Assembly: GCA_964429815.1 (NCBI GenBank)
Contig: CAYSCM010000001.1
Coordinates: 164,240 to 228,239 of the forward strand
Direction of reading: 5' to 3'
Origin: an uncultured Candidatus Saccharibacteria bacterium
GTDB taxonomy: Bacteria; Patescibacteriota; Minisyncoccia; Phycocordibacterales; CAYSCM01
DNA: 64,000 nt
Position numbers and translations under genes: made by a program. Of this stretch, positions 1 to 64,000 are shown in pieces. The notes under the pieces were generated by a model. That model had not been told where the DNA came from. It did not search any database and saw nothing but the letters and a program-made list of their open reading frames with translations. Within the stretch, counting starts at the first letter, position 1. The number at the start of each line of letters is the position of its first letter.

Positions 1-938
1 ACAATAGGCCCCTTTAGCGAATATATAGTTCCTATTCTTTGCGGAAATTCTATAAGATCTTCCACTTCGAAACTTACTGTCTCGGCTTTATCGATTGAAC
101 CCTGTATCGAAGCTTTTTCCCTGGCAAGGTTTAATAACAATTCGGGCATTCCGGAAAAATGTCGAATATTGAATATTTCCGGCAAAAACCAACCGCGATG
201 GCTGCCGAGAGCCAAAAGATACCCCTTATCAGTGTATATGTCGCTGTTCTGTTTTTCTTTTTGTGTGAGCGGAATACGTAAATGACCCATAAGCGTAATT
301 TCGATTACGACAGTTTCAAGCTCACTAGGGCCTATAGGTTTAAAACGTGGATCTCGAGCAGCCATCATAGCCGCCGTGGCAACTGCTTGTCCGATTTCCT
401 TATTTTCTATGATGATGGAGCCGCGAAATTGTCCCTCAATCCAGAATGCTACATCAACATCATTACGTAAGTGTAGACGCGTAGATCTTTGTGGAAGAAT
501 AAATTTTTCATCTCCATTATTGACATAATGTGTAAGTGCATGCCGGGCAATCCTGAATAACTCCTTCTTTTCTTCATTTAATAAACCCCACCGTAATGGC
601 TGCGGTGAAACGTTTCGCTTTTTCGACTCACGTATCTGGATAGTTGGCGAGGAATATAGGATGGCCCACATTTCATCTACTTCCACGGATATCGGTGAAT
701 ATTCGATAATAAATGTTATAGAGTCTTTGGAAGGAGGTGGGGGGATTTCGATAGGATGGTCACCATACGTGAGCGGAAATGAAAAAGAAAAATATCTAAC
801 CTTCCCCTTCCCTCTTAAACAAAGGATGTCCTCTTTATTCGCCAATGTGCTAATAAAAAGAAAAGTTTCTTCAATTTGACGAGAAAAATGTTTGTTAAAA
901 AATCTCTTATGGGGGGTGAAAAAAAAACCCTTTCGCAT
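1..938 (-). CDS. AMMECR1-domain protein, 3' end cut by the window edge (start ATG 938, alternative ATG 671)
   Basis: Absent from the ORF track because it has no stop inside the window. Hand translation of the minus strand stays open from 938 to 1. It reads ...QFRGSIIIENKEIGQAVATAAMMAARDPRFKPIGPSELETVVIEITLM...KGYLLALGSHRGWFLPEIF..., matching AMMECR1 hallmarks (RGxI, DPRF, G-x-LP). The region is visibly AT-richer than its neighbours. Confidence 0.5.
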   Translation of the reverse strand, partial: MRKGFFFTPHKRFFNKHFSRQIEETFLFISTLANKEDILCLRGKGKVRYFSFSFPLTYGDHPIEIPPPPSKDSITFIIEYSPISVEVDEMWAILYSSPTIQIRESKKRNVSPQPLRWGLLNEEKKELFRIARHALTHYVNNGDEKFILPQRSTRLHLRNDVDVAFWIEGQFRGSIIIENKEIGQAVATAAMMAARDPRFKPIGPSELETVVIEITLMGHLRIPLTQKEKQNSDIYTDKGYLLALGSHRGWFLPEIFNIRHFSGMPELLLNLAREKASIQGSIDKAETVSFEVEDLIEFPQRIGTIYSLKGPI

Positions 939-1022
939 GATGAAGGCATCATAACACTCAGAAAATATCTGTAACAAAACTAGAAAAAAACGCTTTGCTC
1001 TGGTAGGATTCGACCACTATCT

Positions 1023-1094
1023 GCCCTCGTCGTTCAATGGATAGGACGCAAGCTTGCGGAGCTTGTAATGTCAGTTCGATTCTGGCCGAGGGCG
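1023..1094 (+). tRNA. tRNA-Arg, anticodon GCG
   Basis: 72-nt cloverleaf folded by hand. Acceptor GCCCTCG/CGAGGGC, D-stem GTTC/GGAC, anticodon stem CAAGC/GCTTG with loop TTGCGGA, T-arm GTCAG-TTCGATT-CTGGC, discriminator G. No encoded CCA. Confidence 0.85.
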
Positions 1095-1095
1095 C

Positions 1096-1252
1096 ACATA
1101 GGGATTTTTGCGCCCGGCCAAAATCGAACGGGAAGGGGTCGGGGAACGGGAGTTCCCCGGGAGGAAAGCAGAGCGAAGCTCGTCGGAAACCATGGGTTTC
1201 TGAAGAGCCACCCTGCGGCGAGTGAGATAGCGAAGCGTCTGGCCGAGGGCGC
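1096..1252 (+). repeat. tRNA-3'-linked structured element, copy A, including a terminal 15-nt direct repeat of the tRNA-Arg 3' end
   Basis: tctggccgagggcgc at 1081-1095 is repeated at 1238-1252. 1110-1129 (gcgcccggccaaaatcgaac) is an inverted copy of tRNA positions 1074-1095. The core (aatcgaacgggaaggggtcggggaacgggagttccccgggagg ... gagtgagatagcgaagcg) is homologous to 63117-63222. Confidence 0.6.
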
Positions 1253-1310
1253 CCATTTCCCAAGCGCCGCTTTTGTGGCATCATCCCGAGAGCTTAGTGA
1301 GGAGAGTTCG

Positions 1311-1913
1311 ATGCTCCGCAAAGCCGTCCCTATGGCGACGGCCGCTGGGCTCGTCGCACTTCTATCAGCCGCTGAACCCCTAGAGACCACCTACAAAACG
1401 CTGACCTACCGGACGTACCGCGTGGATCTTTCCGGTCGTGCAATGGCTCTTACCGAAGAGCGCTACGAGTTTGTGAGCCGCGACCTAAACGGAAGAACTC
1501 GACTGCGTCTCACGGTCCGAAAGCTCCCCGACGGAGAGATCCTCGAGAAAGACATCCCTGTAGTCACGACCCGCTTCGGCAACCTAGAGCGTCGCGGGGA
1601 GCTTCGGTGGAGCCCCTACCGCCCTCGCATCATCGAGCGTGAGTACGACACCCGCATCGACTACACGACTCGAATGGGAGCGCAAAAGATGGCTACCGGT
1701 CGATCATTCATGCTTTCGTATGGACTGCGCGAAGCCACCTACGCCGGGAAAATCTACAAGGCCTTCAAGGTGCGCTCCGACATTTTCGAAAATAACGGAT
1801 CAATGACGCGATACAAGTGCGTGTACGTGTTTGAACTTCGAACTATCGCTTTTTGTCGAGAACAGGGCACCGAAGCTGACATTGAAACCCGACTCGAAAA
1901 GGTTGAGAACTAA
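1311..1913 (+). CDS. secreted hypothetical protein (200 aa)
   Basis: Internal ATG of ORF 1068..1913, preceded by GGAGAG. The N-terminus MLRKAVPMATAAGLVALLSAAEP looks like a signal peptide. The upstream part of the tracked ORF overlaps the tRNA and element A and is not coding. Confidence 0.55.
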   Translation: MLRKAVPMATAAGLVALLSAAEPLETTYKTLTYRTYRVDLSGRAMALTEERYEFVSRDLNGRTRLRLTVRKLPDGEILEKDIPVVTTRFGNLERRGELRWSPYRPRIIEREYDTRIDYTTRMGAQKMATGRSFMLSYGLREATYAGKIYKAFKVRSDIFENNGSMTRYKCVYVFELRTIAFCREQGTEADIETRLEKVEN

Positions 1914-1992
1914 AAACCGCCCCTGGCTAAAACAAAATCTTCGATTTTGTTTGCCCGATCAGCGCAGCTGATCTAGGGAGGCGGTTTTTTCT
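1912..1992. terminator. bidirectional terminator built as a three-way junction
   Basis: The outer stem aaaaaccgcccct / agggaggcggttttt encloses two perfect hairpins: aaaacaaaatc-ttc-gattttgttt and gatcagc-gca-gctgatc. It has A-run and T-run flanks and lies between convergent genes. Confidence 0.55.
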
Positions 1993-2005
1993 TTATGTGG
2001 AGTTT

Positions 2006-2272
2006 TTATGTGGAGTTTTTGCGTACCAAGGCGACGAGGCGGCTCTTTTTGCGGGCAGCGGCACCCGCCTTAATGACGCCACGCTTGGCTGCTTTATCGA
2101 GGGCCTGGAAAGCCTCCGGGAGGAGTTTCAGAGCATCGGCAGCTTTTCCGACAGCGACAAGACGCCGGACCTCAGTCACGGCATCGTGCATCACGCGCTT
2201 GCGGCGCAGGTTGAAAACATACTTGCGCGAAGCATTGCGGATGGCCTTCTTGGCGTTCTTCGTAATCGGCAT
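2006..2272 (-). CDS. rpsT: 30S ribosomal protein S20
   Basis: MPITKNAKKAIRNASRKYVFNLRRKR... from the internal ATG at 2272 of ORF 2006..2308. Confidence 0.9.
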   Translation of the reverse strand: MPITKNAKKAIRNASRKYVFNLRRKRVMHDAVTEVRRLVAVGKAADALKLLPEAFQALDKAAKRGVIKAGAAARKKSRLVALVRKNST

Positions 2273-2346
2273 GGGGAGCACTGTAGCCGAAAACCCGCCA
2301 TGGCGCAACTACGCCGCAAGCGGGTTCTTTGCGGTATTATTGAGCC

Positions 2347-2925
2347 ATGATCGGCAGATTGCGCGGCACCGTTTCCGGAGGGACGGAGCGGGGCCTCATA
2401 CTCGACGTAGGAGGTGTTGGTTATCGCGTCCACACCAACCCCCAAAGCAGCGCAAAGTGGCGCAAGGAACGCGGTGAGATTGTGCTCTACACCCACCTCG
2501 CGGTCCGCGAGGATTCCCTCGACCTCTATGGGTTTGAGACCGAAGAAGAGCTTTCTTTCTTTGAACTTCTCCTCTCCGTCTCGGGGATTGGGCCCAGGTC
2601 GGCGCTCAGCATTCTCGCGGTTGGAGACATTGGCGCGCTGCGAAGGGCAATCGGCGCGGGCGACACCTCCTACCTCACCAAGATCTCCGGGATCGGCAAA
2701 AAAACCGCGGAGCGTATTATTCTTGATCTTCGCGATAAAGCCGGTGGCGGCTCGGCAGAAGAGGCGGCACAACTGCGCGGCGACGTTGATGTGCTCGAAG
2801 CGCTCCGGGCACTGGGGTATGCCGGCAAAGAGGCCCGAGACGCCGTGGTGAAGGTGAGTCGGGAAGGTATGGATACGAACCAAAAACTCAAGGCGGCCCT
2901 GCGCGAGCTCGGCTCCGGCGTATGA
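2347..2925 (+). CDS. ruvA: Holliday junction DNA helicase subunit RuvA
   Basis: MIGRLRGTV...LDVGGVGYRVH...GIGPRSALSIL...ISGIGKKTAERIILDL (HhH motifs). Confidence 0.9.
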   Translation: MIGRLRGTVSGGTERGLILDVGGVGYRVHTNPQSSAKWRKERGEIVLYTHLAVREDSLDLYGFETEEELSFFELLLSVSGIGPRSALSILAVGDIGALRRAIGAGDTSYLTKISGIGKKTAERIILDLRDKAGGGSAEEAAQLRGDVDVLEALRALGYAGKEARDAVVKVSREGMDTNQKLKAALRELGSGV

Positions 2926-4199
2926 GTATCGATTCTTTTCTCAACCTCATTCGACCTCTTATCCCGAAGCCGCTCTTTCGCTTGCTCATTTCTCCCTACC
3001 ACTTTCTTCTCGCGTACGCCGGCGCGCTGAAATATGGCTTTCCCTCAGGCTCTCTTGTCGTCATCGCGGTCACCGGAACGAAGGGAAAGACGAGCACCAC
3101 CGAGCTTCTCAATGCCATCCTGGAAGAGGGCGGCGAAAAAACCGCGCTCGCCAACACTATCCGTTTTAAAGTAGGTACCGATAGCCGTCGCAATCTTTTC
3201 AAAATGACGATGCCGGGGCGCTTTTTCCAACAGCGCTTCCTTGCGCAGGCACGCGACGCCGGGTGCCGCTACGCGATTATGGAAATGAGCTCCGAGGGTG
3301 CGCGCCAACATCGCCATCGTTTCATTGATCTCGATGCGCTTATTGTCACCAATCTTGCGCCGGAGCATATAGAATCCCACGGTTCCTTCGAAGCCTACCG
3401 CGCTGCGAAGCTTTCGATCGGGGTACAGCTTGCGGCCTCCCGCAAAAAGCGCCACCTGCTTGCTCTCAATGCCGATGACGAAAATCTACAACCGTTTTCC
3501 AAACTCCCCGGCGTCGAACTACTTCCCTACTCTCTCGGGAAAGTGGTGCCCTACCGCGGCGACGATTCCGGAAGTGCATTCACCCTCGAGGGTACGACTA
3601 TCCTTTCTAAACTCCCCGGTGTCTTTAACATCTACAACATGCTCGGCGCGGCGACACTCGGGCGCGCACTCGGCGTTCCGCTCGAAACCGTGAAGCACGC
3701 CCTTGAGCGTGTCGACACCATCGCCGGCCGTGCCGAGCGCATCGAAGAAGGTCAAACCTTTCCCGTCATTGTCGACTACGCTCACACACCCGAATCGCTG
3801 GAAGCTCTCTACAAAGCATTCGATGGCTATCGGCGCATCTGCGTGTTAGGAAATACCGGCGGCGGCCGCGACCGCTGGAAGAGACCAAAAATGGCCGCTA
3901 TTGCGGATTCCTACTGTGACGACATACTCCTCACCAACGAGGATCCCTACGATGAAAATCCGCGCGCTATTCTTGCGGATATGGAGAGCGGCATCACGAA
4001 GCGCACTCCGAAGATCGTACTCGATAGACGCGAAGCGATTGCGGAAGCACTTGCGCTCGCGAAAAGCGGCGGCGCGAAAAACGCGGTGCTCATTACCGGT
4101 AAAGGAACAGATCCCTACATCATGGAAGCTCATGGAAAAAAAACGCCCTGGAGCGACGCCAGCGTTACCCGCGAAGAACTTAAGAGGTTGCGCGCGTAG
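2922..4199 (+). CDS. Mur ligase family protein (MurE-like UDP-MurNAc-peptide ligase)
   Basis: P-loop VTGTKGKTSTTELL, DYAHTPESLEAL, NEDPYDENP. The N-terminal region is atypical and hydrophobic. ATGA overlap with ruvA. Confidence 0.7.
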   Translation: MSIDSFLNLIRPLIPKPLFRLLISPYHFLLAYAGALKYGFPSGSLVVIAVTGTKGKTSTTELLNAILEEGGEKTALANTIRFKVGTDSRRNLFKMTMPGRFFQQRFLAQARDAGCRYAIMEMSSEGARQHRHRFIDLDALIVTNLAPEHIESHGSFEAYRAAKLSIGVQLAASRKKRHLLALNADDENLQPFSKLPGVELLPYSLGKVVPYRGDDSGSAFTLEGTTILSKLPGVFNIYNMLGAATLGRALGVPLETVKHALERVDTIAGRAERIEEGQTFPVIVDYAHTPESLEALYKAFDGYRRICVLGNTGGGRDRWKRPKMAAIADSYCDDILLTNEDPYDENPRAILADMESGITKRTPKIVLDRREAIAEALALAKSGGAKNAVLITGKGTDPYIMEAHGKKTPWSDASVTREELKRLRA

Positions 4200-4223
4200 A
4201 GCCTCTGCGCGTAGCATAGATTC

Positions 4224-5174
4224 ATGGCAGAAGGAGGTGGTGGCAAAGGCGCGGGCAGCGATGCACTCTTTGTCATCATGGTGCTGGTCGTCCTCTTTAT
4301 CGTTTGGGCGGCAAGCGGTGGCATCGAGCGGGCCCGCCAAGACCCCGGCTACTTCTTGAAACCTCCAGCGCCGCTCGGCTCCGGCGAGGTCTACGGCAGC
4401 TCTCTGACGCAAGGAGTGCACCAAACCGGAGACGCCATTTCTCAGAGCCTCTCGCAAGCGCAAAGCGAGCTCGGCACAAACATTCCCGTTGGAACACTCT
4501 CTCCGTATCACGGTCTCGTCCATCTCACGACCATAAGCGGTGCAGGTAGCTTCGAGCCAGCGCAGGAATACGTCGAGATCGACTACAACGGGGAGGGTTC
4601 ACAATCTATACCCGTTACGGGATGGCGCATTGTAAGCGCGGTCAGTAATTTCTCCGCCGTACTCCCGCTTGGCACCCGTATCCCCAACTCCGGCGCGCTC
4701 TCCTACACGGAGCCCATATACCTGCGCCCGGGAGAACAGGCCTATATCGTGACCGGCCGCTCGCCCATCGGCTACTCGTTCCTCACCAACAAGTGCGTGC
4801 CATACTTCCAGCAGTTCCAGAACTTTTATCCGAGCCTCTTTAATTCCTGCCCCTACCCGACAGACGAGCTCCTGCGCTCACAAAACCAAGCCGTCCACAC
4901 CGACAACGCCTGCTACGACTTTGTCTCGACGCTTTCCTCTTGCCGGATCTATCTCACACCGCTTGACCCATCGCTCTCCGGAAGCTGCCAGAATTTCGTC
5001 GCTAACACGCTCACTTATACCGGCTGCGTGGAGAATCATCGCGCCGATGCCGACTTCTACGGGCACGACTGGCGAATCTACCTCAATCGTGACCAGTCGC
5101 TCTGGCGGGATCGTCGCGAAGTCATTAAACTCCTCGACCAGAACGGCCGCACGGTCGACGTGTTGACCTACTAA
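4224..5174 (+). CDS. membrane-anchored protein with a lamin-tail-like (LTD) domain and a Cys-rich C-terminus
   Basis: N-terminal TM segment LFVIMVLVVLFIVWAA. EYVEIDYNGEGSQSIPVTGWRIVS resembles the LTD signature. Confidence 0.45.
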   Translation: MAEGGGGKGAGSDALFVIMVLVVLFIVWAASGGIERARQDPGYFLKPPAPLGSGEVYGSSLTQGVHQTGDAISQSLSQAQSELGTNIPVGTLSPYHGLVHLTTISGAGSFEPAQEYVEIDYNGEGSQSIPVTGWRIVSAVSNFSAVLPLGTRIPNSGALSYTEPIYLRPGEQAYIVTGRSPIGYSFLTNKCVPYFQQFQNFYPSLFNSCPYPTDELLRSQNQAVHTDNACYDFVSTLSSCRIYLTPLDPSLSGSCQNFVANTLTYTGCVENHRADADFYGHDWRIYLNRDQSLWRDRREVIKLLDQNGRTVDVLTY

Positions 5175-5209
5175 CTTTGATTTACTACTTAAAGAGACCT
5201 AACGGACGC

Positions 5210-5247
5210 ATACTCAAATTCTAAGCTATAGCTTAGAATTTGAGTAT
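5210..5247. repeat. 38-nt perfect AT-rich palindrome, copy 1
   Basis: atactcaaattctaagcta|tagcttagaatttgagtat. A near-identical copy lies at 36497-36534. Confidence 0.85.
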
Positions 5248-5268
5248 CGAGAAAGCTATATTCTCTGG

Positions 5269-5748
5269 CTACACTCCCTGCACGTAAGCAAGAGCGATGC
5301 CCGCAGCGACGGAGACGTTGAGCGATTCTTTAGAACCTCGCATAGGGATTTCAGCGAGGACGTCGGCACCCTCGAGAAGGTTCTGACTGATTCCCTCGGT
5401 CTCGCTGCCGAGTATGAGGAGAATATGTTTGCCCTTTGGCAGAGCCGACACGGAGATCGAGCCGCTCCCCTGCTCGAGCGCGGCTATGAAAAAACCTTTC
5501 GCACGGTACGTGTCGATGACGGGGAGCCCCGCCTCGGTGTGCTCCCACTTCACCGTTTGTTCGGCGCCGAGGGAAACTTTGGCGAAATCCGCTCGAGCTC
5601 TTCCGAAGCGGTCGAGCGGAGTTGGTGTAGTGCCAACGCAGTAGATTCTTAAAACAGCAAAAGCATCTGCGGTGCGGAAAATTGAGCCGACGTTGTGGAC
5701 ACTTCGGATATTGTCGAGTATCAGCACGGTCTTTCGCCGTTGACTCAT
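5269..5748 (-). CDS. SpoU/TrmH-family RNA 2'-O-methyltransferase (159 aa)
   Basis: Internal ATG at 5748. NIRSVHNVGSIFRTADAF, ILGSETEGIS, IPMRGSKESLNVSVAAGIALA. Confidence 0.8.
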   Translation of the reverse strand: MSQRRKTVLILDNIRSVHNVGSIFRTADAFAVLRIYCVGTTPTPLDRFGRARADFAKVSLGAEQTVKWEHTEAGLPVIDTYRAKGFFIAALEQGSGSISVSALPKGKHILLILGSETEGISQNLLEGADVLAEIPMRGSKESLNVSVAAGIALAYVQGV

Positions 5749-6010
5749 GGGGGTTGGGCTAATAGTATCGAAAAAAGAGATCCTGAGGAGTTGGTAATGG
5801 CGAAGGGTGGGCGACGTAGCGACTGGCGCAATGGAAAACGAAAAGACCACGAGGAGTGTGAGAGGTTCAATCTCAAGCGTAAATCCTTTGAGCGTGGCTG
5901 CATCCGGTGCGGGCAAGGTCCCGTGGACCATACCCGCCGATGTGTACGATGTAAAACCCAAGAATCGAGGCCCGAATAGGGCCTCTTACTTTTTAGGGTA
6001 TACTTTTCCC

Positions 6011-6412
6011 ATGCTCAACCCATTCCCCTACGTTCTCTCCTTCGGTGCATTCGCACCGCTGCTTATTCGACTTTCTGTTTCTCTCTTTCTCATGCTTGCC
6101 GCACGCCACCTCTGGCAAAATCGGCAGCGCGCAGTCGCGGAACTTCTCCCCAAACTAGGCTCGCTCGCGTGGCCAAAATTCTATGGCCTCCTCGGTATAG
6201 AAGTGGCTGCAGCGCTCTCACTTTTTCTCGGATTCTATACGCAAATCGGTGCCATAGCCGGTATGGTTGTCTTTCTGGGACTCCCCTACGCATTGAAGCG
6301 TTTCCCCTCGCTCTCTCCCTGGACCTACGCGCTTCCGCTTCTTCTTGCGCTCCTCTCTCTGACTCTTCTCATAACTGGGGCGGGTATCTACGCCTTCGAC
6401 TATCCGTTTTAA
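6011..6412 (+). CDS. DoxX-like small membrane protein
   Basis: Internal ATG at 6011 of ORF 5807..6412. Four hydrophobic segments. The DoxX-like assignment is weak. Confidence 0.45.
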   Translation: MLNPFPYVLSFGAFAPLLIRLSVSLFLMLAARHLWQNRQRAVAELLPKLGSLAWPKFYGLLGIEVAAALSLFLGFYTQIGAIAGMVVFLGLPYALKRFPSLSPWTYALPLLLALLSLTLLITGAGIYAFDYPF

Positions 6413-6416
6413 CAAG

Positions 6417-6490
6417 TCCGCCCGGCAGGACTCGAACCTGCGACCTTCTCCTTAAAAGGGAGCGGCTCTACCAAACTGAGCTACGGGCGG
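6417..6490 (-). tRNA. tRNA-Lys, anticodon TTT
   Basis: 74-nt cloverleaf. CCGCCCG/CGGGCGG acceptor, GCTC/GAGC D-stem, loop CTTTTAA, T-arm GCAGG-TTCGAGT-CCTGC, discriminator A. Confidence 0.9.
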
Positions 6491-6503
6491 ATGTGCGCTC
6501 ACA

Positions 6504-6533
6504 TTATAGCGAAAGGATGAATTGCTCAAGCGG
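6504..6533 (-). repeat. displaced copy of the holA-like 3' end (encodes PLEQFILSL-stop)
   Basis: The minus strand reads ccg ctt gag caa ttc atc ctt tcg cta taa. Compare the real gene end at 8450-8479 (ALEQFILSI-stop) and the copy at 7483-7512. Confidence 0.65.
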
Positions 6534-6568
6534 AAAGGAAGAAACCCCACTTGCGTGGGGCTTCAAGG

Positions 6569-7198
6569 TTAACCTTCGTTCTCGAATCTCTCTTTAACGA
6601 AAGTAAGGAACTGTGAACTTACGACCGTCATGGCGGTCATGAGGCCGTATAAGATTACGAAGGTTATCACGGTCCAGAATGTTGACAGGGTCCTGCTGAA
6701 GATGGTCATCCAAGCGAAATAGAATACCATAACTGCGATGAGCCAGCTGCCAACATCCAAGTTGCGAAGTGTTATGGGACGAAGCCATTCGCATCGTTCG
6801 AAATACTTCGGCTTGCACTGCGCCCGAACATAAAAACGGGTAATGATCGCAGCGATGCCGAGGGCACTCATGAGAACAAACCACCAGTGTGATAATTCTC
6901 CCATTTTCAGTATCGCAGCGTACTCCAAGAAACCTAGCATGTAGGGAAATGCAACATCGGGGAAACGTGGTGTCGTTCTCATAATGAGTATCCACCAAGA
7001 GTATTCCGTTACTACCAGAAGTATTGCACACAATACTGCAAAAGCTTGAAGATAGAGCAACACGGACTCTTTTGTTTCTGCCATCCTCAAGATCAATCCA
7101 CCAAGAGCGATGCTTTGGATTACTCCAAGCGAGGTGAGGTATGAAGAGGCAAAAAGTTCTTCAGAACGTCTCCGGAACTCGGCAGCATTTAGGGGCAT
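6569..7198 (-). CDS. multi-pass membrane protein of unknown function (cassette 1)
   Basis: ATG at 7198 preceded by GGAGG. Several hydrophobic helices. An intrinsic terminator (ccccac-ttgc-gtgggg plus T-run on the minus strand) lies at about 6541-6562. A paralog lies at 7547-8177. Confidence 0.6.
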   Translation of the reverse strand: MPLNAAEFRRRSEELFASSYLTSLGVIQSIALGGLILRMAETKESVLLYLQAFAVLCAILLVVTEYSWWILIMRTTPRFPDVAFPYMLGFLEYAAILKMGELSHWWFVLMSALGIAAIITRFYVRAQCKPKYFERCEWLRPITLRNLDVGSWLIAVMVFYFAWMTIFSRTLSTFWTVITFVILYGLMTAMTVVSSQFLTFVKERFENEG

Positions 7199-7314
7199 GA
7201 CAGCCTCCATAGTCGGTTAGAACTTTTCGAAGCGACCTTACCGCAGAATCTTGCAAAAATCAATAAATATGTTATCATACTTTCTGGCAAGCTAGATTTT
7301 TGAAGGAGACGCAG

Positions 7315-7431
7315 ATGCAAGAAAGCCCTCAAAAGGAACAGGGGTTTTGGGATCGGTGGGGTACTCTGGTCTTCATCGGTCTACTCTTTGGGACCATGGC
7401 TGTAGTCGCGGCAAGCAAGCACTTCGCTTAG
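7315..7431 (+). CDS. 38-aa single-TM peptide (MQESPQKEQGFWDRWGTLVFIGLLFGTMAVVAASKHFA)
   Basis: Below the ORF-track cutoff. GAAGGAG Shine-Dalgarno. Upstream TTGCAA-16nt-TATCAT promoter-like site. Downstream hairpin ggcccc...ggggcc plus T-run. A paralog lies at 8285-8392. Confidence 0.5.
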   Translation: MQESPQKEQGFWDRWGTLVFIGLLFGTMAVVAASKHFA

Positions 7432-7482
7432 CGTCCCACGAACGGGCCCCGATGGTTTTTCATTGGGGCCTTTTCTTTTTCC

Positions 7483-7512
7483 TTAAATAGAAAGAATGAA
7501 ACGCTCAAGCGC
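7483..7512 (-). repeat. displaced copy of the holA-like 3' end (encodes ALERFILSI-stop)
   Basis: The minus strand reads gcg ctt gag cgt ttc att ctt tct att taa. Confidence 0.65.
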
Positions 7513-7546
7513 GAAAAAATAAGCCCCGCATACGCGGGGCTCGGGT

Positions 7547-8177
7547 TCAGCTTTGGCGTTCAAATTCTTCCTTAAGCGACCTGAGGAAGTTTGAACTTAT
7601 GATGGCCATCGAAACCATGAGGCCGTACAGGATGATGAAAGTTGTCACGGTCCAAAACGCTGACAGTGTTTTGCCAAAGATGGCCATCCATAGAAAATAG
7701 AAGGCCATCACAGCTACGAGACCACTGCCAATGTCAAGGTTGCGTAGCGTCAGTGGCCGGACCCGGTCGCATTCTTCGAAATATTTTGGTTCGCATTGCC
7801 CTCGTACGTAGAAGCGCGTGATGATCGCTATGACGGCTGAGGCGGTCATACTGATATACCACAGGGGTTCCTTGCCTATCAGCCAGCGCAATCGACACAT
7901 ACTCAAGGATTCCTAGCAGGTACGGAAAGACCGCGTCGAGAAAACTTGGTGTTTTCCTCATAATTATTAGCCACCAAGTATATTCAGTTACCACCAGAAG
8001 TATTGCAAGTATTGCGGTCATGCCTTCTAACATGAGAACTGTTGAGGTTGGCGATTCAGCTATTTTTAGTACGAGTCCACCAAGGGCGACACTTTGAATT
8101 ACGCCGATCGAACTGAGATAAGACCCTGCAAACATTTCCTCGGAACGTCTTCTGAATTCCGCTGCGTTTAAAGGCAT
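7547..8177 (-). pseudogene. frameshifted paralog of the 6569-7198 membrane protein (cassette 2)
   Basis: ORFs 7734..8177 and 7547..7906 together align with the intact paralog. The frame switches near 7881-7886 (ctggctgat). A single extra nucleotide explains it. An assembly error cannot be excluded. Confidence 0.6.
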
Positions 8178-8284
8178 CGATACCTCCTTAGATCAGATTC
8201 GGGGCAAGTTTACAGGAAATATTGTAAAAATCAATAAATGTGATATAACTGGCTTGAAAGTTCTACTTCTTATTGGAGGTATCC

Positions 8285-8392
8285 ATGGCCCGTGAATCCA
8301 AAGGTTTCTGGCAAACCTGGGAAGCTCCTATTGGGGCTGCACTTATGCTCCTGGTACCCGCCATAGTGTTGGTTCTACTCATCAAATGGTGA
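8285..8392 (+). CDS. 35-aa single-TM peptide (MARESKGFWQTWEAPIGAALMLLVPAIVLVLLIKW)
   Basis: GGAGG Shine-Dalgarno, TTGTAA-16nt-TATAAC promoter-like site, downstream hairpin aggccc...gggcct plus T-run. Shares the GFW-x2-W motif with the 7315 peptide. Confidence 0.5.
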   Translation: MARESKGFWQTWEAPIGAALMLLVPAIVLVLLIKW

Positions 8393-8449
8393 GGAAAACG
8401 AAACCAACTCGAAGAGGCCCGTCGCTTCAGCTGGGCCTTTTCTTTTTTA

Positions 8450-9157
8450 TTAAATCGATAAAATAAATTGCTCAAGCGCGACGGGGAGTTCGTGTTCTCC
8501 GCGACGAGCGTCGTGGTAGAGGCGGACAAGCTCGTGGGAGAGTGTCAAAAGCTCTTCTCGCGTGTAATTTTTCGCAAAACTATGTGCTTTTGAAAATACA
8601 AACGGCGAAAGCCCGCTCTCTTTGGCATTTTTCGAGGCGCTCGCGAGGAGCATCCCTTTCACGATCCAAAAGAGCATTCCGTGAAGCTGCTCCTCCTCGG
8701 CGCCGGTTGCCCGCGCCTTTTGATACAAGACCCAGGCATTTTTCCGATCACGGCGACCGAGGGCGTCAGTGAACGCAAACACGTCAAACGATTCCTTCTT
8801 TCCCTTCGGCAACTCAACGATTTCTACTTTTTCTGCATGCCTTTCGATCTTTTTTTTAAGTTCGGCCTTGGGTTTGCTCTGAAGCACGATAAAAATATTT
8901 TCCGACTGCGCAAAATCAGCGATCTTCTCAGCAACAGACCCATCGGCCTCCTCTAAAAGTTCATCGAGGACAATCACAATTTTGTCGTGAAAGAGGTCCT
9001 GCGCACCCGCGTATTCTTCAAGCCTTCCGCTCTCAAGATCCTCGGGGGTTATGCGCACGATGGATGGCTCATCGTAGCGACGACTCAGCCCTTCGGTGAG
9101 GGTATCGAGTTTTTCGAGCGCTTTCGCACGGTCATTGCCAATAATTGCGTAGAACAT
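8450..9157 (-). CDS. holA: DNA polymerase III delta subunit (HolA)-like protein
   Basis: Size, position next to polA, and weak family resemblance (MFYAIIGNDRAKALEKL..., helical C-terminal half). No strong motif. Confidence 0.45.
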   Translation of the reverse strand: MFYAIIGNDRAKALEKLDTLTEGLSRRYDEPSIVRITPEDLESGRLEEYAGAQDLFHDKIVIVLDELLEEADGSVAEKIADFAQSENIFIVLQSKPKAELKKKIERHAEKVEIVELPKGKKESFDVFAFTDALGRRDRKNAWVLYQKARATGAEEEQLHGMLFWIVKGMLLASASKNAKESGLSPFVFSKAHSFAKNYTREELLTLSHELVRLYHDARRGEHELPVALEQFILSI

Positions 9158-9158
9158 A

Positions 9159-9581
9159 CTAGTAGCAAAGATTTATACACTCTTCCAAATCACCAATAAG
9201 TGGCAGACCCTTTGCCGCCGTTGGCTTAACCCAGCGAAATGCTTTGTGAGATTTCGGATCGATAACAATCTCTTCGGAGGGAGCACGGAGCTTATACATG
9301 TGATAGCAAAAATCGTACTCCGGATACGAAACAAAGACTTCCTGTATAAACTGCAGAGCATCGCCCGGCACGATCATGCCCGTCTCTTCCTTAAGCTCAC
9401 GCCTCAGTGCGTCGACGATTGATTCTCCCTTTTCTCGCTTGCCGGCAGGAACGCCCCAGGTGTTTCCTTGGGGCTTAGTATCCTGCCGCAGGAGGAGTAA
9501 AATTTTTCCCCTGTTTTCCACAAAACAAGAGACAACATCAAAGAGAGGGTCGAATGTTTTTGGTTTTTCTATATAGAGCAT
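9159..9581 (-). CDS. NUDIX hydrolase
   Basis: Nudix box GKREKGESIVDALRRELKEETGM. Confidence 0.85.
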   Translation of the reverse strand: MLYIEKPKTFDPLFDVVSCFVENRGKILLLLRQDTKPQGNTWGVPAGKREKGESIVDALRRELKEETGMIVPGDALQFIQEVFVSYPEYDFCYHMYKLRAPSEEIVIDPKSHKAFRWVKPTAAKGLPLIGDLEECINLCY

Positions 9582-11989
9582 CAGAGTTTAATTTTTTGAA
9601 GCTCTCCCCACGAGCGACCACTGTGCGGCACTGCTTCAAAAAGAATGCCGCTTGTTTCTTTGCGAGGAAGAATGTTTTCCATTACTTCTTTAATTGCCTT
9701 TGCGATTGCCTTTACTTTTTTTTCTTCAACTTCGTAGACCAATTCATCGTGCACCTGAAGAAGAAGGTGCGCTGCACTGGCTTCCCCCATATCCTTAAGC
9801 TTCTCCTCCCCTTTGATCATGGCGAGCTTTACGATATCGGCCTCCGTTCCCTGGATGGGGGCATTTATGGCCATGCGTTCGGCTTGTGCGCGGATATAGG
9901 GAAGCGGTGATTTGAGCCCGGCAAAATAGCGTCGGCGACCGTAGTAGGTCTCAGTATAGCCCTTACGCTCTGCATCGGCCTTGGTGTGGTCGAGGTAGCG
10001 CGCAAGAGTCGCAAAGTTTTTGAAATATTCGTTGAGAAACTTCTGCGCTTCAGCGCGGTCGGTGCCGAGGTTAGCGCGAAGCGCATTGACGCCCATACCG
10101 TAGAGAATGCCGAAGTTGATGACCTTTGCACGACGGCGCATTTCATAGTCCACCTGCTCCTCGGGAACATTAAACACCTGCGCCGCGACTACTGCGTGGA
10201 CATCCCTCCCCGAGCGGAAAATATCGGTGAGCTTTTCATCCCCCGAGAGCCATGCCGCAATGCGAAGCTCGATTTGTGAATAGTCGAAGGTGAGCAGTTT
10301 ATAGCCGGATGGAGCGATGAACGCATGGCGTATCGCGCGCCCTAAATCGCTACGTATCGGTATGTTTTGAAGACCAGGATCCTTGGTGGCCATACGACCC
10401 GTGGCGGACCCGGCTTGAAGAAAGGTCGTATGAATGCGACTTTCCCTGTCGGCAAGCTCGGGCATGGCATCGATGTAGGTGCCGAGGAGTTTGGCGAGTT
10501 CACGGTACGAGAGAATTTCGCCAATGATCGCGTGCTCCTCGCGAAGCTTCTCGAGTTCCGATTCCTTGGTCGTGCGCTGTCCTCCTGCGGTTTTCTTGTG
10601 ATTCTTGAGCGCGAGGCCGAGCTTGTCGAAGAGAATGACGCCGAGCTGCCGCGGCGAGTTAATGTTAAATTCCTCGCCCGCGAGTTTGTAGATCTTCTTG
10701 CCGAGCGTGTCGAGCTCGTGGTGGTACTCCTTTGAAAGTTTTTTGAGGTACGGGATATCAATAAGAACACCGCGCGCCTCCATCTTCTCAAGAATCGGTA
10801 TGAGCGGCTCTTCGATTTCTTTGTATACCTTCTCGAGCTTTTGTTTTTTGAGCTCCGTAAAGATTTTTTCCTTGGCCTCCGAAAATTTTTTCGTCTTACC
10901 GTAGAGAAGGATGTCATCAAGTGTAGGATTGGTGATGTCGGAGTTGAGGAGCCACAGCGCAACCGCCGCGCGCTTTCGCTCGCCTGCCGCAACTTCTTCG
11001 GGAGCCTCTAGAGAGCCCTCCTCTGCCCCAGCCCCGTTGGTGAGGTCGAGCGTTTTGGTGCCGAAGAGCCCTTTTGCACGGGCAACGAGCGAGCGGAATT
11101 CGAAATCAGAGAGGGTGCGCGCAACCGTATCGAGGTCGAGATTTTCTCGGAAGGATTTTTCAGGAAGCTTCCAGGCGATCGGCGCATCGCGATGAATGGT
11201 CGCGAGCATTTTGCTAAACTGCGCCTCCTCCTCGTTCTCTTTCAAGATCTCTTGAATGCGCGGTGTTATGCCCACCTTGGAAAATTTGTCCGCAGATTTT
11301 TTGTCTTTGAGCGCCTTATAAACGCCGTCGACGGTGCCAAAATTTTTGATAAGTGCTGTTGCGGTCTTCTCCCCGATGCCGCGCACGCCCACAATGTTGT
11401 CAGAGGGATCACCACGGAGCCCTTTATAGTCGGGAAGTTGCTCCGGCGAGAAGCCGAAACGCTCCACGACCGCGTCCTCATCGTAAAAGACTGTATCCTG
11501 GAGCCCTTTGCGCAGCGTAAAGACGCGCACGCGAGAGGTATCGACAAGCTGAAGCGTATCCATATCACCGGAGGCAATGACTACGTCGAGATTTTTCTCC
11601 TTCTTTAATTTTTCAGACAGTGTACCGAGAATGTCATCGGCCTCGAATCCTTCTTTTTCATAGATCGGAATCCCGAACGCCTCGAAAATCTCCCGCGAGC
11701 GCTTAATCTGAGAAATGAGGGCGGGATCGAGCTTCGGGCGCTTCGCTTTGTATTCCTTGTACGCCTCATGACGATAGGTGGGGCCCGGAAGATCGTAGGC
11801 GGCGACGATGTAGTCGGGTTTGAGCTCGGAGACGATACGCATCAAAAATGCCGCAAGCCCGTAGAGCGCACCCGTCGGCTCGCCTCTGCTCGTCGTGAAC
11901 TCCGGAAGGGCGTGGAAGGCGCGGTGGATGATGGCGTGCGTATCGAGGAGAACAATGCGTTTTTTTTCTTTTTTAGCGGTTTTCGGCAT
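9581..11989 (-). CDS. polA: DNA polymerase I
   Basis: 5' nuclease N-terminus (RIVLLDTHAIIHRAFHAL) and family A polymerase motifs (DYSQIELRIAA, QVHDELV). Start taken at ATG 11989 (MPKTAKKEKK), overlapping the tsaE end. Confidence 0.9.
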   Translation of the reverse strand: MPKTAKKEKKRIVLLDTHAIIHRAFHALPEFTTSRGEPTGALYGLAAFLMRIVSELKPDYIVAAYDLPGPTYRHEAYKEYKAKRPKLDPALISQIKRSREIFEAFGIPIYEKEGFEADDILGTLSEKLKKEKNLDVVIASGDMDTLQLVDTSRVRVFTLRKGLQDTVFYDEDAVVERFGFSPEQLPDYKGLRGDPSDNIVGVRGIGEKTATALIKNFGTVDGVYKALKDKKSADKFSKVGITPRIQEILKENEEEAQFSKMLATIHRDAPIAWKLPEKSFRENLDLDTVARTLSDFEFRSLVARAKGLFGTKTLDLTNGAGAEEGSLEAPEEVAAGERKRAAVALWLLNSDITNPTLDDILLYGKTKKFSEAKEKIFTELKKQKLEKVYKEIEEPLIPILEKMEARGVLIDIPYLKKLSKEYHHELDTLGKKIYKLAGEEFNINSPRQLGVILFDKLGLALKNHKKTAGGQRTTKESELEKLREEHAIIGEILSYRELAKLLGTYIDAMPELADRESRIHTTFLQAGSATGRMATKDPGLQNIPIRSDLGRAIRHAFIAPSGYKLLTFDYSQIELRIAAWLSGDEKLTDIFRSGRDVHAVVAAQVFNVPEEQVDYEMRRRAKVINFGILYGMGVNALRANLGTDRAEAQKFLNEYFKNFATLARYLDHTKADAERKGYTETYYGRRRYFAGLKSPLPYIRAQAERMAINAPIQGTEADIVKLAMIKGEEKLKDMGEASAAHLLLQVHDELVYEVEEKKVKAIAKAIKEVMENILPRKETSGILFEAVPHSGRSWGELQKIKL

Positions 11990-12419
11990 AGGAAATAGCG
12001 ATGTCGCGCGTGTGCTCATCGACAAAGGTAAAGGTGATGCGGTGCATTTCCTTCGGGAGCACTTCCGCAACCCGCTCAGGCCACTCTATCAAAATGAGAT
12101 TCTTCGGATCCGACAGAATTTCCTTCCACCCAAGTACCGCAAGCTCCTCTCCCCTCTCAAGACGATAGGCATCGATGTGGATGAGTCGATCGAAGGGGCG
12201 CTTTTCAAGCTTGTATATTTTTTCAATGACGAAGGTGGGGCTCGTGACGGACTCCTCTACGCCGTAGGCTTTCGCGATGAGTTGCACAAACGCCGTCTTT
12301 CCCGAGCCGAGCTGTCCCGAGAGACCGACGACCGTGGCACCGCCCTCTCGCGGCATAAGGAGCTGTAAAAAATTGCGCGCTATGTGGTCGGTTTCCTGGA
12401 GGCTGTCCGAGCGCTTCAT
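11973..12419 (-). CDS. tsaE: tRNA t6A37 biosynthesis ATPase TsaE
   Basis: GQLGSGKTAFVQ P-loop, SPTFVIEKIY, IDAYRL. Start at 12419, because the longer ORF would run through an upstream terminator. Confidence 0.8.
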   Translation of the reverse strand: MKRSDSLQETDHIARNFLQLLMPREGGATVVGLSGQLGSGKTAFVQLIAKAYGVEESVTSPTFVIEKIYKLEKRPFDRLIHIDAYRLERGEELAVLGWKEILSDPKNLILIEWPERVAEVLPKEMHRITFTFVDEHTRDIAISYAENR

Positions 12420-12454
12420 AGGGGTAATCTTCCACCAAAAGGCAAAAGAAGACA

Positions 12455-12490
12455 AAAGCGAAAACAAAAGGGCGCGCCGGAGGCGCGCCC
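12455..12490 (-). terminator. intrinsic terminator
   Basis: gggcgcgcc-gga-ggcgcgccc, followed on the minus strand by ttttgttttcgcttttg. Confidence 0.7.
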
Positions 12491-12509
12491 TTGATAAAAG
12501 AAGAGGGAG

Positions 12510-13001
12510 TTAAAGTTGGATATCCTTCTCCCTCTGGGGAGCCGGATCCGCAACGGGCGGCGTCGGTGCGTCTTCGGAGGTGGGAGGGGGCGGTTCGAAC
12601 TTGGGGACCACCCTCTTATCCGCTGGTGGCGCCTCGAAACGCGGTCGCGCTTCGGGCTCCCCCACGAACGGGATCCGCGGCTCTTCGAGCCGCGGATAGA
12701 ACCGCTGTGTGAAGCAGCTCTGGTTCCACCCACGGTTCGTGGCGGTGTCGTAACGCCGATTCCCTCGTTCGTCGAACCAACGGTTCGACGAACGGTTGTA
12801 GTTTTGGTAATCAGTACATTCCCCGCGGCGGTAGCTATCGCCGCGCCACGCTTCGTAGTCCCTCGTGATGGAGTTGGAGAAGCTCGTATTGGAAGAAACG
12901 AGCCATCCCTGATCCATCAGAAAGCCGTCGACCTGCTGGTCGAAGCCGCTGCACGCGCCGAGCAAAAGCGCGACGAGTGCGAGACAGAGAGTGCGAATCA
13001 T
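12510..13001 (-). CDS. lipoprotein of unknown function
   Basis: Internal ATG at 13001 with GAAGGAGA Shine-Dalgarno. Lipobox MIRTLCLALVALLLGAC. Pro-rich C-terminus. Confidence 0.6.
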   Translation of the reverse strand: MIRTLCLALVALLLGACSGFDQQVDGFLMDQGWLVSSNTSFSNSITRDYEAWRGDSYRRGECTDYQNYNRSSNRWFDERGNRRYDTATNRGWNQSCFTQRFYPRLEEPRIPFVGEPEARPRFEAPPADKRVVPKFEPPPPTSEDAPTPPVADPAPQREKDIQL

Positions 13002-13240
13002 CGATCGTCTCCTTCGAGGTCGAGGCCTGGCGCGAACTCCGCTTGGAACTGCTGCTCGGCGCGGTTGTAGAAGCCGTTGTCCTTCGGCAGCGGCGGGCGA
13101 CGTTCCATTGTAAGTTTCCTGCGTAAGCGCTTGAGGCGCCGTGCGGAGAACTTCTCGAACTCCTTCCGCCGCCTCGCCCGAATAAGGGGTGAGTAGGAGA
13201 TGGAGTCGAGAACGCGTTCCATATTTTCCTGCTTGCTCAT
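12998..13240 (-). CDS. small basic protein (80 aa), translationally coupled to the lipoprotein gene
   Basis: ATG 13240 after GGAGG. ATGA overlap with the downstream gene. MSKQENMERVLDSISYSPLIRARRRKEFEKF... Confidence 0.4.
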   Translation of the reverse strand: MSKQENMERVLDSISYSPLIRARRRKEFEKFSARRLKRLRRKLTMERRPPLPKDNGFYNRAEQQFQAEFAPGLDLEGDDR

Positions 13241-13349
13241 GTGAGCCTCCACTCTGCAAAGAAAAATCTGAGTCAACTAATAGCACATCTTGGCAATTTT
13301 GTCAATAATCCCCTTGGTGCGACCCTCGAAGCGCGCTACGATTAGGAGA

Positions 13350-15020
13350 ATGGCTGTTTTCAATGAGGATAAGGAGCTCCGGAAGCTCTCCGAGCTCCGG
13401 AGCAAAGAGGAAGAGGACCTCGCGCAGCTTCTCTCCCAGAAGTACGGCACGCTCTACGCGGACCTCACGCGCATGTCCATCAATACCGATGCCCTGCGTC
13501 TCATCAAGGAGACGGATGCGCGGGGCGGAAACATCGCCGCTTTTGCGATGGTGGGCAAGAAGCTCTCGGTCGCGGTAAAAAGCCCCCAGACGCTAAAGGT
13601 CGCGGAAATCCTCGAGGAGCTTAAAAAGCGGGGTTTCCTGGTAGACCTCTACATGGTCTCGATGCGAAGCCTCGAGCGCGCGTTTGAGCATTACAAAGAC
13701 CTCTCCTTCGCCACCGAGACCAAGGCGGGGGTGCTCGACATCTCTGGGGAGGAAATCCATCGGCTCCTCGCGGCCATCAAGAGCCTTGCCGACGCCAAGG
13801 GCCAGATCGAAGAACTCCTAAAACAGAAGAAGCTCTACCGCATCAGCCGCATCCTCGAAACGGTGCTTGCCGGCGGCCTCTCGACCGACGCCTCCGACGT
13901 CCACATCGAGCCGCAGGAGGCTGACGTACGTCTGCGGTTCCGCCTCGATGGCGTCCTCACCGACGTTCTCACCTTCGATCGCGAGACATATCAGCTCCTC
14001 CTCTCGCGCATAAAGCTCCTCTCCGGACTCAAATTGAACATCAAAGACGCCGCTCAGGACGGGCGCTTTTCAGTAAAGATAGAAGGGAGCGATATCGAAG
14101 TGCGCACTTCGATACTTCCGGGCGCGTACGGCGAGTCGATAGTGCTGCGCATCTTAAACCCCAACACGATAGGCGTCCCCATGGAGGAGCTCGGCATTCC
14201 AAAAAATCTCCACGTAATTTTGGAGCGAGAAATACGAAAGCCGAACGGCATGATACTCAACACCGGCCCCACGGGCTCGGGCAAAACGACGACGCTCTAC
14301 GCGTTCATGAAAAAGATCCACACGCCCGACATCAAGATAGTCACCATCGAGGACCCCATCGAATACCACCTTAAAGGTGTCGTGCAGACGCAGGTCGAGC
14401 CCAAGTCTTACACGTTCGCGCAGGGGTTGCGCAGCGCGCTGCGCCAAGACCCGGACGTCATTATGATCGGCGAAATTCGCGACGAGGAGGTCGCGGGGGT
14501 CGCCATCAACTCCTCCCTCACCGGACATCTGGTGTTCTCAACGCTCCACACCAACGACGCCGCCGGCGCATTCCCCCGCCTCATCGACCTCGACGTAAAC
14601 CCGAAAATTATCGGCTCGGCGGTCAACATCGTGATGGCGCAGCGCCTCGTGCGGCGGCTCTGTGAGCAGTGTCGAAGAGAAGTGAAGCTCACGGGAGAAG
14701 ACAAAAAACTCATCGAGGAAACCCTCAAAGGCATTGTCGACTCTTCGCTCGTGCCGAAAGAAAAACCGACCGCCTGGGAGGCGGTTGGCTGCGAGGCCTG
14801 TAACGGGAGCGGCTACCGAGGGCGCATCGGCATTTTCGAGGCGATCATCATGGATAAAGGCATCGAAGATAGAGTGGCTGCCTCGGCAAGCGAGCGTGAA
14901 CTAGCCGCGGAAGCGCGTCGACAGAAGATTCTTTCGATGAAAGAGGACGGCGTGCTTAAAGTTCTCTCGGGCGTAACGACGCTTCCCGAGCTTGAGCGAG
15001 TCATCGAAATCCGCGATTAG
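13350..15020 (+). CDS. pilB: type IV pilus / type II secretion family assembly ATPase (PilB/GspE)
   Basis: ATG 13350 after AGGAG. Walker A GPTGSGKTTT, Asp box, His box. C-terminal Cys cluster CEQC...CEACNGSGYRGRIGIFE. Confidence 0.85.
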   Translation: MAVFNEDKELRKLSELRSKEEEDLAQLLSQKYGTLYADLTRMSINTDALRLIKETDARGGNIAAFAMVGKKLSVAVKSPQTLKVAEILEELKKRGFLVDLYMVSMRSLERAFEHYKDLSFATETKAGVLDISGEEIHRLLAAIKSLADAKGQIEELLKQKKLYRISRILETVLAGGLSTDASDVHIEPQEADVRLRFRLDGVLTDVLTFDRETYQLLLSRIKLLSGLKLNIKDAAQDGRFSVKIEGSDIEVRTSILPGAYGESIVLRILNPNTIGVPMEELGIPKNLHVILEREIRKPNGMILNTGPTGSGKTTTLYAFMKKIHTPDIKIVTIEDPIEYHLKGVVQTQVEPKSYTFAQGLRSALRQDPDVIMIGEIRDEEVAGVAINSSLTGHLVFSTLHTNDAAGAFPRLIDLDVNPKIIGSAVNIVMAQRLVRRLCEQCRREVKLTGEDKKLIEETLKGIVDSSLVPKEKPTAWEAVGCEACNGSGYRGRIGIFEAIIMDKGIEDRVAASASERELAAEARRQKILSMKEDGVLKVLSGVTTLPELERVIEIRD

Positions 15021-15060
15021 TCAATTGAAATAGCCGCGTGGAAAGAGTAGCGTAAGGGAA

Positions 15061-15228
15061 GAGTTGAGAGCGCAACCCCCTAAGCAATACTTCTTCAACA
15101 TAAGCGAAGAAGTTGGAAACCTATCTAAGGATAGTCTCCGTACGCGCCATAAAGGGCGACCGAGGCGTCCTCGATTGGCACCAGAAAGCCTAAGAGACCT
15201 ATTGTTTAGGGGGCTGTGAGCTCAACTC
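15061..15228 (+). ncRNA. candidate structured RNA of unknown class (multi-helix)
   Basis: Closing helices gagttgag(15061-68)/ctcaactc(15221-28) and ccccctaagcaata(15076-89)/tattgtttaggggg(15200-13, one G-U). These enclose at least five local hairpins. See findings. Confidence 0.35.
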
Positions 15229-15301
15229 GCGCACGTTTTAAAAATACTTTCGCAAACGTATCGAAATCTGCGTGAAAAGACTCTAGCACGATATTAATAT
15301 T

Positions 15302-16342
15302 ATGTCAAGTAAGCGGGGCGCAGCAGAAAGCGGAAACCCCTCCCCCAAGGAGGAACGCCATCTCGACCAAACGCTACGGCCGACGAAGTTTTCCGAGTAC
15401 ATCGGCCAGAAGGCCGTTATGGAAAACCTCCGCATTCTCCTCACCGCGGCCAAGGAGCGCGAGCACCCACCGGAGCACCTTCTCTTTTATGGCCCACCGG
15501 GTCTTGGGAAGACGACGCTCGCACACCTCGTTGCCAAGGAGCTTGGCGTCGGATTTAAGACGACCTCAGGACCGGCGATTGAAAAGGTGGGCGATCTGGC
15601 CGCTATTCTCTCCAACCTCACGCCAAACGATATTCTCTTTATTGATGAGGTTCACCGCCTCAACAAAGCCATCGAAGAGGTCCTCTACCCCGCAATGGAA
15701 AGCGGCGTGCTTGACATCATTATAGGTAAAGGCCCCTCCGCGCGCACCATTCAACTGGAACTTCCTCCGTTCACACTCGTCGCGGCAACAACCCGCATCG
15801 CCGATCTCTCTGCCCCGCTGCGCTCTCGCTTTTCAGGCGGCATGTTCCGACTTGAGTTTTATACAGAAAAAGAAATCGAGGAGATTCTCGCGCGCTCGGC
15901 AGGCATTTTAGGGATCGCGCCTTCGCGGGAGTCACTCGCTGCGATCGCTTCACGCGCTCGCGCGACACCACGTACGGGCAACTACCTACTCAAGCGCGCC
16001 CGCGACTTCGCGCAGGTGCATAAGCGCGACCTCACGCCGCAGCTTGTCGCCGAAGCGCTCAACCTCCTCGGTATCGACGAGCTTGGTCTCACTCCGGCCG
16101 ATCGGCACGTGCTCACTACCCTCATCGATAAGTTTGGTGGGGGTCCTGTGGGACTTTCGACGATCGCTGCAGCAACCAGCGAAGAGGAGGCGACTATCGA
16201 GGAAGTCTACGAACCCTACCTTATTCAATTGGGACTTCTTGAGCGCACGCCGCGAGGGCGCAGGACCACAGCTCAGGGAGCCGCTCACATCGAAAAAGCG
16301 GCTCCGCGAGGGCGGCGCATGGGTCAGGGGAAGTTGGTGTAA
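15302..16342 (+). CDS. ruvB: Holliday junction branch migration helicase RuvB
   Basis: LLFYGPPGLGKTTLAHLVAKELG, DEVHRL, winged-helix C-terminus. Confidence 0.95.
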   Translation: MSSKRGAAESGNPSPKEERHLDQTLRPTKFSEYIGQKAVMENLRILLTAAKEREHPPEHLLFYGPPGLGKTTLAHLVAKELGVGFKTTSGPAIEKVGDLAAILSNLTPNDILFIDEVHRLNKAIEEVLYPAMESGVLDIIIGKGPSARTIQLELPPFTLVAATTRIADLSAPLRSRFSGGMFRLEFYTEKEIEEILARSAGILGIAPSRESLAAIASRARATPRTGNYLLKRARDFAQVHKRDLTPQLVAEALNLLGIDELGLTPADRHVLTTLIDKFGGGPVGLSTIAAATSEEEATIEEVYEPYLIQLGLLERTPRGRRTTAQGAAHIEKAAPRGRRMGQGKLV

Positions 16343-16384
16343 GCCTAGTTGAACGAGAGAGGAATTTCCGTATACTCTATTGCC

Positions 16385-16915
16385 ATGAGCGGACACAGTA
16401 AGTGGGCCAAAATTAAGCACAAAAAAGCCATAACTGACGCTAAGAAAAGTAAGGCGTTTGGGAAGATTGTGCGTTTTCTTACCGTTGAATCAAAAAAGGC
16501 GAAGGGCGATGTAAACGCCCCAGGCCTTCGCGTTGCCATTGAAAAAGCAAAGGCCAACAATGTGCCCGGCGATACCATTGAGCGAGCTATTTCTAAGGGT
16601 AAAACCGATACCGGAGCGATTATGAATGAGGTCACCTTCGAAGCATACGGCCCGGGAGGGGTAGCTCTCATCATCGAAGGACTTACCGACAACAATAACC
16701 GCACCAGCCAGGAGGTAAAGCAGGTGCTTAGCAAGAACGGCTCCTCACTTGCTGCACAAGGAAGCGCCAGTTGGGCATTTTCCCGTGAAGGGCGCGAGTG
16801 GAAACCTTCGACCATGGTTTCCATTTCGGAAGAAGACGGCGGAAAACTGGAAAACCTCGTCGACGCACTCGAAGATCTCGACGACATCCAGGAGGTATAC
16901 ACGAACGCGGAGTAA
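16385..16915 (+). CDS. yebC: YebC/PmpR-family protein (short, 176 aa)
   Basis: MSGHSKWAKIKHKKAITDAKKSKAFGK... from the internal ATG at 16385. Confidence 0.85.
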   Translation: MSGHSKWAKIKHKKAITDAKKSKAFGKIVRFLTVESKKAKGDVNAPGLRVAIEKAKANNVPGDTIERAISKGKTDTGAIMNEVTFEAYGPGGVALIIEGLTDNNNRTSQEVKQVLSKNGSSLAAQGSASWAFSREGREWKPSTMVSISEEDGGKLENLVDALEDLDDIQEVYTNAE

Positions 16916-16917
16916 TC

Positions 16918-17391
16918 ATGCGCGTCATTGCCATAGACCCCGGATATGATCGCTGTGGAGTCGCGATACTCGAAAGGGCAGCGAAGGGAGAGGCGCTTCT
17001 CTTTTCGACGTGCGTAACGACCTCAAAAGAAAAACCCTTCATCGAACGCCTCGGTGAGGCCGTCGGCGCCGTGAAGCGGCTCATCAGTGCGCACCGCCCT
17101 TCCGAGATGGCTCTGGAGAAGCTTTTTTTCAATAAAAATCAAAAGACCGCGATGATGGTCGCCGAGGTGCGCGGCGCGCTCATTGAGCTCGCTCGCGGAA
17201 ACGACCTCCCCGTTTCCGAGTACACGCCTGGCGAGATCAAGGTAGCGGTGACCGGAGACGGGCGCGCGGACAAGCGGCGCGTCGCACGTATGACGCAGGT
17301 GCTTTTGAAACTCGACGGACACAAACGGCTCGACGATGAGTATGACGCTATGGCAGTCGGCATCACGCACCTCTCGCGACGCCGTCGCTAG
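16918..17391 (+). CDS. ruvC: crossover junction endodeoxyribonuclease RuvC
   Basis: MRVIAIDPGYDRCGVAILE..., DEYDAMAVGITH. Internal ATG at 16918. Confidence 0.9.
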   Translation: MRVIAIDPGYDRCGVAILERAAKGEALLFSTCVTTSKEKPFIERLGEAVGAVKRLISAHRPSEMALEKLFFNKNQKTAMMVAEVRGALIELARGNDLPVSEYTPGEIKVAVTGDGRADKRRVARMTQVLLKLDGHKRLDDEYDAMAVGITHLSRRRR

Positions 17392-17491
17392 CGTTATCCA
17401 CACCAAAATGCCCCTCGTCTTGCCTGTAGGAATCGGGCTGTGCTAACAATGAGGTGCATAGGCTTAGCAGTTAATTTCACGGGCGCATCGT

Positions 17492-17614
17492 ATGCGTGAC
17501 GATAGGGAAAAAGAAGAGGGCGAAGAGACGGAGGAAGGGCTGGGCGAGGAAGGTGCCGACGACGGCGAGGATGAAGATGAGGAAACTCTCCTCGATGAAG
17601 GCGATGAGATATAA
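17492..17614 (+). CDS. possible 40-aa highly acidic peptide
   Basis: MRDDREKEEGEETEEGLGEEGADDGEDEDEETLLDEGDEI, followed directly by a terminator. No clear Shine-Dalgarno sequence. Confidence 0.25.
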   Translation: MRDDREKEEGEETEEGLGEEGADDGEDEDEETLLDEGDEI

Positions 17615-17615
17615 A

Positions 17616-17650
17616 AACGAAATCACCCGCGTACGCGGGTGATTTTATTT
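17616..17650. terminator. bidirectional intrinsic terminator
   Basis: aaatcacccgcg-ta-cgcgggtgattt with A/T-run flanks, between convergent ORFs. Confidence 0.7.
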
Positions 17651-18865
17651 CGCCTTAAGCTCTATCGCGAGAAAGCGACGTTTGCCTATTTTAAGAATGA
17701 GTTCTTTCTCAAGGAGGGCTTCAGGAACGGTAATCGCTCCCCCGCCAACAACCTCAACGCCCCCTTGAGCGACGAGACGCTTCCATTCCGAGTTCGACGA
17801 GACAAGTCCGGAGCGTATGACCGCTTCGGAAAGCTTTGTGCCGAGCAAGGAGGAAACGCGAGGGAGATCGGCAGGAACGCCGCCTCCCTGAAAAGTCGTC
17901 GTGAAATCGTTCTCCGCGGCACGGGCCGCATCAGCGCCGTGGTAGAGCGTGACTATATCGCGGGCGAGGCGCATTTTGGCGTCCTTGGGGTGTAGGTTCC
18001 CCTCCTTCGTTTCCCGCGCGAGGCGCTTGGCTTCCTCGTAAGGAATCCGAGTCGCGTGTATGAAGTAGTCCGGAACCATGTCGTCGTGCATGCTCATAAT
18101 CTTCCCGTACATCTGCGAGGGAGCATCGGTGAGATTTATCGTATTGCCCCATGATGAGCTCATTTTGCGCCCATCGAACCCCTCGATAAGGGGGTTCATG
18201 ACGATGTTCTGCGGCTTTTGCTTAAAGTGTCCCTGAAGCGTCCTGCCGGCGAGAAGATTGAACTTCTGGTCGGTGCCGCCGAGCTCGACATCGGCCGCGA
18301 CGGCGACCGAGTCATAGCCTTGCATAAGCGGGTAGAGCACTTCGCGCAACGATACGCGCTTCCCCTCCGAGAGACGTTTGCCTATGTTTTCCCGTGCAAC
18401 GAAGTCGGAGAGGGAAAAAAGGTCGGCGTGCTCGCCGATTTCCCTATACGAAAGCTTTTCGAGCCATTCGGAATTTCGCCGAAGCTCGGCCTCGCGCACG
18501 TCGATGAGCTTCCCGACCTGGGCAAAGTACGTTTTTTTGTTCGTCTCTATCGCTTCGCGCGAGAGCATGGGGCGCTCCGCCTCCTTGTCGGAGGTGTCGC
18601 CGATGACCGCGGTAAAATCACCAAGGATAAAGACGACCTGGTGCCCGAGCTCCTCAAAATCGCGAAGCTTGAGGAGTGAGACGGCCCGGCCGAGGTGGAG
18701 ATGCGGGCTCGTGGGATCGATGCCGAGTTTTACCCGAAGTCGCCGGCCCGAGAGGAGCGCGCGACGGAGATCTTCCTTGACGATGACTTCGGAAACCCCG
18801 CGCTCCAGAAGCTCATCGATTTTGCGCACGTCGGTCGACACCGATCGGCTCTTCCTCCATAACAT
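17645..18865 (-). CDS. tyrS: tyrosyl-tRNA synthetase
   Basis: HIGH-type motif PTSPHLHLG, KMSKS-type motif RKMSSS, C-terminal S4-like domain. Confidence 0.9.
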   Translation of the reverse strand: MLWRKSRSVSTDVRKIDELLERGVSEVIVKEDLRRALLSGRRLRVKLGIDPTSPHLHLGRAVSLLKLRDFEELGHQVVFILGDFTAVIGDTSDKEAERPMLSREAIETNKKTYFAQVGKLIDVREAELRRNSEWLEKLSYREIGEHADLFSLSDFVARENIGKRLSEGKRVSLREVLYPLMQGYDSVAVAADVELGGTDQKFNLLAGRTLQGHFKQKPQNIVMNPLIEGFDGRKMSSSWGNTINLTDAPSQMYGKIMSMHDDMVPDYFIHATRIPYEEAKRLARETKEGNLHPKDAKMRLARDIVTLYHGADAARAAENDFTTTFQGGGVPADLPRVSSLLGTKLSEAVIRSGLVSSNSEWKRLVAQGGVEVVGGGAITVPEALLEKELILKIGKRRFLAIELKAK

Positions 18866-18930
18866 GGCCCCACTCTACCACGGACCCGCATATTTTTAAG
18901 CCCGCTCCTGCGTGTTAAAATAGCCAAACT

Positions 18931-21069
18931 GTGAGAGCTCACAAAACGAGTTTACTCCTCCTGCTCCTCTCCCTTTTCTTTTTTGCCGGGGGCATCTTCA
19001 TCATCTGGGCCGCGACGCTGCCGCTCCCGGACCTGGGAAGTATCTCCGCGCGGCGCGTCGAACAGTCGACCAAACTCTACGACCGAACAGGCAAGGTCCT
19101 CCTTTTTGATCTCCACGATGATAAACAGCGCACCCTCGTCACTTTCGACGAGATATCGCGCAACGTGAAAAACGCTACGGTCGCCATCGAGGACGCGCAA
19201 TTTTATCAGCACGGCGGCATCCGTCTCCTCTCCATCGCTCGCGCCATACTCGCCGACGCGCTCGTGACGCTCCACTTGAGCGCCGGCTACGTGCAGGGCG
19301 GCTCGACTATCACGCAACAGGTCGTAAAAAACGCCCTGCTCACCCAGCAACGCTCGCTCGCACGCAAACTCAAGGAGTGGGTGCTCGCGGTGAAGCTCGA
19401 CCGCGCTCTCCCGAAGGAGAAAATCCTCGAGCTCTACCTCAATGAGACTCCCTATGGCGGCAACATCTACGGTGTCGAGGAAGCGAGCCTCGCCTATTTC
19501 GGTAAGCGTGCCGTGGATGTTGACCTCGCGGAGGCCGCCTACCTTGCGGCGCTTCCGCAGGCACCGACCTATTACAGCCCGTACGGCAACCACAAGGGCG
19601 CGCTTGAGGAGCGAAAAAACTTAGTCCTCTCAAAAATGCTCGAGAACGGATTCATAACGCAAGGGGAGTATGACTCCGCGAAAGCAGAGCAAGTAATATT
19701 TGCGGCACAGGAAGATAAGAGCATTAAAGCGCCGCACTTTGTCTTTTACATACGCGAGTACCTCGAGAATAAGTACGGGAAGGATGCCTTGGAAAATGAA
19801 GGGCTTCGCGTCACGACGACCCTTGATTACGATCTCCAGGCCAAAGCGCAGGATATTGTGTCGCGCTACGCACAGAGCAACCAAAAAACCTTCAACGCGA
19901 GCAACGCCGGTCTCGTCGCGATAGATCCAAAAACCGGCCAAATACTTGTCATGGTAGGCTCCCGCGACTACTTCGATACGACGATCGACGGTGCGGTTAA
20001 TGTGACGCTCGCCAAGCGTCAGCCGGGCTCATCGTTCAAACCCTTCGTGTACGCGACCGCGATAGAAAAGGGCTATACGCCGGATACCGTCGTGTGGGAC
20101 GTACCGACACAGTTTTCCACCTCCTGTCCCGTCGATAAACTCGAGAGTGACAAGGACCAGTGCTATGCGCCTCAAAACTACGACGGCAAGTTCCGCGGTC
20201 CGGTGACGCTCCGGAGCGCCCTGGCACAGTCGCTCAACGTCCCCTCCGTGAAGGTTTTCTACCTTGCCGGGCTTTCCGATTCCCTCACGACCGCCAAGGC
20301 GATGGGTATCTCAACCCTCACCGATATCGGACGCTATGGGCTCACCCTGGTGCTCGGCGGCGGCGAGGTTACTCTCCTCGACGAGACGTCCGCCTACGGC
20401 GTGTTTGCCAACCAGGGCGTGCGCAACCCGCCGACCGGGATACTGCGCGTCGAGGACAGTAAGGGAAACGTGCTCGAGGAGTACGAGCAACACCCCTCCT
20501 CGGTGCTCGATCCCACAATCGCCAACACTATCTCTGATATGCTCTCGGACAACGTCGCACGTGCTCCTTCGTATGGGACGAATTCAGCACTGTATTTCCC
20601 CGGTCGTTCCGTCGCCGCAAAAACCGGTACCACCAACGACTACCGCGACGCTTGGATAATCGGCTACACGCCCTCCATCGCTGCCGGCGCATGGGCTGGC
20701 AACAACGACAATACGCCTATGCAAAAAAAGGTAGCGGGGTTCATCATCGCTCCTTTGTGGAACGAATTCATGCGTGAAGCTCTGAAAACCCTCCCCGAAG
20801 AAGCTTTCCCCGAACCACAGTACGATGACCCCTCGACCCTTAAGCCGATTCTTCGCGGTGTGTGGCAGCCGGATGTTTCAAACGGCACCGTCCAATACCA
20901 CGAGATTCTTCAGTACGTCGACCGGGGTAATCCGCGGGGCGCAGCGCCGGCAAACCCCGCGGCAGACCCACAGTACGCGTACTGGGAGTATGGACTCCAG
21001 CACTACCTTTCAAATTCGGGTGTCCCCCAGTCATTACCGACGGCGACACCGACGGTACCCACTAACTAA
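18931..21069 (+). CDS. bifunctional class A penicillin-binding protein (glycosyltransferase + transpeptidase)
   Basis: GT51 motif EDAQFYQHGGI. Transpeptidase motifs SSFKP, SLN, KTGTTN. N-terminal TM anchor. GTG start. Confidence 0.9.
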   Translation: MRAHKTSLLLLLLSLFFFAGGIFIIWAATLPLPDLGSISARRVEQSTKLYDRTGKVLLFDLHDDKQRTLVTFDEISRNVKNATVAIEDAQFYQHGGIRLLSIARAILADALVTLHLSAGYVQGGSTITQQVVKNALLTQQRSLARKLKEWVLAVKLDRALPKEKILELYLNETPYGGNIYGVEEASLAYFGKRAVDVDLAEAAYLAALPQAPTYYSPYGNHKGALEERKNLVLSKMLENGFITQGEYDSAKAEQVIFAAQEDKSIKAPHFVFYIREYLENKYGKDALENEGLRVTTTLDYDLQAKAQDIVSRYAQSNQKTFNASNAGLVAIDPKTGQILVMVGSRDYFDTTIDGAVNVTLAKRQPGSSFKPFVYATAIEKGYTPDTVVWDVPTQFSTSCPVDKLESDKDQCYAPQNYDGKFRGPVTLRSALAQSLNVPSVKVFYLAGLSDSLTTAKAMGISTLTDIGRYGLTLVLGGGEVTLLDETSAYGVFANQGVRNPPTGILRVEDSKGNVLEEYEQHPSSVLDPTIANTISDMLSDNVARAPSYGTNSALYFPGRSVAAKTGTTNDYRDAWIIGYTPSIAAGAWAGNNDNTPMQKKVAGFIIAPLWNEFMREALKTLPEEAFPEPQYDDPSTLKPILRGVWQPDVSNGTVQYHEILQYVDRGNPRGAAPANPAADPQYAYWEYGLQHYLSNSGVPQSLPTATPTVPTN

Positions 21070-21322
21070 GGTCACGCACAATGCGTTTCCCGGGGAGCGT
21101 CTCTGCGACCTCGCGTAGTATCGCTGCCTTATGGAGCATAATTTCGCTTCGTCGAACTGAATCTATCTTGAGGTGTACCTTTGAGCCAGATAGTTTTATT
21201 TCTTCGGTGGAGACAATAAATCCACAGACCTTCTTAACCGCGGCAGCGACAACGTCCTTGATCACTCGTTCGGGGGGTGTAAGGTTCGTAAACCTCGCGA
21301 GGTATTCTCGAAGTGGCCGCAT
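21062..21322 (-). CDS. DUF721/DciA-like small protein
   Basis: 86 aa, immediately downstream of dnaN. The pattern ...IKLSGSKVHLKIDSVRRSEIMLHKAAILREV resembles DUF721. Confidence 0.4.
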   Translation of the reverse strand: MRPLREYLARFTNLTPPERVIKDVVAAAVKKVCGFIVSTEEIKLSGSKVHLKIDSVRRSEIMLHKAAILREVAETLPGKRIVRDLS

Positions 21323-21325
21323 GCC

Positions 21326-22426
21326 TTAACGATTCATCGGCATGACGAGATAAAGAAACGATGCATCGCCCACACCTCGTATGACGAGCGGCTTGCCTGG
21401 TCCACCAAAGGTAAGGGTGAGGCTATCAGTGGAGATTGATTGGAGACAGTCGGAAAGGTAGCGATGGTTGAAGTGTATATCGAGTGATTCTCCGGATAAG
21501 GTTGCGGGTATCTGCTCCTCTATTTCACCGATATCCGCATTCCGGGAGCTTAGGGTAAATGCTTTTTTGTTTGGTTTGAGCGAGAAGGATACCTGATTGA
21601 ACTTATCGGAAAATACGACAGCGCGCTTAAGAATGGCCATGAAATCGGCTTTAAGGAGCACAGCCTCAGTGACTCCCTCTTTGGGAATTATTTGTCGATA
21701 GTCCGGGAAGGTGCCGTCGATGAGCCGTGAGGTTATGAACACCCGCTTAAAAGAGAGCGAGAGTTGGTTTTTTGAGAAGGAGATATTCAATTCAGCATCG
21801 GCTTCCTCGAGAATTTTCGCTATCTCAATGGCATTTCGTATGGGAAGTATGAGGGGATCGAAATCGACGCTCTTCTTTTCGGGAACTATTTTCTCCGCAA
21901 GCCTAAATGAATCCGTTGCTGCAAAGATGAGGCTTCCATTATGGTGATAGATATAAATACTGCAAAGCTCGGGTTTGATTGATGATGTTGAAGCGCTGTA
22001 GGCAACGGCTCGTACACCACGAGCGAGTATGTCGGGTTTTATGGAGAGCGACTTTCCGCCGGAAACGTAGGGGAGGTGAGGAAAATCGGCCGCTGCTTGT
22101 CCCTTGATTGTTGTTGTACTGCCTTTGGTTTCCACCTTAAGGTTCCCTTCAACTCCTACTAATCGCACCGGGGTTCCTGATGGTGTGGTATTTACCACTT
22201 GTGAAAGGATGTGTCCTGGTACCGCAACTACTCCTTCGGTCGAAACTTTAGCCGGTACTTCAACCTCTATCCCAAGCTCGAGGTTGGTAGAGCGAATGAG
22301 AAGGTTGTTCTTTCCTGCAACGATACAAAGGCAGGAGAGTACCGGAAGGGTAACGTTGCGCCCCGTTGCTCGTTCTGCGAGACCAATGGCCCTCTGGAGT
22401 TCTTCGCTTCGTACCTCAACCTTCAT
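21326..22426 (-). CDS. dnaN: DNA polymerase III beta sliding clamp
   Basis: 366 aa, three-domain length, directly downstream of dnaA. MKVEVRSEELQRAIGLAERA... Confidence 0.9.
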   Translation of the reverse strand: MKVEVRSEELQRAIGLAERATGRNVTLPVLSCLCIVAGKNNLLIRSTNLELGIEVEVPAKVSTEGVVAVPGHILSQVVNTTPSGTPVRLVGVEGNLKVETKGSTTTIKGQAAADFPHLPYVSGGKSLSIKPDILARGVRAVAYSASTSSIKPELCSIYIYHHNGSLIFAATDSFRLAEKIVPEKKSVDFDPLILPIRNAIEIAKILEEADAELNISFSKNQLSLSFKRVFITSRLIDGTFPDYRQIIPKEGVTEAVLLKADFMAILKRAVVFSDKFNQVSFSLKPNKKAFTLSSRNADIGEIEEQIPATLSGESLDIHFNHRYLSDCLQSISTDSLTLTFGGPGKPLVIRGVGDASFLYLVMPMNR

Positions 22427-22663
22427 ATATATGATTTTTAAATGAATTTAAAGAGATATTTCTATTTACTCTGTGGAAACCGTGAATAGTCATTGTAAGC
22501 TTTTATTTCAAGGGAATTTTTACGTTACTATATTCCTACTATGTGGATAGAATGCGTATTTCTCACTCAATAATCCCCACTCCCCGCTCATTTTATATTT
22601 TCAATCATCTTATGTACGCATAATTGTCGTTGTATCCATCGGCTACCAACGCACTCTCCACAC
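22427..22663. other. candidate oriC (AT-rich unwinding region plus DnaA-box-like 9-mers)
   Basis: AT-rich 22425-22470. TGTGGATAG 22540-48, TGTGGAAAC 22470-78, CTCTCCACA 22652-60, TAATCCCCA about 22569-77. Located in the dnaA-dnaN intergenic region. Confidence 0.55.
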
Positions 22664-24049
22664 TTATTTCAACATTCCCCGTATCTGCTCTATTTCCTGG
22701 GTGAGAGTAGCATCGACCTTGAGATCGTTTTTTATCTTTTCACACGAGTGAATCACGGTCGTATGGTCGCGACCACCAAGCCGTGAGCCTATTGTGGGGA
22801 ATGATACATGAAAATCCTCACGAAGAATGTACATAATGACTTGCCGCGGGCGCACCACCTCCTTTCGGCGCGTTTTTTCATAGATGGACTCTTCAGGGAT
22901 GTCATAAAAATCGGCGATTTTCTTGATAATCTCCTTTGTGGAGACTAATTTTTTTGGTCGCGATGACAATTTAATAAGATTTTTTACCTCAGGGAGCGTC
23001 AAGGTGCGTCCCTTAAGTTGTGACTGCATAACGACGGCGTTGAGCATCCCCTCGAGCTCTCGGATGTTGGCGACGATGGTTCCCGCGAGGTGCTCGAGGA
23101 GCTCATGGTCGAGGAGATAGCCTTGCTGGAGCGATTTTGTCTTGAGAATTGCCATTCTCGACTCGAAATCCGGCTCCGGTATGTCGACAATCATGCCGCC
23201 GGAGAAACGCGACTTAAGGCGGTCGTCGATATGCTGGAGCTCGGAGGGGTGCTTATCCGAGGAAAAGACTATCTGTTTGTTGTTGTCGTGGAGGACATTG
23301 AAGGTGTGGAAGAGCTCATCCATGGAGCGCTCTTTCTGCGAGATGAATTGCACGTCGTCCATGATGAGCACATCGTACTGGCGATACTTTTCCTTAAAGC
23401 CTGTGAAATTCGTGCTCTGCACCGCAGCGAGGTAGTCCATGACGAACCGCTCCGAGGTCACATAGTAAATTTTTTTACCCGAATGAGCTTTTTTTATCTG
23501 GTTCCCTATTGCTTGGATGAGATGAGTTTTACCTCGGCCCGTCGCGCCGTAGATAAAGAGGGGGTTGTAAGCGATCCCGGGCTTTTTGACGACCGCTTGC
23601 GCCGCGGCGAACGCGAGCTCATTAAACGGCCCGACAACGAAGGTGTCGAAGGTATAGCGGGGGTTGAGGTTGTCGCTTTTGTTTATGTAGTACTCGGAGA
23701 GGGGCAGCTCTCCGGTAAGAAGGACATTGGGCCGTGGAGCCTCTTCTTCAGAGCGCGTGCGGCCCCGGCTTATCGTGTATTCAAGCCCGCGGATGTGAGT
23801 ACTGGCGCTCCGGAGCGCCTTGAGTATGAATTTGTGGTACTTTTTTGAAAGCCAATCACGGACGAACTGGTTCGGAACGGCCAAAAACACCACGCCGTCC
23901 TCGATGCGCGCGATCGACGTGTCTTTAAACCACGTCGTGAAGTTCGGTTTTGAGATGGAGAGCTCTATTTCGACGAGGACGTTCTGCCATAGCTCCTTCG
24001 TATCGATTTCCTCTACGACGACGCCAGCATGCGTATCAACCCCATCCAT
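22664..24049 (-). CDS. dnaA: chromosomal replication initiator DnaA
   Basis: AAA+ motifs GATGRGKTHL, LIMDDVQF. C-terminal DNA-binding helix GGRDHTTVIHSCEKI. Confidence 0.95.
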   Translation of the reverse strand: MDGVDTHAGVVVEEIDTKELWQNVLVEIELSISKPNFTTWFKDTSIARIEDGVVFLAVPNQFVRDWLSKKYHKFILKALRSASTHIRGLEYTISRGRTRSEEEAPRPNVLLTGELPLSEYYINKSDNLNPRYTFDTFVVGPFNELAFAAAQAVVKKPGIAYNPLFIYGATGRGKTHLIQAIGNQIKKAHSGKKIYYVTSERFVMDYLAAVQSTNFTGFKEKYRQYDVLIMDDVQFISQKERSMDELFHTFNVLHDNNKQIVFSSDKHPSELQHIDDRLKSRFSGGMIVDIPEPDFESRMAILKTKSLQQGYLLDHELLEHLAGTIVANIRELEGMLNAVVMQSQLKGRTLTLPEVKNLIKLSSRPKKLVSTKEIIKKIADFYDIPEESIYEKTRRKEVVRPRQVIMYILREDFHVSFPTIGSRLGGRDHTTVIHSCEKIKNDLKVDATLTQEIEQIRGMLK

Positions 24050-24143
24050 AGTGGTCCTAGTATCGCACCGCCCCGCGGACCGTCAAACTTGCGTTAAAAC
24101 GGCCGATATGGTACTAACGTGTGTATAACCTGTTGAAAATTTC

Positions 24144-24281
24144 GTGCCGAAACGAACCTATCAACCCAAGAAGCGAAAACGCGCCCGTACCCACGGGTTC
24201 CTTGCTCGTACGCGTTCCCGAAAAGGAGGGAACGTTCTTGCACGCCGCCGCCGGCGCGGCCGGCGGCGTCTCTCTGTTTAG
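24144..24281 (+). CDS. rpmH: 50S ribosomal protein L34
   Basis: Below the ORF-track cutoff. GTG start. Translation (M)[44 protein letters not shown]. Confidence 0.9.
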
Positions 24282-24289
24282 GTTTTTCG

Positions 24290-24625
24290 ATGCTTCGGAA
24301 AAAAAATAGGCTAACCCGCGCCCACTTTGCGGGACTTGCCTCCGGGAGCATTTTCCAGAGACCCTCTATGACCCTTCGTTTACGTACAGGGCAGGGAGAG
24401 AGCCGCTTCGCCGTTGTTGTTTCCTCGGCCGTTTCTAGAAATGCGACGAGTCGCAACTATTTGCGGAGAGTCCTCTACGGTGCGCTACGTTTCCACTGGC
24501 CGAAGCTAAAAAAAGGCCTCAATGGAGCCATATTTTTGAAAAAACACGCTGTGAACCTCCGGCCCAATGAGCTCAAGGAAGAGCTTAAAGATCTCTTGAA
24601 CGTAAGCCGCAGCCTCACTCCGTAG
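24290..24625 (+). CDS. rnpA: RNase P protein component
   Basis: Position after rpmH. Basic 111-aa protein, MLRKKNRLTRAHF... Confidence 0.8.
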   Translation: MLRKKNRLTRAHFAGLASGSIFQRPSMTLRLRTGQGESRFAVVVSSAVSRNATSRNYLRRVLYGALRFHWPKLKKGLNGAIFLKKHAVNLRPNELKEELKDLLNVSRSLTP

Positions 24626-24678
24626 GCTACTTCCTTGGGAAAATTGTGGAATACCCTGAGAGCGGCTAGAATAGCCAA

Positions 24679-25407
24679 ATGTCGGCTCTCTTCCATGCCG
24701 CTCTCTACAACCCGCTTTACAACGGGCTTATTTTTTTGATAGGCGTCATGCCCGCGGGAGATGCGGGGCTCGCCATCATAGCGCTCACCATCATCGTCAA
24801 GCTCATCCTCTTCCCTCTCTCGCTCCGGGCGGCACGCACCCAGATACTCATGCGCTCCCTCGAAGACGAGTTGGCGACTATAAAACAGCGCTATAAAGAC
24901 CGGCGGGAACAGGCGATGAAGACCATGGAGCTCTACCGGCGCGAAAAGGTGAACCCGTTCTCAAGTTTCCTCCTCATCTTGATACAACTCCCTGTCATAT
25001 TCGCGCTCTATTTCGTGTTCGTGCGCGGTGGATTGCCTACCATCCACACCGCCATTCTTTACCCTTTCGTGCATGTACCCGGAAGCGTTGATCTCATCTT
25101 TCTAGGGCTCTTTGATCTTTCGACCCACAGCATTATTCTCGCAGTTCTTGCCGGCCTTTCTCAGTTCATCCAAGCCTCTATCAGCTTCTCGAAAGGTCCG
25201 CATGTGAAAGGCTCTGAAAGAACTGTTGCGCACGCCATGCAGCTCCAGATGAAATACCTCTTCCCCCTTCTCATCGCCTACATCGCCTACCGCTTCTTTG
25301 CCGCAGTTGCACTTTACTGGGTGACGAGTAATATCTTTGCAATCGGCCAGGAACTGTATGTGCGCGCAAAGCTCAAGCAGGTTGTCCGTCCAAACGCCGC
25401 GTCATGA
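24679..25407 (+). CDS. yidC: membrane protein insertase YidC (short form)
   Basis: YNPLYNGLIFL, MELYRREKVNPFSSFLLILIQLPVIFALY, five TM segments, position after rnpA. Confidence 0.9.
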   Translation: MSALFHAALYNPLYNGLIFLIGVMPAGDAGLAIIALTIIVKLILFPLSLRAARTQILMRSLEDELATIKQRYKDRREQAMKTMELYRREKVNPFSSFLLILIQLPVIFALYFVFVRGGLPTIHTAILYPFVHVPGSVDLIFLGLFDLSTHSIILAVLAGLSQFIQASISFSKGPHVKGSERTVAHAMQLQMKYLFPLLIAYIAYRFFAAVALYWVTSNIFAIGQELYVRAKLKQVVRPNAAS

Positions 25408-25934
25408 ATGAAGAAAACCAGCAAAAACAACAGCATGCCAAAGAAACGCGCCGCCCTATCGACCGGGCGCTCATTCGTAAACTTTTAACCGACGTACTGG
25501 AACGCCTCCAGATAACCGTTGAGGCGCTCGAGGAGATCGACCACCCGGCCCACCCCATTTTTTTGGTGAAGACACCCGATTCGGCGGTTCTCATAGGCAA
25601 CCGGGGAGAGAGCCTCCAAGCACTCAACTATCTCTTGCGAAAAATGGTCGAGCAAGAGGGTGACGGAGAGGGCATGGAGCAGTTTCTCGTCGACGTCAAT
25701 CACTACCAAAGCAAAAAAATAGACGAGCTGCGGCAAAAAGCGCTCATGCTCGCGGAGCGCGCTCGTCTCTTCAAGCACGACGTTGAAATGAGCCCCATGA
25801 GCGCCTACGAACGCATGATCGTGCACGCAACATTCGCCGATCATCCCGACGTCGGCACAGAATCGCAAGGCGAAGGAAAGTTCCGCCGCGTGGTCATCAA
25901 ATATAAGGGTTCAGGAAGCGGCGGAGGTACCTAA
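25404..25934 (+). CDS. jag: Jag/KhpB-like R3H RNA-binding protein
   Basis: C-terminal R3H region ERMIVHATFADHPDVGTESQGEGKFRRVVI. Position after yidC. Confidence 0.8.
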   Translation: MNEENQQKQQHAKETRRPIDRALIRKLLTDVLERLQITVEALEEIDHPAHPIFLVKTPDSAVLIGNRGESLQALNYLLRKMVEQEGDGEGMEQFLVDVNHYQSKKIDELRQKALMLAERARLFKHDVEMSPMSAYERMIVHATFADHPDVGTESQGEGKFRRVVIKYKGSGSGGGT

Positions 25935-27199
25935 CGGGCGCCCGTCGATGTGGCACTGTCGCTGAGCCTCACGCTCCAGAGTGAGAGATCTTTTTTGTTT
26001 TGAAAGAGAAGCTCGTCTTCGTTAGGTGAGAGCGAGAGATACTGCACGTCGAAGAGACGCGTGCCTTCACTGCTGAAGCGATAGAAGAGGGTTGAAGCAC
26101 CTGTTTGTGCGTCGATATGCCAAATGTTATCGGAGAAACTAGCTTGCCCCTGGTACCACAGGTCGGGATAGGTACCATTCGTATTTCCCGTAACTGCAAA
26201 CGGCACCGCACAGAGTATCTCCGTTGGTTTTTTGACGCTCCAGAGGCACTTGTCGGGGATGGTGGCGACGGCTGCATCGATGACTTTCCCTGTTCTAACG
26301 TTGAGGATATGCATAAGGATGGTAGAACCGATGGTCTCGCTCCACAGAATACGCTTGCCGTCCGCGCTCGGGAGAGCTGTGAGCCCCGAAATGTCGCCAA
26401 GGAGGCGCCCCACGGTGCCCGAGGAGGGATTCACGCTGTAAAGATAGCCCGGAGTGTTTCCGGAGGGTTTGGAGAGAAGAAGCGGGGTTCCTCCGAGCCA
26501 GTAGGGAAGCCACTCGGATATAGGCGAGGAAAAGAGCTTGGTGATTTTCCCGGTAGAAATGTTGTCGACGATGACCGAAGAACCCTGATTCTCCTTGCGG
26601 ATGTAGAGAAGCTGCTTTCCTTTGCTATCAGGTGCTACGGCGAGAATATTGTCTTCGAGATAGGTGCCGCCGAGCGACCCTCCGCCCCCGTTTGCGTTTA
26701 TACGGCCGAGGAACGTCTGTATGCGCTCGTCGCTCTCCGAGAGGAGACGCAAAAGCAAGATTATCGGGCTGTCGAGCCAGAGCGCCTGGTAGATCTTAGG
26801 TATAGTTGTATTGGTAACGCGCTTCGTCTCGCTATTTTCGAAGTTAGCTTCGTAGACGTTGCCATCTTCGCGTTCAATGTAGCGAATGAACTCGTTGCCA
26901 TTGGCGAGGAACGAGGCATACCCCGACACCGGCTTTCCGGATACCAGGTGCAGACGCGGTGATGTGCTGGCCTGCCCGGAGAGTTCTGCTCCGGTGTCAC
27001 CTCCTTGTGGAAAGGGCTCTCCCGAACCAGTGCCACCTTGCCCCGTTGGACTTTCAGAAATTTGTCCGAATATAGGCTGTTGAGCTTGCGATGAGCTCCT
27101 AGAACTCGCGGTTTTCCCTAAGAAATAATAGCTGCCAACCCCAAGTAGCACGAGGCCGAAGAAAAGTCCGAGAGTGATGTAGAGGGTCTTTCGTCTCAT
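25931..27199 (-). CDS. membrane-anchored beta-propeller (TolB/PD40-like) protein; last gene of the VirB4 locus
   Basis: N-terminal TM segment. Repeated PD40-like segments (SPDSKGKQLLYI, LPSADGKRILWS, LSLSPNEDELLF). Confidence 0.45.
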   Translation of the reverse strand: MRRKTLYITLGLFFGLVLLGVGSYYFLGKTASSRSSSQAQQPIFGQISESPTGQGGTGSGEPFPQGGDTGAELSGQASTSPRLHLVSGKPVSGYASFLANGNEFIRYIEREDGNVYEANFENSETKRVTNTTIPKIYQALWLDSPIILLLRLLSESDERIQTFLGRINANGGGGSLGGTYLEDNILAVAPDSKGKQLLYIRKENQGSSVIVDNISTGKITKLFSSPISEWLPYWLGGTPLLLSKPSGNTPGYLYSVNPSSGTVGRLLGDISGLTALPSADGKRILWSETIGSTILMHILNVRTGKVIDAAVATIPDKCLWSVKKPTEILCAVPFAVTGNTNGTYPDLWYQGQASFSDNIWHIDAQTGASTLFYRFSSEGTRLFDVQYLSLSPNEDELLFQNKKDLSLWSVRLSDSATSTGAR

Positions 27200-27200
27200 A

Positions 27201-28142
27201 TCAAAATCCTATAGCGCTGCACCTCGGTGCTTCTCCGAATCCCGGACAATATTGCTGGCAATCAGCGAGAGAGGAAAAGGCTACTTTCCCAGTCTCGATT
27301 CCCTTCCCCCAGGTGCAGAGTGTTTCCTGCGGGGCATTAAAAAGACTCTGTGGCTCTTGTGGCGGAGGTGGCAGGTTCGTCGTTTGTGATTGTAAAACGT
27401 CAGCCGACACCGCCGTGCATCTGCCCGAACAGGTTCGCTGGCACTCATCCATTGATGCAACATAGTAGCGTCGTCCTTGATATGAACCGTTATCTTCACG
27501 AAGTTCGCACGCCGCCTGAGAACTTATGCTAGTTGGAATCCCGTTTATAATCGGAGTCTTGTTTGGCTGGGTCGTTATTGTCGTCGGGCTCCCCGTCCCG
27601 GGCGTTGTGGATGGCCCGCCGAGGAGCGAATTATTTTTTACAATCTGCGGATTGATGGTGACGAGGAGTACGTAGGAGAGAAGGATGATAAGAAGGCCGT
27701 ATATCGCGGATTCAATGTAATCACGCCCACCCTCTTTCCCAAACGGCGTACTGCTCAGCATGTACTTGAAACCGCCAAAGGTAATCATAAGAACGGCGAG
27801 AAGCGCTGCGATGCCAAGGCCAAAATCAAAAATAGTATTGAGGACACTACTGAGACTCCCGTTGTTTTTTGTGTAAAGCCCTCCAATATTTTCAAGGGGG
27901 ACGAAACCTTGAGAGCCGGTTACTTGTGTTCCTAAGGGAGTAGTTTGTAAGGGGGAAGCGTCACCACATCCACCGGTTCCTTGTACATCAACGCAGGGTG
28001 TGCCCGATTGCGCTGGTTGAAGTGCAGAAGAACAATTTTCCGTATAGCCTCGAGAACAGGAGTCTCCAGATTCTGCCTTAGAAAAGGCAAACGGCAGCAT
28101 CAAAAGACAGAGAATGGAGATTATTATTTGTGACTTTCTCAT
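27201..28142 (-). CDS. T4SS-pilin-like (TrbC/VirB2-type) protein with a Cys-rich C-terminal extension
   Basis: Signal peptide, then LNTIFDFGLGIAALLAVLMITFGGFKYMLSSTPFGKEGGRDYIESAIYGLLIILLSYVLLVTINP (two-helix pilin core). Followed by about 130 aa with two Cys-containing modules. Confidence 0.6.
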   Translation of the reverse strand: MRKSQIIISILCLLMLPFAFSKAESGDSCSRGYTENCSSALQPAQSGTPCVDVQGTGGCGDASPLQTTPLGTQVTGSQGFVPLENIGGLYTKNNGSLSSVLNTIFDFGLGIAALLAVLMITFGGFKYMLSSTPFGKEGGRDYIESAIYGLLIILLSYVLLVTINPQIVKNNSLLGGPSTTPGTGSPTTITTQPNKTPIINGIPTSISSQAACELREDNGSYQGRRYYVASMDECQRTCSGRCTAVSADVLQSQTTNLPPPPQEPQSLFNAPQETLCTWGKGIETGKVAFSSLADCQQYCPGFGEAPRCSAIGF

Positions 28143-28143
28143 A

Positions 28144-29163
28144 TCATTTACCAAAGTTTATTTGAAGGGCTATCGATGTGGCCTGAAAAATTTGCGAAAC
28201 ATTTTGTAGCGAGAGAGCAAGATTTGCTGTGCCCGATGATGGGGCCGTCTGGCGCAGCACTACATCGGCCGGATTTTTACTCGAGGGAGTCACGCTCTTG
28301 TCATTGAGCGTCCAGGCGTAGGTGAGCGCTCCTCCGCCGCGGGAATCCGTCGAGAAAAAGTACGGGAAGGCGGAGACCGTCGCCTCGCTTTTAGTGAGAT
28401 TGACACTTTCAGGAAGTGCCCGGTCGAAACGAAATCCTAGAAGTGGGTCGTTTTCATAGAGGATGACGAATGGCTCGTCTCCGTTGAACGAGAGGGAACG
28501 AGTTGCTTTGATGGAACCATCCGAACTCGCTACGTCTACCGACACATTGATCCCGCGATAGACGCGGGCGCCGGGGATGGTAACGGACTGAGCGCCGCGC
28601 CCCGAAGAATCCCCCAGCACCTGGCCATTAAGGTGCCACGTGTAGAAAAGGGCCTCAGGCCTGATGCGCGCGCCGTTCTCGTCTACGAAAAACGGCATCG
28701 CAAAGAGGACCATCGTGGCGTCATAGGGAGCGAGAGCTTTACCGCGGTAAAAGGGCGGGGTGTAGACATTCGCTTGCCACAGCAGATCAAGGCCTGCCGG
28801 GCGAACGATGGCTGTTTTGGTAAGGGTCGAGCCATTGGGGAGTGTTGCGTTAACGCGAAGCACATTGATGCTTCCAATACCGCCAACCGTGAAGTGGGCC
28901 GTGACGACACCAACCCCTGAGTCAATGATCTTCCCGTTAAGGCTCCACACCAAGGTGGCGCGGGCAAGGTTTTCTGCGTAACTGGCGACCTGGGCCGATA
29001 CGGCTTGACCCGCTCCGGGTACCTCAGGCGAGAGGGAGAGCGAAAAATCTCCTGGCACGGTGGGCAAATTTAGCTGTGCAAAGAGCGTTGTAGGGAGCGA
29101 AAGGGCCGCGACGAGGAGTGTCGTCGCGCAGAGGCCGCGCATGATTCGGGGGGAAATAGTCAT
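28144..29163 (-). CDS. secreted beta-rich protein of unknown function
   Basis: Signal peptide MRGLCATTLLVAALSLPTTLFA. ATGA coupling with the upstream gene. Confidence 0.5.
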   Translation of the reverse strand: MTISPRIMRGLCATTLLVAALSLPTTLFAQLNLPTVPGDFSLSLSPEVPGAGQAVSAQVASYAENLARATLVWSLNGKIIDSGVGVVTAHFTVGGIGSINVLRVNATLPNGSTLTKTAIVRPAGLDLLWQANVYTPPFYRGKALAPYDATMVLFAMPFFVDENGARIRPEALFYTWHLNGQVLGDSSGRGAQSVTIPGARVYRGINVSVDVASSDGSIKATRSLSFNGDEPFVILYENDPLLGFRFDRALPESVNLTKSEATVSAFPYFFSTDSRGGGALTYAWTLNDKSVTPSSKNPADVVLRQTAPSSGTANLALSLQNVSQIFQATSIALQINFGK

Positions 29164-29777
29164 CAGGCTGCCTTCACTTTGGCTTGAGATTTATTATATT
29201 CCCTATCCTCCTGGTGAACGAGGCGGATTTCCGACCACACGCACATCGTCCATATAGGTATTGCATTTAACCCAGGCGCTAATTTAACCGCGATGAGAAT
29301 CAAATCTCGGATCGGGCGTTTTAGTGTCAAAAAGTTATGACCAGAAGTAGCAAACCATCCAATGAAAATAAAGAAAATCACGATCGACAAAACCGTGTTG
29401 ATGATGAGTCCAATGATGAGAAAGGTGAGAACAAGTTGGATAAGATCGAAAAACATCGCCACTCCCATCATGGCCGCATACTGAAGTCCTCCGATGCGGT
29501 GACGTTTTTTTGCGGGTACGGAAACGCGTTGGGCCGTCGCCACTTGAGCGGGCTCCCGTGGTGAAACCCGCGTATATCCCGATGGCTGCCGTTGCCAAAA
29601 CGCACGCTCTTGCGGGTCGAGTTCCTTACTCCCCATGCTCACCTTCGGGTTCCCGCCTATGCGAATGCCTCGCTTTACTCCTTCGGCTCGTAAGGCTTCG
29701 TATTCCTGTCGAGTCATGGAGGGATCCGCTCCAGCCGGAGGGGTCCACTTTTTTGATTGCGGGTCACGCGGAGGCAT
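29163..29777 (-). CDS. membrane protein (cytosolic N-terminal region, three C-terminal TM helices)
   Basis: Hydrophobic segments GLQYAAMMGVAMFFDLIQLVLTFLIIGLIINTVLSIVIFFIFIGWF. Confidence 0.5.
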   Translation of the reverse strand: MPPRDPQSKKWTPPAGADPSMTRQEYEALRAEGVKRGIRIGGNPKVSMGSKELDPQERAFWQRQPSGYTRVSPREPAQVATAQRVSVPAKKRHRIGGLQYAAMMGVAMFFDLIQLVLTFLIIGLIINTVLSIVIFFIFIGWFATSGHNFLTLKRPIRDLILIAVKLAPGLNAIPIWTMCVWSEIRLVHQEDREYNKSQAKVKAA

Positions 29778-29779
29778 GA

Positions 29780-31612
29780 CTATTTATTCGCCTCGGCCTC
29801 GAGCTCCTGGCGGGCCTTTTTAATAGCGAGAATTTGGCTCGGATCGGAGGTGATGATTTGATCTTCGGTATAAGAGGCGATGATTTTGATGGCGACGTGT
29901 TTGAGGCCGGCAAAGAATATCCCCTCTCCCACGTCCGATTCCAGGAGCAGGTACTTTTCCTCGTCGGTGAGGTTAAACGTTTTCTGCACGTTGTCGATGG
30001 AGGTTGGCGATTGCTTCAGCAGCAGCTGAATGGAGGAGTTGGTTATCATAGGGAGCCCGTAGGGAGAGTTCAAGAAATCAGAAACGTCTTGCGTGATGGT
30101 GGCAAGACCCAGGAAGTATTTGCGCCCGCGTTTGGCGACCGAAAAGAGGAAACTCGCCGTATCCTCGCTCTGCATCATCCAGTGCGCTTCATCGACGATA
30201 AAGAGGCGTTTCTTGAGCTCCTTGCGCACTGCGGTCCAGATGAAGTGCGTGACGATGTACATGGCGACGGGCTTGAGCTCATCCTCCATGTCGCGCACGG
30301 AGAATACGACAAAATTTTTGTTGATATCGACATTGGTCGGGCGATTGATGAAACCTGCCCACGTACCCTTGGTGTACTTGGAGAGGCGCTGCACGAGCGA
30401 CTCGGAGCCTTCCATTCCGGCGAGCACGAGCTCGAAGTCGGAGAGGAGCGGCGGCTCGATGCTGGTGAAGTCGCTCTCCCCCGTTATGTCCTTGAGCGCA
30501 TAGGTTTCCGTGATAGCCCGGTCGATGATGGAGTCTTCCTCCGGCGTTAGGCCGCCGAGCATGATGCGGAACAGGCCCACGAGATTCACGATGTTGCTTC
30601 GAAGCACGTCGCCGGGAGCTTCGTCTTCCCGCGGGGTCGGCAGGTCGAAGGGGTTGATGTGGTGCTCGGAGGTGAGGGATATGTTGAAGTAGCGCCCACC
30701 GACGGCGTCCGCCATGTACTCGTACTCACGCTCAGGGTCGATGACAATGACCTCGGTGCCGAACATAAGGGAGCGCAAAATTTCGAGCTTTACCGCGTAG
30801 GATTTGCCGGCGCCGGATTTTGCGAACGTCACCGAGTTGTAGTTTTCGAGGCTAAAGCGATCAAAGAGGATGAGGGAGCTGTTGTGGCGGTTGATGCCGT
30901 AGAGAATTCCCTTGTCGGAAGTGAGATCGAAGGAGACAAAGGGAAAGAGCGAGGAGAGCGGCGAGGAGTTGAGCTTCGTGTGCACGGAGAGCTCATCGGA
31001 GGCTATGGGAAGTACGGAGCGGAACCCCTGCTCCTGCTGAAAGAGCGCGGGCTTCACGTAGATGAGGCGGCTCTCGAGCATGGTCTTTATCTCGCTCTCC
31101 ACCTTGTCGAGCTCTTCCTGCGAGTTGCCATAGATAGAAATGTAAAGCCCGACATCGAAGAGTTTCTCTTGCGCCTGCTGGAGCTGGTCGCGGAGCGATT
31201 CAAGGTCACGATAGGCGGTGTCGAGCATTGGATCGCGCACGAGCCCGCGCTCCTCTCGGGTCGTGATCTGACTTTGCACCTCCGCGACCTTTTTTTGGAA
31301 TTTCCGAAGCACTGTAGCGGTGTCCGCCGGATGCACGAATATGGATACGTCGAAGACCCGATCGAGATTTATGATGGGAGCAAACCAGGAATCCGCGAGG
31401 TAGCGTGGGTAGGAAATAACAAATAGCGTGCGCACCAGCTTGTCGCCGAGATTCATCTCCCGCGGGGTGATCTTGAGCGCTGAAGGGGCGATGATGTCGT
31501 GGAACTCAAGCGCTCCCGCTTCATAGATTTCCTGCGGCAAAATGGGAGTGACCGGGACTTCCCTCCTCTTTTTCCCGCCCAAGCCTCCTGTGAGAAAATC
31601 AAGTAGAGCCAT
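29780..31612 (-). CDS. virB4: VirB4/TraC-family type IV secretion ATPase (C-terminal ATPase portion)
   Basis: Walker A FAKSGAGKSY, Walker B RLFIVDEAHWMM, ATITQDVSDF. Confidence 0.85.
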   Translation of the reverse strand: MALLDFLTGGLGGKKRREVPVTPILPQEIYEAGALEFHDIIAPSALKITPREMNLGDKLVRTLFVISYPRYLADSWFAPIINLDRVFDVSIFVHPADTATVLRKFQKKVAEVQSQITTREERGLVRDPMLDTAYRDLESLRDQLQQAQEKLFDVGLYISIYGNSQEELDKVESEIKTMLESRLIYVKPALFQQEQGFRSVLPIASDELSVHTKLNSSPLSSLFPFVSFDLTSDKGILYGINRHNSSLILFDRFSLENYNSVTFAKSGAGKSYAVKLEILRSLMFGTEVIVIDPEREYEYMADAVGGRYFNISLTSEHHINPFDLPTPREDEAPGDVLRSNIVNLVGLFRIMLGGLTPEEDSIIDRAITETYALKDITGESDFTSIEPPLLSDFELVLAGMEGSESLVQRLSKYTKGTWAGFINRPTNVDINKNFVVFSVRDMEDELKPVAMYIVTHFIWTAVRKELKKRLFIVDEAHWMMQSEDTASFLFSVAKRGRKYFLGLATITQDVSDFLNSPYGLPMITNSSIQLLLKQSPTSIDNVQKTFNLTDEEKYLLLESDVGEGIFFAGLKHVAIKIIASYTEDQIITSDPSQILAIKKARQELEAEANK

Positions 31613-31614
31613 AG

Positions 31615-32250
31615 CTATAGGTTCGCTGCGATCGGCTTTTCGAGCTCACCGGGGTTGAAGAGTTTGTAGTAAAGCTCGATGGCTTCCTCGGTGCCTAAGG
31701 TCGCGACCCTAACTCCGGTGCGCACGAGCCCTTGCTCGACGACCGCGACGCGTTGCTCAAGTTGGGTGCGGCTCTCTTCGAACGTCGCGGCGGCCTCCTC
31801 CTTCGTTTTTTTGCCGAAGCTCGGGAGCGTTGGGAGCCCGCTTTTTCCCACGGAGAGCACCGCCGGCGAGTACGGCACAACGATAAAGAAATTTTTCGTC
31901 ATAATGTTGGCCTGCTCGACGAAGCTTTTTATGAAATCAATGTACTCGCGTGTCTGGATTTTCATAAGCTCGGTGGTCTGCTCTTTGTACTTTCCCTCAA
32001 GGAGCGCCACGTAGGGGCGGATATCGAGCTGGCGTGATTCGATGAATATCTGGATGGAAAAGTCGAGCGAGTTGAGGAAGTTTTGGAACTGCGCGAGGAT
32101 GGCGGTCTGTTCGTCGGCGGATTTAAGCGCAAAATTGAGCGAGGAGGCGATGAGAATGGAGCGCAACCCTCCGTCCTTGAGGACCACGATGCCATCACGC
32201 ACCTCCTTGATGGGCACGAACTCCTGGCTTGCTTTTCCGGCGACGGCCAT
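31615..32250 (-). CDS. VirB4 N-terminal-domain-like protein (apparent split VirB4)
   Basis: FVPIKEVRDGIVVLKDGGLRSILIASSLNFALKSADEQTAILAQFQNFLNSLDFSIQIFI resembles the N-terminal domain of Gram-positive-type VirB4 proteins. Lies 2 nt upstream of the ATPase gene. Confidence 0.45.
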   Translation of the reverse strand: MAVAGKASQEFVPIKEVRDGIVVLKDGGLRSILIASSLNFALKSADEQTAILAQFQNFLNSLDFSIQIFIESRQLDIRPYVALLEGKYKEQTTELMKIQTREYIDFIKSFVEQANIMTKNFFIVVPYSPAVLSVGKSGLPTLPSFGKKTKEEAAATFEESRTQLEQRVAVVEQGLVRTGVRVATLGTEEAIELYYKLFNPGELEKPIAANL

Positions 32251-32256
32251 GGTGAT

Positions 32257-32670
32257 TTAGCGATAGGCGCCCGTTTTCTCCTTTATATCGAGGCTCCAGG
32301 CGAGATCCTTAAGTTTGCTCTCCGAGAGCTTAGGCACGACGATAGTCGCCTCCAGTTTCGTCTCCGGAGTGGCTTTTGCGGCGGCTTTGGGAACAACCTT
32401 TTTCCAGAGGTAGAGCCGGCCGCGCATCATGTAGTAGAAGGCCGCCTCGAGAGTCTCGATGAACGGACGATTATTTATCTTATAGAACGCAAGTGCAGCG
32501 GAAAGCGCGGCGACCGGAATACCAAGGAGTATCACGAGAAAAAGTGGCAGAAAAACGTAGAGAATGGCGATCACTCCTCCACCGCCGGCGAGGTAGACAA
32601 ACTGGCGGAACGTGAGGGGCCCCACTATCTTGTCTTCCACCTCAATGAACTGCGGCACCTGGAACTGCAT
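32257..32670 (-). CDS. PrgI-family (VirB3-like) membrane protein
   Basis: MQFQVPQFIEVEDKIVGPLTFRQFVYLAGGGGVIAILYVFLP. Internal ATG at 32670. Confidence 0.6.
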   Translation of the reverse strand: MQFQVPQFIEVEDKIVGPLTFRQFVYLAGGGGVIAILYVFLPLFLVILLGIPVAALSAALAFYKINNRPFIETLEAAFYYMMRGRLYLWKKVVPKAAAKATPETKLEATIVVPKLSESKLKDLAWSLDIKEKTGAYR

Positions 32671-32743
32671 AGAAGTAGTATACCCCGCGCAAAGCCGCAT
32701 CGCGGCTTTGCGCTGTAGATTCGGCGCGTACTACTATGAGTGC

Positions 32744-33034
32744 ATGAAATTCTATACGCCAAACTATGGAAACGCTTCACACGACGCCCGTCCGCAGTTT
32801 GAAATGCGCGGCAACGCCATCTACATCACCGCGCACCACCCCGGCTTTACCCCCAAAGGGGCGGTGCTCCCCTGGTATGAAAATAGGGGCGGGAAAGTCT
32901 ATGCGACCGAGCATCACCCCGAGGGCAAATCACTCCATCCGGTCTATGAAATCCGGGGCGATAGGGTGCACACTACGGTCGAACATTCTCAGCACGACCC
33001 ACTACGCCACAGCTTTGAACTCCGCCTGCATTAA
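32744..33034 (+). CDS. 96-aa His-rich protein made of three ~28-aa repeats
   Basis: PQFEMRGNAIYITAHHPG / PWYENRGGKVYATEHHPEG / PVYEIRGDRVHTTVEHSQHD. The only plus-strand gene inside the locus. Confidence 0.45.
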   Translation: MKFYTPNYGNASHDARPQFEMRGNAIYITAHHPGFTPKGAVLPWYENRGGKVYATEHHPEGKSLHPVYEIRGDRVHTTVEHSQHDPLRHSFELRLH

Positions 33035-33042
33035 AGCGAGTT

Positions 33043-33441
33043 CTATTTTTTTCGATATACAAATACTGACTTTATGCCGATGATGATCAGACTGATCAAG
33101 AAGAAAAGTATCGAGAGGAAGAACGAAATCCGCCCCTTGTCATTCGGAAACATCCAGTCAGTGCTGGTATTTGGCGCGATAAGTATCAACGCCACGGAGA
33201 TTGCAAGAAACCACTGGGCAAAGCGGATCCACATTCGGAAAATTTCATCTCGGAGTTTATAGGTGACTAAACTCAAGATGAACAAAATTGGAAAAAACCT
33301 AAGTAAATCAATCAACCACAAAGTCTGATCTCTACAGAAAAAAAATTTATCTTGACATCCATTACGAAGCACGAGGCTGAGAAGGATAAGAAACATTCCC
33401 GCGCCTATTCCGGAAAAAATTAAAAGAGTTTTTTTGGTCAT
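33043..33441 (-). CDS. small 4-TM membrane protein
   Basis: Four hydrophobic helices. AT-richer codon usage than the flanking genes. Confidence 0.5.
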   Translation of the reverse strand: MTKKTLLIFSGIGAGMFLILLSLVLRNGCQDKFFFCRDQTLWLIDLLRFFPILFILSLVTYKLRDEIFRMWIRFAQWFLAISVALILIAPNTSTDWMFPNDKGRISFFLSILFFLISLIIIGIKSVFVYRKK

Positions 33442-33443
33442 AA

Positions 33444-36440
33444 CTATCTCAATCCTACCGTCACCGAATAGGTCTTTCCATCATCTAGCTGTGCAGACAC
33501 TTTATACCAGTACCCAGGAGTAACCCCCTTCGTGTTCCAGTTGTAAATATATTGCCCTGGTGCCGAGTCCCAACGAAACTCACCTCCAGAGGTGCTGGGG
33601 TCGGAATATGTTGACTCATCGATGGCGGCAGTTAAAGTCGAGCCTTTAATCGGGGTAAGCCAAACTGGATTTTTACCTGCTTGTGCTAGCATTCCATTCA
33701 CTTTCTTAAGTTGGAATTTTACCGGTACGGTACTTCCTCCTTTAAAAACGCTTAGAGACTGAGTGGGATTAATCGACGGGTCGTTTATTGGCTGGAGAAA
33801 ACCGCTCCACCGATAGGTGATAGTCAGTGTGCCGACAATAAAAGAGGTGAATTGGTAGGTGCTCGAAGTTAAGGTGCCTATGGTGCAAATAATTGGATAA
33901 ATTCCAATACCAGTTGTTGCTGTTGCCGTGGTTGAACATTGTGGAACCCCGGCAATGTCGTTGTGTGCCGCATCATCGCCATTTACAAATCCGCTGAAAC
34001 TTACCGTAAAGGAAGGAATAGGAGAACCGAGCACGATGGTTTTATTATCCACGGTGACCGTAAGGGGATTGAAAACTACTAGTCCGTCCAACTTCGGAGT
34101 GAGAGAATAAACTGTAGTTCCGTCTCCGTTTACATCGAGTGAGAGAGGACTCGCGCCAGCGATCGTCCCGTCAGAGAAATTCATAGTCGCGATGGTAGTT
34201 GTTGCCGAAGGAATGTCTGCGAACGTTGTTGTTGCAAGAATAGAATTCCCTTCAACCTCTTCTATTTTGAGAGTAAATCCTCCAGCCGATTCTCCTTCCA
34301 ACCGCAGAGTCGGGAGGTCTTCTGCAGGGACACTCACGTATTTAATGTCACCAAACTCAGTGTACGTTGCTCCTGGGATGGTATTTTCAAGAATCCTTGT
34401 ACTCGTTGCTAGTTTCAGGTGGTTCCCATTTTTATCATTGATCTCAATGGAAAGTGGTGAGTGCAGGAAGTATCTTAGACGCTTTTGAATTAAATGAGAG
34501 GGAACTTCTTTGGAGATGTATTGCGGTAGCTGTGCTGCGCTATTTATAATGATACCGTCAATCAAATCGTTGAGTTGCCCAACTTCAAGGATGTCTGCGT
34601 GGTCTCTGCCCAAAGGAATAGTGAGTCGGTTGTCCTTATTGAACTGGTTCAAATCAACCCAATATCTGCTCACGTTAGGCGAGCTCGTACTCATCGTGAG
34701 CGCACTTGGAGTGACTACAGTTCCGTCCCCATCGACAACGATGCCAAGGTCTTCGTCGAGACATGGGTTGTACCTGAGACAATGGTAAAAGCCACCATTT
34801 CGATAAGAAATATTACCCACTGTTTCGTTGCCCCACCCCGCAATTTGATACAACTGAATTCCCGACGGTGGAACCCACGTATCGAGATGGCTATGCAGGA
34901 CGTCAGCATCATTCAAGAGCAATGCATTACCGACGAGAGGATAGGTCACATTGGAAAATGAAGGCCCAGTTCGCCCCTCGATCCCCGAGACAAATGAAGC
35001 GAGCTCATTGAAAGTATTTATATTCGAGCCATAGGCGTCAGTAAATATTTTTGTCGTGCTGCCGCTCCGAAATGATATGGGTGGAGTAATCACATCACTC
35101 CCAGGCCCGTCAAAGTACGCTCGGGACGGGAGGAGGTTGTACACCATTGGAGAATTTTGTGCGAATGCGCGCGCCGTCGCCTCGCTTAGAACGAACCCCA
35201 AGGCATGTGATTGATTGGTTCCATCCAGGAGAGCCCCTACGGCGATAGGGGTCCCCGTTTGAGGAACGGCGACAAAAATAATCTTGTCGATAAGGGAGCT
35301 AGCTTCCGGACCGAGTATTTCCATCAATCTTTTGGCCAAAAGGCCCCCGTTGGAATGGGCGATGATAGTGACTTTTCCGGTATTCGAGGTTCCGGCCAAG
35401 CGTCGAAGTTCCTGGAGTATGTACGGGGTCGTAGTGGAGCGGAGGTTTCCCGAATAGTAGATATGATCGCCGACCTGATGCCCATACTTTAGAATATCAT
35501 CGAGCGACAATCGCCAGTCATAAGCAGCCGGCAGCCAATCCTTGATCGTGCCGGCGGTTTTGAGTTGATCCATTTCACCGATAAAACTTTTGTAAATATT
35601 CGCTCCGGTCGGCAATTCGTCGATAACGTCGCCGATTTTTGTATATATATCGCCACGCACGCTTGAACCATCCGGATTCATGAAAAGATCCCGCGCATCG
35701 GCATTGCTGAAGGGCTCCCACAGTCTATCTTCCCCTCCGCCGTCGGCCGGGCGATATAAGCGACTTGCCTCTATGCCAGGCAAAAAGAGCACGTTTGAGT
35801 TGCTTTGCGTATTGATATTACTCGTTCCGAGTTCGTCATACATCAGAAGATCGCCCAGGTCTGGGCGTGCACCGAATTCTGCCGACAAAGCGACGGTGTC
35901 GATGAAATCTCCCGCCGCATGAGCCACGGCGCCTACCCACGAGCAGTGTCCAACATCAACATCATCTTGCTGAAAACATGTTTCCTTGGCACCTACATGA
36001 TCTCGCCATGCAAAAAGATATTGATGCCACTGTCCATCGAGAGGAGTAAATCTATTTCTGAATTCACAATTGGTTGAAGCCGAAACATTCGGCGCACCGG
36101 TACAAAGTAAAACGATGCTGCCGTACCCAAATTGAGCCCATCCGCTCTGGGCTTTTGCGTAGAATGTGATGTTTCCTTCGGTTAACGGAGTCCCTGTTTT
36201 GTAAATTCTAGGAATTTGGAAAAGCACGGTACTTTGAAGACATTGACCGGAGATACACCCGCTGCTCACTTGGGTAAACGGGCCTACACTTCCACCGTAC
36301 ACGTTCCAGCCAAAGTATCCGAAGGGTAAATCGAAGGAGTCGGAGACGGGAGCGGCCGCAAACGCGTGACTGCCGGAGAGAAGAAGAAAAAATAGTCCGA
36401 AAACGAAAACGAAGAGTCGCCAGTAGCGGACTTTTTTCAT
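33444..36440 (-). CDS. 998-aa secreted alpha/beta-hydrolase (lipase / LCAT / PGAP1-like) with C-terminal MBG-like and Ig-like domains
   Basis: Signal peptide. VLFLPGIEASRLY. Nucleophile elbow VTIIAHSNGGLLAKRL (AHSxG, as in Bacillus-type lipases). The C-terminal YQFTSFIVGTLTITY region resembles MBG adhesin modules. Confidence 0.65.
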   Translation of the reverse strand: MKKVRYWRLFVFVFGLFFLLLSGSHAFAAAPVSDSFDLPFGYFGWNVYGGSVGPFTQVSSGCISGQCLQSTVLFQIPRIYKTGTPLTEGNITFYAKAQSGWAQFGYGSIVLLCTGAPNVSASTNCEFRNRFTPLDGQWHQYLFAWRDHVGAKETCFQQDDVDVGHCSWVGAVAHAAGDFIDTVALSAEFGARPDLGDLLMYDELGTSNINTQSNSNVLFLPGIEASRLYRPADGGGEDRLWEPFSNADARDLFMNPDGSSVRGDIYTKIGDVIDELPTGANIYKSFIGEMDQLKTAGTIKDWLPAAYDWRLSLDDILKYGHQVGDHIYYSGNLRSTTTPYILQELRRLAGTSNTGKVTIIAHSNGGLLAKRLMEILGPEASSLIDKIIFVAVPQTGTPIAVGALLDGTNQSHALGFVLSEATARAFAQNSPMVYNLLPSRAYFDGPGSDVITPPISFRSGSTTKIFTDAYGSNINTFNELASFVSGIEGRTGPSFSNVTYPLVGNALLLNDADVLHSHLDTWVPPSGIQLYQIAGWGNETVGNISYRNGGFYHCLRYNPCLDEDLGIVVDGDGTVVTPSALTMSTSSPNVSRYWVDLNQFNKDNRLTIPLGRDHADILEVGQLNDLIDGIIINSAAQLPQYISKEVPSHLIQKRLRYFLHSPLSIEINDKNGNHLKLATSTRILENTIPGATYTEFGDIKYVSVPAEDLPTLRLEGESAGGFTLKIEEVEGNSILATTTFADIPSATTTIATMNFSDGTIAGASPLSLDVNGDGTTVYSLTPKLDGLVVFNPLTVTVDNKTIVLGSPIPSFTVSFSGFVNGDDAAHNDIAGVPQCSTTATATTGIGIYPIICTIGTLTSSTYQFTSFIVGTLTITYRWSGFLQPINDPSINPTQSLSVFKGGSTVPVKFQLKKVNGMLAQAGKNPVWLTPIKGSTLTAAIDESTYSDPSTSGGEFRWDSAPGQYIYNWNTKGVTPGYWYKVSAQLDDGKTYSVTVGLR

Positions 36441-36496
36441 CCGGGAAGCCTACCATTGTCCCGCTTAGAGTCAATGCATACCGTGGCGTGCATTGA

Positions 36497-36534
36497 ATAC
36501 TCAAATTATAAGCTATAGCTTATAATTTGAGTAT
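36497..36534. repeat. 38-nt perfect AT-rich palindrome, copy 2
   Basis: atactcaaattataagcta|tagcttataatttgagtat. Differs from copy 1 by C>A in the left arm and the mirror G>T in the right arm. Confidence 0.85.
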
Positions 36535-36590
36535 GGTGTTTTTCTGCTGCACACCGCTCTGAGCCTACAACGACATCTGGTCGGGTCTGA

Positions 36591-37493
36591 TTAGGAGAGG
36601 GGTTCGCGGTAGGGGTCGACTTTTGGCTTTTCAGGACCTGCGGAGGCGGAGGGGCCTATCGGTGGCACGATTTTTTTCTCCTGCATCGGGGAGCGCACCT
36701 GGCTTTGGAGCTTCGCCGCGGTGAAGTCTTGTCCAAAAGTGCGAAGTGGGGGAAGTGAGCTTTCCTGCACCGGCGCTCCCACCACCGGCCCTCTATTAAT
36801 AGAGGGGGTCGGGGCAGGTTGCGGTGCGACCAGAGATGTGGCTTTTGTCGGAGCTGAGGAGACCGAGGCCGGACGGACGGGAATTTCTGGCGTCTTTTGA
36901 AGAGCAGCTATCGCGTCGGCGAGAGCTTCTCTGCCGCCGGGCGCCGTCGAGGGGCGCGCAGGAATTGAACTCGAAAGTGGAGGTTTTGTCTGGGGAGGGG
37001 GCGGGGCTTGCCTTGGTACTTGCTCCCCAGGTGGCCTTTGTGGTTGCGGGGTTTGCGTCGCGGGTTGCGGTCGTGGTGTTTGTTGGGGTGCGGCTCCTCC
37101 TTCCCCACCGCGGGCATGTGCGAAGGGGGCGGATTGAAGGGAGGGCGTTATATCTCCTTTGAGAGGAGTTTGTTTTGAGGGTTCCTCGGTAATTTTTTTA
37201 AGAGAGTCGCGAATGGGTTTAAAAATCTGTTCATTAACATCCAGAACAACCGAGCCGACTTTTTCTACAGGAAAACCACGTTTTCGAAGTTCATCTGGTA
37301 GTACCTCAGCCTTAATTTCTCCAAGAATGACTAGCGTGATTACATCACTAAGAAGACCAACCTTATCAATGAGTAGCGCCTGTTTCCTACCAATGGCTTG
37401 AATAGCTTCTGTTACTTTCTCAGAAAAAAGAACGTCTTGGAGTTCTGAAGGAAGTTGGAATATCCGTCTTATTTTTTGCTTAGTATCGATCAT
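36591..37493 (-). CDS. protein with a globular N-terminal domain and a long Pro-rich tail
   Basis: 300 aa, no TM segment. A PQ/PP-rich segment fills the C-terminal two thirds. Confidence 0.5.
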   Translation of the reverse strand: MIDTKQKIRRIFQLPSELQDVLFSEKVTEAIQAIGRKQALLIDKVGLLSDVITLVILGEIKAEVLPDELRKRGFPVEKVGSVVLDVNEQIFKPIRDSLKKITEEPSKQTPLKGDITPSLQSAPFAHARGGEGGAAPQQTPRPQPATQTPQPQRPPGEQVPRQAPPPPQTKPPLSSSIPARPSTAPGGREALADAIAALQKTPEIPVRPASVSSAPTKATSLVAPQPAPTPSINRGPVVGAPVQESSLPPLRTFGQDFTAAKLQSQVRSPMQEKKIVPPIGPSASAGPEKPKVDPYREPLS

Positions 37494-37498
37494 ACTTC

Positions 37499-39943
37499 TT
37501 ATGGAATCCTACCGAGAGTGTGGAAGAGACGTCCCCCTTGGCTATTTCCAAAGTTTGCTAGCGCAAGTATGGCAGGATCGGTCGCACCCGCGTTTCGGCG
37601 ATTAATTACTTCTTGCATAATGGCATTACCAGCACCCACATCAGCGCCTGCTTTCATCATTTCTCGAAGCGCTTCTTGTTTTAGGTGAGGAACAAGCTCG
37701 GGAAGGAGGGTGGCTCTCGTACTTGAATCGTCATAGAGACCCAGCGCCATTTTGGCCATTGCCTTGGGATCAACCCGCAACTTCTTAATATCCGTACCAA
37801 AGGTTCCAATCGCTCCATGGCCCAGAGACTCTTTAAGGAAATCCCCTCGCTGTTTACCAAGTGCCGCTTTAATACTGGCGGCGATCTTGTCGCTTTTCAT
37901 AACCTCGTCGTATTTATCCTGGGACAGTGTCCTCGCCAAGGTGTCGATTTGTCCAGCGAGGGCCTTTTCAGTAATTATGAGCTCGAGCTCTTTATTGTTT
38001 ACCTTGTCGAATTTCTTTATTAACTCCTCGTCTTCCGCTGAAAGATGGCCAGGAATTGCGGCCGCTGCCGCACGTGCAGCATTTTCCAGAAGTTCTTTGT
38101 GACGAGCGGTGGTTACTTTATCGCGCATTTCGTCGGTGTACTTATCATTTTTCACATCAGATATGGATAGATACTGTGAAGAGGTAAGATTCTTCGCTAC
38201 CCAGTCTTTTGTCAAAGTCTTCACCCCCAAAGAGGCCAGCTGCGTATCACTCATCGCACCAAGAGCTCGAAGACCTTTTGCTTCAGCTTCTTGTTTTTGT
38301 GCGTCTGTGTATTTTGTTGGATTCTCACTGATCTCAATCGCGCGCTCAATGTCGTCGCGGAAGTCTGCCTCCCTGCGTACCGCAGCACGCCCGAGCTTTT
38401 CCTTCTTAACCTCTTCCTTGATCGCGACTCCTGATTTAGTCGTTCCAAACTTAGCACCTGCAATTAGGCCGGTGGTGTACTTGCGGGCAAGGGAACCCAA
38501 CTGGGTCCCACCAATAAGGCGTGACTGAGCGAGCCTTTGATCAAGGTTCGCAATGGGCCTGCCAATTGCATTGCGGGCCAGGAAGCCACCGCCGTATTTG
38601 CCGATAGATTTTACAGTAAAGTTGATTGCATTCAGGCCTTCATTGCCAATTTTTTTTGCAACCGATAGGGTTAGAAGTGATAATCCAATAACAACTGCAA
38701 AGTTTATTAGCAATTGGATTGATCCGGGGGCAGTAGCCGCCGAGCTTCCGTCCGCTAGGTCCGCAAACGTTCCATTACCAATAGCGGTTTGAAATGCTGG
38801 ATTTTTCATTACACCCAACACGAACCACAATAATCCAAAGTAGGCCGGTAGCATTATCGCATTTGACCAAAGCGCCCCCCACCACTGGTTCCATAGTCCA
38901 CCGAAGAAGGGTAAAAAACGAGCAAGCACAGCTAACGGAGAGGTGACCATTAGCACAAGGAATACAATAATTCGCCCAATTATATGTAAAGCAGCGATGA
39001 GGAATGAATAGGCAAGGATTATAAAGAGAATGCAGCCAAGCATACTCAAAAGAAAACTATTGCCATTACTGAGCAGGGCGGCCGCCCTACTGCCGGTGAA
39101 GTTTTTCAAATCATATAAAGACCCCATCCGTAAAACTTGCATAAACTGTCCCGATAGCCCGACATCCGAGTTTAGAAATTGATCAGTCTGCCCCTTCGCA
39201 AGTAACTGAGTGTAGAACTGTGTTGAAATATAATTACTTGCATCGATTACGACCCTTGTTAGAGCGAAGCTAAAATTTATCAGTAACGCCGCTATTACCA
39301 CGTTCGCCAAAAGTTTTTTTGCCCCGTATTGTTGTACCCGCAATATGGTGGAAATGCCGATAATCAAAAGGCTGAAAATAAGAACAATATTCGCCACATC
39401 ACGAATGGTCATCCAAAATCCGTCGAGAGTACCGAAGGTCTTTATTGTTGTTCCAAAGTCAAGAACACCCCACACCACCACCTTGTTCAAGAAGAACCCG
39501 GCAACTCCCAGAATCCAAGCAAACAAGGTTAGGAATGCGTACCCAATACATCCGATGGAAATATCAGGAATAAAGCCGACGTACGGGTCACAGTTGGGTG
39601 GCTTACTTCGTATATCGTCACCCTTTTTCTTTGAGGCATCGGCTGCTTGTGTATCGGTACTTTCCCTTACGTCTGCATCACTCACAGCGTCACCCTTTAC
39701 GGTAATTAAGGAACCATCGGCCGCACGATAAAAATACGGATCAGTTATGTTTTTCCCTGGGCCAAGCAATGTATAGGTCTTTCCATTCCAAGTGCAAGCT
39801 GGGGGGTAGTTGTTTGCGCCAGTGGCTGTGCAAAGAGGGTCCGCGGCGAGAGCAACTTCTGTATGTAGTGAAAAGCCATACCCAACCACAAAAGACTTTA
39901 AGATGAAAATTGTGAGTAGTAATGTTGAAACAGCTTTTCTCAT
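37499..39943 (-). CDS. 814-aa polytopic membrane protein (VirB6/TrbL-like channel candidate) with a long helical C-terminal domain
   Basis: Signal peptide, Cys-containing ectodomain, about 8 TM helices, then about 370 aa of charged helical region. ATGA coupling with the upstream gene. Confidence 0.4.
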   Translation of the reverse strand: MRKAVSTLLLTIFILKSFVVGYGFSLHTEVALAADPLCTATGANNYPPACTWNGKTYTLLGPGKNITDPYFYRAADGSLITVKGDAVSDADVRESTDTQAADASKKKGDDIRSKPPNCDPYVGFIPDISIGCIGYAFLTLFAWILGVAGFFLNKVVVWGVLDFGTTIKTFGTLDGFWMTIRDVANIVLIFSLLIIGISTILRVQQYGAKKLLANVVIAALLINFSFALTRVVIDASNYISTQFYTQLLAKGQTDQFLNSDVGLSGQFMQVLRMGSLYDLKNFTGSRAAALLSNGNSFLLSMLGCILFIILAYSFLIAALHIIGRIIVFLVLMVTSPLAVLARFLPFFGGLWNQWWGALWSNAIMLPAYFGLLWFVLGVMKNPAFQTAIGNGTFADLADGSSAATAPGSIQLLINFAVVIGLSLLTLSVAKKIGNEGLNAINFTVKSIGKYGGGFLARNAIGRPIANLDQRLAQSRLIGGTQLGSLARKYTTGLIAGAKFGTTKSGVAIKEEVKKEKLGRAAVRREADFRDDIERAIEISENPTKYTDAQKQEAEAKGLRALGAMSDTQLASLGVKTLTKDWVAKNLTSSQYLSISDVKNDKYTDEMRDKVTTARHKELLENAARAAAAAIPGHLSAEDEELIKKFDKVNNKELELIITEKALAGQIDTLARTLSQDKYDEVMKSDKIAASIKAALGKQRGDFLKESLGHGAIGTFGTDIKKLRVDPKAMAKMALGLYDDSSTRATLLPELVPHLKQEALREMMKAGADVGAGNAIMQEVINRRNAGATDPAILALANFGNSQGGRLFHTLGRIP

Positions 39944-41601
39944 ATCGTTTGTTGTTGCGGGAAGGCGTAGCAGGCATCGAGCCTCTGCAAGGCGTCCTGA
40001 ATGAGCGGATTTATTTCGGCGAGCATGTCGGACTGCTCTTGCTGCGCTGTTGCGATATCGGCATCGGAGGGGAGCGCGCCGGAGGATGTGAGTGCAGTGA
40101 ACTGGGCCGAAGCGGCATCGAGCTCGTCGGGAGAAGTTGCATTCTGTATCTGGGATTCAAGTTGATACGCCTGGTTGATAGCACCCTGTGTTTTGGCGAT
40201 TTGAGCCGAGAGAGCCACCTTCTTGGTCGTGACGAGGCTCGCCTGCGTCGTCGAGGCGGCGAGAATGCTTCGCTGCGCCGTCGCTAGGTCGGTGGAGCTG
40301 AGGGAAGAGCTGGCAATTTTGTTCCGGTAACAGTCAATGAGGCTCCCGAAATCGCTGTCGGCGATGAGCACTTGGTTTAGCGTCGCCTGCTTGACGCTTA
40401 TGTACTGCTGGGCTTTAGCGATCGAGACATCGACGAGCGAGAGACCCGCACTTTGACGCCCCGAAATTTCTGCTGATTGCGCGTTGGCGACGTAGACGTC
40501 AAGTGCGGTACCGCCGCCAAACTGGCCGTTTTGCGTCGAGAGACCCTTGACGCCGCCGAGCGCGAGAAGGCCTTGCTTGATGAGCTGTCCGACGAGCGCG
40601 GAGATGATGGAGTTTATGTCATTGGCGAGCTCGAGCTGGTCTATATCGGTGCCTAGGACTTTTGAGAGCTGATCTTGTATCGCCGCTCCCGGGGTGACGA
40701 TGGTGCAATTTGCTTTCGGGTCCGTTTTATAAGGATCTTGTCCAGGATAGTAGGTCGTGAAGGTGCCGCCGGTGCCGCTTGTTCCGTCGCTGTAGGTGGT
40801 TATAGGTGATTGGCTGCTGCACTGTTTGAACGAGAAGAAGCCGCGGCCGAACTCAAGAAGCTTCGTGTTGGTGTACTGCGCGCTCGCGATACGCACGGAG
40901 AGCTCGCTCTGTGCCATGAGGTAGGAGCCATAGGGATTGTTTTGCGGATTGGTTGTCATCGCAAACCACGCGGGCCAACCGCCGGCAGCAAAATTCGTGA
41001 ACGCACTGTTGACGTTTCCGACGACGCTTGAGAGTGTGCAGCGCGCTTTGTTTTGGTACGGTTGGAAATTAAGCGCGAGCGCGACGCGCACCTGGAGCTG
41101 AAAGGGGGAACACAGGAATGAGAGTTCGGAGCCGTAAATAAATTCTCCTATCACCTGGTCGGCGACGTTGGTGAGGAATCCTTGAAGGTCGGTGACGAAG
41201 GCGGGATTCCCCTGAAAGCCGTTGTTTATCCAATTGACGATGCTTCTGGTGAGCTGCGCAAGGAGCGTCTTGGCGATGAGGATGATGATGGGCTTAATAA
41301 CACAGTCATGAATGGTCGCGCTTTCGGTCGCGCCCTGGATGCCACCGCTCGCGATATGGAGATACTTGTCTACGGCTGGGACATCAGCAGCTTGAAGTCC
41401 TATAGAACTGACCCCCGTTGCCTTGCCCTGAATAAGGGAGCTTAGGCAGAAAGCCGTATCGGGGCCGGCGGGAGTCTGAGCACTCGCCCTCTGGGGGAAG
41501 AAAGAAATAGCGGCAGCCCATGGCGCCAGAAGCACGACGAGGAGGAGCCCGGCGATTTGCCTTTGCATTGAGCCACGGATTGTAGAAATAAGCCCCCTCA
41601 T
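39940..41601 (-). CDS. 553-aa secreted protein of unknown function
   Basis: Signal peptide ...LLLVVLLAPWAAAISFFPQRASA. The C-terminal third is Ala/Gln-rich and helical. ATGA coupling. Confidence 0.5.
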   Translation of the reverse strand: MRGLISTIRGSMQRQIAGLLLVVLLAPWAAAISFFPQRASAQTPAGPDTAFCLSSLIQGKATGVSSIGLQAADVPAVDKYLHIASGGIQGATESATIHDCVIKPIIILIAKTLLAQLTRSIVNWINNGFQGNPAFVTDLQGFLTNVADQVIGEFIYGSELSFLCSPFQLQVRVALALNFQPYQNKARCTLSSVVGNVNSAFTNFAAGGWPAWFAMTTNPQNNPYGSYLMAQSELSVRIASAQYTNTKLLEFGRGFFSFKQCSSQSPITTYSDGTSGTGGTFTTYYPGQDPYKTDPKANCTIVTPGAAIQDQLSKVLGTDIDQLELANDINSIISALVGQLIKQGLLALGGVKGLSTQNGQFGGGTALDVYVANAQSAEISGRQSAGLSLVDVSIAKAQQYISVKQATLNQVLIADSDFGSLIDCYRNKIASSSLSSTDLATAQRSILAASTTQASLVTTKKVALSAQIAKTQGAINQAYQLESQIQNATSPDELDAASAQFTALTSSGALPSDADIATAQQEQSDMLAEINPLIQDALQRLDACYAFPQQQTI

Positions 41602-42566
41602 GAAGAAAGCGTAAGCTTGAGGTTATTCACGAGCATAAAGCTTCCTAGGGTGCGGAAGGACTGGTTGAGCGCGGCTTCTCGCGCCTCATAGCCGCTCATG
41701 GCGACGAAGGCGACGAGAGGGTCGGTCGCGATGGTCTCGAGGTCGGCGAGCGTTGCCTTCATGCCCGAGAGAGCGTTGAGGAGTCCCACATGTGCCGAAA
41801 GTGCGTCGCGCGGAACGTTCATCGACACGAGCGCGCGGATACTTTCCCCATAGAGCGCGACGTCGTGCTTGTAGGTCATCATCCCGTTTGGATCTTGACC
41901 GCTGATGGCATTCTGGAGCGTGAGAAGCTCGTACTCTTTGATGGAAAGGACCGGTGCGAGCGCGGCGCTGAGGGCACGGTTGTATGCGGCAAGCGTCGAC
42001 GATGAGGTGCCGGTGACGGAAACGTCGCCGGCTGCGTACACCGTTGGTTTGGTCGCGACGTTGCCGCTTGCGGCTACGGCATTGACGACCGCCTGCTCAT
42101 CCTCGGGGGTGAGCGTCTGGCCGCCCTGCTTTTTGCTCAAATAATTTTTGAACAGATTGATGGCAAGCGCGTCGGTGTTGCTGAGGCCATTGCCGGGGGC
42201 GGTACGAGCGGTAAGGTCGAGCGTCGATCCTGGAGACGTGACAGACGGACTTTTTCCCTCCCCCGGTGTGAGAGGGTCGCGGCCCTGCGCGACTTCCTGT
42301 CCGTCGGAGACCCCGTCGCCGTCGGTGTCGGGATTGTGCGGATCGGTGCCGCGGAGTTGTTCTTCCCAGTCGGGAAGGCCGTCCCCGTCACTGTCCTTAC
42401 TTGCCGACGCTATAAGAGCGCTACTTATAGCATCTTCCGAGCTCGCAAGTGAGGGGGAGGATGGGGTTTTTGGTTGTAGGAGCGTGAAAAAGGCGACTAA
42501 GGCGACGAAAAGAGCCACCACAATGAAAACAAGTACCAGCCCTCTGCTTGGTAGCCACTTGTACAC
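41598..42566 (-). CDS. membrane-anchored protein with thrombospondin type-3-like Ca-binding repeats; first gene of the locus
   Basis: TM anchor LVLVFIVVALFVALVAFFTLL. DSDGDGLPDWEE...DTDGDGVSDGQE. Confidence 0.55.
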   Translation of the reverse strand: MYKWLPSRGLVLVFIVVALFVALVAFFTLLQPKTPSSPSLASSEDAISSALIASASKDSDGDGLPDWEEQLRGTDPHNPDTDGDGVSDGQEVAQGRDPLTPGEGKSPSVTSPGSTLDLTARTAPGNGLSNTDALAINLFKNYLSKKQGGQTLTPEDEQAVVNAVAASGNVATKPTVYAAGDVSVTGTSSSTLAAYNRALSAALAPVLSIKEYELLTLQNAISGQDPNGMMTYKHDVALYGESIRALVSMNVPRDALSAHVGLLNALSGMKATLADLETIATDPLVAFVAMSGYEAREAALNQSFRTLGSFMLVNNLKLTLSS

Positions 42567-42638
42567 ACCTTAAGTATAAGCGCCGACCCTGTAATCCCTC
42601 GCTATTTTGCTGTGAATACCGGCGCACGTTCCACAGGA

Positions 42639-43142
42639 ATGAGCTATAGTTGGCTTATCATGCGGAAAATCTCCCGTCTTGGAATCGTGACGCTCCTCCT
42701 CGGGGCATTTTTGCTTACGTTTTCGCCACTTTCCGGCGTTTTTGCTAAAACAGGCATGAGTACAAACAAGGCATCGACGTTCGGCTTTATAGGGCTTGGA
42801 GCGTTAGGGCTTGGCATAGGAGCGTCTTTGTTTGGGAGCGGAGCGGGAACGGTAGCGAACGCACCAGCCGCCATCACCGCCTTCGGTGGGCTTATAACTA
42901 AAATAGTCCCTTGCACGAACGGCGGCTTCTGGATGCTTGTTGCCCAACCTCCCCCGAAACAACCGACCATCCAAGCTCTGATCTGGACCCCCGCTACGCG
43001 GACTTATTTGTGGGGCCCTCCCCGCAAGGTGGGGCAATGGGTACTCGGCCGCTACGATATCCCCTACGCGTGCACCCAAGGACCACACATCCCAGCGCTC
43101 TATGGCTTTCGCATGACTATGGTCGGAACAAGCGCTATCTAA
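42639..43142 (+). CDS. secreted Gly-rich / Cys-containing protein, divergent from the locus
   Basis: Signal or anchor segment RKISRLGIVTLLLGAFLLTFSPLSGVFA. Start uncertain (42612, 42639 or 42660). Confidence 0.4.
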   Translation: MSYSWLIMRKISRLGIVTLLLGAFLLTFSPLSGVFAKTGMSTNKASTFGFIGLGALGLGIGASLFGSGAGTVANAPAAITAFGGLITKIVPCTNGGFWMLVAQPPPKQPTIQALIWTPATRTYLWGPPRKVGQWVLGRYDIPYACTQGPHIPALYGFRMTMVGTSAI

Positions 43143-43153
43143 CTGGCAATTAT

Positions 43154-43933
43154 TTAAAGCGCTTTCGCCAACGCAAGCCACGTTTCAAGTCCCACATCCT
43201 CGGCACGGGCTTTTTCGGAAAGTCTGAGGCGCGCGAAAAGCTCGAGGAGCTTTTCGCGCGGAGCAAACTTTTTCAGATTTCCAACGAGCTGTTTTCGTTT
43301 GCTCGAGAATCCCGCGCGAAGCAGTTTAAAAAATAATGCTTCGTCAGCGTCGGCGAAGTTCTTTCGTGAGATATCCTCGATATTCAAAACCGCGGAGTCG
43401 ACCTTCGGAGTTGGCGCAAATGCGCCACGGGGAATTTTCGCTACGTAGCGGGGCCTTCCAAAAACTTTTACCGAAATGGAGAGAATACTTTCTTTTGTAT
43501 CTTTGGCGATTCGCTTTGCCACATCGTCTTGCACGAGTAGCGTCATGCGCTCGGGAAATATTGCGCTCGAAAGAAATGAGCGCAGAATTTCTCCCGTAAT
43601 GTAGTAGGGAATGTTAGCGACCACTTTATATGCACCTGGCTTAAGGCCAAGCTTTGAAAGAGGAACATCGCGGATATCGGCGTTAATGAGCGTGAGTTTG
43701 TTACGCTCGATTTCCGTTTTAAATTTTTCTGAAAGAAGCGGAATGAGGTCGCGATCTTTTTCGATCGCGATGATATGGTGGGCCCGCAACAGTAGCTCTT
43801 GCGTAAGCACTCCCTGCCCGGGCCCGATCTCCAGAACGTTTTCTTCGGGGGTAATGTCGGCGGCGTCGACAATGCGCTTAAGCGCCGCTTGAGAGCGCAA
43901 AAAGTTTTGTCCTAAGGCCTTTTTTGCCTGCAT
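43154..43933 (-). CDS. rsmA: 16S rRNA (adenine1518/1519-N6)-dimethyltransferase
   Basis: ALGQNFL, VLEIGPGQGVLT, NIPYYIT. Confidence 0.9.
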   Translation of the reverse strand: MQAKKALGQNFLRSQAALKRIVDAADITPEENVLEIGPGQGVLTQELLLRAHHIIAIEKDRDLIPLLSEKFKTEIERNKLTLINADIRDVPLSKLGLKPGAYKVVANIPYYITGEILRSFLSSAIFPERMTLLVQDDVAKRIAKDTKESILSISVKVFGRPRYVAKIPRGAFAPTPKVDSAVLNIEDISRKNFADADEALFFKLLRAGFSSKRKQLVGNLKKFAPREKLLELFARLRLSEKARAEDVGLETWLALAKAL

Positions 43934-43934
43934 G

Positions 43935-45869
43935 TCAGTCTAAATAGATCACCTTTCTCGGCATCTGCGGGTCGACCGTCTCGAGAAGATCCTCCGGTAC
44001 GTCGGTGATGAACTCGGAGGGAACATTGACCTGACGTGCGCCGAACAGGGTGCGTACAGATGCATACGAGAGGTAGAGTTTTTTGCGCGCGCGGGTGAGA
44101 GCCACGTAAAAGAGACGCCGCTCTTCCTCGTCGTCGCGTCTTTCATCGCCGAGCCCTTCGTGCGGGAAAAGCCCGTCTTCAAGGCCGGCAATGAACACGT
44201 AGTCGAACTCGAGGCCTTTGGCGGCGTGCACGGTCATAAGCCTGATGGCCGATTTCTTTTCATCGAGCTCATCCTGCTCGCTTTGGAGCGCCGCATCGGA
44301 GAGCATCGTCTCGATGCCGGAGGGTATCGGCAGATGGTCATAGCGGCTCGCGAGCGTCGCAAGCTCGCGAATGTTCTCGAGTCGCTCGAGGTCTTCTTCC
44401 GTTCCTTTTTTCAAAAAATCCTCGATACCGGATGACTGCAGCGCTATTTTTACTACCTCGCTCGGAGATTTTGTTGCCACGGCCGCTTTTATTTTATCCA
44501 ACGTGCTCGTGACAGCGGCGATTTTGGCGCGCATGTTTGCCGGTAACGTCTCTCTCTTACCTTCCAATAGTTTCAGGAGCGTCACCTTGCCGATACCGCG
44601 TGGCGGAAAACTGTACGCGCGCTTTACGTCCGAGATACTCTCACTGCCGAGCGCGAGCCGCAGATACGAGAGCACGTCCTTCACCTCCTTGCGCTCGAAG
44701 AAACGCACCCCGAGCACCTGGTAGGGAAGGTTTTCAGCCAGCATTGCCTCCTCTATAGCGCGCGACTGGAAGTTCGCGCGGTAGAGAACCGCGATTTCTT
44801 CCGGAGGGACGTACTGCAGAAGCTCTTTGGCGGTCGTCGCGATAAAGCGCGCTTCATCTATCTCGTCATAGGCGCCATAGAGCGCCACCTTGTCCCCTTC
44901 AGGGTTGTCGGTGAAGAGGTTTTTTTCCTTTCGGCGAACGTTCTTTTTGATGATGTCGTTGGCGGCAGCAAGAATAGTCTTCGTCGAGCGATAGTTTTGT
45001 TCAAGCACTACGGTGCACACTCCAGAGTAATCCTTTTCAAAATTGAAAATGTGCTCGAGGTCCGCGCCGCGCCAGCTGTAGATGTTCTGGTCGATGTCGC
45101 CGACGACGCAAATATTCTTGTGTTTTCCGGCAAGGAGCTTTATGAGCTCGTACTGTACGCCGTTGGTGTCTTGGTATTCGTCGACATGGATGTACTTCCA
45201 GAGTCCCTGGTAGTAGTCGCGGATGGCGGAGTTTTCGCGCAGCAGGGTGAGGGTGCGCAGGAGAAGATCGTCGAAGTCGAGAGCCTTCTCTTCTCGCAGG
45301 GAGCGCTCGTACCGCTCCCACACCGCAAGAACGAGCCGTTTGAAAAAGTCGTTCCCCGGATTCTCTCTAAACTGTGCGAGCGCAACCCCCTTCCCTTTCT
45401 CCCGCGAGATGGCCGAGAGAATACGGCGTGGCTCGAACTCCTTCGGATCGAACCCGGCTTCCGAGAGGGCTTCTTTCACCGCGCGAGTTGAGTCGGTGCG
45501 GTCGTAGATAGTGAAATTGCGGGGTATATTGAGGGCGCGGGAATTTTCTTTAAGGATGTGGACGCCAAGGCTATGAAAGGTTGAAACAAAGGGGGCGCCC
45601 TCCGCGCGCATCAACGTGGAGCTTCGAAGGAGCGCGCGGACGCGCTCGCGCATCTCCTTGGCGGCTTTGTTGGTAAAGGTGACGGCGAGAATTTCATGGG
45701 GGGCGACGCCCGACTGAATGAGAACTCCGATACGATGTGTTATGACGCGGGTTTTGCCGGCCCCCGCTCCTGCGAGAATGAGGAGTGGGCCCTCGGTCTG
45801 AAGAACGGCCTTTTTTTGGACGGGATTGAGACCCTCGGTGAGCGAAGAAAAATCGCTTTTCATCGGCAA
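43935..45869 (-). CDS. pcrA: UvrD/PcrA-family ATP-dependent DNA helicase
   Basis: LNPVQKKAV, AGAGAGKTRVITHR, VDEYQDTN, TVHAAKGLEF, LFYVALTRARKKL. Confidence 0.9.
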   Translation of the reverse strand: MPMKSDFSSLTEGLNPVQKKAVLQTEGPLLILAGAGAGKTRVITHRIGVLIQSGVAPHEILAVTFTNKAAKEMRERVRALLRSSTLMRAEGAPFVSTFHSLGVHILKENSRALNIPRNFTIYDRTDSTRAVKEALSEAGFDPKEFEPRRILSAISREKGKGVALAQFRENPGNDFFKRLVLAVWERYERSLREEKALDFDDLLLRTLTLLRENSAIRDYYQGLWKYIHVDEYQDTNGVQYELIKLLAGKHKNICVVGDIDQNIYSWRGADLEHIFNFEKDYSGVCTVVLEQNYRSTKTILAAANDIIKKNVRRKEKNLFTDNPEGDKVALYGAYDEIDEARFIATTAKELLQYVPPEEIAVLYRANFQSRAIEEAMLAENLPYQVLGVRFFERKEVKDVLSYLRLALGSESISDVKRAYSFPPRGIGKVTLLKLLEGKRETLPANMRAKIAAVTSTLDKIKAAVATKSPSEVVKIALQSSGIEDFLKKGTEEDLERLENIRELATLASRYDHLPIPSGIETMLSDAALQSEQDELDEKKSAIRLMTVHAAKGLEFDYVFIAGLEDGLFPHEGLGDERRDDEEERRLFYVALTRARKKLYLSYASVRTLFGARQVNVPSEFITDVPEDLLETVDPQMPRKVIYLD

Positions 45870-45908
45870 ACTATACCTCGCGCGACGCTCTTAAGAAAAT
45901 GAGCAGCG

Positions 45909-46202
45909 CTATCCTTGAAGTTTTCTTGCGGCCACGAGAATTTTCGCGGCTTCTTCACTGACGATGTGTTCGAAGTTTTTAAGGTGGGAGCACAAAAATT
46001 CATACACTTCCTCGGTCGAGGCGTTAGCGTCGATGAGGGAAGAAAGCTTAGAAACGTCCTTTTCTGAAAGTTCGCCAACGGAGCGCACCGAAACGGCCGC
46101 GAACACGGCCGTTGCTACGTCAGCGGATACTTCGGCCGCTCCCTCTGTAGTCAGTGTGTCGAGGGCGAGGAGTTCTGCGAGTGATTTTTGTTCGGAGTCC
46201 AT
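45909..46202 (-). CDS. small acidic hypothetical protein
   Basis: 97-aa ORF tightly packed between two genes on the same strand. Confidence 0.4.
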   Translation of the reverse strand: MDSEQKSLAELLALDTLTTEGAAEVSADVATAVFAAVSVRSVGELSEKDVSKLSSLIDANASTEEVYEFLCSHLKNFEHIVSEEAAKILVAARKLQG

Positions 46203-46204
46203 GA

Positions 46205-48895
46205 TTATTTCAAATAGGGCAGTCGCGAAGCGATGATGTCGAGTCGAGAAATCTGTTCAGGGGAGAGATGTTGCGCCTGGGAAAGAAATTTCCCAAATAG
46301 CGAAGGGTCTTTCAAAATCCCGGCATAGTTTATGGTGCCGCCGATATTGGCACCTTGGTTGATGCCCTTCAAAACTTCCTCTGGCTTCAATCCCCACCTT
46401 GCGAGCTGTTCGAAGTTGCCGCTATCGAGAGCTCCTTTCACCGTCTTGCTTAGACCGTCCGCGATGTACATACGCTGGCCGGGAGAGAGGTCGAGACTAT
46501 CGAGATCGGGATGCCCATGCATCGTTTTTGCGAGCGTACTCCAAAGACTGTCTCCTCGCTCGATGGTAACTCCTCCATAGATCGGATTTTCTGGAGCCGC
46601 AGGAACCTCGCCAGGGTGGGCCGGTACGCTGGGCGCTTCTGGGTGGTACGGTGGCGTTGGGGGTGATGTATCTGGATTGGCTAATGAGGATTGATCGAGC
46701 TGATGCTGCGCTTCGTTGAAACCTTCGGGAGCCGATGGGGAACCTGGTGCGATCGAACCAACTCCTAGATCGGTCAGTGCCGCCATCGCGCCGGCTCCCC
46801 CTGCAGTGGAAACGGCACGAATTATTTTTTCATTTCGCTCGACACGTGCGGTTCTTCTTTCTATTTCCTTAAGGAGATAGTCCTTCTCGGCGATCGGAGC
46901 GCCCTGGAGAGCGAACTTAAGCTTGGCGATTTCCTGTTTTTCCTTTTCGGCACGATTTTGCCAGGCGCTATAGGAGTGCGCGGCGAATTCTCCCAAAAAT
47001 CTACCACCAGCAGCTCCGAGAAGAGCACGCCCGACCAATATCGCGCCTCCAGTTAGTGATGCTCCGCCGCCAGCCGCAAGTATCGTCGCACCCGCAGCAG
47101 CCTTTGCGTAGCGATTTTGCCTCCCATACCAACTCGCCATCTTTCTAAACGCACCTGCACGTCGCGAAGGTAGAGCGGCAGCGCGTTCCTCGGCAAGTTT
47201 ACGTGACTCTAGAAGTACAAGTTGTTGCACGAGGCGGCCCTCGTAGCGGCGTTTAAATATTTCCTCTGCTTCGGCCGCAGTTCTCCTTCCCGGGCCCCGA
47301 TTTTTCTCAATTTTTTTCCAAAATTGCCACCAGCTTTTGTTTTCCTCCTGTCCTTGTTCGAAGGCCGCCTGGTTTGCGACAGCAGCTTTACGCAGCTTGC
47401 TCTTACGAAAATGTTCGTCAGCTTCCGCTCGGAGCCGCATAAGCATTTCTTGTCGCACGGCTTCGTGTTGATGGCGCGCCGCCGCTAACGTTTCGGGCTC
47501 CCCTCGGCTTCGCAAACCCACAAATTCAAGGGTTTTGCTAAGTCTCCCACGAGAGTTATACCGCACCTCTTCCTGGGCAAGTTTTTTGCGTGCCTGTACG
47601 AGATGCGCCGCTCTCTCCTGGCCAAGGTATCTCTCAAGCAAATCCTCTTCCTTCACGGGGGCTCTTTCTCGAAGTTTTGCACGGGGTTCATCAGGGAGAC
47701 GATCGGTAAGTTCCAAAACGTCTTCCTGTTCGCGTCGCGCCTTCTCCTCCTTTTCAAAATCAGGACGAAATTGTTCTGCGAGAACGAGCGCCTCAGCTTT
47801 CGTTGCTCGAGTATCAGCGTCTTGTGCGCGAAGTTTCTCTCGGGCCGCCTCCGCCGCAGCTCCTGCCTCGGAACTTAGCGGCGAGACTTTTTCAGCTTTG
47901 AGTTTTCGCAGATAGCGCTGGGGCACGGGTACTTCATGCGGAGGTTTTTGCTCCGTGGCGGCGTTAATCCGTACCGTACGGTAAAAATCACTTCGGTTTT
48001 GAAAACGCTGCAGTTCATTTGTGTAAGCCGCGGATGGCGCTACGAATTTGTTTTCAGGGCGCAGCTCTTTTGTGGTTGAGGTCCTTGCCGTGTCTTTCTT
48101 CATAGGTACGGTATCTTCACCTCTCCACTCACCACCAACGTTTACTCGCCGGACCATCTTCGCCCCTCCATCACGTTGACGCCGGTATTCCTGACCTTCC
48201 GGCTCTTTCGCTACCATAGGCGCGTCAATCTGCGCCTCCTCGTGCGTGGTAATGGTTTCAGTACTTTCGGTTGAGACATGGCCGGGTTGGGAATCATCCA
48301 CCTCTACAGCGGGAATTTCGATTTGCGGTTCCTCGTACGTGGTGATGGTGTTGCCACGCCCTATCGTTTCATTTGCTCGGACACGATCCCCAGGAGCAAC
48401 CACGGTAGAGACCTTGGACGGTTTCTTCCCATCGCGTGAGCCGCGTCCGTATCTTTTTTCGAGAACTTCCTTTTGACGACGCACACTTGTTACCCATTGG
48501 TCATGGCCAATGGACTTTTGGATGTCTTTAACCTCGTCCATGTGTCGTCGGTACTTGGTGGCCACTCCTCGCGCGACTCTCCCGAGCTTCCCAAAGCGAT
48601 CCCTCCCTTGAGCGGGCTTCTCTTTGGAAGTCGCTCCAACTTCAAGGTGCTCGGTTTTATCTGACCGTTTCATTTCAACAGTCGGACGAAACCGCAGTGG
48701 CGAGCGCCTAACCGTAGTTCCCTGTTCACTTTTGGGACGCCGGATACCAACGGGGATGGGAGCACCTTTTTGGTTAACCTGGGCCTCTCGATCACCCAGG
48801 GCGTTTTTGGATGGAGAGCTGGTTAGTTTGCGGGCGTTGTTGAGGGGTGACTGACCTTTTTTCCTTGAAGAAGGAAGGTTCTCAATCCTTTTCAT
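46205..48895 (-). CDS. 896-aa hypothetical protein (basic charged N-terminal half, Gly/Ala-rich TM segments, Pro-rich linker, globular C-terminal domain)
   Basis: Long uninterrupted ORF. Hydrophobic ATILAAGGGASLTGGAILVGRALLGAAGG. No recognised catalytic motif. Confidence 0.5.
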   Translation of the reverse strand: MKRIENLPSSRKKGQSPLNNARKLTSSPSKNALGDREAQVNQKGAPIPVGIRRPKSEQGTTVRRSPLRFRPTVEMKRSDKTEHLEVGATSKEKPAQGRDRFGKLGRVARGVATKYRRHMDEVKDIQKSIGHDQWVTSVRRQKEVLEKRYGRGSRDGKKPSKVSTVVAPGDRVRANETIGRGNTITTYEEPQIEIPAVEVDDSQPGHVSTESTETITTHEEAQIDAPMVAKEPEGQEYRRQRDGGAKMVRRVNVGGEWRGEDTVPMKKDTARTSTTKELRPENKFVAPSAAYTNELQRFQNRSDFYRTVRINAATEQKPPHEVPVPQRYLRKLKAEKVSPLSSEAGAAAEAAREKLRAQDADTRATKAEALVLAEQFRPDFEKEEKARREQEDVLELTDRLPDEPRAKLRERAPVKEEDLLERYLGQERAAHLVQARKKLAQEEVRYNSRGRLSKTLEFVGLRSRGEPETLAAARHQHEAVRQEMLMRLRAEADEHFRKSKLRKAAVANQAAFEQGQEENKSWWQFWKKIEKNRGPGRRTAAEAEEIFKRRYEGRLVQQLVLLESRKLAEERAAALPSRRAGAFRKMASWYGRQNRYAKAAAGATILAAGGGASLTGGAILVGRALLGAAGGRFLGEFAAHSYSAWQNRAEKEKQEIAKLKFALQGAPIAEKDYLLKEIERRTARVERNEKIIRAVSTAGGAGAMAALTDLGVGSIAPGSPSAPEGFNEAQHQLDQSSLANPDTSPPTPPYHPEAPSVPAHPGEVPAAPENPIYGGVTIERGDSLWSTLAKTMHGHPDLDSLDLSPGQRMYIADGLSKTVKGALDSGNFEQLARWGLKPEEVLKGINQGANIGGTINYAGILKDPSLFGKFLSQAQHLSPEQISRLDIIASRLPYLK

Positions 48896-48994
48896 GTCGT
48901 CAGTGTATCAGAAGGGTAAATTTTGTCGGAAAATGAGCCTACGAAAGCCCTTTTTTGACAAAATATTGCTATCCACATGTAGTTTGCATGGCAG

Positions 48995-49022
48995 TTGACG
49001 CGCCTACCCCGGGGGCTATAGT
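48995..49022 (+). promoter_or_regulatory. sigma70-like promoter
   Basis: TTGACG (48995-49000), 16-nt spacer, TATAGT (49017-49022). Confidence 0.5.
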
Positions 49023-49050
49023 GGGTATATACCGAACGGAAGCTAAATCC

Positions 49051-49074
49051 ATGGCTCAACAGAGCCATTTTTTC
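49051..49074 (+). terminator. intrinsic-terminator-like hairpin in the peptidase leader, coinciding with an 8-codon mini-ORF
   Basis: atggctc-aaca-gagccat followed by a T-run. The same bases read ATG GCT CAA CAG AGC CAT TTT TTC TGA. Confidence 0.45.
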
Positions 49075-49268
49075 TGAAAAGGATCGAAATTCCGCATAAA
49101 AACAGGCCTATAGCTCACGAACGCTCAAAGCTCAGGTCAAAGCTGAAAATATGGCTTAACCGGGCCAAATACCGAGTACTACGCGCACTTTTCCTTTCCG
49201 GGGTTGTCGCTTCCCTTTCCTTTACCCCGATCATTGCAAGCGCCGGCCTTCTCTCAAATCTTAGCGGT

Positions 49269-50186
49269 ATGTTGGGCACATCCGTATCTGCTGCCTCGGC
49301 CACCGCACCGAAGACTTTCTGGAATCTCCAAACCATGCCGCTTCTCCAGGCGGCTCACAATCAGGATCTGACGCTTGCGCGCGGCGGCGGGGACATCACC
49401 ATCGTCGATAATACCTCGCTTCTCCCTGAATCAGGCCCCTCGGGAACACTTGCCGACATAGAGGATGCACAATCGACCGTGATCAGCGTCTACGTCGTAC
49501 GACCAGGCGACACGCTCTCCTCGATAGCCAAACTCTTTGGCGTGACCGCCAACACCATCTTCTGGGCCAACGATCTCAAGAGCATCCGCGACATCCATCC
49601 TGGGGACACCCTCGTCATTCTCCCCATTTCGGGCGTTCGCTACACGGTGAAGAAAGGTGATACGGTCGCCTCCGTCGCTAAAAAATTCAAAGCCGACGCC
49701 GCCGACATTATTTCCTACAACAATCTCGGCGACGGCGGGCTCACGGTGGGTGCGGACATCATCATCCCCGACGGCGAGCTCGCAACTCCGCCAACGCCGG
49801 TAAAAGGGAATCCTTACCGTGGTGGCAGTGGCCCTCTCTACGCGGGTTACTATATTGCACCACTTGCGCACTACATAAAGACGCAGGGCCTCCATGGCTA
49901 CAACGGCGTCGACCTGGCTGCGCCCTACGGCTCCCCTGTTCTTGCCGCAGCGGGTGGCACTGTAATCATCGTCAAAGACTTTGGCTGGAACGGCGGCTAC
50001 GGCAACTACATCGTCATAAGCCATCCAAACGGCACCCAGACGCTCTACGCTCATACGTCCAAAAATATCGTTTCTGTGGGCGAGAGCGTCGTTCAGGGCC
50101 AAGTAATCGGCTACGAGGGAGCGACCGGCAAGGCGACCGGGCCTCATGTCCACTTCGAGATACGCGGTGCGAAAAATCCGTTCTAA
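49269..50186 (+). CDS. LysM-domain M23 family peptidoglycan endopeptidase (tracked start 49269; true start probably upstream, see findings)
   Basis: Two LysM repeats (YVVRPGDTLSSIAKLFGV, YTVKKGDTVASVAKKFKA). M23 motifs HGYNGVDLAAP, GYGNYIVISHPNG, GPHVHFEIR. Confidence 0.85.
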   Translation: MLGTSVSAASATAPKTFWNLQTMPLLQAAHNQDLTLARGGGDITIVDNTSLLPESGPSGTLADIEDAQSTVISVYVVRPGDTLSSIAKLFGVTANTIFWANDLKSIRDIHPGDTLVILPISGVRYTVKKGDTVASVAKKFKADAADIISYNNLGDGGLTVGADIIIPDGELATPPTPVKGNPYRGGSGPLYAGYYIAPLAHYIKTQGLHGYNGVDLAAPYGSPVLAAAGGTVIIVKDFGWNGGYGNYIVISHPNGTQTLYAHTSKNIVSVGESVVQGQVIGYEGATGKATGPHVHFEIRGAKNPF

Positions 50187-50220
50187 CGAAGCGGTTTCGC
50201 CCGAGCGCGAAGAATCCGCT

Positions 50221-50748
50221 CTAGAGCCGCTCTACGTCGCGAAACTCTTCCTTTCGAGTTTCAAGCTCTTCCGGGGTTTGTTCACCATAACCTTTGATCT
50301 CAAGAAGTCCTTCTGCCACGAGATTGATTGAGGCGGGCAATTTTGACTGAACAAATTCATATACCTGCGGACGTAGTGTATCGATAATTTCTCGTCGCAC
50401 CGAAAGGGGAATGGTCGCCAGGAGGCCTTTTTTGCTGAATGCCCGCATTGGCGGATCGCAGGCAAACACTATGTCGACGTCGCTTTCCTCACTCATTTCC
50501 TTCCCAAAAGCATTTCCGCCAACGACATAGAGAGCTGTCTCCTTGGTGGTGACGCCAGCTGCGGCCTCAGCGATGGTTTTAAAAAGTTCTACTACCTCTG
50601 TGCGCTGCTCAGTCAGTACGGTAAGTACAGCTTCGAGAGTCTTTTTTCGTTCCGAAATTTTTGTTGGATCGGAATCGGCCACAGCTTCTCGAGCTTGCAT
50701 TCTTTCGATAAGCGACGGAGAGGGTTTTTGTGGAAAAGATTCTTTCAT
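50221..50748 (-). CDS. putative minimal nucleotidyltransferase-fold protein
   Basis: LYVVGGNAFGKEMSEESDVDIVF resembles the G-x-S...D-x-D NTase signature. Confidence 0.4.
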   Translation of the reverse strand: MKESFPQKPSPSLIERMQAREAVADSDPTKISERKKTLEAVLTVLTEQRTEVVELFKTIAEAAAGVTTKETALYVVGGNAFGKEMSEESDVDIVFACDPPMRAFSKKGLLATIPLSVRREIIDTLRPQVYEFVQSKLPASINLVAEGLLEIKGYGEQTPEELETRKEEFRDVERL

Positions 50749-52289
50749 TGGATGTTTTGTTTAGGGCGGTACCGCAGTGCTTCAAGCACGTGCACATCGG
50801 CAACCTCATCAGCGCCCTCGACATCCGCGATCGTGCGGGCGATTTTTATGACACGGTGGTAGGCGCGAGGTGAAAGATCCAGCTTTTGTGCCGATTCATT
50901 GAGAAGTCCTCGGACATTCGGCGCAAGTTCGGCGAATTCCTCTAGATCTTTCACGCCCATGTCGCTGTTTTTCGAAATAGCCCTGCCCGCAAAACGCTCA
51001 CGCTGACGCTCTCGAGCTTCCGCGACGATCCTCTGCGCTCGCGTCGTTTCGCCCTCGGAGCCGCGCTTTCCCGAAAGTTTTTCGTGGTCGATATGAGGCA
51101 CCTCTATCCAGAGGTCAACGCGATCGATGATGGGGCCGGAAATTTTTCTGCGATAGCGCGAGAGCGCGACTGGCGTGCACAGGCAGGGCTTCCCTGAGCC
51201 GAAATTGCCGCACGGGCAGGGATTCATCGCGGCGATAAGAGTGAAGTTCGCCGGAAAACGGGCGGAGCCTTTCGCGCGGGAGATGGAAACGACACGGTCT
51301 TCGAGCGGCTGGCGCAGGGCGTCGATGACGCGCCGGTCGAATTCGGGAAACTCGTCCATGAAAAGCACGCCGCGATGGGCGAGCGTTATCTCGCCGGGTT
51401 TAGGGAACGCGCCGCCGCCCACAAGCGACACGTAGGAGGCGGTGTGATGGGGCGAGCGAAGCGGTGGCATCGTGAGAGGTTCTCCGGATAGCGTACCGGC
51501 AACCGAGTGAATGCCGGTCACCTCGAGCACTTCCGCCGAGGAGAGCGGCGGCAGGAGGCTGACGAACGCTTTGGCGAGCATGGATTTGCCGGTCCCCGGC
51601 GGACCGTAGAGGACGACATTGTGCCCGCCCGCAGCTGCAATGATGAGCGCGCGCTTGCCGCTTTCCTGTCCGCGAATGTCTTCAAGGGCGACGAGCGGTT
51701 CTTCATTCTTCACGTCGATCGGAGTCAGTGGAGCTGGTTGTATGCGAAATGTGCTCACGTTCCCGGATCTTTCCCCCGTAAGATGTTCGATGAGTTTACC
51801 GAGGGTTTCAAGAGGGTATACTGAAATGCCTTCGATGAGAGCGGCTTCCTCGACGTTCTCTCGAGGAACATAGAGCTCCTTGATTCCCCCCTCGCGCGCA
51901 GCACGCGCCGCGGAGAGGATTCCAGTAATTTTACGTATCGAGCCGTCAAGACCAAGCTCACCCAAAAACAGCTTTCCCGTCGGATCGAACGTTATCTCGT
52001 CAGCCGCGAGGAGATAAGAAAGTGCGATCGGTACGTCAAACGCGGGCCCCTCTTTTTTGAGATCGGCCGGTGCGAGGGATATCGTTATCTTATGGTTTTT
52101 TGATTTTGGGGAGACGAACCCCGAATTTTTTATCGCCGCCGAAACGCGGTCCCGCGACTCCTCAACGGCTTTATCCGGGAGGCCGACGATAGTGAACGAG
52201 TGGAGACCGCGCGCGATGTCAGCTTCGACCGAGAGCAGACACGCGCCCAGAAGTTGTGGCTGGGCACTCCCGACTTTTGCGAACGACAT
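50745..52289 (-). CDS. comM: Mg-chelatase-like AAA+ protein YifB/ComM
   Basis: Lon-protease-like N-terminal domain. GPPGTGKSMLA, VLFMDEFPEF. Internal ATG at 52289. Confidence 0.85.
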   Translation of the reverse strand: MSFAKVGSAQPQLLGACLLSVEADIARGLHSFTIVGLPDKAVEESRDRVSAAIKNSGFVSPKSKNHKITISLAPADLKKEGPAFDVPIALSYLLAADEITFDPTGKLFLGELGLDGSIRKITGILSAARAAREGGIKELYVPRENVEEAALIEGISVYPLETLGKLIEHLTGERSGNVSTFRIQPAPLTPIDVKNEEPLVALEDIRGQESGKRALIIAAAGGHNVVLYGPPGTGKSMLAKAFVSLLPPLSSAEVLEVTGIHSVAGTLSGEPLTMPPLRSPHHTASYVSLVGGGAFPKPGEITLAHRGVLFMDEFPEFDRRVIDALRQPLEDRVVSISRAKGSARFPANFTLIAAMNPCPCGNFGSGKPCLCTPVALSRYRRKISGPIIDRVDLWIEVPHIDHEKLSGKRGSEGETTRAQRIVAEARERQRERFAGRAISKNSDMGVKDLEEFAELAPNVRGLLNESAQKLDLSPRAYHRVIKIARTIADVEGADEVADVHVLEALRYRPKQNIQ

Positions 52290-52294
52290 GGAAA

Positions 52295-52666
52295 TCAGGC
52301 GTTCATGTGCTTTATGCACGTTTGCGCCGCCGGGTCGGCATCGAGGCGCTTCTCTTCGATGGGCTCTCCGGATATTTTGCAGATGCCGTAGGTACTCTGC
52401 TCAATGCGAGCGAGTGCGTCTTTTACCTCGTTGTAGCGCGTCTCGAGCTCCTTGAGAATGGCGGAATTTTCTTCGTAGCCCTCGATGCGGTCCGCCGCTT
52501 CGTTGGTATCGGCTTCGACGTCCTCCGCGAGCGGGGCGGTCGCCTCCCAGTCGGCCGGATTCTGAGGATTCTTTCGCCCGACGCCCCGGAGCTCCTCTTC
52601 GAGCTCAGTGAGCTCTTCCTCGAGACGGCTTTTGTATTTTTTCACGTCGATCATGTGCGCCATCAT
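52295..52666 (-). CDS. DksA/TraR-family zinc-finger-like protein
   Basis: Coiled-coil N-terminus. C-terminal YGICKISGEPIEEKRLDADPAAQTC (partly degenerate C4 finger). Confidence 0.6.
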   Translation of the reverse strand: MMAHMIDVKKYKSRLEEELTELEEELRGVGRKNPQNPADWEATAPLAEDVEADTNEAADRIEGYEENSAILKELETRYNEVKDALARIEQSTYGICKISGEPIEEKRLDADPAAQTCIKHMNA

Positions 52667-52692
52667 ACCAAGAGGGCGCGGGCACGCAAACG

Positions 52693-53748
52693 CTAAAGGC
52701 GTTTGCTTTGGAGTCGAGTGAGCACCTCGGCGAAGGTGTTTTCGTTGGTCGTGATGACAAGCGTGTTTCTGTCGACGAACGAATACACGAGACGCATCTT
52801 TCCGGTCTCGTCATAAAGCGCCCGCGCGTCGTGGTTTTTTATGATTTTATCGACGAAGGCGGGATTGAACGCCGGCGTCGTCGTGCCGCTTGCGGGGTGT
52901 GAAAGGAGTTGCGGCCCGAAAAAGCCGAAAAAGTCGTTGAGAATATTTCTCTCGAATGCGAGCATTCCTGAAAATGCCCCCTCATAGTTGTCGGTTTCAA
53001 GAATGAGGAACCCCTGATTGCCGTCGAAGACATGAACCCCGAGCATAAACGGTGCGGAAAGCGTTCGTGTAAGCTCTTGCGGCGCAGAGGTGCCGAGGAG
53101 TTTTAGAAAGCTTTGCGCGTCGATAAGTTTTTTAGTCGCATCTTCCCCCTGCGTGAAGTGGATGTCCTCAACGCTCCCGAGCCGCAAAGTGACACTATCC
53201 CTCTCAGCAACGAGACGCTGTCCGAGATTTCTTCCGAAGAGCCCCATGACGGGGATTTCGGCTTGCTTGTCGACGAATATGAGCGGCGTATAGACGAAAC
53301 CCTCTGGCGCTGAGGAAGGAAGCGACGAGAAGTAGAGCCCGATACCTATCGAAAGTCCGACGACGACGAGCACCGTCGCCACGGTAACGGTAATGCGCCT
53401 GACACGAGTATCGTGAATTTCCCGTTTCATCTCGTCGCTCAAGACCTCGGCTTCTTTGGCGCTGTGCGTGCGTTTTTCCTGCTCTGCGGCGGCGACCTGC
53501 ACGGTCGATATATGCTCGGTTTTGATGATCTCAGCGAGATCATCTTTGAAGGTGCGCAATCGCGGGATGGAACCCTCCTCGGAGGGCGTCTGCATGCGGG
53601 CCGACGTTGGTATAGATGGTCCGTTCATCGGTCCACCTGTCGGGTTTTTGAGATCGGCACTACTAAATCGCCGCTCGAATTCGCTGCTGAGCGCTGACTT
53701 TATCTTTTCATTTTCTCCCTGGGGAGATTCTTTAATGTCGTCGGCCAT
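52693..53748 (-). CDS. single-pass membrane protein of unknown function
   Basis: TM segment ITVTVATVLVVVGLSIGIGLYF. 17-nt overlap with the pnp end. Confidence 0.45.
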   Translation of the reverse strand: MADDIKESPQGENEKIKSALSSEFERRFSSADLKNPTGGPMNGPSIPTSARMQTPSEEGSIPRLRTFKDDLAEIIKTEHISTVQVAAAEQEKRTHSAKEAEVLSDEMKREIHDTRVRRITVTVATVLVVVGLSIGIGLYFSSLPSSAPEGFVYTPLIFVDKQAEIPVMGLFGRNLGQRLVAERDSVTLRLGSVEDIHFTQGEDATKKLIDAQSFLKLLGTSAPQELTRTLSAPFMLGVHVFDGNQGFLILETDNYEGAFSGMLAFERNILNDFFGFFGPQLLSHPASGTTTPAFNPAFVDKIIKNHDARALYDETGKMRLVYSFVDRNTLVITTNENTFAEVLTRLQSKRL

Positions 53749-55918
53749 TGCCGTGTGTGGGTGGGCGCGGTGAAGTGTCGGGCTCGACTCCTTTGCGCGA
53801 GGCGAACTCCGGGTCTACGTCTTTGATCGAAAGGTTGATGCGCCCCTCCCTGTCGATCTCTCGTATGACGACTGGCACTTTCTCGCCAAGCGAGAGCGCC
53901 TGCTCGACGCGGCCGATGCGGAAGGGCGCGATCTCCGAAATGTGGACGAGTCCCTCGGCCGAATCATTGAGCCTCACGAAGGCCCCAAATGTCGCGATGC
54001 GCGACACGGTGCCTTCGAAGCGCTCCCCGGCTACGTACTGCCGGGTCATATCGACAATGATAGCAGCAGCCTTGTTTGCCGTCCCGTTTTTTCCGGTGAT
54101 AAATACCGAGCCGTCGTCCTCGATGTCGATTTCTTCGACACCGGTCTTTTCCTTGATGGCCTTGATGACTTTTCCAGCCGGCCCGATGATGGAGCCGATT
54201 TGATCGGGGCGGATCTTGAGCGCGACTATCTTCGGCGCATTCGGCGAAATATCCGGCCGCGGCGCGGCGATGGCGCGCTCGATGACGTCAAGAATTTCCA
54301 TGCGCGCGGTCCTAGCCTGCGCGAGCGCTTCAGAGAGAATCCGCACCGGTATCGCACCTACCTTGATGTCGAGTTGGATGGCCGTGACGCCGCGGCGCGT
54401 GCCGGCCACCTTGAAGTCCATGTCTCCATACTCGTCCTCCGGACCCTGAATATCGGTGAGAATTTTGTACGCTCCGTCCGTGTGGTGCTTCGGCGAGAGC
54501 ATGAGTCCCATGGCGATGCCAGCAACGGGCGCTTTAATGGGCACTCCGCCATCCATGAGCGCGAGCGTGGAGGCGCAAACTGAACCCATGGACGTAGAGC
54601 CGTTGCTGGCAAGGCATTCGGAGACGAGGCGTATGGTGTAGGGAAACGTCTCCTTGGGCGGAATGACGGCTTCGAGCGCTTTTTCCGCGAGAGCGCCGTG
54701 TCCGACCGCGCGGCGATTCGCGCCTCCAACACGGCCTGTCTCGCCCGGCGCGAACGGAGGAAAGTTGTAATGGTGCATGAAGCGCTTCTGTGCCTCGCGC
54801 GCTTCCATGGAGTCGATTATCTGAGAGTCCTGCGGACCGCCGAGGGTGAGGGTCGAGAATACGTGCGTGCCGCCGCGATAGAAGATTCCCGAACCATGGA
54901 GCATGGGCGAAAAGTCTCCAGCCTGCGCGAAGAGTTGGCGCAGCTGCCCCATACCCCTCCCGTCGGCACGCGCGGTGCGCTTCACCGCTCCCTCGTGGAT
55001 GGCAAGGTCGACGCCATCATCGAAGAGGCTTGAAGCTTGTCTAATGTTCGCATCGGGAAGTTTCTCCGTGAGCGCCGCCTTCCACTCATCCTTAAGTGCG
55101 TAAATTTTTTCCTTACTTGCGGAGTTGGAGAAGACGGCCTTTTCCATCCTCGGCGCAATGAGCTCGTCGTAGAGCGCCCGCACGTCGACTGGAATCTCGG
55201 ACTTTGCGAACGCACGCTTTTCCTGCCCAAGCTCGGTACGAAGTTTCTGTTGGAATTCCTGCAGCTTCTCGATTTCTTCCGATGCGCGAGTGAGGGCGGC
55301 GATGAGCACCTCCTCCGACACCTCTTGCGCACTGACCTCGATCATATTAATAGCGGCATCCTTGCCGCAGGCGAGGAGGTCGAGCTCATAGTCCCCGTGA
55401 GCGCGGCTCGCATACGAAGGATTCACTTCGAAGCTGTCACTGCCGTGCTTTTTCCCGATGCGTACCGCGCTCGCCGGTCCACTCCAGGGTATATCACTGG
55501 TGTGGAGCGCGACCGAGGCGGCGTTGATGGCCATGACGTCCGGATCGTCCTCGTCGATGGAGAGAACGGTAATGATGGCCTGCACCTCATTTCTGATGTG
55601 ATGATCGAAGAGAGGCCTAATGGTGCGATCGACGACACGCCCGGAAAGGATCGCCTCCTCAGAAGGCTTCCCTTCGCGGCGTACGAAACGCGAGCCAAGA
55701 ATTTGCCCGGCAGCATAAAAGCGCTCTTCGAAATCGACCGTGAGCGGAAAATGGTCGATATCGTCGCGTGTCTTCTCCGACAGTACTGCCGTCGCGAGCA
55801 CCACAGTGTTGCCGTAGCGTACAAGGACCGAGCCGTTGGCATTCTCGGCGAGGTCCGAGAAGGTGAAAGTCATGGGTTTCCCGCCTACGGCAAGCGAGTA
55901 TTCTTTTTTCTGCATCAA
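53732..55918 (-). CDS. pnp: polyribonucleotide nucleotidyltransferase (PNPase)
   Basis: Two RNase PH domains, KH (IGPAGKVIKAIKEKTG) and S1 (GTVSRIATFGAFVRL) domains. Confidence 0.95.
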   Translation of the reverse strand: MMQKKEYSLAVGGKPMTFTFSDLAENANGSVLVRYGNTVVLATAVLSEKTRDDIDHFPLTVDFEERFYAAGQILGSRFVRREGKPSEEAILSGRVVDRTIRPLFDHHIRNEVQAIITVLSIDEDDPDVMAINAASVALHTSDIPWSGPASAVRIGKKHGSDSFEVNPSYASRAHGDYELDLLACGKDAAINMIEVSAQEVSEEVLIAALTRASEEIEKLQEFQQKLRTELGQEKRAFAKSEIPVDVRALYDELIAPRMEKAVFSNSASKEKIYALKDEWKAALTEKLPDANIRQASSLFDDGVDLAIHEGAVKRTARADGRGMGQLRQLFAQAGDFSPMLHGSGIFYRGGTHVFSTLTLGGPQDSQIIDSMEAREAQKRFMHHYNFPPFAPGETGRVGGANRRAVGHGALAEKALEAVIPPKETFPYTIRLVSECLASNGSTSMGSVCASTLALMDGGVPIKAPVAGIAMGLMLSPKHHTDGAYKILTDIQGPEDEYGDMDFKVAGTRRGVTAIQLDIKVGAIPVRILSEALAQARTARMEILDVIERAIAAPRPDISPNAPKIVALKIRPDQIGSIIGPAGKVIKAIKEKTGVEEIDIEDDGSVFITGKNGTANKAAAIIVDMTRQYVAGERFEGTVSRIATFGAFVRLNDSAEGLVHISEIAPFRIGRVEQALSLGEKVPVVIREIDREGRINLSIKDVDPEFASRKGVEPDTSPRPPTHGNGRRH

Positions 55919-55941
55919 AGGAGTGACCTTCGGATTCCAGA

Positions 55942-55959
55942 ATTGAACCGCGGTTCAAT
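55942..55959 (-). promoter_or_regulatory. perfect 18-nt palindrome in the pnp 5' leader
   Basis: attgaaccgcggttcaat, 24 nt upstream of the pnp start codon. Confidence 0.4.
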
Positions 55960-56106
55960 GCTGTCTATCCAAAGGCCACGGTTACGAGTAATGATCCAAC
56001 AATAACAAAATGGCAAAAAAAGAAAATTCTCGAAATTGAGGGAGTTGTGGCGATACGTTGTTTTTGGTAATTTCTTTGCAGTTGGTCTCAACGAAGGAGA
56101 AATGTC

Positions 56107-56607
56107 GTGCAACATGTGCACCCCAAAAGCGGCAAGATCGTCGAAGGACTTCGTCTCGTGCCAGGCGCTGTCTTCCGGGAGGAGGATCTCTACACTTCCA
56201 CATCTGGGGACTGGGAGCCATGCCCTATGGACGTCAGCGAAGGGGTAGAGCTAAAACAGACCCCAGCTATCTGGATTCGGCCGGGGAATCTGTCCGAACC
56301 CGCGCGAACCCTCCTCGCCGTTCTCAGTGACCCAAAAGCCTTTTATTCGTGCGCGATCGAATCGACACGAGGAACTGTGGCAGCTCCTGCTCCTCACTGG
56401 AACCACGATGGACGCTGGGACTTGCCAATAATTCTTCACCCCGAGTGCCTCCAAGAGCTCGTCGACGTCGGCTACCTGAAATTCGGCGAACATCCGATCA
56501 AGAATTGGGAATCGGATTATGCCGTGTGCCGACCGGAGGGCACCAACAAGGCCTATACGGTCACAGAAATAGGTAAGCGAAAGGGCGAAGAGCTTCGCAC
56601 TACGTGA
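56107..56607 (+). CDS. hypothetical protein (166 aa)
   Basis: GTG start 8 nt after AAGGAG. No recognised motif. Confidence 0.45.
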   Translation: MQHVHPKSGKIVEGLRLVPGAVFREEDLYTSTSGDWEPCPMDVSEGVELKQTPAIWIRPGNLSEPARTLLAVLSDPKAFYSCAIESTRGTVAAPAPHWNHDGRWDLPIILHPECLQELVDVGYLKFGEHPIKNWESDYAVCRPEGTNKAYTVTEIGKRKGEELRTT

Positions 56608-56609
56608 AC

Positions 56610-56646
56610 CAAAAACCCGAGCAGGACTACCTGCTCGGGTTTTCTT
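56610..56646. terminator. bidirectional intrinsic terminator
   Basis: aacccgagcagg-acta-cctgctcgggtt with A-run and T-run flanks, between convergent genes. Confidence 0.75.
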
Positions 56647-57178
56647 AAAAGTGTATGAGGGGTTTGCCTTCGGCTCGGTAGCCGATGAGGAACTTGCGCG
56701 GGTCGTCGCACATGTCGATGAAATCGTCAACTTCCTCACGCAAGCGCGAGGAAGTTGATTTGCCGAACGCCATCGCTTCCACCTGGCAGGAACCCTTCAG
56801 ATACTCGACGAGCGGCACGAAGTCCCCATCCCCGGAGGCGATGATGATGGCGTCGAGCTTCGGAGCCATCTTGATGGCGTCGACCGCCATGCCCACGTCC
56901 CAGTCGGCCTTCTTGGCGCCACCGTAGAAAACCTGGAGGTCCTTTGTTTTCGTCTCGATGCCGATCTTGGTGAGCGCATCGAAAAACGCCTTCTCCTCCC
57001 CGCTCTCCGTGGTGACGACGTAGGCGACGGCGCGCACCAGAATGCGTCCGGCGAGCGCTTCTTTTAATACGTTTGCGAAATTGACCTTCGCTCGGTAGAG
57101 ATTCTTGGCGGAGTGATAGAGATTCTGCGTGTCGATGAAAAGGCCGACCCGCTGCGCCTTATGTTTAATGATAGCCAT
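56645..57178 (-). CDS. NYN-domain (LabA/DUF88-like) putative RNase
   Basis: VGLFIDTQNLYHSAK..., IIIASGDGDFVPLVEYLK. Internal ATG at 57178. Confidence 0.65.
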   Translation of the reverse strand: MAIIKHKAQRVGLFIDTQNLYHSAKNLYRAKVNFANVLKEALAGRILVRAVAYVVTTESGEEKAFFDALTKIGIETKTKDLQVFYGGAKKADWDVGMAVDAIKMAPKLDAIIIASGDGDFVPLVEYLKGSCQVEAMAFGKSTSSRLREEVDDFIDMCDDPRKFLIGYRAEGKPLIHF

Positions 57179-57290
57179 ATAAATTACTGACAAAACTGCT
57201 GTTAAAAAGTGCCTGCTGGCACGACTGCTGACGTTAAAAAACAAGAAAACCTACAAAAAGTATACGCCCGAAGCGGCGAAAGGAGAAAAA

Positions 57291-57557
57291 CTACTTCTTA
57301 AGGTCGTGTTTCTTCAAGACCGCGTTGTAGAGACGCTTGTTGGTCTTCTCGAGGTAGCGAAGGTGTGCGCGGCGATCGGCCACCATCTGCAAAAGTCCGC
57401 GGCGGGAATGCTTATCCTTCCCATGCTTCCGGAGGTGGCTTGTAAGCTCGTCGATGCGTTTGGAGAGGAGCGCGACCTGAACCTCCGGGGAGCCGGTATC
57501 CGTGTCGTGACGCTTGGTTTCCTTGATTACGTTAGCTTTTTGTCGTTTCGTGAGCAT
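57291..57557 (-). CDS. rpsO: 30S ribosomal protein S15
   Basis: DTGSPEVQVALLSKRIDELTSHLRKHGKDKHSRRGLLQMVADRRAHLRYL. Confidence 0.95.
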   Translation of the reverse strand: MLTKRQKANVIKETKRHDTDTGSPEVQVALLSKRIDELTSHLRKHGKDKHSRRGLLQMVADRRAHLRYLEKTNKRLYNAVLKKHDLKK

Positions 57558-57597
57558 AAATGCAGAATATCACGCTTTTTTCACCTTTGCAAGACCC

Positions 57598-57630
57598 TCG
57601 AAAGAAAAGAGGGCTCACCGAGAGCCCTCT
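57598..57630 (-). terminator. intrinsic terminator
   Basis: agagggctc-accg-gagccctct, followed on the minus strand by tttctttcg. Confidence 0.65.
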
Positions 57631-57811
57631 AAGCGGCACGTGGAAGCGGGATAACCTTGATGTACTCGGCGCACCCCGGGGATTCGACCACAGTGGCGAG
57701 GCGGTGATTTGCCTCGCTGCAACCACAGTGCACACAGAGGCCTTCGCGCAGTCTCCGAGCAAGTTCGTCGAGGTATTCGGGCGACAGATCATAACCGCGG
57801 AGTTTCAGCAT
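57629..57811 (-). CDS. 60-aa Cys-containing small protein
   Basis: ATG 57811 after GGGAGG. MLKLRGYDLSPEYLDELARRLREGLCVHCGCSEANHRLATVVESPGCAEY... Confidence 0.4.
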   Translation of the reverse strand: MLKLRGYDLSPEYLDELARRLREGLCVHCGCSEANHRLATVVESPGCAEYIKVIPLPRAA

Positions 57812-57981
57812 GGCCACCTCCCTCAATCCTATGTATAAGTGTAGCGCTTGGATCGTGAGCGCTCTAGATATTTGTGTGTAAAAGCAAGCGGCCCCCACCG
57901 GGTTGCTTGCAATATTTTGCATCAGATAAAAGAATTGTCAAGTATATTGTGCGACGTTTGCGTTAGCTGCACAATATCCCT

Positions 57982-58893
57982 ATGGCCGACCTTGAGACGC
58001 TCAAACGCCAGTTCCTCGAACACCTTGAGATAGAAAAGGGCCGCTCGCTCAAGACGATCGAAAATTACGATCGCTACCTCTCGCGCTTCCTCGATTTCAC
58101 CAAAACGAAATCCCCCAAAAGCATCTCGGACGATTCGGTGCGAGAATTCCGGCTTTGGCTCAACCGCCAGCCAGGCGGCGGCAACGAGACGCTCAAGCGC
58201 AAGACGCAAAACTACTACCTCATCGCGCTTCGCGCGTTCCTCAAGTACTTGCGCAAGCGCGGCATTGAGTCCATCTCCCCGGAGCGCATCGAGCTTGCCA
58301 AAGTATCGCAGCGGGAACTCGATCTCATTTCAGGAAGCGAACTCGAGCGTTTGATGAAAGCACCGGAAGAGAACACTCTCTCTTCCCTTCGCGATCGCGC
58401 CATCCTTGAGCTTCTTTTTTCGACCGGATTGCGGGTGTCAGAGCTCACCTCGCTCAATGCCGACATCGACTTGGGGAGCGACGAGCTTTCCGTGCGCGGC
58501 AAGGGCGAAAAAATACGCGTGGTGTTTCTCTCCCCCTCAGCCAAAGATGCCCTGAAAAAGTACCTCGCGAAACGAAAGGACATGGACGAAGCGCTCTTCG
58601 TGCAGATGGGAAAAAACGCTAAAGGAGTGAGTGAACTTCGCCTCACCCCGCGCTCCGTCGAGCGGCTCGTGAAACGCTACGCGATAAAGGCCGGCATCAC
58701 GCGCAAGGTGACCCCGCATGTCATCCGTCACTCCTTCGCCACCGACCTTCTTCATAATGGCGCGGACCTTCGAAGTGTGCAGGCGATGCTCGGGCACGCC
58801 AACATCGCGACGACGCAGGTCTACACACATGTTACCGACAAGCACCTACGAGACATTCACAAACATTTTCACGGGCGTAAGCGTCGCTCCTAA
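57982..58893 (+). CDS. tyrosine recombinase, XerC/XerD family
   Basis: N-terminal SAM-like domain. Catalytic region RHSFATDLLHNGADLRSVQAMLGHANIATTQVYTHV. Confidence 0.9.
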   Translation: MADLETLKRQFLEHLEIEKGRSLKTIENYDRYLSRFLDFTKTKSPKSISDDSVREFRLWLNRQPGGGNETLKRKTQNYYLIALRAFLKYLRKRGIESISPERIELAKVSQRELDLISGSELERLMKAPEENTLSSLRDRAILELLFSTGLRVSELTSLNADIDLGSDELSVRGKGEKIRVVFLSPSAKDALKKYLAKRKDMDEALFVQMGKNAKGVSELRLTPRSVERLVKRYAIKAGITRKVTPHVIRHSFATDLLHNGADLRSVQAMLGHANIATTQVYTHVTDKHLRDIHKHFHGRKRRS

Positions 58894-58970
58894 CAAAAAA
58901 ACCGCGTGCCGGGGAGGGTTCCCAAAACACGCGGTGCGTCCAGTTACGGCAAGGGCGGACGCAAGTACCC

Positions 58971-59366
58971 CTACTCTATCACGCGATACGTCGGCCTCCC
59001 TTGTACGCGGGAGGGGTTGCGGACGGCTATCGTGCAGCGCGCCTTCACTGCGCCGCCTTTCTCCCAAAACGGCACGCGCTGCGATACCGCCTCGCCACGA
59101 GTGAGCGTTTGTCTAAGGAGCGGAAGTGGTCCTGTCCACATGCTGCGCGTGCCTTCCATAACGATGCAGGTCTTGATCGATACCCTCACGGTATCGCTCG
59201 AGCCGTTTTCGAACACGAGGCGTGTCGTGCCAGAGAGCGTGCATACAAGGACGGTAATGCGGAGGTCAGTGCTCACCCCTGGTTGACAGCGCCACGAGGG
59301 CGATGCGACGGTCTGCTGCGAGAGGACGATAAGAGCGAGAATAGAGAGCGGGAACATACAGCGCAC
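58971..59366 (-). CDS. small secreted hypothetical protein
   Basis: Signal peptide MFPLSILALIVLSQQTVA. A terminator hairpin accgcgtg...cacgcggt lies between it and the recombinase gene. Confidence 0.35.
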   Translation of the reverse strand: MRCMFPLSILALIVLSQQTVASPSWRCQPGVSTDLRITVLVCTLSGTTRLVFENGSSDTVRVSIKTCIVMEGTRSMWTGPLPLLRQTLTRGEAVSQRVPFWEKGGAVKARCTIAVRNPSRVQGRPTYRVIE

Positions 59367-59439
59367 GGGTACCTCCTTATGCGAACCGCTCCCACCTTAC
59401 CATAGCGGCACCGTAAAAGAAGAAGCCCGCTTTCGCGGG

Positions 59440-59982
59440 CTACGTACAGGTCGGAAAGCGGCGCATTTTTTCAAGGATATGCTCCTCCCGCTCCCTGCTC
59501 TTGCCGAAAAGTTTGAGGTGCTTCTCGCTTGCGTGCAGCATCTGCTCACGGACGAGCGAGAGACGCACCATCTGGGCGAGGAGCTCTTCGAGCCCGAGGC
59601 CCTCGGGAAGGGGAACGGTCTTGTTGAGCTTCTCCAAATCGAGTCCGCGGTCGCGCGCAAGCATCCAAAAGAGGTGTGCCGCGGCGAGCATGCGGTCGGT
59701 CTCTCGCCGCTGCTCCTCGTAGTCTCTCGAGAGAAGAAACCACTCCTGGCGCTGGAAGCGAATGTCCTCGGGCGTGCAACCGCGCCGGGCAAGAGCCACA
59801 GGATCTATCTGCTTTGGTTCGTCAGGCTTGGTCTCGTCGACCGTGGTCGCCAGAACGTATTTGAGACGCAACAGGTCCATAGGACCCGGCGACAAGCTCC
59901 CGTACAGAACGCCGCAGCAGGCCGCTACGGCGAGGATAGTGAACACCTTTCGCATCATGGGGTTCCTCCCCGTTTCCTTCAT
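59440..59982 (-). CDS. secreted or lipoprotein-like hypothetical protein
   Basis: MMRKVFTILAVAACCGVLYG. Downstream terminator aagcccgc-tttc-gcgggctt plus T-run (minus strand). Confidence 0.45.
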   Translation of the reverse strand: MKETGRNPMMRKVFTILAVAACCGVLYGSLSPGPMDLLRLKYVLATTVDETKPDEPKQIDPVALARRGCTPEDIRFQRQEWFLLSRDYEEQRRETDRMLAAAHLFWMLARDRGLDLEKLNKTVPLPEGLGLEELLAQMVRLSLVREQMLHASEKHLKLFGKSREREEHILEKMRRFPTCT

Positions 59983-60062
59983 ATACTGAACCGCCGCGAG
60001 CCTTTTTTGTCAAAAGCATTCGGTGCGTTTGCAATCGCCCGACATACCGGTAGCATGTAGCT

Positions 60063-60860
60063 ATGAAAATTTTTTCCTGGAACGTGAACGGCCTGCGCGC
60101 AGTGCATCGAAAAAATCTTTTCATACCGTTCATCGAGAGATACGATCCCGACATTCTCTGTCTCCAAGAGACCAAAGCGCAGCAGCATGAGTCGGTTATC
60201 GATTTGCCACAGTACGAAGAGTATTGGAATTCCGCCGAGAAAAAAGGATACAGCGGCACGGCGATTTTCACGAAAGAAAAACCGAAAAAAGTTATGTTAG
60301 GGCTGCCGGAAGATTTGGAGAAGAAGTACCGTCTCCACAATGACGGCTACGGAGATCCAAACAAAGAGGGGCGCATCGTCGTTGCTGAGTACAAAACATT
60401 TTTTGTGGTGTCGGTGTACACGCCAAACGCCAAGGATGATCTCTCGCGTCTCTCGCTGCGGCACAAACAGTGGGACCCGGCATTTCTTGCGTACATGAAA
60501 CGTTTGGAGCGAGAAAAACCTGTCATTTTTTGCGGAGATCTCAACGTCGCTCATACCCCCGATGACTTGGCGCGTCCAAAAGAAAATGAAGGCAATAAAG
60601 GTTTCACGAAAGAAGAGCGCGAAGGGATACAGGCCCTCGTCGACGCGGGCTTCGTCGACACGTTCCGCCTCTTCACCAAAGGCAACGGGCACTACAGTTG
60701 GTGGAGCCACTTCGCGGACGCCCGCGCGCGCAATGTCGGTTGGCGCATCGATTACGTATTCGTTTCACCGGTGCTAGGCGGAAAGGTGAAGAAAACATAT
60801 CTTGAGTCGAAGGTCATGGGGTCCGATCACTGCCCTGTCGGGATAGAAATCGCGGTTTAG
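60063..60860 (+). CDS. xth: exodeoxyribonuclease III
   Basis: MKIFSWNVNGLRA, LCLQETK, GDLNVAH, SDHCPV. Confidence 0.95.
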   Translation: MKIFSWNVNGLRAVHRKNLFIPFIERYDPDILCLQETKAQQHESVIDLPQYEEYWNSAEKKGYSGTAIFTKEKPKKVMLGLPEDLEKKYRLHNDGYGDPNKEGRIVVAEYKTFFVVSVYTPNAKDDLSRLSLRHKQWDPAFLAYMKRLEREKPVIFCGDLNVAHTPDDLARPKENEGNKGFTKEEREGIQALVDAGFVDTFRLFTKGNGHYSWWSHFADARARNVGWRIDYVFVSPVLGGKVKKTYLESKVMGSDHCPVGIEIAV

Positions 60861-61205
60861 GCCTCAATTGCGGCTTATTCTTTCGGACAATCCACACGTT
60901 GTCCTTTACGAGTGGTGATGCTTTGCATACAATGGTTAGCGGAGAACATGCGGTGTCATTAAGTTCTTTCTAGAGTTCTTTAACGTTTTTCCAGTTCTTT
61001 CCGTGCGCTCCGAGAGACAGTGCGTGAACGGCACGTTCACTACGATACATATACCTCCAAGCTTTAACACTTTTGTACTCACAGGTATGATGTACGGGCT
61101 CTGACGTCCCGCTCAAACACTCTCTTACGAAGCAACAATAAAAGCCGTTCAGGCGCAAATCTCCACCCGAAGTCGCCATGGGCGGCTTTTTTCTTTGCCT
61201 ATTTT

Positions 61206-62738
61206 CTAGGAAACGTGGTAGCGTCCGCGAATTTTTTTTATCTCCTCCCCTTCCGCCTCAGCCTTTTTCTCTTTACCGCTATCACCTAACTTTTTTAGTT
61301 CTGCTTCCGAAAGCTTCACTAATTCTTTCGAACGCGATTCAAGATACTCCGCTGAATTTTTTTTCGGGTCATCGAGTACTTCTTCCAAAAGTGCGTGCAG
61401 AACGAATCCTATTTTTGGCCCGGGCTTTTCATTCGTCACCTCCATTACCTTCACCCCATCGATTTTGAGCATGCCCACGGAGATCGGATCGCGCAACGCC
61501 TCCTCGACCATCGATTGATATTTACGAAATCGAAAGGGTTGTTCTTTCGGTCGGCCCGTGCCGATGCGATCACACACGCGCAGATTCATAAGATCCCAAA
61601 TATTTTCCGGTCCGACATTTCTAATGACGCGACGCACTGCGGAAAGTGTTATTTTTTCTGGATCGGAAAAAAACATGTGCCAACGAACAAGCTCCACAAC
61701 CTTACTGATGGTGTCGCTCGGAAAGCGCAGGTCGGTGAGGATTTTTTTAGTACGCTTCGCGCCAACTACGTCGTGGCCGTAAAAAGTCCAGTCTTTTTTT
61801 TCATCCGACCAGCGTCTCGTCTCCGGTTTAGCTATGTCGTGAAAAAGCCCCGCCAGGCGAAGATCGAGCGACCACCCTTTATCTGCCGCGTGCTGAAGGG
61901 TGCGTAAGTTATGCTCAAAAACGTCGAATTTGTGGGCTTGATTTTGATCTACCCCGATACCCTGCTCGAGCTCCCCCGCGATGAAGGGCAGGACCTTGAG
62001 TTTCTCTGCCAGCCAGAGACCTTGGGCGGGACTATCCGTTTGAAGAATGCGGACAAACTCGTCTCGAATACGCTCCTTCGATATCTTGGAGAGGCTTCTG
62101 GCACTTTGTTCTATGGCTGCCGCCGTCCTCTCTTCTAGAGAGAAGGTAAGGTCGGTCGCTATGCGAATAGCGCGAAGCATGCGAAGCGCATCCTCGGCGA
62201 AGCGGTCTGCTGGCTCTCCCACTGCACGAACGAGTTTCTTTTTAAGATCCACTTCCCCCTCAAAATGGTCGACAACCTCTCCGGTATGGGGGTTTAGCGC
62301 GAGTGCATTTATGGTGAAATCGCGGCGCTTGAGATCTTCTTCGAGTGTGGCACCAAATTCAACCGAATCAGGGCGGCGGGCATCCGAGTACTTCCCCTCC
62401 CGTCGGTATGGGGTTACCTCGATAACCTTCAGACGAAGGTCGACGGCCTCCTCGTTCACTACCCCCACTGTGCCGAATTCATTGGTGTAGAAGGTATTAG
62501 AAAACAACTTCTGTATTTCCTCGGGACGGGCATTCGTCGCCACGTCCCAATCTTTTGGTTCGCGTCCGAGGAGGAGGTCGCGTACGCAGCCACCGACGAT
62601 GTAGGCCTCAAAACCGGCCTTTTCTAGGGCTTCAGTGACAGCGAGCACCTCATGTGGGATGGAAACGTCGTGCGATTTTGGCACCCCTGCATTATACGTG
62701 TTTTCCCATAAGCTCACTTTGTCGTAGTATGGCCTCAC
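61206..62738 (-). CDS. cca: CCA-adding tRNA nucleotidyltransferase with HD domain and a charged C-terminal extension
   Basis: YIVGGCVRDLLLGREPKDWDVAT, RDFTINAL, HDIAKP. The GTG start abuts the divergent tRNA-Arg(TCG), so the exact start is uncertain. Confidence 0.85.
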   Translation of the reverse strand: MRPYYDKVSLWENTYNAGVPKSHDVSIPHEVLAVTEALEKAGFEAYIVGGCVRDLLLGREPKDWDVATNARPEEIQKLFSNTFYTNEFGTVGVVNEEAVDLRLKVIEVTPYRREGKYSDARRPDSVEFGATLEEDLKRRDFTINALALNPHTGEVVDHFEGEVDLKKKLVRAVGEPADRFAEDALRMLRAIRIATDLTFSLEERTAAAIEQSARSLSKISKERIRDEFVRILQTDSPAQGLWLAEKLKVLPFIAGELEQGIGVDQNQAHKFDVFEHNLRTLQHAADKGWSLDLRLAGLFHDIAKPETRRWSDEKKDWTFYGHDVVGAKRTKKILTDLRFPSDTISKVVELVRWHMFFSDPEKITLSAVRRVIRNVGPENIWDLMNLRVCDRIGTGRPKEQPFRFRKYQSMVEEALRDPISVGMLKIDGVKVMEVTNEKPGPKIGFVLHALLEEVLDDPKKNSAEYLESRSKELVKLSEAELKKLGDSGKEKKAEAEGEEIKKIRGRYHVS

Positions 62739-62739
62739 T

Positions 62740-62811
62740 GCCCCCGTGGTGAAATGGATATCACAACTGGCTTCGGACCAGTTATTGTGGGTTCGAGTCC
62801 TGCCGGGGGCG
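62740..62811 (+). tRNA. tRNA-Arg, anticodon TCG
   Basis: 72-nt cloverleaf. GCCCCCG/CGGGGGC, GTGA/TCAC, ACTGG-CTTCGGA-CCAGT, T-arm GTGGG-TTCGAGT-CCTGC, discriminator G. Confidence 0.85.
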
Positions 62812-63014
62812 CAAACGGCACAAAACGCGGTGCATTTTGCGCGTTTGCGCCAGGCGGAGCGATGTTTTGCGAGTACACAAAACCGTGAGCCGAGGCCGCG
62901 AAAATTCTGAGCGACGACGAAAAACTATTTTTGTGACCGCCTCGGCGTCGGGTGACAGATTCTAGATTGAGAAAGCACTGACGCGTGCTATAGTTTCCCC
63001 GAAGTATAAAGCAG

Positions 63015-63085
63015 GCGGCCATAGTTTAGTGGTAGGACGGATCCTTGCCAAGGATCAGGTGGGAGTTCGATTCTCCCTGGCCGCA
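63015..63085 (+). tRNA. tRNA-Gly, anticodon GCC
   Basis: 71-nt cloverleaf. GCGGCCA/TGGCCGC, GATCC-TTGCCAA-GGATC, T-arm GGGAG-TTCGATT-CTCCC, discriminator A. Upstream TTGAGA-16nt-TATAGT promoter-like site. Confidence 0.9.
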
Positions 63086-63088
63086 CAA

Positions 63089-63239
63089 AAGGACACTTCC
63101 CTACGGGGTCAGGGAGAATCGAACGGGAAGGGGTCGGGAAACGGCAGTTTCCCGCGGAGGCGGAGGAAGGCAGGCAAAGCCTCTGGAAAACCTGGGTTTC
63201 CAGAGAGTGAGATAGCGGGGCGTCTCCCTGGCCGCACAA
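63089..63239 (+). repeat. tRNA-3'-linked structured element, copy B, including a terminal 17-nt direct repeat of the tRNA-Gly 3' end
   Basis: tctccctggccgcacaa at 63072-63088 is repeated at 63223-63239. 63110-63124 (cagggagaatcgaac) is the exact reverse complement of tRNA positions 63065-63079. The core is homologous to 1122-1237. Confidence 0.6.
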
Positions 63240-63373
63240 TACGTAATAAACTTTTCTTACATGGCCTGTCTCATAGAAAACTCATAATTTGAGCGTTTCT
63301 GTGGATAAATCTGTGAGTATGTGTATTAAGGACAGTCCTATAACCAAAGAATGGCTTTAAATCCGTAAAAGTT

Positions 63374-63416
63374 TCACGTGAAAATTAGTTACACGTGAAA
63401 ATGTTACATGTGAAAT
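63374..63416 (+). promoter_or_regulatory. three tandem CACGTG-type repeats upstream of yraN
   Basis: tcacgtgaaaat (63374-85), acacgtgaaaat (63391-402), acatgtgaaat (63406-16). Confidence 0.35.
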
Positions 63417-63427
63417 GGCAATCCACA

Positions 63428-63808
63428 ATGAACGAACTGGGAAGACTCGGAGAGGACATTGTTTGCCGCTATCTTTCTGATAGGGGGTATCGGATTGTTT
63501 CAAGGAACTATCGTAAAAAGTGGGGTGAAATTGATGTAATTACGACTAAGGGCGGAATCCTCCATTTCATTGAAGTTAAAGCTGTTTCGCGTGAAAATCT
63601 TGACTCAATTTCACAAGAAACAAATTCCTATCGTCCAGAGGACAATGCTCATCCGGAAAAGCTCAGACGCCTTGCAAGAACCGTTGAAACATATTTACTG
63701 GAAAAAGGTGTAGAAGGTGGGCAGTGGAGATTTGATGTTGCGGCTGTCTATATCGATCAGAGGAAAAAGAAGGCAAAAGTTTCTCTTCTCGAGAACGTTA
63801 TTTTATAG
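63428..63808 (+). CDS. yraN: YraN-family (UPF0102) PD-(D/E)XK endonuclease-like protein
   Basis: GRLGEDIVCRYLSDRGYRIVSRNYRKKWGEIDVI...LHFIEVKA. Internal ATG at 63428. Confidence 0.8.
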   Translation: MNELGRLGEDIVCRYLSDRGYRIVSRNYRKKWGEIDVITTKGGILHFIEVKAVSRENLDSISQETNSYRPEDNAHPEKLRRLARTVETYLLEKGVEGGQWRFDVAAVYIDQRKKKAKVSLLENVIL

Positions 63809-63865
63809 GACATTATTAAGGACATGTCTTTTGGCGCTCAACCGTGCTATGATTTTGCCAACCAT

Positions 63866-63926
63866 GGGGCGTGGTGTAACGGCTAACATACCCGCGTGGG
63901 GAGCGGTTTTCCTTCGAGTTCTTCGT
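63866..63926 (+). pseudogene. decayed tRNA-Pro(GGG)-like fragment (intact 5' two thirds, no valid T-arm or acceptor 3' strand)
   Basis: 63866-63895 is identical to 63928-63957 of tRNA-Pro. The anticodon loop reads GTGGGGA. The downstream ttttccttcgagttcttcgtc cannot form a T-arm or acceptor stem. Confidence 0.6.
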
Positions 63927-63999
63927 CGGGGCGTGGTGTAACGGCTAACATACCCGCTTTGGGAGCGGGCGACTCCCGGTTCGAATCCGGGCGCCCCGA
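63927..63999 (+). tRNA. tRNA-Pro, anticodon TGG
   Basis: 73-nt cloverleaf. CGGGGCG/CGCCCCG (C1-G72), CCCGC-TTTGGGA-GCGGG, T-arm CCCGG-TTCGAAT-CCGGG, discriminator A. Ends one base before the window edge. Confidence 0.9.
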
Positions 64000-64000
64000 C

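Follow-up and report, generated by a model that had tools for sequence, protein, structure and literature searches.

The 64-kb stretch of DNA analysed here (the window) carries, at 25931-42566, 13 tightly packed open reading frames on the minus strand (g1 to g13) and one gene on the plus strand (orfX), listed in Table 1 with their chromosomal neighbors. All 13 minus-strand frames are intact and lie at the limits given by an earlier reading of the DNA made from the letters alone (the sequence-only reading). That reading spoke of 14 genes, all on the minus strand, but its own list held 13; a 14th gene does exist, and since this gene, orfX, lies on the plus strand, the statement about the strand holds for g1 to g13 and is not quite right for the whole. 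The tight packing it described was found again: the frames overlap by 4 bp at g1/g2 and at g2/g3, by 1 bp at g10/g11 and by 11 bp at g11/g12, and the remaining gaps are mostly of 1-6 bp. These overlapping stops and starts suggest a translational coupling of the cluster genes. Two spacers are larger: g4 and g5 are 150 bp apart, and the 342 bp from g6 to g7 are occupied by orfX.

Table 1. Features of the cluster and of its chromosomal anchors (positions in the window)
Feature	Position	Strand	Description
dnaA	22664-24049	-	downstream anchor (Pfam)
yidC	24679-25407	+	downstream anchor (Pfam)
jag/khpB	25404-25934	+	downstream anchor (Pfam)
g13	25931-27199	-	422 aa, probable beta-propeller
g12	27201-28154	-	317 aa, predicted VirB2-type pilin core
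g11	28144-29163	-	339 aa, predicted Ig/PKD-like repeats
g10	29163-29777	-	204 aa, ~3 TM helices
g9	29780-31612	-	610 aa, predicted VirB4 ATPase
g8	31615-32250	-	TrsD-like, predicted VirB4 N-terminal domain
g7	32257-32700	-	PrgI/VirB3-like
orfX	32744-33034	+	96 aa
g6	33043-33441	-	132 aa, 4-TM
g5	33444-36440	-	998 aa, predicted LCAT-family hydrolase
palindrome, 38 bp	36497-36534		g4-g5 spacer
g4	36591-37493	-	300 aa, Pro/Ala/Gln-rich tail
g3	37499-39943	-	814 aa, VirB6-like
g2	39940-41601	-	553 aa, secreted
g1	41598-42566	-	322 aa, TSP3 protein
ksgA/rsmA	43154-43933	-	upstream anchor (Pfam RrnaAD 6.5e-53)
uvrD/pcrA	43935-45869	-	upstream anchor (Pfam UvrD-helicase 3.6e-85)

For comparison, 600 candidate stretches were taken from species-representative genomes; 579 of them encode VirB4 relatives, and the best 80 loci, from Kaiser-, Campbell-, Taylor-, Nomura-, Adler-, Wolfebacteria and other Paceibacteria, were compared with the cluster. 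The signature component of a T4SS, the VirB4 ATPase, is predicted to be encoded, in its C-terminal motor part, by g9, which matches the NCBIfam model NF045971 of the CD1110 family VirB4 (1.3e-111, 374 bits for a cut-off of 325, profile positions 184-733 of 752) and Pfam P-loop_TraG (6.1e-22), contains a Walker A-like motif AKSGAGKS and a Walker B motif LFIVDE, and is 78-86% identical across 79-80 species. The motor is split between this ATPase and a TrsD-like N-domain protein, g8 (NCBIfam TrsD / VirB4 N-terminus, E of 5.7e-7 and 1.1e-8), which aligns to VirB4_plasma (positions 104-233) and CD1110 (positions 2-118) in the parts missing from g9; g8 has orthologues in 79 loci, and that of the closest relative carries PF26593 (TraC-like). 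A PrgI/VirB3-like small membrane protein is predicted for g7 (Pfam PrgI 2e-11, 44.7 bits for a cut-off of 27), with orthologues in 76 loci. Translation probably starts at its internal ATG at 32670, which would give a protein of 137 aa that begins with MQFQVPQF, as in relatives; the orthologue of the closest relative is also of 137 aa.

The order g7-g8-g9 is that of trsC-trsD-trsE (VirB3-like, TrsD, VirB4) in pGO1, one of the pGO1/pIP501-type MPF-FATA systems of Gram-positive plasmids, which also encodes a TrbL/VirB6-family TrsL and a small CagC/VirB2-like TrsB. Unlike this locus, pGO1 is mobile and plasmid-borne and possesses a VirD4-like TrsK, a relaxase, the CHAP hydrolase TrsG and a topoisomerase. 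In the Prg/Pcf system of pCF10 (E. faecalis) a PrgI-family protein is likewise encoded immediately upstream of a CD1110-family VirB4, but this VirB4 is full-length and unsplit, and pCF10 has the PrgK hydrolase, PrgL (VirB8-like), PcfC (T4CP), a relaxase and the PrgB adhesin, and no pilin. The VirB4 ATPase, the VirB4 N-domain-like and the PrgI/VirB3-like proteins had all been named in the sequence-only reading, which also likened the recognisable parts to Gram-positive-type conjugation machinery; the domain matches agree with it on each point, the type being MPF-FATA. We infer that the locus, in a member of the class Paceibacteria, derives from monoderm MPF-FATA conjugation machinery.

The pilin of this machinery is predicted to be g12, a 317-aa protein in which a VirB2-type T4SS pilin core with two TM helices would occupy residues ~100-165 between Cys-rich N- and C-terminal extensions. 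The protein passes the Pfam T4SS_pilin cut-off (1.6e-6, 28.5 bits versus 26.6) and its family consensus matches T4SS_pilin (7.1e-10) and TrbC/VirB2 (8e-5). Its orthologues vary from 125 to 483 aa and their conservation is confined to the pilin core, with a query coverage of 21-77%. In the profile check proposed by the earlier reading, its pilin and PrgI assignments thus came out above the cut-offs, whereas its VirB6-like candidate, g3, gave no Pfam match itself. This protein has a signal or anchor, an outside segment of ~100 aa, ~6-7 TM helices and a C-terminal alpha-helical repeat domain of ~300 aa, and four lines of evidence, weak but concordant, agree with the proposal that it is an extended VirB6-like polytopic membrane protein. 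TrbL/VirB6 is matched by 3 of 37 orthologues (best 1.1e-6), and PF04610 or PF19590 is precomputed on several homologues; the family consensus aligns to TrbL over profile positions 25-213 of 215 (3.7e-4, below the gathering score). In Foldseek searches, the membrane proteins closest to the g3 model are chains of R388 TrwI/VirB6 (for 7o3v_J, prob 0.98, TMt 0.47, E ~0.2), with E-values overall of ~0.1-0.4 and an unrelated axoneme chain at rank 1. Finally, hhalign gave 36.9% to TrwI and 34.1% to pGO1 TrsL, and at most 1.6% to the other references. The pilin and the VirB6-like channel protein are shared with the R388/VirB-type (MPF-T) systems, from which the locus differs by having no outer-membrane core (VirB7, VirB9, VirB10), VirB11 or VirD4; nor were VirB5 and VirB8 detectable at the locus in this comparison, and within the cluster neither a VirB8-like nor a VirB1-like protein came up.

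Six further proteins (g1, g2, g4, g10, g11 and g13) are anchored, membrane-embedded or provided with a signal-like N-terminus. The first gene of the cluster in every one of the 43 related loci that have it (median identity 27%) is g1, which has two bacterial TSP3 (calcium-binding) repeats (Pfam TSP3_bac 2.8e-13), one N-terminal hydrophobic segment serving as membrane anchor and a helical C-terminal domain, in line with the membrane-anchored TSP3 protein described earlier. The g2 gene is always immediately upstream of the VirB6-like gene, and its product combines a conserved Cys-containing N-domain, in which W124, G128-F129, P133, C164 and C188 are invariant or nearly so, with an elongated C-terminal helical bundle. 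A conserved N-terminal helical domain precedes the low-complexity tail of g4, whose orthologues in 41 loci (median identity 30%) always lie between g3 and PrgI. A charged N-terminal region and ~3 TM helices by hydropathy are found in g10, a poorly conserved core member with orthologues detectable in 14 loci only; its slot is filled in related loci by ORFs of 115-223 aa, and some others have a gap of 440-620 bp. Profile searches with protein and family consensus found no family for g4 or g10, and hhalign of g10 with PrgF, PrgG, TrsC, VirB3 and VirB2 remained below 1%. Present in 72 loci (median identity 32%), g11 is predicted to be a secreted protein built of Ig/PKD-like beta-sandwich repeats: BiPBP_C is matched by 10 of 42 orthologues and Ig_3 by 3 of 42, the consensus matches Ig_3 (1.2e-5) and PKD_3 (5.6e-5), and there is a weak match to T4 Hoc. 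The last core gene, g13, is convergent with jag, has orthologues in 60 loci (median identity 30%) and encodes an N-terminal anchor followed by an ectodomain that is a probable beta-propeller; the TolB-like propeller proposed earlier is recovered weakly, by the family profile against PDB TolB (5e-4), while PD40 and DPPIV_N matches stay below cut-off. In the comparison with three model T4SSs (pCF10, pGO1, R388), no counterpart was detectable for any of these six conserved core proteins, a finding that is new here.

The only unusual feature of the cluster, also new here, is the pair g5-g6, a lineage-specific insertion outside the conserved T4SS core. The sequence-only reading had called g5 a lipase-like exoprotein, and the matches to Pfam LCAT (2.5e-12) and MBG_2 (2.1e-15) and, at the C-terminus, to NCBIfam PxKF (4.3e-28), with an intact nucleophile elbow AHSNG at 361, indeed predict a surface or secreted LCAT-family alpha/beta hydrolase. 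Its N-terminus bears a hydrophobic signal-like segment, suggesting that the module is probably exported by Sec rather than by the T4SS. More than 1,386 homologues of g5 were found, many from sources named Patescibacteria, but none in the 80 related T4SS loci or in the closest relative; the closest ones (49-50% identical) stand in unrelated chromosomal contexts. Its GC3 (0.49, against 0.66-0.75 in g7-g9) is similar to that of g3, g4 and g12, so that composition does not single it out. The product of g6 (GC 0.39) has four hydrophobic segments, and none of the 80 T4SS loci has the gene. Three g5 homologues are followed immediately downstream by ORFs of 116-148 aa that are 28-36% identical to g6 (pairwise E 1e-4 to 1e-7). 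Counted as a lipase and 4-TM pair, g5-g6 occurs in 0 of the 82 related T4SS loci examined, and the closest relative has a 23S_rRNA_IVP gene at this spot. The two genes form a separate module that travels together and was inserted, in this lineage only, into the g4-PrgI spacer, which varies between species.

As the pair sits inside the operon, in the same orientation and flanked by g4 and PrgI, g5 could be a dedicated T4SS effector or a lipid-harvesting enzyme, co-transcribed with the apparatus and active at the site of pilus contact; it is a credible LCAT-type acyl hydrolase/transferase with surface-type domains, and Patescibacteria miss fatty-acid synthesis (PMC10633639). We regard this as improbable, given the absence of the pair from the related loci, the nearest homologues without T4SS linkage, the signal-like segment of g5 itself, the species-to-species differences of the spacer and the 150 bp that separate g4 from g5. 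At the upstream edge of the module, this interval contains a perfect AT-rich palindrome (ATACTCAAATTATAAGCTA|TAGCTTATAATTTGAGTAT), which might act as terminator or operator. The lipid transfer hinted at by the earlier reading rests on g5 and is not supported.

At the other edge of the pair, orfX is transcribed divergently from PrgI and contains three internal repeats (P-x-F/Y-E-x-R-G...T..H). It gave no Pfam or PDB match and is absent from loci L001-L089; in the closest relative, a frame 66% identical to it (E 2e-47; L091:13619-13909, minus strand) has the same place and orientation, and orfX is a real gene missed by the earlier list.

The cluster is embedded in housekeeping genes. The dnaA/yidC/jag side flanks it in 40-58 related loci and the ksgA-uvrD side in 32-47; both ksgA and yidC are found in 39 loci, from different species, at 11.7-18.1 kb from each other. 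An 11-gene core with unchanged order and flanks is present in dozens of Paceibacteria species, and order and strand are kept in 34 of the 34 loci having all eight best-detected core genes. Scanning the larger ORFs over the whole 64 kb brought up housekeeping genes and frames that match no family; among them are murD-like, spoU, holA, polA, pilB, ruvABC, aminoacyl-tRNA synthetase, PBP1, dnaN, LysM-M23, comM, PNPase and CCA enzyme genes besides the anchors. That oriC is near, we infer only from the presence of dnaA and dnaN; DnaA boxes, 11 against an expected 7.3, show no enrichment, and GC skew tracks the coding strand.

The VirB4, PrgI and TrsD families were typed on conjugative plasmids and ICEs, and the window also holds a tyrosine recombinase gene (57982-58893) and tRNA genes (62.7-64 kb), as would suit an ordinary conjugative element (ICE or integrated plasmid) with relaxase, coupling protein and borders outside the window or diverged beyond recognition. 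Nevertheless, the recombinase, the sole integrase-family gene, is XerC/D-like and ~15 kb away from the cluster with housekeeping genes between, no flanking repeats were seen around the cluster, and composition is not atypical outside the g5-g6 insert. The sequence-only reading had noted that coupling protein, relaxase and primase are missing from the window. Among the ~45 proteins scanned from the larger ORFs, a VirD4/FtsK-type coupling ATPase, a relaxase and a primase were indeed all absent; for relaxase and coupling protein, this covers 21-26 kb to each side of the cluster, and either may be encoded in another part of the genome. Only 109 relaxases are reported in 3,035 Patescibacteria genomes (PMC12102498). 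That reading had named an ICE just outside the window as what would overturn it, and proposed a comparison of synteny across Patescibacteria; because 39 other species have the same cluster flanked by ksgA-uvrD and jag-yidC-dnaA, such an element is very unlikely. With these shared bounds and no relaxase or T4CP in 64 kb, a conjugative element is largely refuted, and we give it very little credence.

A decaying remnant without present function, left by a conjugative system that was integrated long ago, would account for the missing canonical T4CP, relaxase, VirB8 and VirB1, but is contradicted by the conservation data. Besides the intact frames with their overlapping stops and starts, VirB4 keeps its Walker motifs and its 78-86% identity over at least 79 species, and in a saccharibacterium the homologues are essential (PMC10633639). 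Across the related loci, the median identity reaches 80% for VirB4, 65% for TrsD, 54% for PrgI and 27-37% for the envelope proteins; that VirB4 exceeds even DnaA (59%) indicates that the motor is under strong purifying selection. A remnant is hardly credible at all. Housekeeping flanks, shared core order and VirB4 conservation together point to a vertically inherited chromosomal machine rather than an ICE.

We therefore consider it highly likely that the locus is a chromosomal T4SS of the Patescibacteria clade and not a mobile element, with the lipase pair as an insertion. The system, its dnaA/ksgA position, the missing relaxase and the proposed repurposing are known already (Wang 2023 Cell; Quinonero-Coronel 2025 Microb Genom; 2025 review). 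VirB4, TrsD, PrgI, a VirB2-like pilin and VirB6 were described near dnaA/dnaN/ksgA in Paceibacteria, without relaxase (PMC12102498), a saccharibacterium needs its T4SS and pilin genes for epibiotic growth (PMC10633639), and the Patescibacteria T4SSs have been reviewed (PMC12857230); repurposing for host contact or effector transfer is the interpretation of these three publications and not new. As in the published systems (e.g., S. epibionticum SEML1_0006-0019), VirB4 is nested in MPF-FATA, TrsD-like, PrgI/VirB3, VirB6 and VirB2-like pilin proteins are present, relaxase and T4CP are absent nearby, the setting is chromosomal, adjoining dnaA/dnaN and ksgA in Paceibacteria, and the architecture is monoderm, without VirB7, VirB9 and VirB10. 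Here, by contrast, a single pilin with long Cys-rich extensions replaces the tandem pilin array, no peptidase or lysozyme lies directly downstream of virB4 (a LysM-M23 peptidase is found 6.7 kb upstream), and the LCAT/PxKF lipase and 4-TM module is inserted. The published main text names none of the six core proteins without counterpart, nor does it mention TSP3, TolB or a lipase.

A variant of this explanation, with another direction and cargo, is an inward-working, ComB/Ced-like uptake of host nucleic acids or macromolecules into a nucleotide-auxotrophic epibiont. The uptake T4SSs ComB of H. pylori and Ced of archaea also have neither relaxase nor coupling protein, as in this window, which is shared by comM, PNPase, a pilB-type ATPase and uvrD. 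A 2026 preprint describes a patescibacterium that feeds on host RNA, reports T4SS-pilus-like tubes where the two cells touch, and ties VirB4 to macromolecule transfer (10.64898/2026.06.21.733656); moreover, ABY1 T4SS loci co-localise with comF, recG and radA (PMC12102498, where Ced is mentioned). However, the neighboring nucleic-acid genes are ordinary housekeeping genes, whose adjacency belongs to a conserved origin-proximal gene order and need not be functional. Deletion of comEC in S. epibionticum abolishes competence and leaves viability intact (PMC12857230), so the essential role of the T4SS is not ComEC-coupled DNA uptake, and import lacks direct evidence in any Patescibacteria T4SS. We hold this inward variant to be rather unlikely.

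For the chromosomal T4SS itself, we propose that a VirB4 hexamer would dock on PrgI and VirB6 at the membrane and power the extraction of the VirB2-like pilin, which would polymerise into a pilus or a tube. The Ig-repeat (g11), beta-propeller (g13), TSP3 (g1) and helical-bundle (g2) proteins would be wall-spanning or distal host-contacting parts, taking the place that VirB8, VirB1 and adhesins have in plasmid systems; since the six core proteins have no assignable role, this placement is read from signal peptides, anchors and folds. On balance, we lean towards a non-conjugative function, in which the machine would serve contact-dependent exchange with a host cell, through protein export or uptake of host macromolecules.

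Thirteen minus-strand ORFs, numbered here g1 to g13 in transcription order, make up the cluster, and they match exactly the coordinates of the sequence-only reading, so that the feature is real and its limits are right. Its count of 14 genes is correct as a total but not for a cluster lying entirely on the minus strand, since the 342-bp spacer between g6 and g7 houses a plus-strand ORF (orfX), conserved in the closest relative, which gives 13 minus-strand genes and one plus-strand gene. The genes overlap by 4 bp (g1/g2 and g2/g3), 1 bp (g10/g11) and 11 bp (g11/g12), and are separated by gaps of 1 to 6 bp at most of the remaining junctions. Besides the spacer filled by orfX there is one other larger spacer, of 150 bp between g4 and g5; it contains a palindrome which could be a bidirectional terminator, an operator or the mark of an insertion edge. 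The orfX product carries three copies of an internal repeat, P-x-(F/Y)-E-x-R-G-x-x-(I/V)-(Y/H)-x-T-x-x-H. Neither Pfam nor the PDB gave a match for it, the other 80 loci compared lack a counterpart, and it is 66% identical (E 2e-47) to the product of an ORF found at the same place and in the same orientation in the closest relative.

Features of the secretion cluster, of its surroundings and of related loci (positions without prefix refer to the window; L numbers denote loci of other genomes)
Feature	Position	Strand	Description
Cluster g1-g13	25931-42566	-	g1 at the 42566 end, g13 at the 25931 end
g12, pilin	27201-28154	-	
Pilin orthologues (examples)	L016:13718-15169; L015:13882-15306; L020:15062-16363		
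orfX	32744-33034	+	96 aa, between g6 and g7, divergent from the PrgI gene
orfX of the closest relative	L091:13619-13909	-	
Palindrome	36497-36534		g4-g5 spacer; perfect, 38 bp, AT-rich, 19+19, loopless
ORFs homologous to g6	L082:10998-11348; L084:11059-11505; L085:10947-11375		small 4-TM ORF following a g5 homologue
ORF of 167-176 aa	42612-43142	+	ksgA-g1 interval, strand opposite to both; no Pfam match
ORF of similar size and orientation	L090:6787-7311		ksgA-g1 slot of the closest relative
896-aa ORF	46205-48895	-	between the uvrD and LysM-M23 genes; no Pfam match
LysM-M23 gene	49269-50186	+	LysM x2 + Peptidase_M23; 6.7 kb upstream of the cluster
PilB/T2SSE-type ATPase	13290-15020	+	
ComM	50745-52319	-	
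PNPase	53732-55918	-	
dnaA-side genes			Mur ligase, SpoU methylase, holA, polA, pilB-type ATPase, ruvA/B/C, aminoacyl-tRNA synthetase, PBP1, dnaN, dnaA, yidC, jag
ksgA-side genes			ksgA, uvrD, 896-aa ORF, LysM-M23, comM, PNPase, NYN protein, XerC/D-like, ExoIII-like nuclease, CCA enzyme

The identification of g9 as the VirB4 ATPase is borne out by the NCBIfam profile NF045971 (VirB4, CD1110 family; 374 bits for a cut-off of 325, E 1.3e-111) and by intact NTP-binding motifs, a Walker A-like AKSGAGKS and a Walker B LFIVDE. This match covers only positions 184-733 of the 752 of the profile, the first roughly 180 being missing. The neighboring g8, which had been called a VirB4 N-domain-like protein, does match TrsD (NF041427, 5.7e-7) and the N-region of VirB4_plasma (1.1e-8), both under the NCBIfam full-length cut-offs, and its orthologue in the closest relative carries the TraC-like domain PF26593. 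The stretch of the VirB4 profile that g9 lacks is covered by g8, so that the motor is split over two genes, as it likewise is in the model plasmid pGO1. This TrsD-like g8 is the sole gene between virB4 and g7, the PrgI/VirB3-like gene. The PrgI and pilin assignments hold under profile search, g7 matching PF12666 (PrgI) with 44.7 bits for a Pfam cut-off of 27, and g12 matching PF18895 (T4SS_pilin) with 28.5 bits for a cut-off of 26.6; the family consensus of g12 reaches 39.3 bits with T4SS_pilin (7.1e-10) and 8e-5 with TrbC/VirB2. The VirB2-type pilin core of about 65 aa sits, in g12 and its orthologues, inside proteins of 125 to 483 aa, the N- and C-terminal extensions of which are not conserved; they are Cys-rich in g12, and one orthologue presents a weak CHAP match. 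By analogy with F-type pili, these extensions would decorate the surface of the pilus if both termini are exposed.

The VirB6-like candidate, g3 (814 aa), is a more indirect case. The window protein itself has no match in Pfam or the other curated profiles, and none of the single VirB6/TrbL tests exceeded a curated threshold; what stands of the earlier call is a set of weak but consistent family and fold signals. For this and the other unassigned proteins, alignments were built from the orthologues in related loci and then searched. The Pfam TrbL/VirB6 family PF04610 is matched by three of 37 g3 orthologues (best 1.1e-6), PF04610 or PF19590 is precomputed on several database homologues, and the match of the family consensus to TrbL spans almost the full profile (3.7e-4, 20.8 bits for a cut-off of 25.9). 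The AF2 model has a pLDDT above 90 over most of the TM region (residues 130-435), and in a Foldseek search of the PDB the membrane proteins that it matches best are TrwI/VirB6 chains of R388 (prob 0.98, TMt 0.47, E ~0.2), the overall top match being an unrelated axoneme chain. Finally, hhalign gave 37% for TrwI and 34% for pGO1 TrsL, with at most 1.6% for the other references tried, and TrsL (3e-5) was the only standout when the family profiles were hmmsearched against 44 reference Prg, Pcf, Trs, Trw and Tn916 proteins, a comparison of low sensitivity. As these lines are convergent, we accept g3 as a predicted VirB6-like protein of the extended kind, whose C-terminal part is a helical-repeat domain.

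The scan of about 45 ORFs in the 64-kb window agrees with the earlier statement that it shows no coupling ATPase, relaxase or primase: the scan returned no coupling protein (no T4SS-DNA_transf, TraG-D_C or FtsK_SpoIIIE match), no relaxase, MobA/MobL or Rep_trans domain and no primase. No cluster protein gave a signal for VirB8-like (PrgL, TrwG) or VirB1-like (PrgK, TrsG, TrwN) components with Pfam, NCBIfam, hmmsearch or hhalign, tests of low sensitivity. A LysM-Peptidase_M23 gene lies upstream of the cluster and keeps its position in the closest relative; its product could take the place of the missing cell-wall hydrolase of VirB1 type. Housekeeping genes and ORFs without a family match make up the larger ORFs scanned over the 64 kb, and the cluster is embedded among the former, dnaA lying 1.9 kb beyond its end and ksgA 0.6 kb before its start. 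Proximity to the replication origin is suggested by dnaA and dnaN only, and composition does not locate the origin: the 11 DnaA-box matches do not exceed chance expectation (7.3), and the GC skew between 18000 and 32000 tracks the C-rich coding strand with no replication switch. The PilB/T2SSE-type ATPase, ComM and PNPase genes of the window bear on ideas of nucleic-acid uptake, yet are ordinary conserved genes. In the two loci of the closest relative (L090 and L091) uvrD directly adjoins the LysM-M23 gene, which makes the 896-aa ORF a second insertion specific to this lineage in the vicinity of the T4SS. The slot between ksgA and g1, occupied here by a plus-strand ORF and in the closest relative by one of similar size and orientation, measures only 30-200 bp in most other loci.

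Conservation was followed through 579 VirB4 relatives obtained from a scan in which each species was represented by one genome. The best 80 of them (L001-L080) are 78-86% identical to g9 and come from MAGs named Kaiser-, Campbell-, Taylor-, Nomura-, Adler- or Wolfebacteria, Paceibacteria or Parcubacteria, some of which bear an automatic "Saccharibacteria" label; from these identities to named Paceibacteria VirB4 we infer that g9 belongs to the Patescibacteria VirB4 clade. The cluster was found at all 80 of these best loci, among which the order uvrD-ksgA-g1-g2-g3-g4-PrgI-TrsD-VirB4-g10-g11-pilin-g13, followed by convergent jag-yidC and dnaA, is recurrent. Order and strand are kept in all 34 loci having the eight best-detected core genes, and both flanks are present, 11.7-18.1 kb apart, in 39 loci. 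Median identities are 80% for VirB4, 65% for TrsD, 59% for DnaA, 54% for PrgI and 27-37% for the envelope proteins; across L001-L080, VirB4 (from at least 79 Paceibacteria species) ranges over 78-86%, DnaA over 55-64%, UvrD over 48-65% and YidC over 38-53%. With VirB4 at 80% and DnaA at 59%, the motor is more constrained than the initiator of replication, in contrast to the fast-evolving exposed parts. Judged from these comparisons, the pattern is that of an old, vertically inherited and functionally important chromosomal system and not the signature of an ICE. An ordinary conjugative element would call for a relaxase, a coupling protein and ICE borders just outside the cluster; none was found within the window, conserved housekeeping flanks being present in 39 species instead. 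The only integrase-family gene of the window is a XerC/D-like recombinase about 15 kb away, and the hallmarks of an ICE (edge integrase, att repeats, tRNA or gene insertion, patchy presence) are not seen. What the analysis shows is the inventory of parts, its conservation, and a chromosomal and non-mobile character.

A system of this kind has already been described. VirB4 occurs in 2,417 of 3,035 surveyed genomes, mostly as one clade nested in MPF-FATA, with TrsD, PrgI/VirB3, VirB6 and VirB2-like pilins nearby, relaxases almost absent and, in Paceibacteria, a cluster close to dnaA, dnaN and ksgA (Quinonero-Coronel et al. 2025, PMC12102498). In Southlakia epibionticum, Tn-seq showed that T4SS genes, including pilins, are essential for epibiotic growth, the system having a Gram-positive-like composition and lacking coupling and relaxase proteins (Wang et al. 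2023, PMC10633639); a 2025 review treats it as a distinct T4SS type (PMC12857230). The locus shares with the Patescibacteria-clade T4SS the VirB4, the adjacent PrgI/VirB3-like and TrsD-like genes, the VirB2-like pilin and the chromosomal position near dnaA, dnaN and ksgA, and differs from canonical MPF-FATA conjugative T4SSs, whose coupling protein, relaxase and VirB8- and VirB1-like parts were not found in the cluster. The suggestion that it is an apparatus repurposed for host contact or effector transfer coincides with the published interpretation.

The core conserved in the relatives comprises 11 genes (g1-g4 and g7-g13), and for six of their products, g1, g2, g4, g10, g11 and g13, no homologue could be detected in the set of model T4SS components used for comparison. 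Such comparisons with individual model proteins, by sequence or by fold, are insensitive, the PrgI positive control reaching only 11% in hhalign, and the g7 profile misses even pCF10 PrgI in hmmsearch, so that negatives there weigh little. The TSP3 repeats announced for g1 are indeed present (Pfam, 2.8e-13), g11 is a secreted protein built of Ig/PKD-like repeats, and g13 is probably a beta-propeller, its TolB, PD40 and DPPIV_N signals all being weak. No assignment was obtained for the C-terminal domain of g1, the Pro-rich g4 or the 3-TM g10. The protein g2 has a long, confidently predicted helical bundle at its C-terminus, and the sole lead from its sequence is DUF4141 (Bacteroides TraI), matched by three of 35 orthologues; this domain marks a protein encoded beside TraJ/VirB6 in Bacteroides conjugative transposons (PMC10434189). 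Together with its position upstream of VirB6, this gave the idea that g2 is a VirB5-like tip protein, which we judged unsupported: no specific similarity to VirB5 or other T4SS proteins was seen, Foldseek against the PDB gave no match at E below 0.08, hhalign to TrwJ gave 0.4%, and the consensus has no Pfam match nor tblastn match to plasmids. Sequence-profile searches of the PDB with g2 and g3 returned low-complexity or coiled-coil noise only. An assignment of g11 to the Pam pilus (10.64898/2026.03.03.709456) was also set aside, the Pam operon adjoining ATP synthase genes and occurring mainly in other classes. The main texts of PMC10633639, PMC12102498 and PMC12857230 name neither the fixed Paceibacteria core formed by the TSP3, Ig-repeat and beta-propeller proteins together with g2, g4 and g10, nor the lipase insertion considered next.

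The two remaining minus-strand genes, g5 and g6, lack homologues in all 80 of the related T4SS loci. The lipase-like character attributed to the 998-aa g5 is corroborated by a match to PF02450 (LCAT; 47.2 bits for a cut-off of 21, 2.5e-12, profile positions 68-388 of 392) and by a nucleophile elbow AHSNG at residue 361, so that g5 is a predicted hydrolase; it also carries MBG_2 (2.1e-15) and a C-terminal PxKF domain (4.3e-28). The closest relative, with a g2 57% identical, retains all eleven core genes and orfX, and has a 123-aa 23S_rRNA_IVP gene between g4 and orfX in place of g5-g6. The family of g5 is large (more than 1,386 homologues), and the sources of many members bear Patescibacteria names. 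The nearest (49-50% identity) have ftsK/rplJ, dnaE/rnhB, or glycogen and type IV pilus genes in their vicinity, and a small 4-TM ORF with homology to g6 comes after each of them. The lipase and its 4-TM membrane partner are thus a conserved gene pair in Patescibacteria and, given these unrelated contexts, a self-contained two-gene module which landed, in this lineage, in the variable spacer between g4 and PrgI; no direct repeats flank the insert. Since g5 has its own N-terminal signal-like segment, the T4SS would not be needed for its export. Most of the basis for lipid transfer is thereby lost, the pair being a lineage-specific insertion. Two bolder readings are rather improbable: that the lipase module was captured into the T4SS operon in this lineage and, more broadly, that the six unassigned proteins form a Paceibacteria-specific extracellular module. 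If true, the six-protein module would have no counterpart in any characterised T4SS; co-expression of the lipase with the pilus apparatus would allow cleavage or transacylation of host membrane lipids at the site of contact and would directly link, at the genetic level, the Patescibacteria T4SS to lipid scavenging. As it stands, the insertion indicates that the g4-PrgI spacer tolerates cargo and offers a weak lead to lipid acquisition, no more.

Following established T4SS biology, the VirB4 motor (g8 and g9) would dock at the membrane on PrgI and VirB6, where it would power the extraction and polymerisation of pilin; g1, g2, g11 and g13, with their signal-like or anchor segments, would build wall-spanning or distal, host-contacting parts, and the apparatus would mediate contact-dependent exchange with the host. 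A ComB/Ced-like variant, in which the machine takes in host macromolecules rather than exporting effectors, seems to us unlikely. No T4SS before that of the Patescibacteria had been reported as essential for its carrier bacterium, and the locus leaves this picture unchanged. What is new here is local and modest: the cargo insertion, the plus-strand orphan gene and the defined set of orphan core genes. The locus adds a clean, well-anchored Paceibacteria example and an explicit 11-gene core, the order of which is fixed across dozens of species, and the list of orphan core genes provides targets for structural and genetic work in the few cultivable Paceibacteria.

Follow-up and report, generated by a model that had tools for sequence, protein, structure and literature searches.

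Integrative elements with tyrosine integrases insert at the 3' ends of tRNA and tmRNA genes, with a sublocation in the T loop. The module described here, studied mainly at its copy behind a tRNA-Gly gene (copy B), resembles them in a repeat that starts in the T loop and continues to the 3' end, in the use of tmRNA, in the stacking of copies at one gene and in leaving that gene functional. It has the flanking direct repeats of such elements; however, it is only 120-200 nt long and has no integrase, and no recombinase with one att site was found for it. The gene-proximal repeat belongs to the native sequence, with the insertion placed after the trailer; every module has an inverted copy of its target, and one scaffold occurs at dozens of targets, including protein genes. 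The attP of CTXphi (XerCD) and the integron attC are folded single-stranded sites in which a hairpin stem imitates the target duplex; if a single strand were exchanged, the resulting order would be target copy, loop, inverted copy, element and target copy. These sites need dif or attI as their one fixed target and have known recombinases, whereas the stem of the module varies by target, the targets show no likeness to dif, and the comparison with empty sites does not put the junction within the repeat.

MITEs, REPINs and Correia-type repeats are, like the module, small, non-coding, multicopy, hairpin-forming and non-autonomous. The arms of the module, in contrast, copy the end of the neighbour gene and differ from target to target instead of forming family-wide terminal repeats; a target duplication of fixed length is missing, no related transposase turned up, and the inner fold shows covariation. 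The bridge RNA of IS110 and the OMEGA RNAs of IscB/TnpB combine a scaffold with a contiguous, copy-specific segment complementary to the target. The module has the same layout (a resemblance of design only); however, it has no adjoining recombinase or nuclease gene and no Rfam match, its arms are long and paired, and it carries a copy of the target. Homing cassettes with a spare gene end, such as SXT at prfC and the free-standing homing-endonuclease cassettes in organelle genes, also sit at a conserved gene end and leave a second, xenologous terminus, and their copies likewise differ mostly synonymously; whereas they encode an integrase or endonuclease, the module encodes nothing. The group I introns that Patescibacteria carry in their tRNA genes lie in the anticodon loop, exceed 200 nt, are self-splicing and match Rfam (PMC13011429). 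They share with the module the hosts and genes, a highly conserved target and a gene left functional; the module, however, lies outside the tRNA, is smaller and lacks the group I core. No Intron_gpI match was obtained at the tRNA-Gly and its module, and the tRNA is uninterrupted. Module and group I intron are both present at two other loci (L094 and L214).

Copy B lies in the window, i.e. the whole 64-kb stretch of DNA that was analysed, in which modules are found at three of the five tRNA loci. The complete tRNA-Gly(GCC) gene occupies 63015-63086 of the plus strand (anticodon by ARAGORN; 67.9 bits against the RF00005 cutoff of 29 in Rfam), and its 3' end is copied by the module. Upstream of it, a putative sigma-70-like promoter (TTGAGA, 16 nt, TG-n-TATAGT; 62967-62994, plus strand) was matched by consensus, and the stretch from the tRNA to the module has no predicted terminator; copy B is probably co-transcribed with tRNA-Gly. 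The native copied segment X (63065-63088, plus strand) comprises the T loop, the 3' strands of the T stem and acceptor stem, and CAA. It contains the first 17-nt direct repeat, tctccctggccgcacaa, at 63072-63088. The spacer (63089-63106, plus strand) is the native tRNA trailer, homologous to the trailer at an empty orthologous site (L299). The inverted copy X' (63107-63124, plus strand) forms the left end of an insertion of about 160 nt. Its stretch cagggagaatcgaac (63110-63124) is the exact complement of 63065-63079, and the helix reaches 18 bp, with one G.U pair, between 63107-63124 and 63065-63082.

The family-A scaffold of copy B follows at 63125-63222 (plus strand). It is composed of the strand J1 (GGGAAGGGGTC), hairpin P2 (63135-63154, loop GGCA), the strand J2, which contains GGAGGAAGG, hairpin P4 (63181-63205) and a 3' block made of GAGTGAGAT and AGCGGGGCG (63205-63222). 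The second direct repeat, again tctccctggccgcacaa, is carried within the insertion at 63223-63239 (plus strand). Next comes a 27-nt tail (63240-63266, plus strand) without counterpart at the empty site, and the native trailer starts again at TGTCTCATAG (63267). The first bases of the second direct repeats are imperfect.

Copy A of the module (1110-1256, plus strand) lies behind tRNA-Arg(GCG) (1023-1095, plus strand). It contains X' (1110-1129) and the scaffold (1130-1237) with hairpin P2 (1140-1159), a small hairpin (1171-1181), hairpin P4 (1183-1203) and the 3' block (1220-1237). Its direct repeats are 19 nt long (1081-1099 and 1238-1256), and their one mismatch lies 2 nt past the discriminator base, not at the discriminator. 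The 3' block GAGTGAGATAGCGRRGCG matches exactly at 1220-1237 and 63205-63222, and the window contains the 21-mer ATCGAACGGGAAGGGGTCGGG twice, while none of 100 shuffles has it. Pairwise alignment of the two copies showed indels of 4, 5 and 14 nt. In hairpin 1 (P2) a G:C pair of copy A is replaced by A:T in copy B; hairpin 2 (P4) adds two more double changes, and copy A has a G.T pair in it; for copy B, a stem of 9 bp with a loop of 7 nt is the better description of this hairpin. The first-pass annotation, made from the window alone, had described the 17-nt direct repeat, the complement of the Gly T-arm, the compensatory changes in both hairpins with the G.T pair, the conserved 3' block and the frame-breaking indels; these were recovered, and the inverted helix is even longer than it had drawn. 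In its division into tRNA-specific repeats and a shared core, GAAC was counted with the core; as the complement of the T loop, it belongs to the target-specific inverted copy instead. A supposed third copy behind tRNA-Lys was rejected, as the match with three mismatches at 6348-6365 is coding sequence without a core.

The third module of the window belongs to a different family (family B; 62813-62990, plus strand), with another core (AGGCGGAGC...GTGACC), and lies behind tRNA-Arg(TCG) (62740-62812). It begins with an inverted copy (CGTTTGCGCC) of the 3' end and trailer of that tRNA. Its ortholog is present in one relative (L299) and missing from another (L302), and between the window and L299 the inverted copy follows the acceptor-stem changes of its own tRNA.

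Covariation strongly supports the two hairpins. In a covariance-model alignment of 108 distinct homologues, which was built from a hand-given structure and is fitted to the very structure under test, 98.3% of the cells are paired, both-sided changes occur in 13 of the 16 pairs, and 234 cells carry such changes. None of 500 shuffles reached any of the covariation measures of the two hairpins. In 95 cores, P4 takes the form of 48 distinct stems, and the outer P4 pairs average 3.08 against 0.89 after permutation, a value reached by none of 1000 permutations. RNAalifold missed P4 on a MAFFT alignment because the loop lengths differ. Inside the stems G.U pairs outnumber A.C by 10 to 2, which indicates that the plus strand folds; the first-pass annotation had suggested this strand, and the covariation that it had seen in two copies is borne out by the larger alignment. 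Orthologous copies also retain the hairpins through fully compensatory changes. The module is thus a conserved nucleic-acid fold under selection, not a protein. In minimum-free-energy folds X' is able to pair with either copy of X, and the 5' acceptor strand is paired with the downstream repeat. A G-quadruplex was considered for GGGAAGGGGTCGGGAAACGGG, which fits the G4 motif, and was rejected since diverged copies without G tracts still have P2. In some subtypes only, an apparent pseudoknot between J2 and the P4 loop (TGCGG/CCGCA) is seen, which competes with the P4 stem.

The module family is widespread. Two scans gave at least 118 and at least 120 loci; both were built on the invariant word AAGGGGTCGGG, so that the conservation of J1 is partly ascertainment. 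In addition, 156 cores were found by nhmmer and 112 by the covariance model. The true copies listed come from CPR MAGs, from MAGs labelled just 'bacterium', or from eight MAGs labelled Bdellovibrionales (a label only), and the metagenome loci carry no taxon label; as far as sampled, the family is confined to Patescibacteria. Among these bacteria, the Saccharibacteria have natural competence (PMC10633639). Genomes may hold several non-coding copies, for example two in the 64-kb window, three each in the MAGs CAYIII01 and CAYYYM01, and up to three on a short contig among the loci listed. The family is also undescribed: a literature search by sequence words and keywords found no description of it.

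The order of parts is the gene end, spacer, inverted copy, scaffold and direct copy, sometimes with a short tail. The inverted copy repeats the last 15-70 nt of the adjacent gene, and the scaffold consists of the two hairpins linked by purine-rich strands; the conserved fold of 60-100 nt is common to CPR phyla. More than 45 different targets were found overall. They include tRNAs of at least 36 anticodon classes, tmRNA and more than 10 protein genes, among them those for Hsp70 (dnaK), L7/L12 (rplL), L11 (rplK), EF-G (fusA) and L21, as well as a TypA/LepA-like GTPase, an HMA P-type ATPase, GT4, GH57 and a PBP. With an unbiased pattern, about one third of the copies adjoin protein-gene ends or tmRNA. 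At 3'-end targets the module lies downstream with its plus strand in sense; at 5'-end targets it lies upstream with its plus strand antisense. The direct repeats measure 8-36 nt in 44 tRNA-linked copies and 8 to about 70 nt across targets. A stretch of 10-23 nt complementary to the target meets the scaffold at a fixed junction at dozens of unrelated targets, and the median duplex energy is -26.1 kcal/mol for the inverted copy with the first direct repeat, -19.1 with the second and -11.4 for non-cognate pairs. At least three additional core families show the same anatomy, i.e. at least four unrelated cores in total, and modules form tandem piles at one site at three loci (L016, L066 and L109). 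In many copies a terminator hairpin separates the module from its gene. In 31 of 138 copies an AT-rich peak with -10-like hexamers lies 27-42 nt upstream of the scaffold. This is suggestive of an own promoter upstream of X'; the peak may also represent mere terminator T-runs.

Sites without the module were located through protein synteny, and four syntenic relatives lack the core. Alignment with the empty site showed an insertion of about 160 nt (63107-63266) behind 19-20 nt of native trailer, with the tRNA-Gly intact and no duplication at the junctions so defined; a search of metagenomes for the exact empty-site pattern gave no match. Insertion polymorphism was seen only between genomes with about 70-78% identity of their CCA enzymes, and the insertion is therefore old. 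The contigs of the same strain are identical to the window and thus reveal no polymorphism, and neither an intermediate nor a recent transposition event was seen among the loci compared. The gene-end copies differ mainly synonymously, with 21 synonymous against 8 non-synonymous codon changes. Copies of one genome have subtype features in common. Both findings, together with the arms of L031 described below, speak for a horizontal history. The downstream repeat gathers mismatches, and at one locus (L034) it is split by the insertion of a 20-nt palindrome. On a fold-back origin of X' the evidence points both ways: four young copies (L078, L114, L213 and L272) are near-perfect palindromes centred in the trailer, which speaks for it, whereas at L031 both arms match each other and mismatch the adjacent tRNA, so that the arms moved together, which speaks against it.

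No enzyme gene is linked to the module. No ORF recurs in the 3 kb around about 140 copies, and transposase, reverse transcriptase, HUH and TnpB domains are absent from the 49 scanned ORFs of the 59 called in the window. The only recombinase gene of its kind in the window is a housekeeping-type XerC/D-like gene at 57982-58893. None of the 238 loci listed holds a full-length element with the same scaffold beside an integrase. Viral contigs gave no 18-mer match, and the 57 matches of a 15-mer were rejected as chance, since none is followed by hairpin P2. Long-insert candidates for an autonomous relative were also rejected: the contig of L078 is broken off and its amidase-like ORF was judged by eye only, others are truncated (L094), and at L288 two ordinary copies lie 2.6 kb from each other. 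Against Rfam 15, the module matched no family in the window at the gathering score; the 291-nt region gave only spurious mraW matches (E 1.3-5.4) at E values up to 10, and the modules at 14 further loci had no match.

With moderate confidence, we favour a non-autonomous module that spreads horizontally, is directed to a gene end through base pairing, and has a fold selected in place. On the plus strand X' would pair either with X or with the original end of the gene, and the stem thus formed, a duplex version of that end, would close the scaffold; since the module lies beside the gene and not within it, the gene stays whole. The anatomy suggests that pairing or homology of the arms with a highly conserved gene end may address the module. 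It is probably mobile, and would spread horizontally between genomes at the same gene and occasionally be re-addressed to a new one. Because the fold is kept by selection in place, the module would act as a folded single strand, most likely a plus-strand transcript; transcription is plausible given the candidate promoter and the lack of a predicted terminator. Long retention and compensatory change in streamlined genomes agree with a host function no less well than with a selfish element. A broader idea, which we hold tentatively and regard as possible rather than probable, is that enzyme-less modules with at least four unrelated cores are addressed purely by complementarity, and that trans-acting or host machinery writes or uses the inverted and direct copies of a gene end or transcript end, thereby placing a structured RNA or ssDNA beside any conserved gene.

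Mechanical ORFs of 56-87 aa span copy B on both strands and might suggest a protein-coding region, or else the similarity of the copies could be due to chance. Both are refuted: the lengths of 42 copies are spread evenly over the three remainders modulo 3 (14/17/11) and the homologues keep no common reading frame, as the first-pass annotation had supposed in dismissing these ORFs; about 40% of the copies have stops in all three plus frames; and the indels between copies A and B, a conservation that follows the pairing and the 21-mer absent from 100 shuffles agree with this. It is also very improbable that the modules are scars of integrase elements, i.e. attL/attR repeats of the tRNA 3' end with the interior deleted. 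The repeat from the T loop to the gene end, the tmRNA target and tandem accretion are classical for such elements, and the window does contain the XerC/D-like gene; however, the interior is a conserved covarying fold and not random remnants, every module bears an inverted copy of its own target, more than 10 protein genes are targeted, no integrase recurs beside the copies, and viral contigs gave no true copy. Moreover, both the spacer and the tRNA-proximal repeat are native sequence, which means that no crossover took place in the T loop. The first-pass annotation had linked the module to tRNAs as such, either as an RNA for tRNA processing (RNase P, RNase Z, CCA addition) or as an intron-like insertion in the T loop with spliced alternatives. 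Most copies found with the first pattern do follow tRNAs, the repeat starts in the T loop, and the 5' acceptor strand pairs with the downstream repeat in the predicted fold; but that pattern contained GAAC, the complement of the T loop, and was thus biased towards tRNAs. The protein-gene and tmRNA targets, and a plus strand that is antisense at 5'-end targets, mean that tRNA maturation cannot be the general function. The splicing variant fails because the tRNA is whole, the insertion lies about 20 nt behind it and the downstream repeat is decayed or split, and relatives manage without the module. As a general explanation the tRNA-processing view is already contradicted, and we give it hardly any credence.

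Two readings take the fold as an RNA with partners of its own. In one, the module is a domesticated cis- or trans-acting regulator, a masked antisense to the end of the neighbour transcript (X' at 3'-end targets, X at 5'-end targets); the X':X stem would keep this segment masked until the scaffold frees it, and the module would tune maturation or translation of core genes. The compensatory maintenance of orthologous hairpins, the family B inverted copy that tracks its own tRNA, the pairing of X' with either copy, the excess of G.U on the plus strand and the probable co-transcription of copy B are consistent with this. We nevertheless consider it quite improbable, since many copies have a terminator hairpin between gene and module, nothing points to a ligand or signal, and the arrival at new genes with matching arms is left unaccounted for. 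The structure covaries as in cis-regulatory RNAs, but orientation and position relative to the transcript are not fixed. In the other reading, which is unlikely though less so, the module is a guide-plus-scaffold RNA (or a folded ssDNA) for a trans-encoded, RNA-guided recombinase or nuclease, with X' as a programmable guide, the scaffold as the protein handle and X as a mask or as a second guide for the opposite strand. The fixed junction between target-complementary segment and scaffold argues for it, as do two arms that complement the two strands of one target and the tandem stacking at one site; an RNA started at the -10-like hexamers would carry about 12-18 nt of guide at its 5' end, although the AT-rich peak may be plain terminator T-runs. 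Against it, no candidate effector lies near any locus or in the window, Rfam gives no match, a nuclease would self-target the perfect target that persists beside the module, and at least four unrelated cores suit one arm-writing mechanism better than four handles.

Under the favoured reading, a horizontally spreading module addressed by pairing, there is horizontal traffic at the most conserved genes, namely tRNAs, tmRNA and the genes for EF-G, DnaK and ribosomal proteins. The family would add a widespread class of structured non-coding elements to a huge and poorly understood bacterial radiation, and it accounts for spurious ORFs and apparent duplications of tRNA 3' ends in CPR annotation. 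If addressing works by base pairing, the system would be programmable and of biotechnological interest. If the broader idea of enzyme-less modules addressed purely by complementarity is true, they would represent a so far undescribed type of programmable system for insertion or antisense action. Should the fold be a regulator, it would form a new control layer over core genes of genome-reduced bacteria. A sharp question is raised by the module, namely what writes target-matched arms without a linked enzyme. The copied segment begins in the T loop and has its exact limit at the ATG or the end of the tRNA, which hints that the arms may be copied from transcript ends.

All parts of the two module copies described in the first-pass annotation were found in the window on the + strand. 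The tRNA-Gly(GCC) gene is located at 63015-63086 (ARAGORN; Rfam 67.9 bits), and copy B behind it includes a 17-nt direct repeat (63072-88 and 63223-39), an inverted repeat (63110-24), hairpin 1 (P2, 63135-54), hairpin 2 (P4, 63181-205) and a 3' block (63205-22). With one G.U pair included, the helix formed by the inverted repeat is 18 bp long (63107-24 against 63065-82). Copy A has the same parts at 1110-1256, behind tRNA-Arg(GCG) at 1023-1095. A 21-mer common to the two copies occurs twice in the window and in none of 100 shuffles, and pairwise alignment places indels of 4, 5 and 14 nt between them. The folding of the whole copy regions is far above that of shuffles (z = -4.4 and -4.0). Copy B is probably co-transcribed with tRNA-Gly, because a putative promoter lies at 62967-94 and no terminator is predicted. 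Since a further module follows tRNA-Arg(TCG), three of the five tRNA genes in the window are occupied.

The closest homologues of the CCA-adding enzyme and RuvA of the window are named Kaiserbacteria, Parcubacteria, Paceibacterota or Minisyncoccia. In four relatives (CCA enzyme 68-78% identical), the genes for the CCA enzyme, tRNA-Arg(TCG), tRNA-Gly(GCC) and tRNA-Pro are neighbours as in the window, and the UPF0102 gene is at the same locus in three of them; the core of copies A and B (family A) is absent from all four syntenic relatives. Alignment with the homologous locus L299 revealed an insertion of about 160 nt in the window (63107-63266), located 19-20 nt behind tRNA-Gly within the loop of a small trailer hairpin. 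The window spacer AAGGACACTTCCCTACG is homologous to the native trailer of L299, and therefore both this spacer and repeat 1 belong to the native sequence. The inserted part consists of the inverted arm (X'), the scaffold, the direct arm (X) and a tail of 27 nt, and it never interrupted the tRNA. A T-loop intron, with unspliced and spliced alternatives, is ruled out by this position behind an intact tRNA and by the native repeat 1; a crossover in the T loop is ruled out by the native repeat and spacer.

The family-A scaffold starts with (G)GGAA(A)GGGGTC, and two of its hairpins are constant, P2 (CGGGAAAC-GGNA-GTTTCCCG) and P4 (...AAACC-loop-GGTTT...), with optional hairpins at two positions. 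P2 and P4 form about 1,560 Watson-Crick pairs in 95 distinct cores, among which 48 different P4 stems occur; the internal non-canonical pairs under symmetric scoring are 10 G.U, 2 A.C and 2 others. The variable outer four P4 pairs gave a mean of 3.08 consecutive pairs against 0.89 after permutation, and none of 1000 permutations reached the observed value. A covariance model was built from a hand-given structure and 112 matches were aligned. In this alignment, which was fitted to the tested structure (J1, the strand between X' and P2, was also part of both search words), 98.3% of the cells pair, 234 cells have two-sided changes at 13 of the 16 pairs, and 0 of 500 shuffles reached any measure of pairing or covariation. 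Slid controls gave 30-63% pairing only. This is the test of covariation on a larger alignment that had been proposed for the two copies. The element lengths modulo 3 are 14/17/11, all three + frames contain stops in many copies, and no conserved protein was found across the copies. These results support the earlier claim of an RNA-level structure instead of a protein: the hairpins covary, no frame is conserved, and the scaffold fold is under selection on the + strand. No matching family was found in Rfam.

The first search used the exact pattern GAACGGGAAGGGGTCGGG with one genome per species and gave at least 118 loci. About 57 of the matches listed are real copies, and the rest of those listed are chance matches in GC-rich genomes. 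The hosts of these real copies are Patescibacteria MAGs (Moran-, Parcu-, Berkel-, Uhr-, Yonath-, Harrison-, Lipton- and Falkowbacteria, Saccharibacteria and Paceibacterota), MAGs named only 'bacterium', or eight MAGs labelled 'uncultured Bdellovibrionales'. Nearly all listed real copies lie 15-70 nt behind a tRNA; the direct repeat in most of them runs from the T loop to the tRNA end plus 0-10 nt, and each inverted copy covers its own tRNA from the T loop through the 3' T-stem strand and, for a variable length, into the acceptor strand. This pattern was biased to tRNA targets because GAAC is the T-loop complement. A second, GAAC-free pattern (AAGGGGTCGGGRAAN{4,9}TTYCCCG) was searched in metagenomes and gave at least 120 loci, and a subsequent nhmmer search gave 156 cores among the matches listed. 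Of these, 105 follow tRNAs (36 anticodon classes), one follows tmRNA (L294), and many others lie at protein-gene ends with identical anatomy. The original label of a tRNA-linked element is therefore too narrow, and the finding holds, on a much larger scale than could be seen from the window.

The protein targets were confirmed with Pfam. They include the 5' ends of genes for Hsp70/DnaK, ribosomal L11, EF-G, a TypA/LepA-like GTPase, an HMA P-type ATPase, a GT4 glycosyltransferase and a GH57 enzyme, and the 3' ends of genes for L7/L12, L21 and a PBP transpeptidase. The insertion points are in highly conserved motifs, such as AH(V/I)D(H/A)GKT, DLGTTNS, GMHCxxC and the T loop. With the element in + orientation, the first repeat always has the gene body to its left, which makes the + strand sense at 3'-end targets and antisense at 5'-end targets. 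The clear likeness of the two gene-end copies stops at the ATG plus 0-3 nt in 7/7 5'-end cases, and at the stop codon in rplL.

The arm X' directly abuts the scaffold. Its duplex with the gene's own end is the strongest (median -26.1 kcal/mol); that with the start of the second copy is good (-19.1 kcal/mol), and those with second copies of other modules are poor (-11.4 kcal/mol). The second copy is systematically inexact over its first 5-9 nt, for example GTGAGAT for GTTCGAT, or CGAC followed by shifted bases. The young copies L078, L114, L213 and L272 have near-perfect palindromes centred in the trailer. The stops at the ATG or tRNA end, the T-loop start and these palindromes fit copying from transcript ends, but no reverse transcriptase was seen. 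In 138 copies, an AT-rich peak (0.63-0.75) was observed just upstream of X', 24-42 nt upstream of AAGGGG, with -10-like hexamers in 31 of the 138; these could represent an own promoter or terminator T-runs.

The same anatomy also surrounds unrelated cores. Family B (AGGCGGAGC...GGGGTCGC...GTGACC) occurs in the window at 62813-62990 on the + strand behind tRNA-Arg(TCG), and in L102, L068, L282, L112, L180 and L016. The window module opens with an inverted copy of the tRNA 3' end and trailer; it is orthologous in L299 and absent in L302. Family C is defined by the 3' module TTATGCCCCGNAGGGGTA in L066 and L067; both element regions have a third tRNA-end repeat, and L067 is a chimera with a family-A 5' half. 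Family D (CCCGTGCGAG...CGCATGGGG) is located at 358-520 of L303, at the tRNA-Arg(GCG) of a relative, which is the orthologue of the copy-A site; its layout is repeat, spacer, split inverted copy, core, repeat and then terminator. Other repeats were observed nearby. A 20-nt palindrome CCTGCCTGCCGGCAGGCAGG inside or beside modules (L005, L034, L055, L003) looks like a separate tiny palindromic insertion and splits the second repeat in L034. Another repeat family (..CCCCGCCTTCGCGAGGACAAGCTTCACGGGAATGAC..) occurs in contigs that carry modules (L288, 3000-3062 and 6243-6305; L245), and in L288 a larger inverted repeat of 45 nt holds one family-A copy in its loop.

Several features bear on the history of the modules. 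The copies of protein-gene ends differ by 21 synonymous versus 8 non-synonymous codon changes (18 versus 3 without the EF-G case); one copy therefore evolved in a working gene of another lineage, and is of xenologous origin. In L031 the arms agree mutually (a CCCAC-type tRNA-Ser end with CCA) and disagree with the adjacent tRNA-Ser(GCT), and both arms travel together. Copies in the same genome have common subtype features (A and B of the window, two of L043, two of L253), which reflects spread within genomes, and modules are stacked in tandem in L016, L066 and L109. Orthologous copies showed long-term retention with fully compensatory hairpin changes, for example an optional family-A hairpin in four Moranbacteria, and GTTTTG/CAAAAC versus ATCCTGC/GCAGGAT in family B of the window and L299. 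In this family-B pair, the acceptor-stem difference of the tRNA is matched in its inverted copy as well.

The module is an insertion beside a gene end. One of its arms copies that end in inverted and the other in direct orientation, its targets are many, and it has no linked enzyme. It seems somewhat probable that it is a non-autonomous module, whose arms would pair with, or be homologous to, a conserved gene end and so address it there. The natural competence of Saccharibacteria (PMC10633639) makes plausible its proposed spread from genome to genome at one and the same gene; it would occasionally be re-addressed to another gene, and would act in folded, single-stranded form. Masked antisense regulation of the neighbour's transcript end is quite improbable. 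A guide-plus-scaffold for a trans-acting enzyme is unlikely. Like the guide RNAs of mobile elements, the module joins a variable complementary stretch to a scaffold. No recurrent ORF was found within 3 kb of about 140 listed copies, only housekeeping genes and a small GIY-YIG ORF. Such nuclease-like ORFs lie within 1.5 kb of modules at four loci (including L070), too few for a link to the family. Among the 49 of 59 called window ORFs scanned with Pfam, a XerC/D-type recombinase was found, and no transposase, reverse transcriptase, HUH or TnpB domains. Viral contigs contained no true module copy.

The module also resembles other known systems: tRNA-targeting integrative elements (direct repeat, tmRNA target, stacking), folded single-stranded recombination sites (a stem imitating the target), MITEs/REPINs (small, many copies, hairpin-forming) and homing cassettes (a spare gene end carried). 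Each known family that could be tested has one or more defining features that the module lacks. It is also different from the group I introns recently described in tRNA genes of Patescibacteria (PMC13011429). By eye, tRNA genes in L094 and L214 apparently contain such introns beside modules (compare PMC13011429); the two types of insertion thus share tRNA clusters. The literature searched contained no description of the module, and its mechanism and function merit experiments.

Some other features of the window were observed. The 5' part of tRNA-Pro(TGG) occurs as a 30-nt direct repeat (63866-63895 and 63928-63957); the upstream copy, with the anticodon GGG, stops after the anticodon arm. It may have arisen as a 5'-end-type duplication or be what is left of a tRNA-Pro(GGG) gene. 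In the identical contig L298, tRNA-Pro is followed by nothing. A probable replication origin region (21326-24680) is marked by dnaN and dnaA on the - strand and then by yidC and a KH/R3H gene on the + strand. The window genes of this origin-proximal chromosome part include dnaA, dnaN, polA, ruvABC, PNPase and a type-IV-secretion-like cluster (27201-31612), and a comM-like gene lies at 50745-52319. Ahead of the UPF0102 gene, non-coding sequence at 63300-63420 is conserved and is also present in L299, L301 and L302; it has the motif order TGTGGATAAAnCTGTG...ATTAAAGGACA...GTCC...TTTCACGTGAAA with repeated TTTCACGTGAAA-like words, and is possibly an operator or promoter region.
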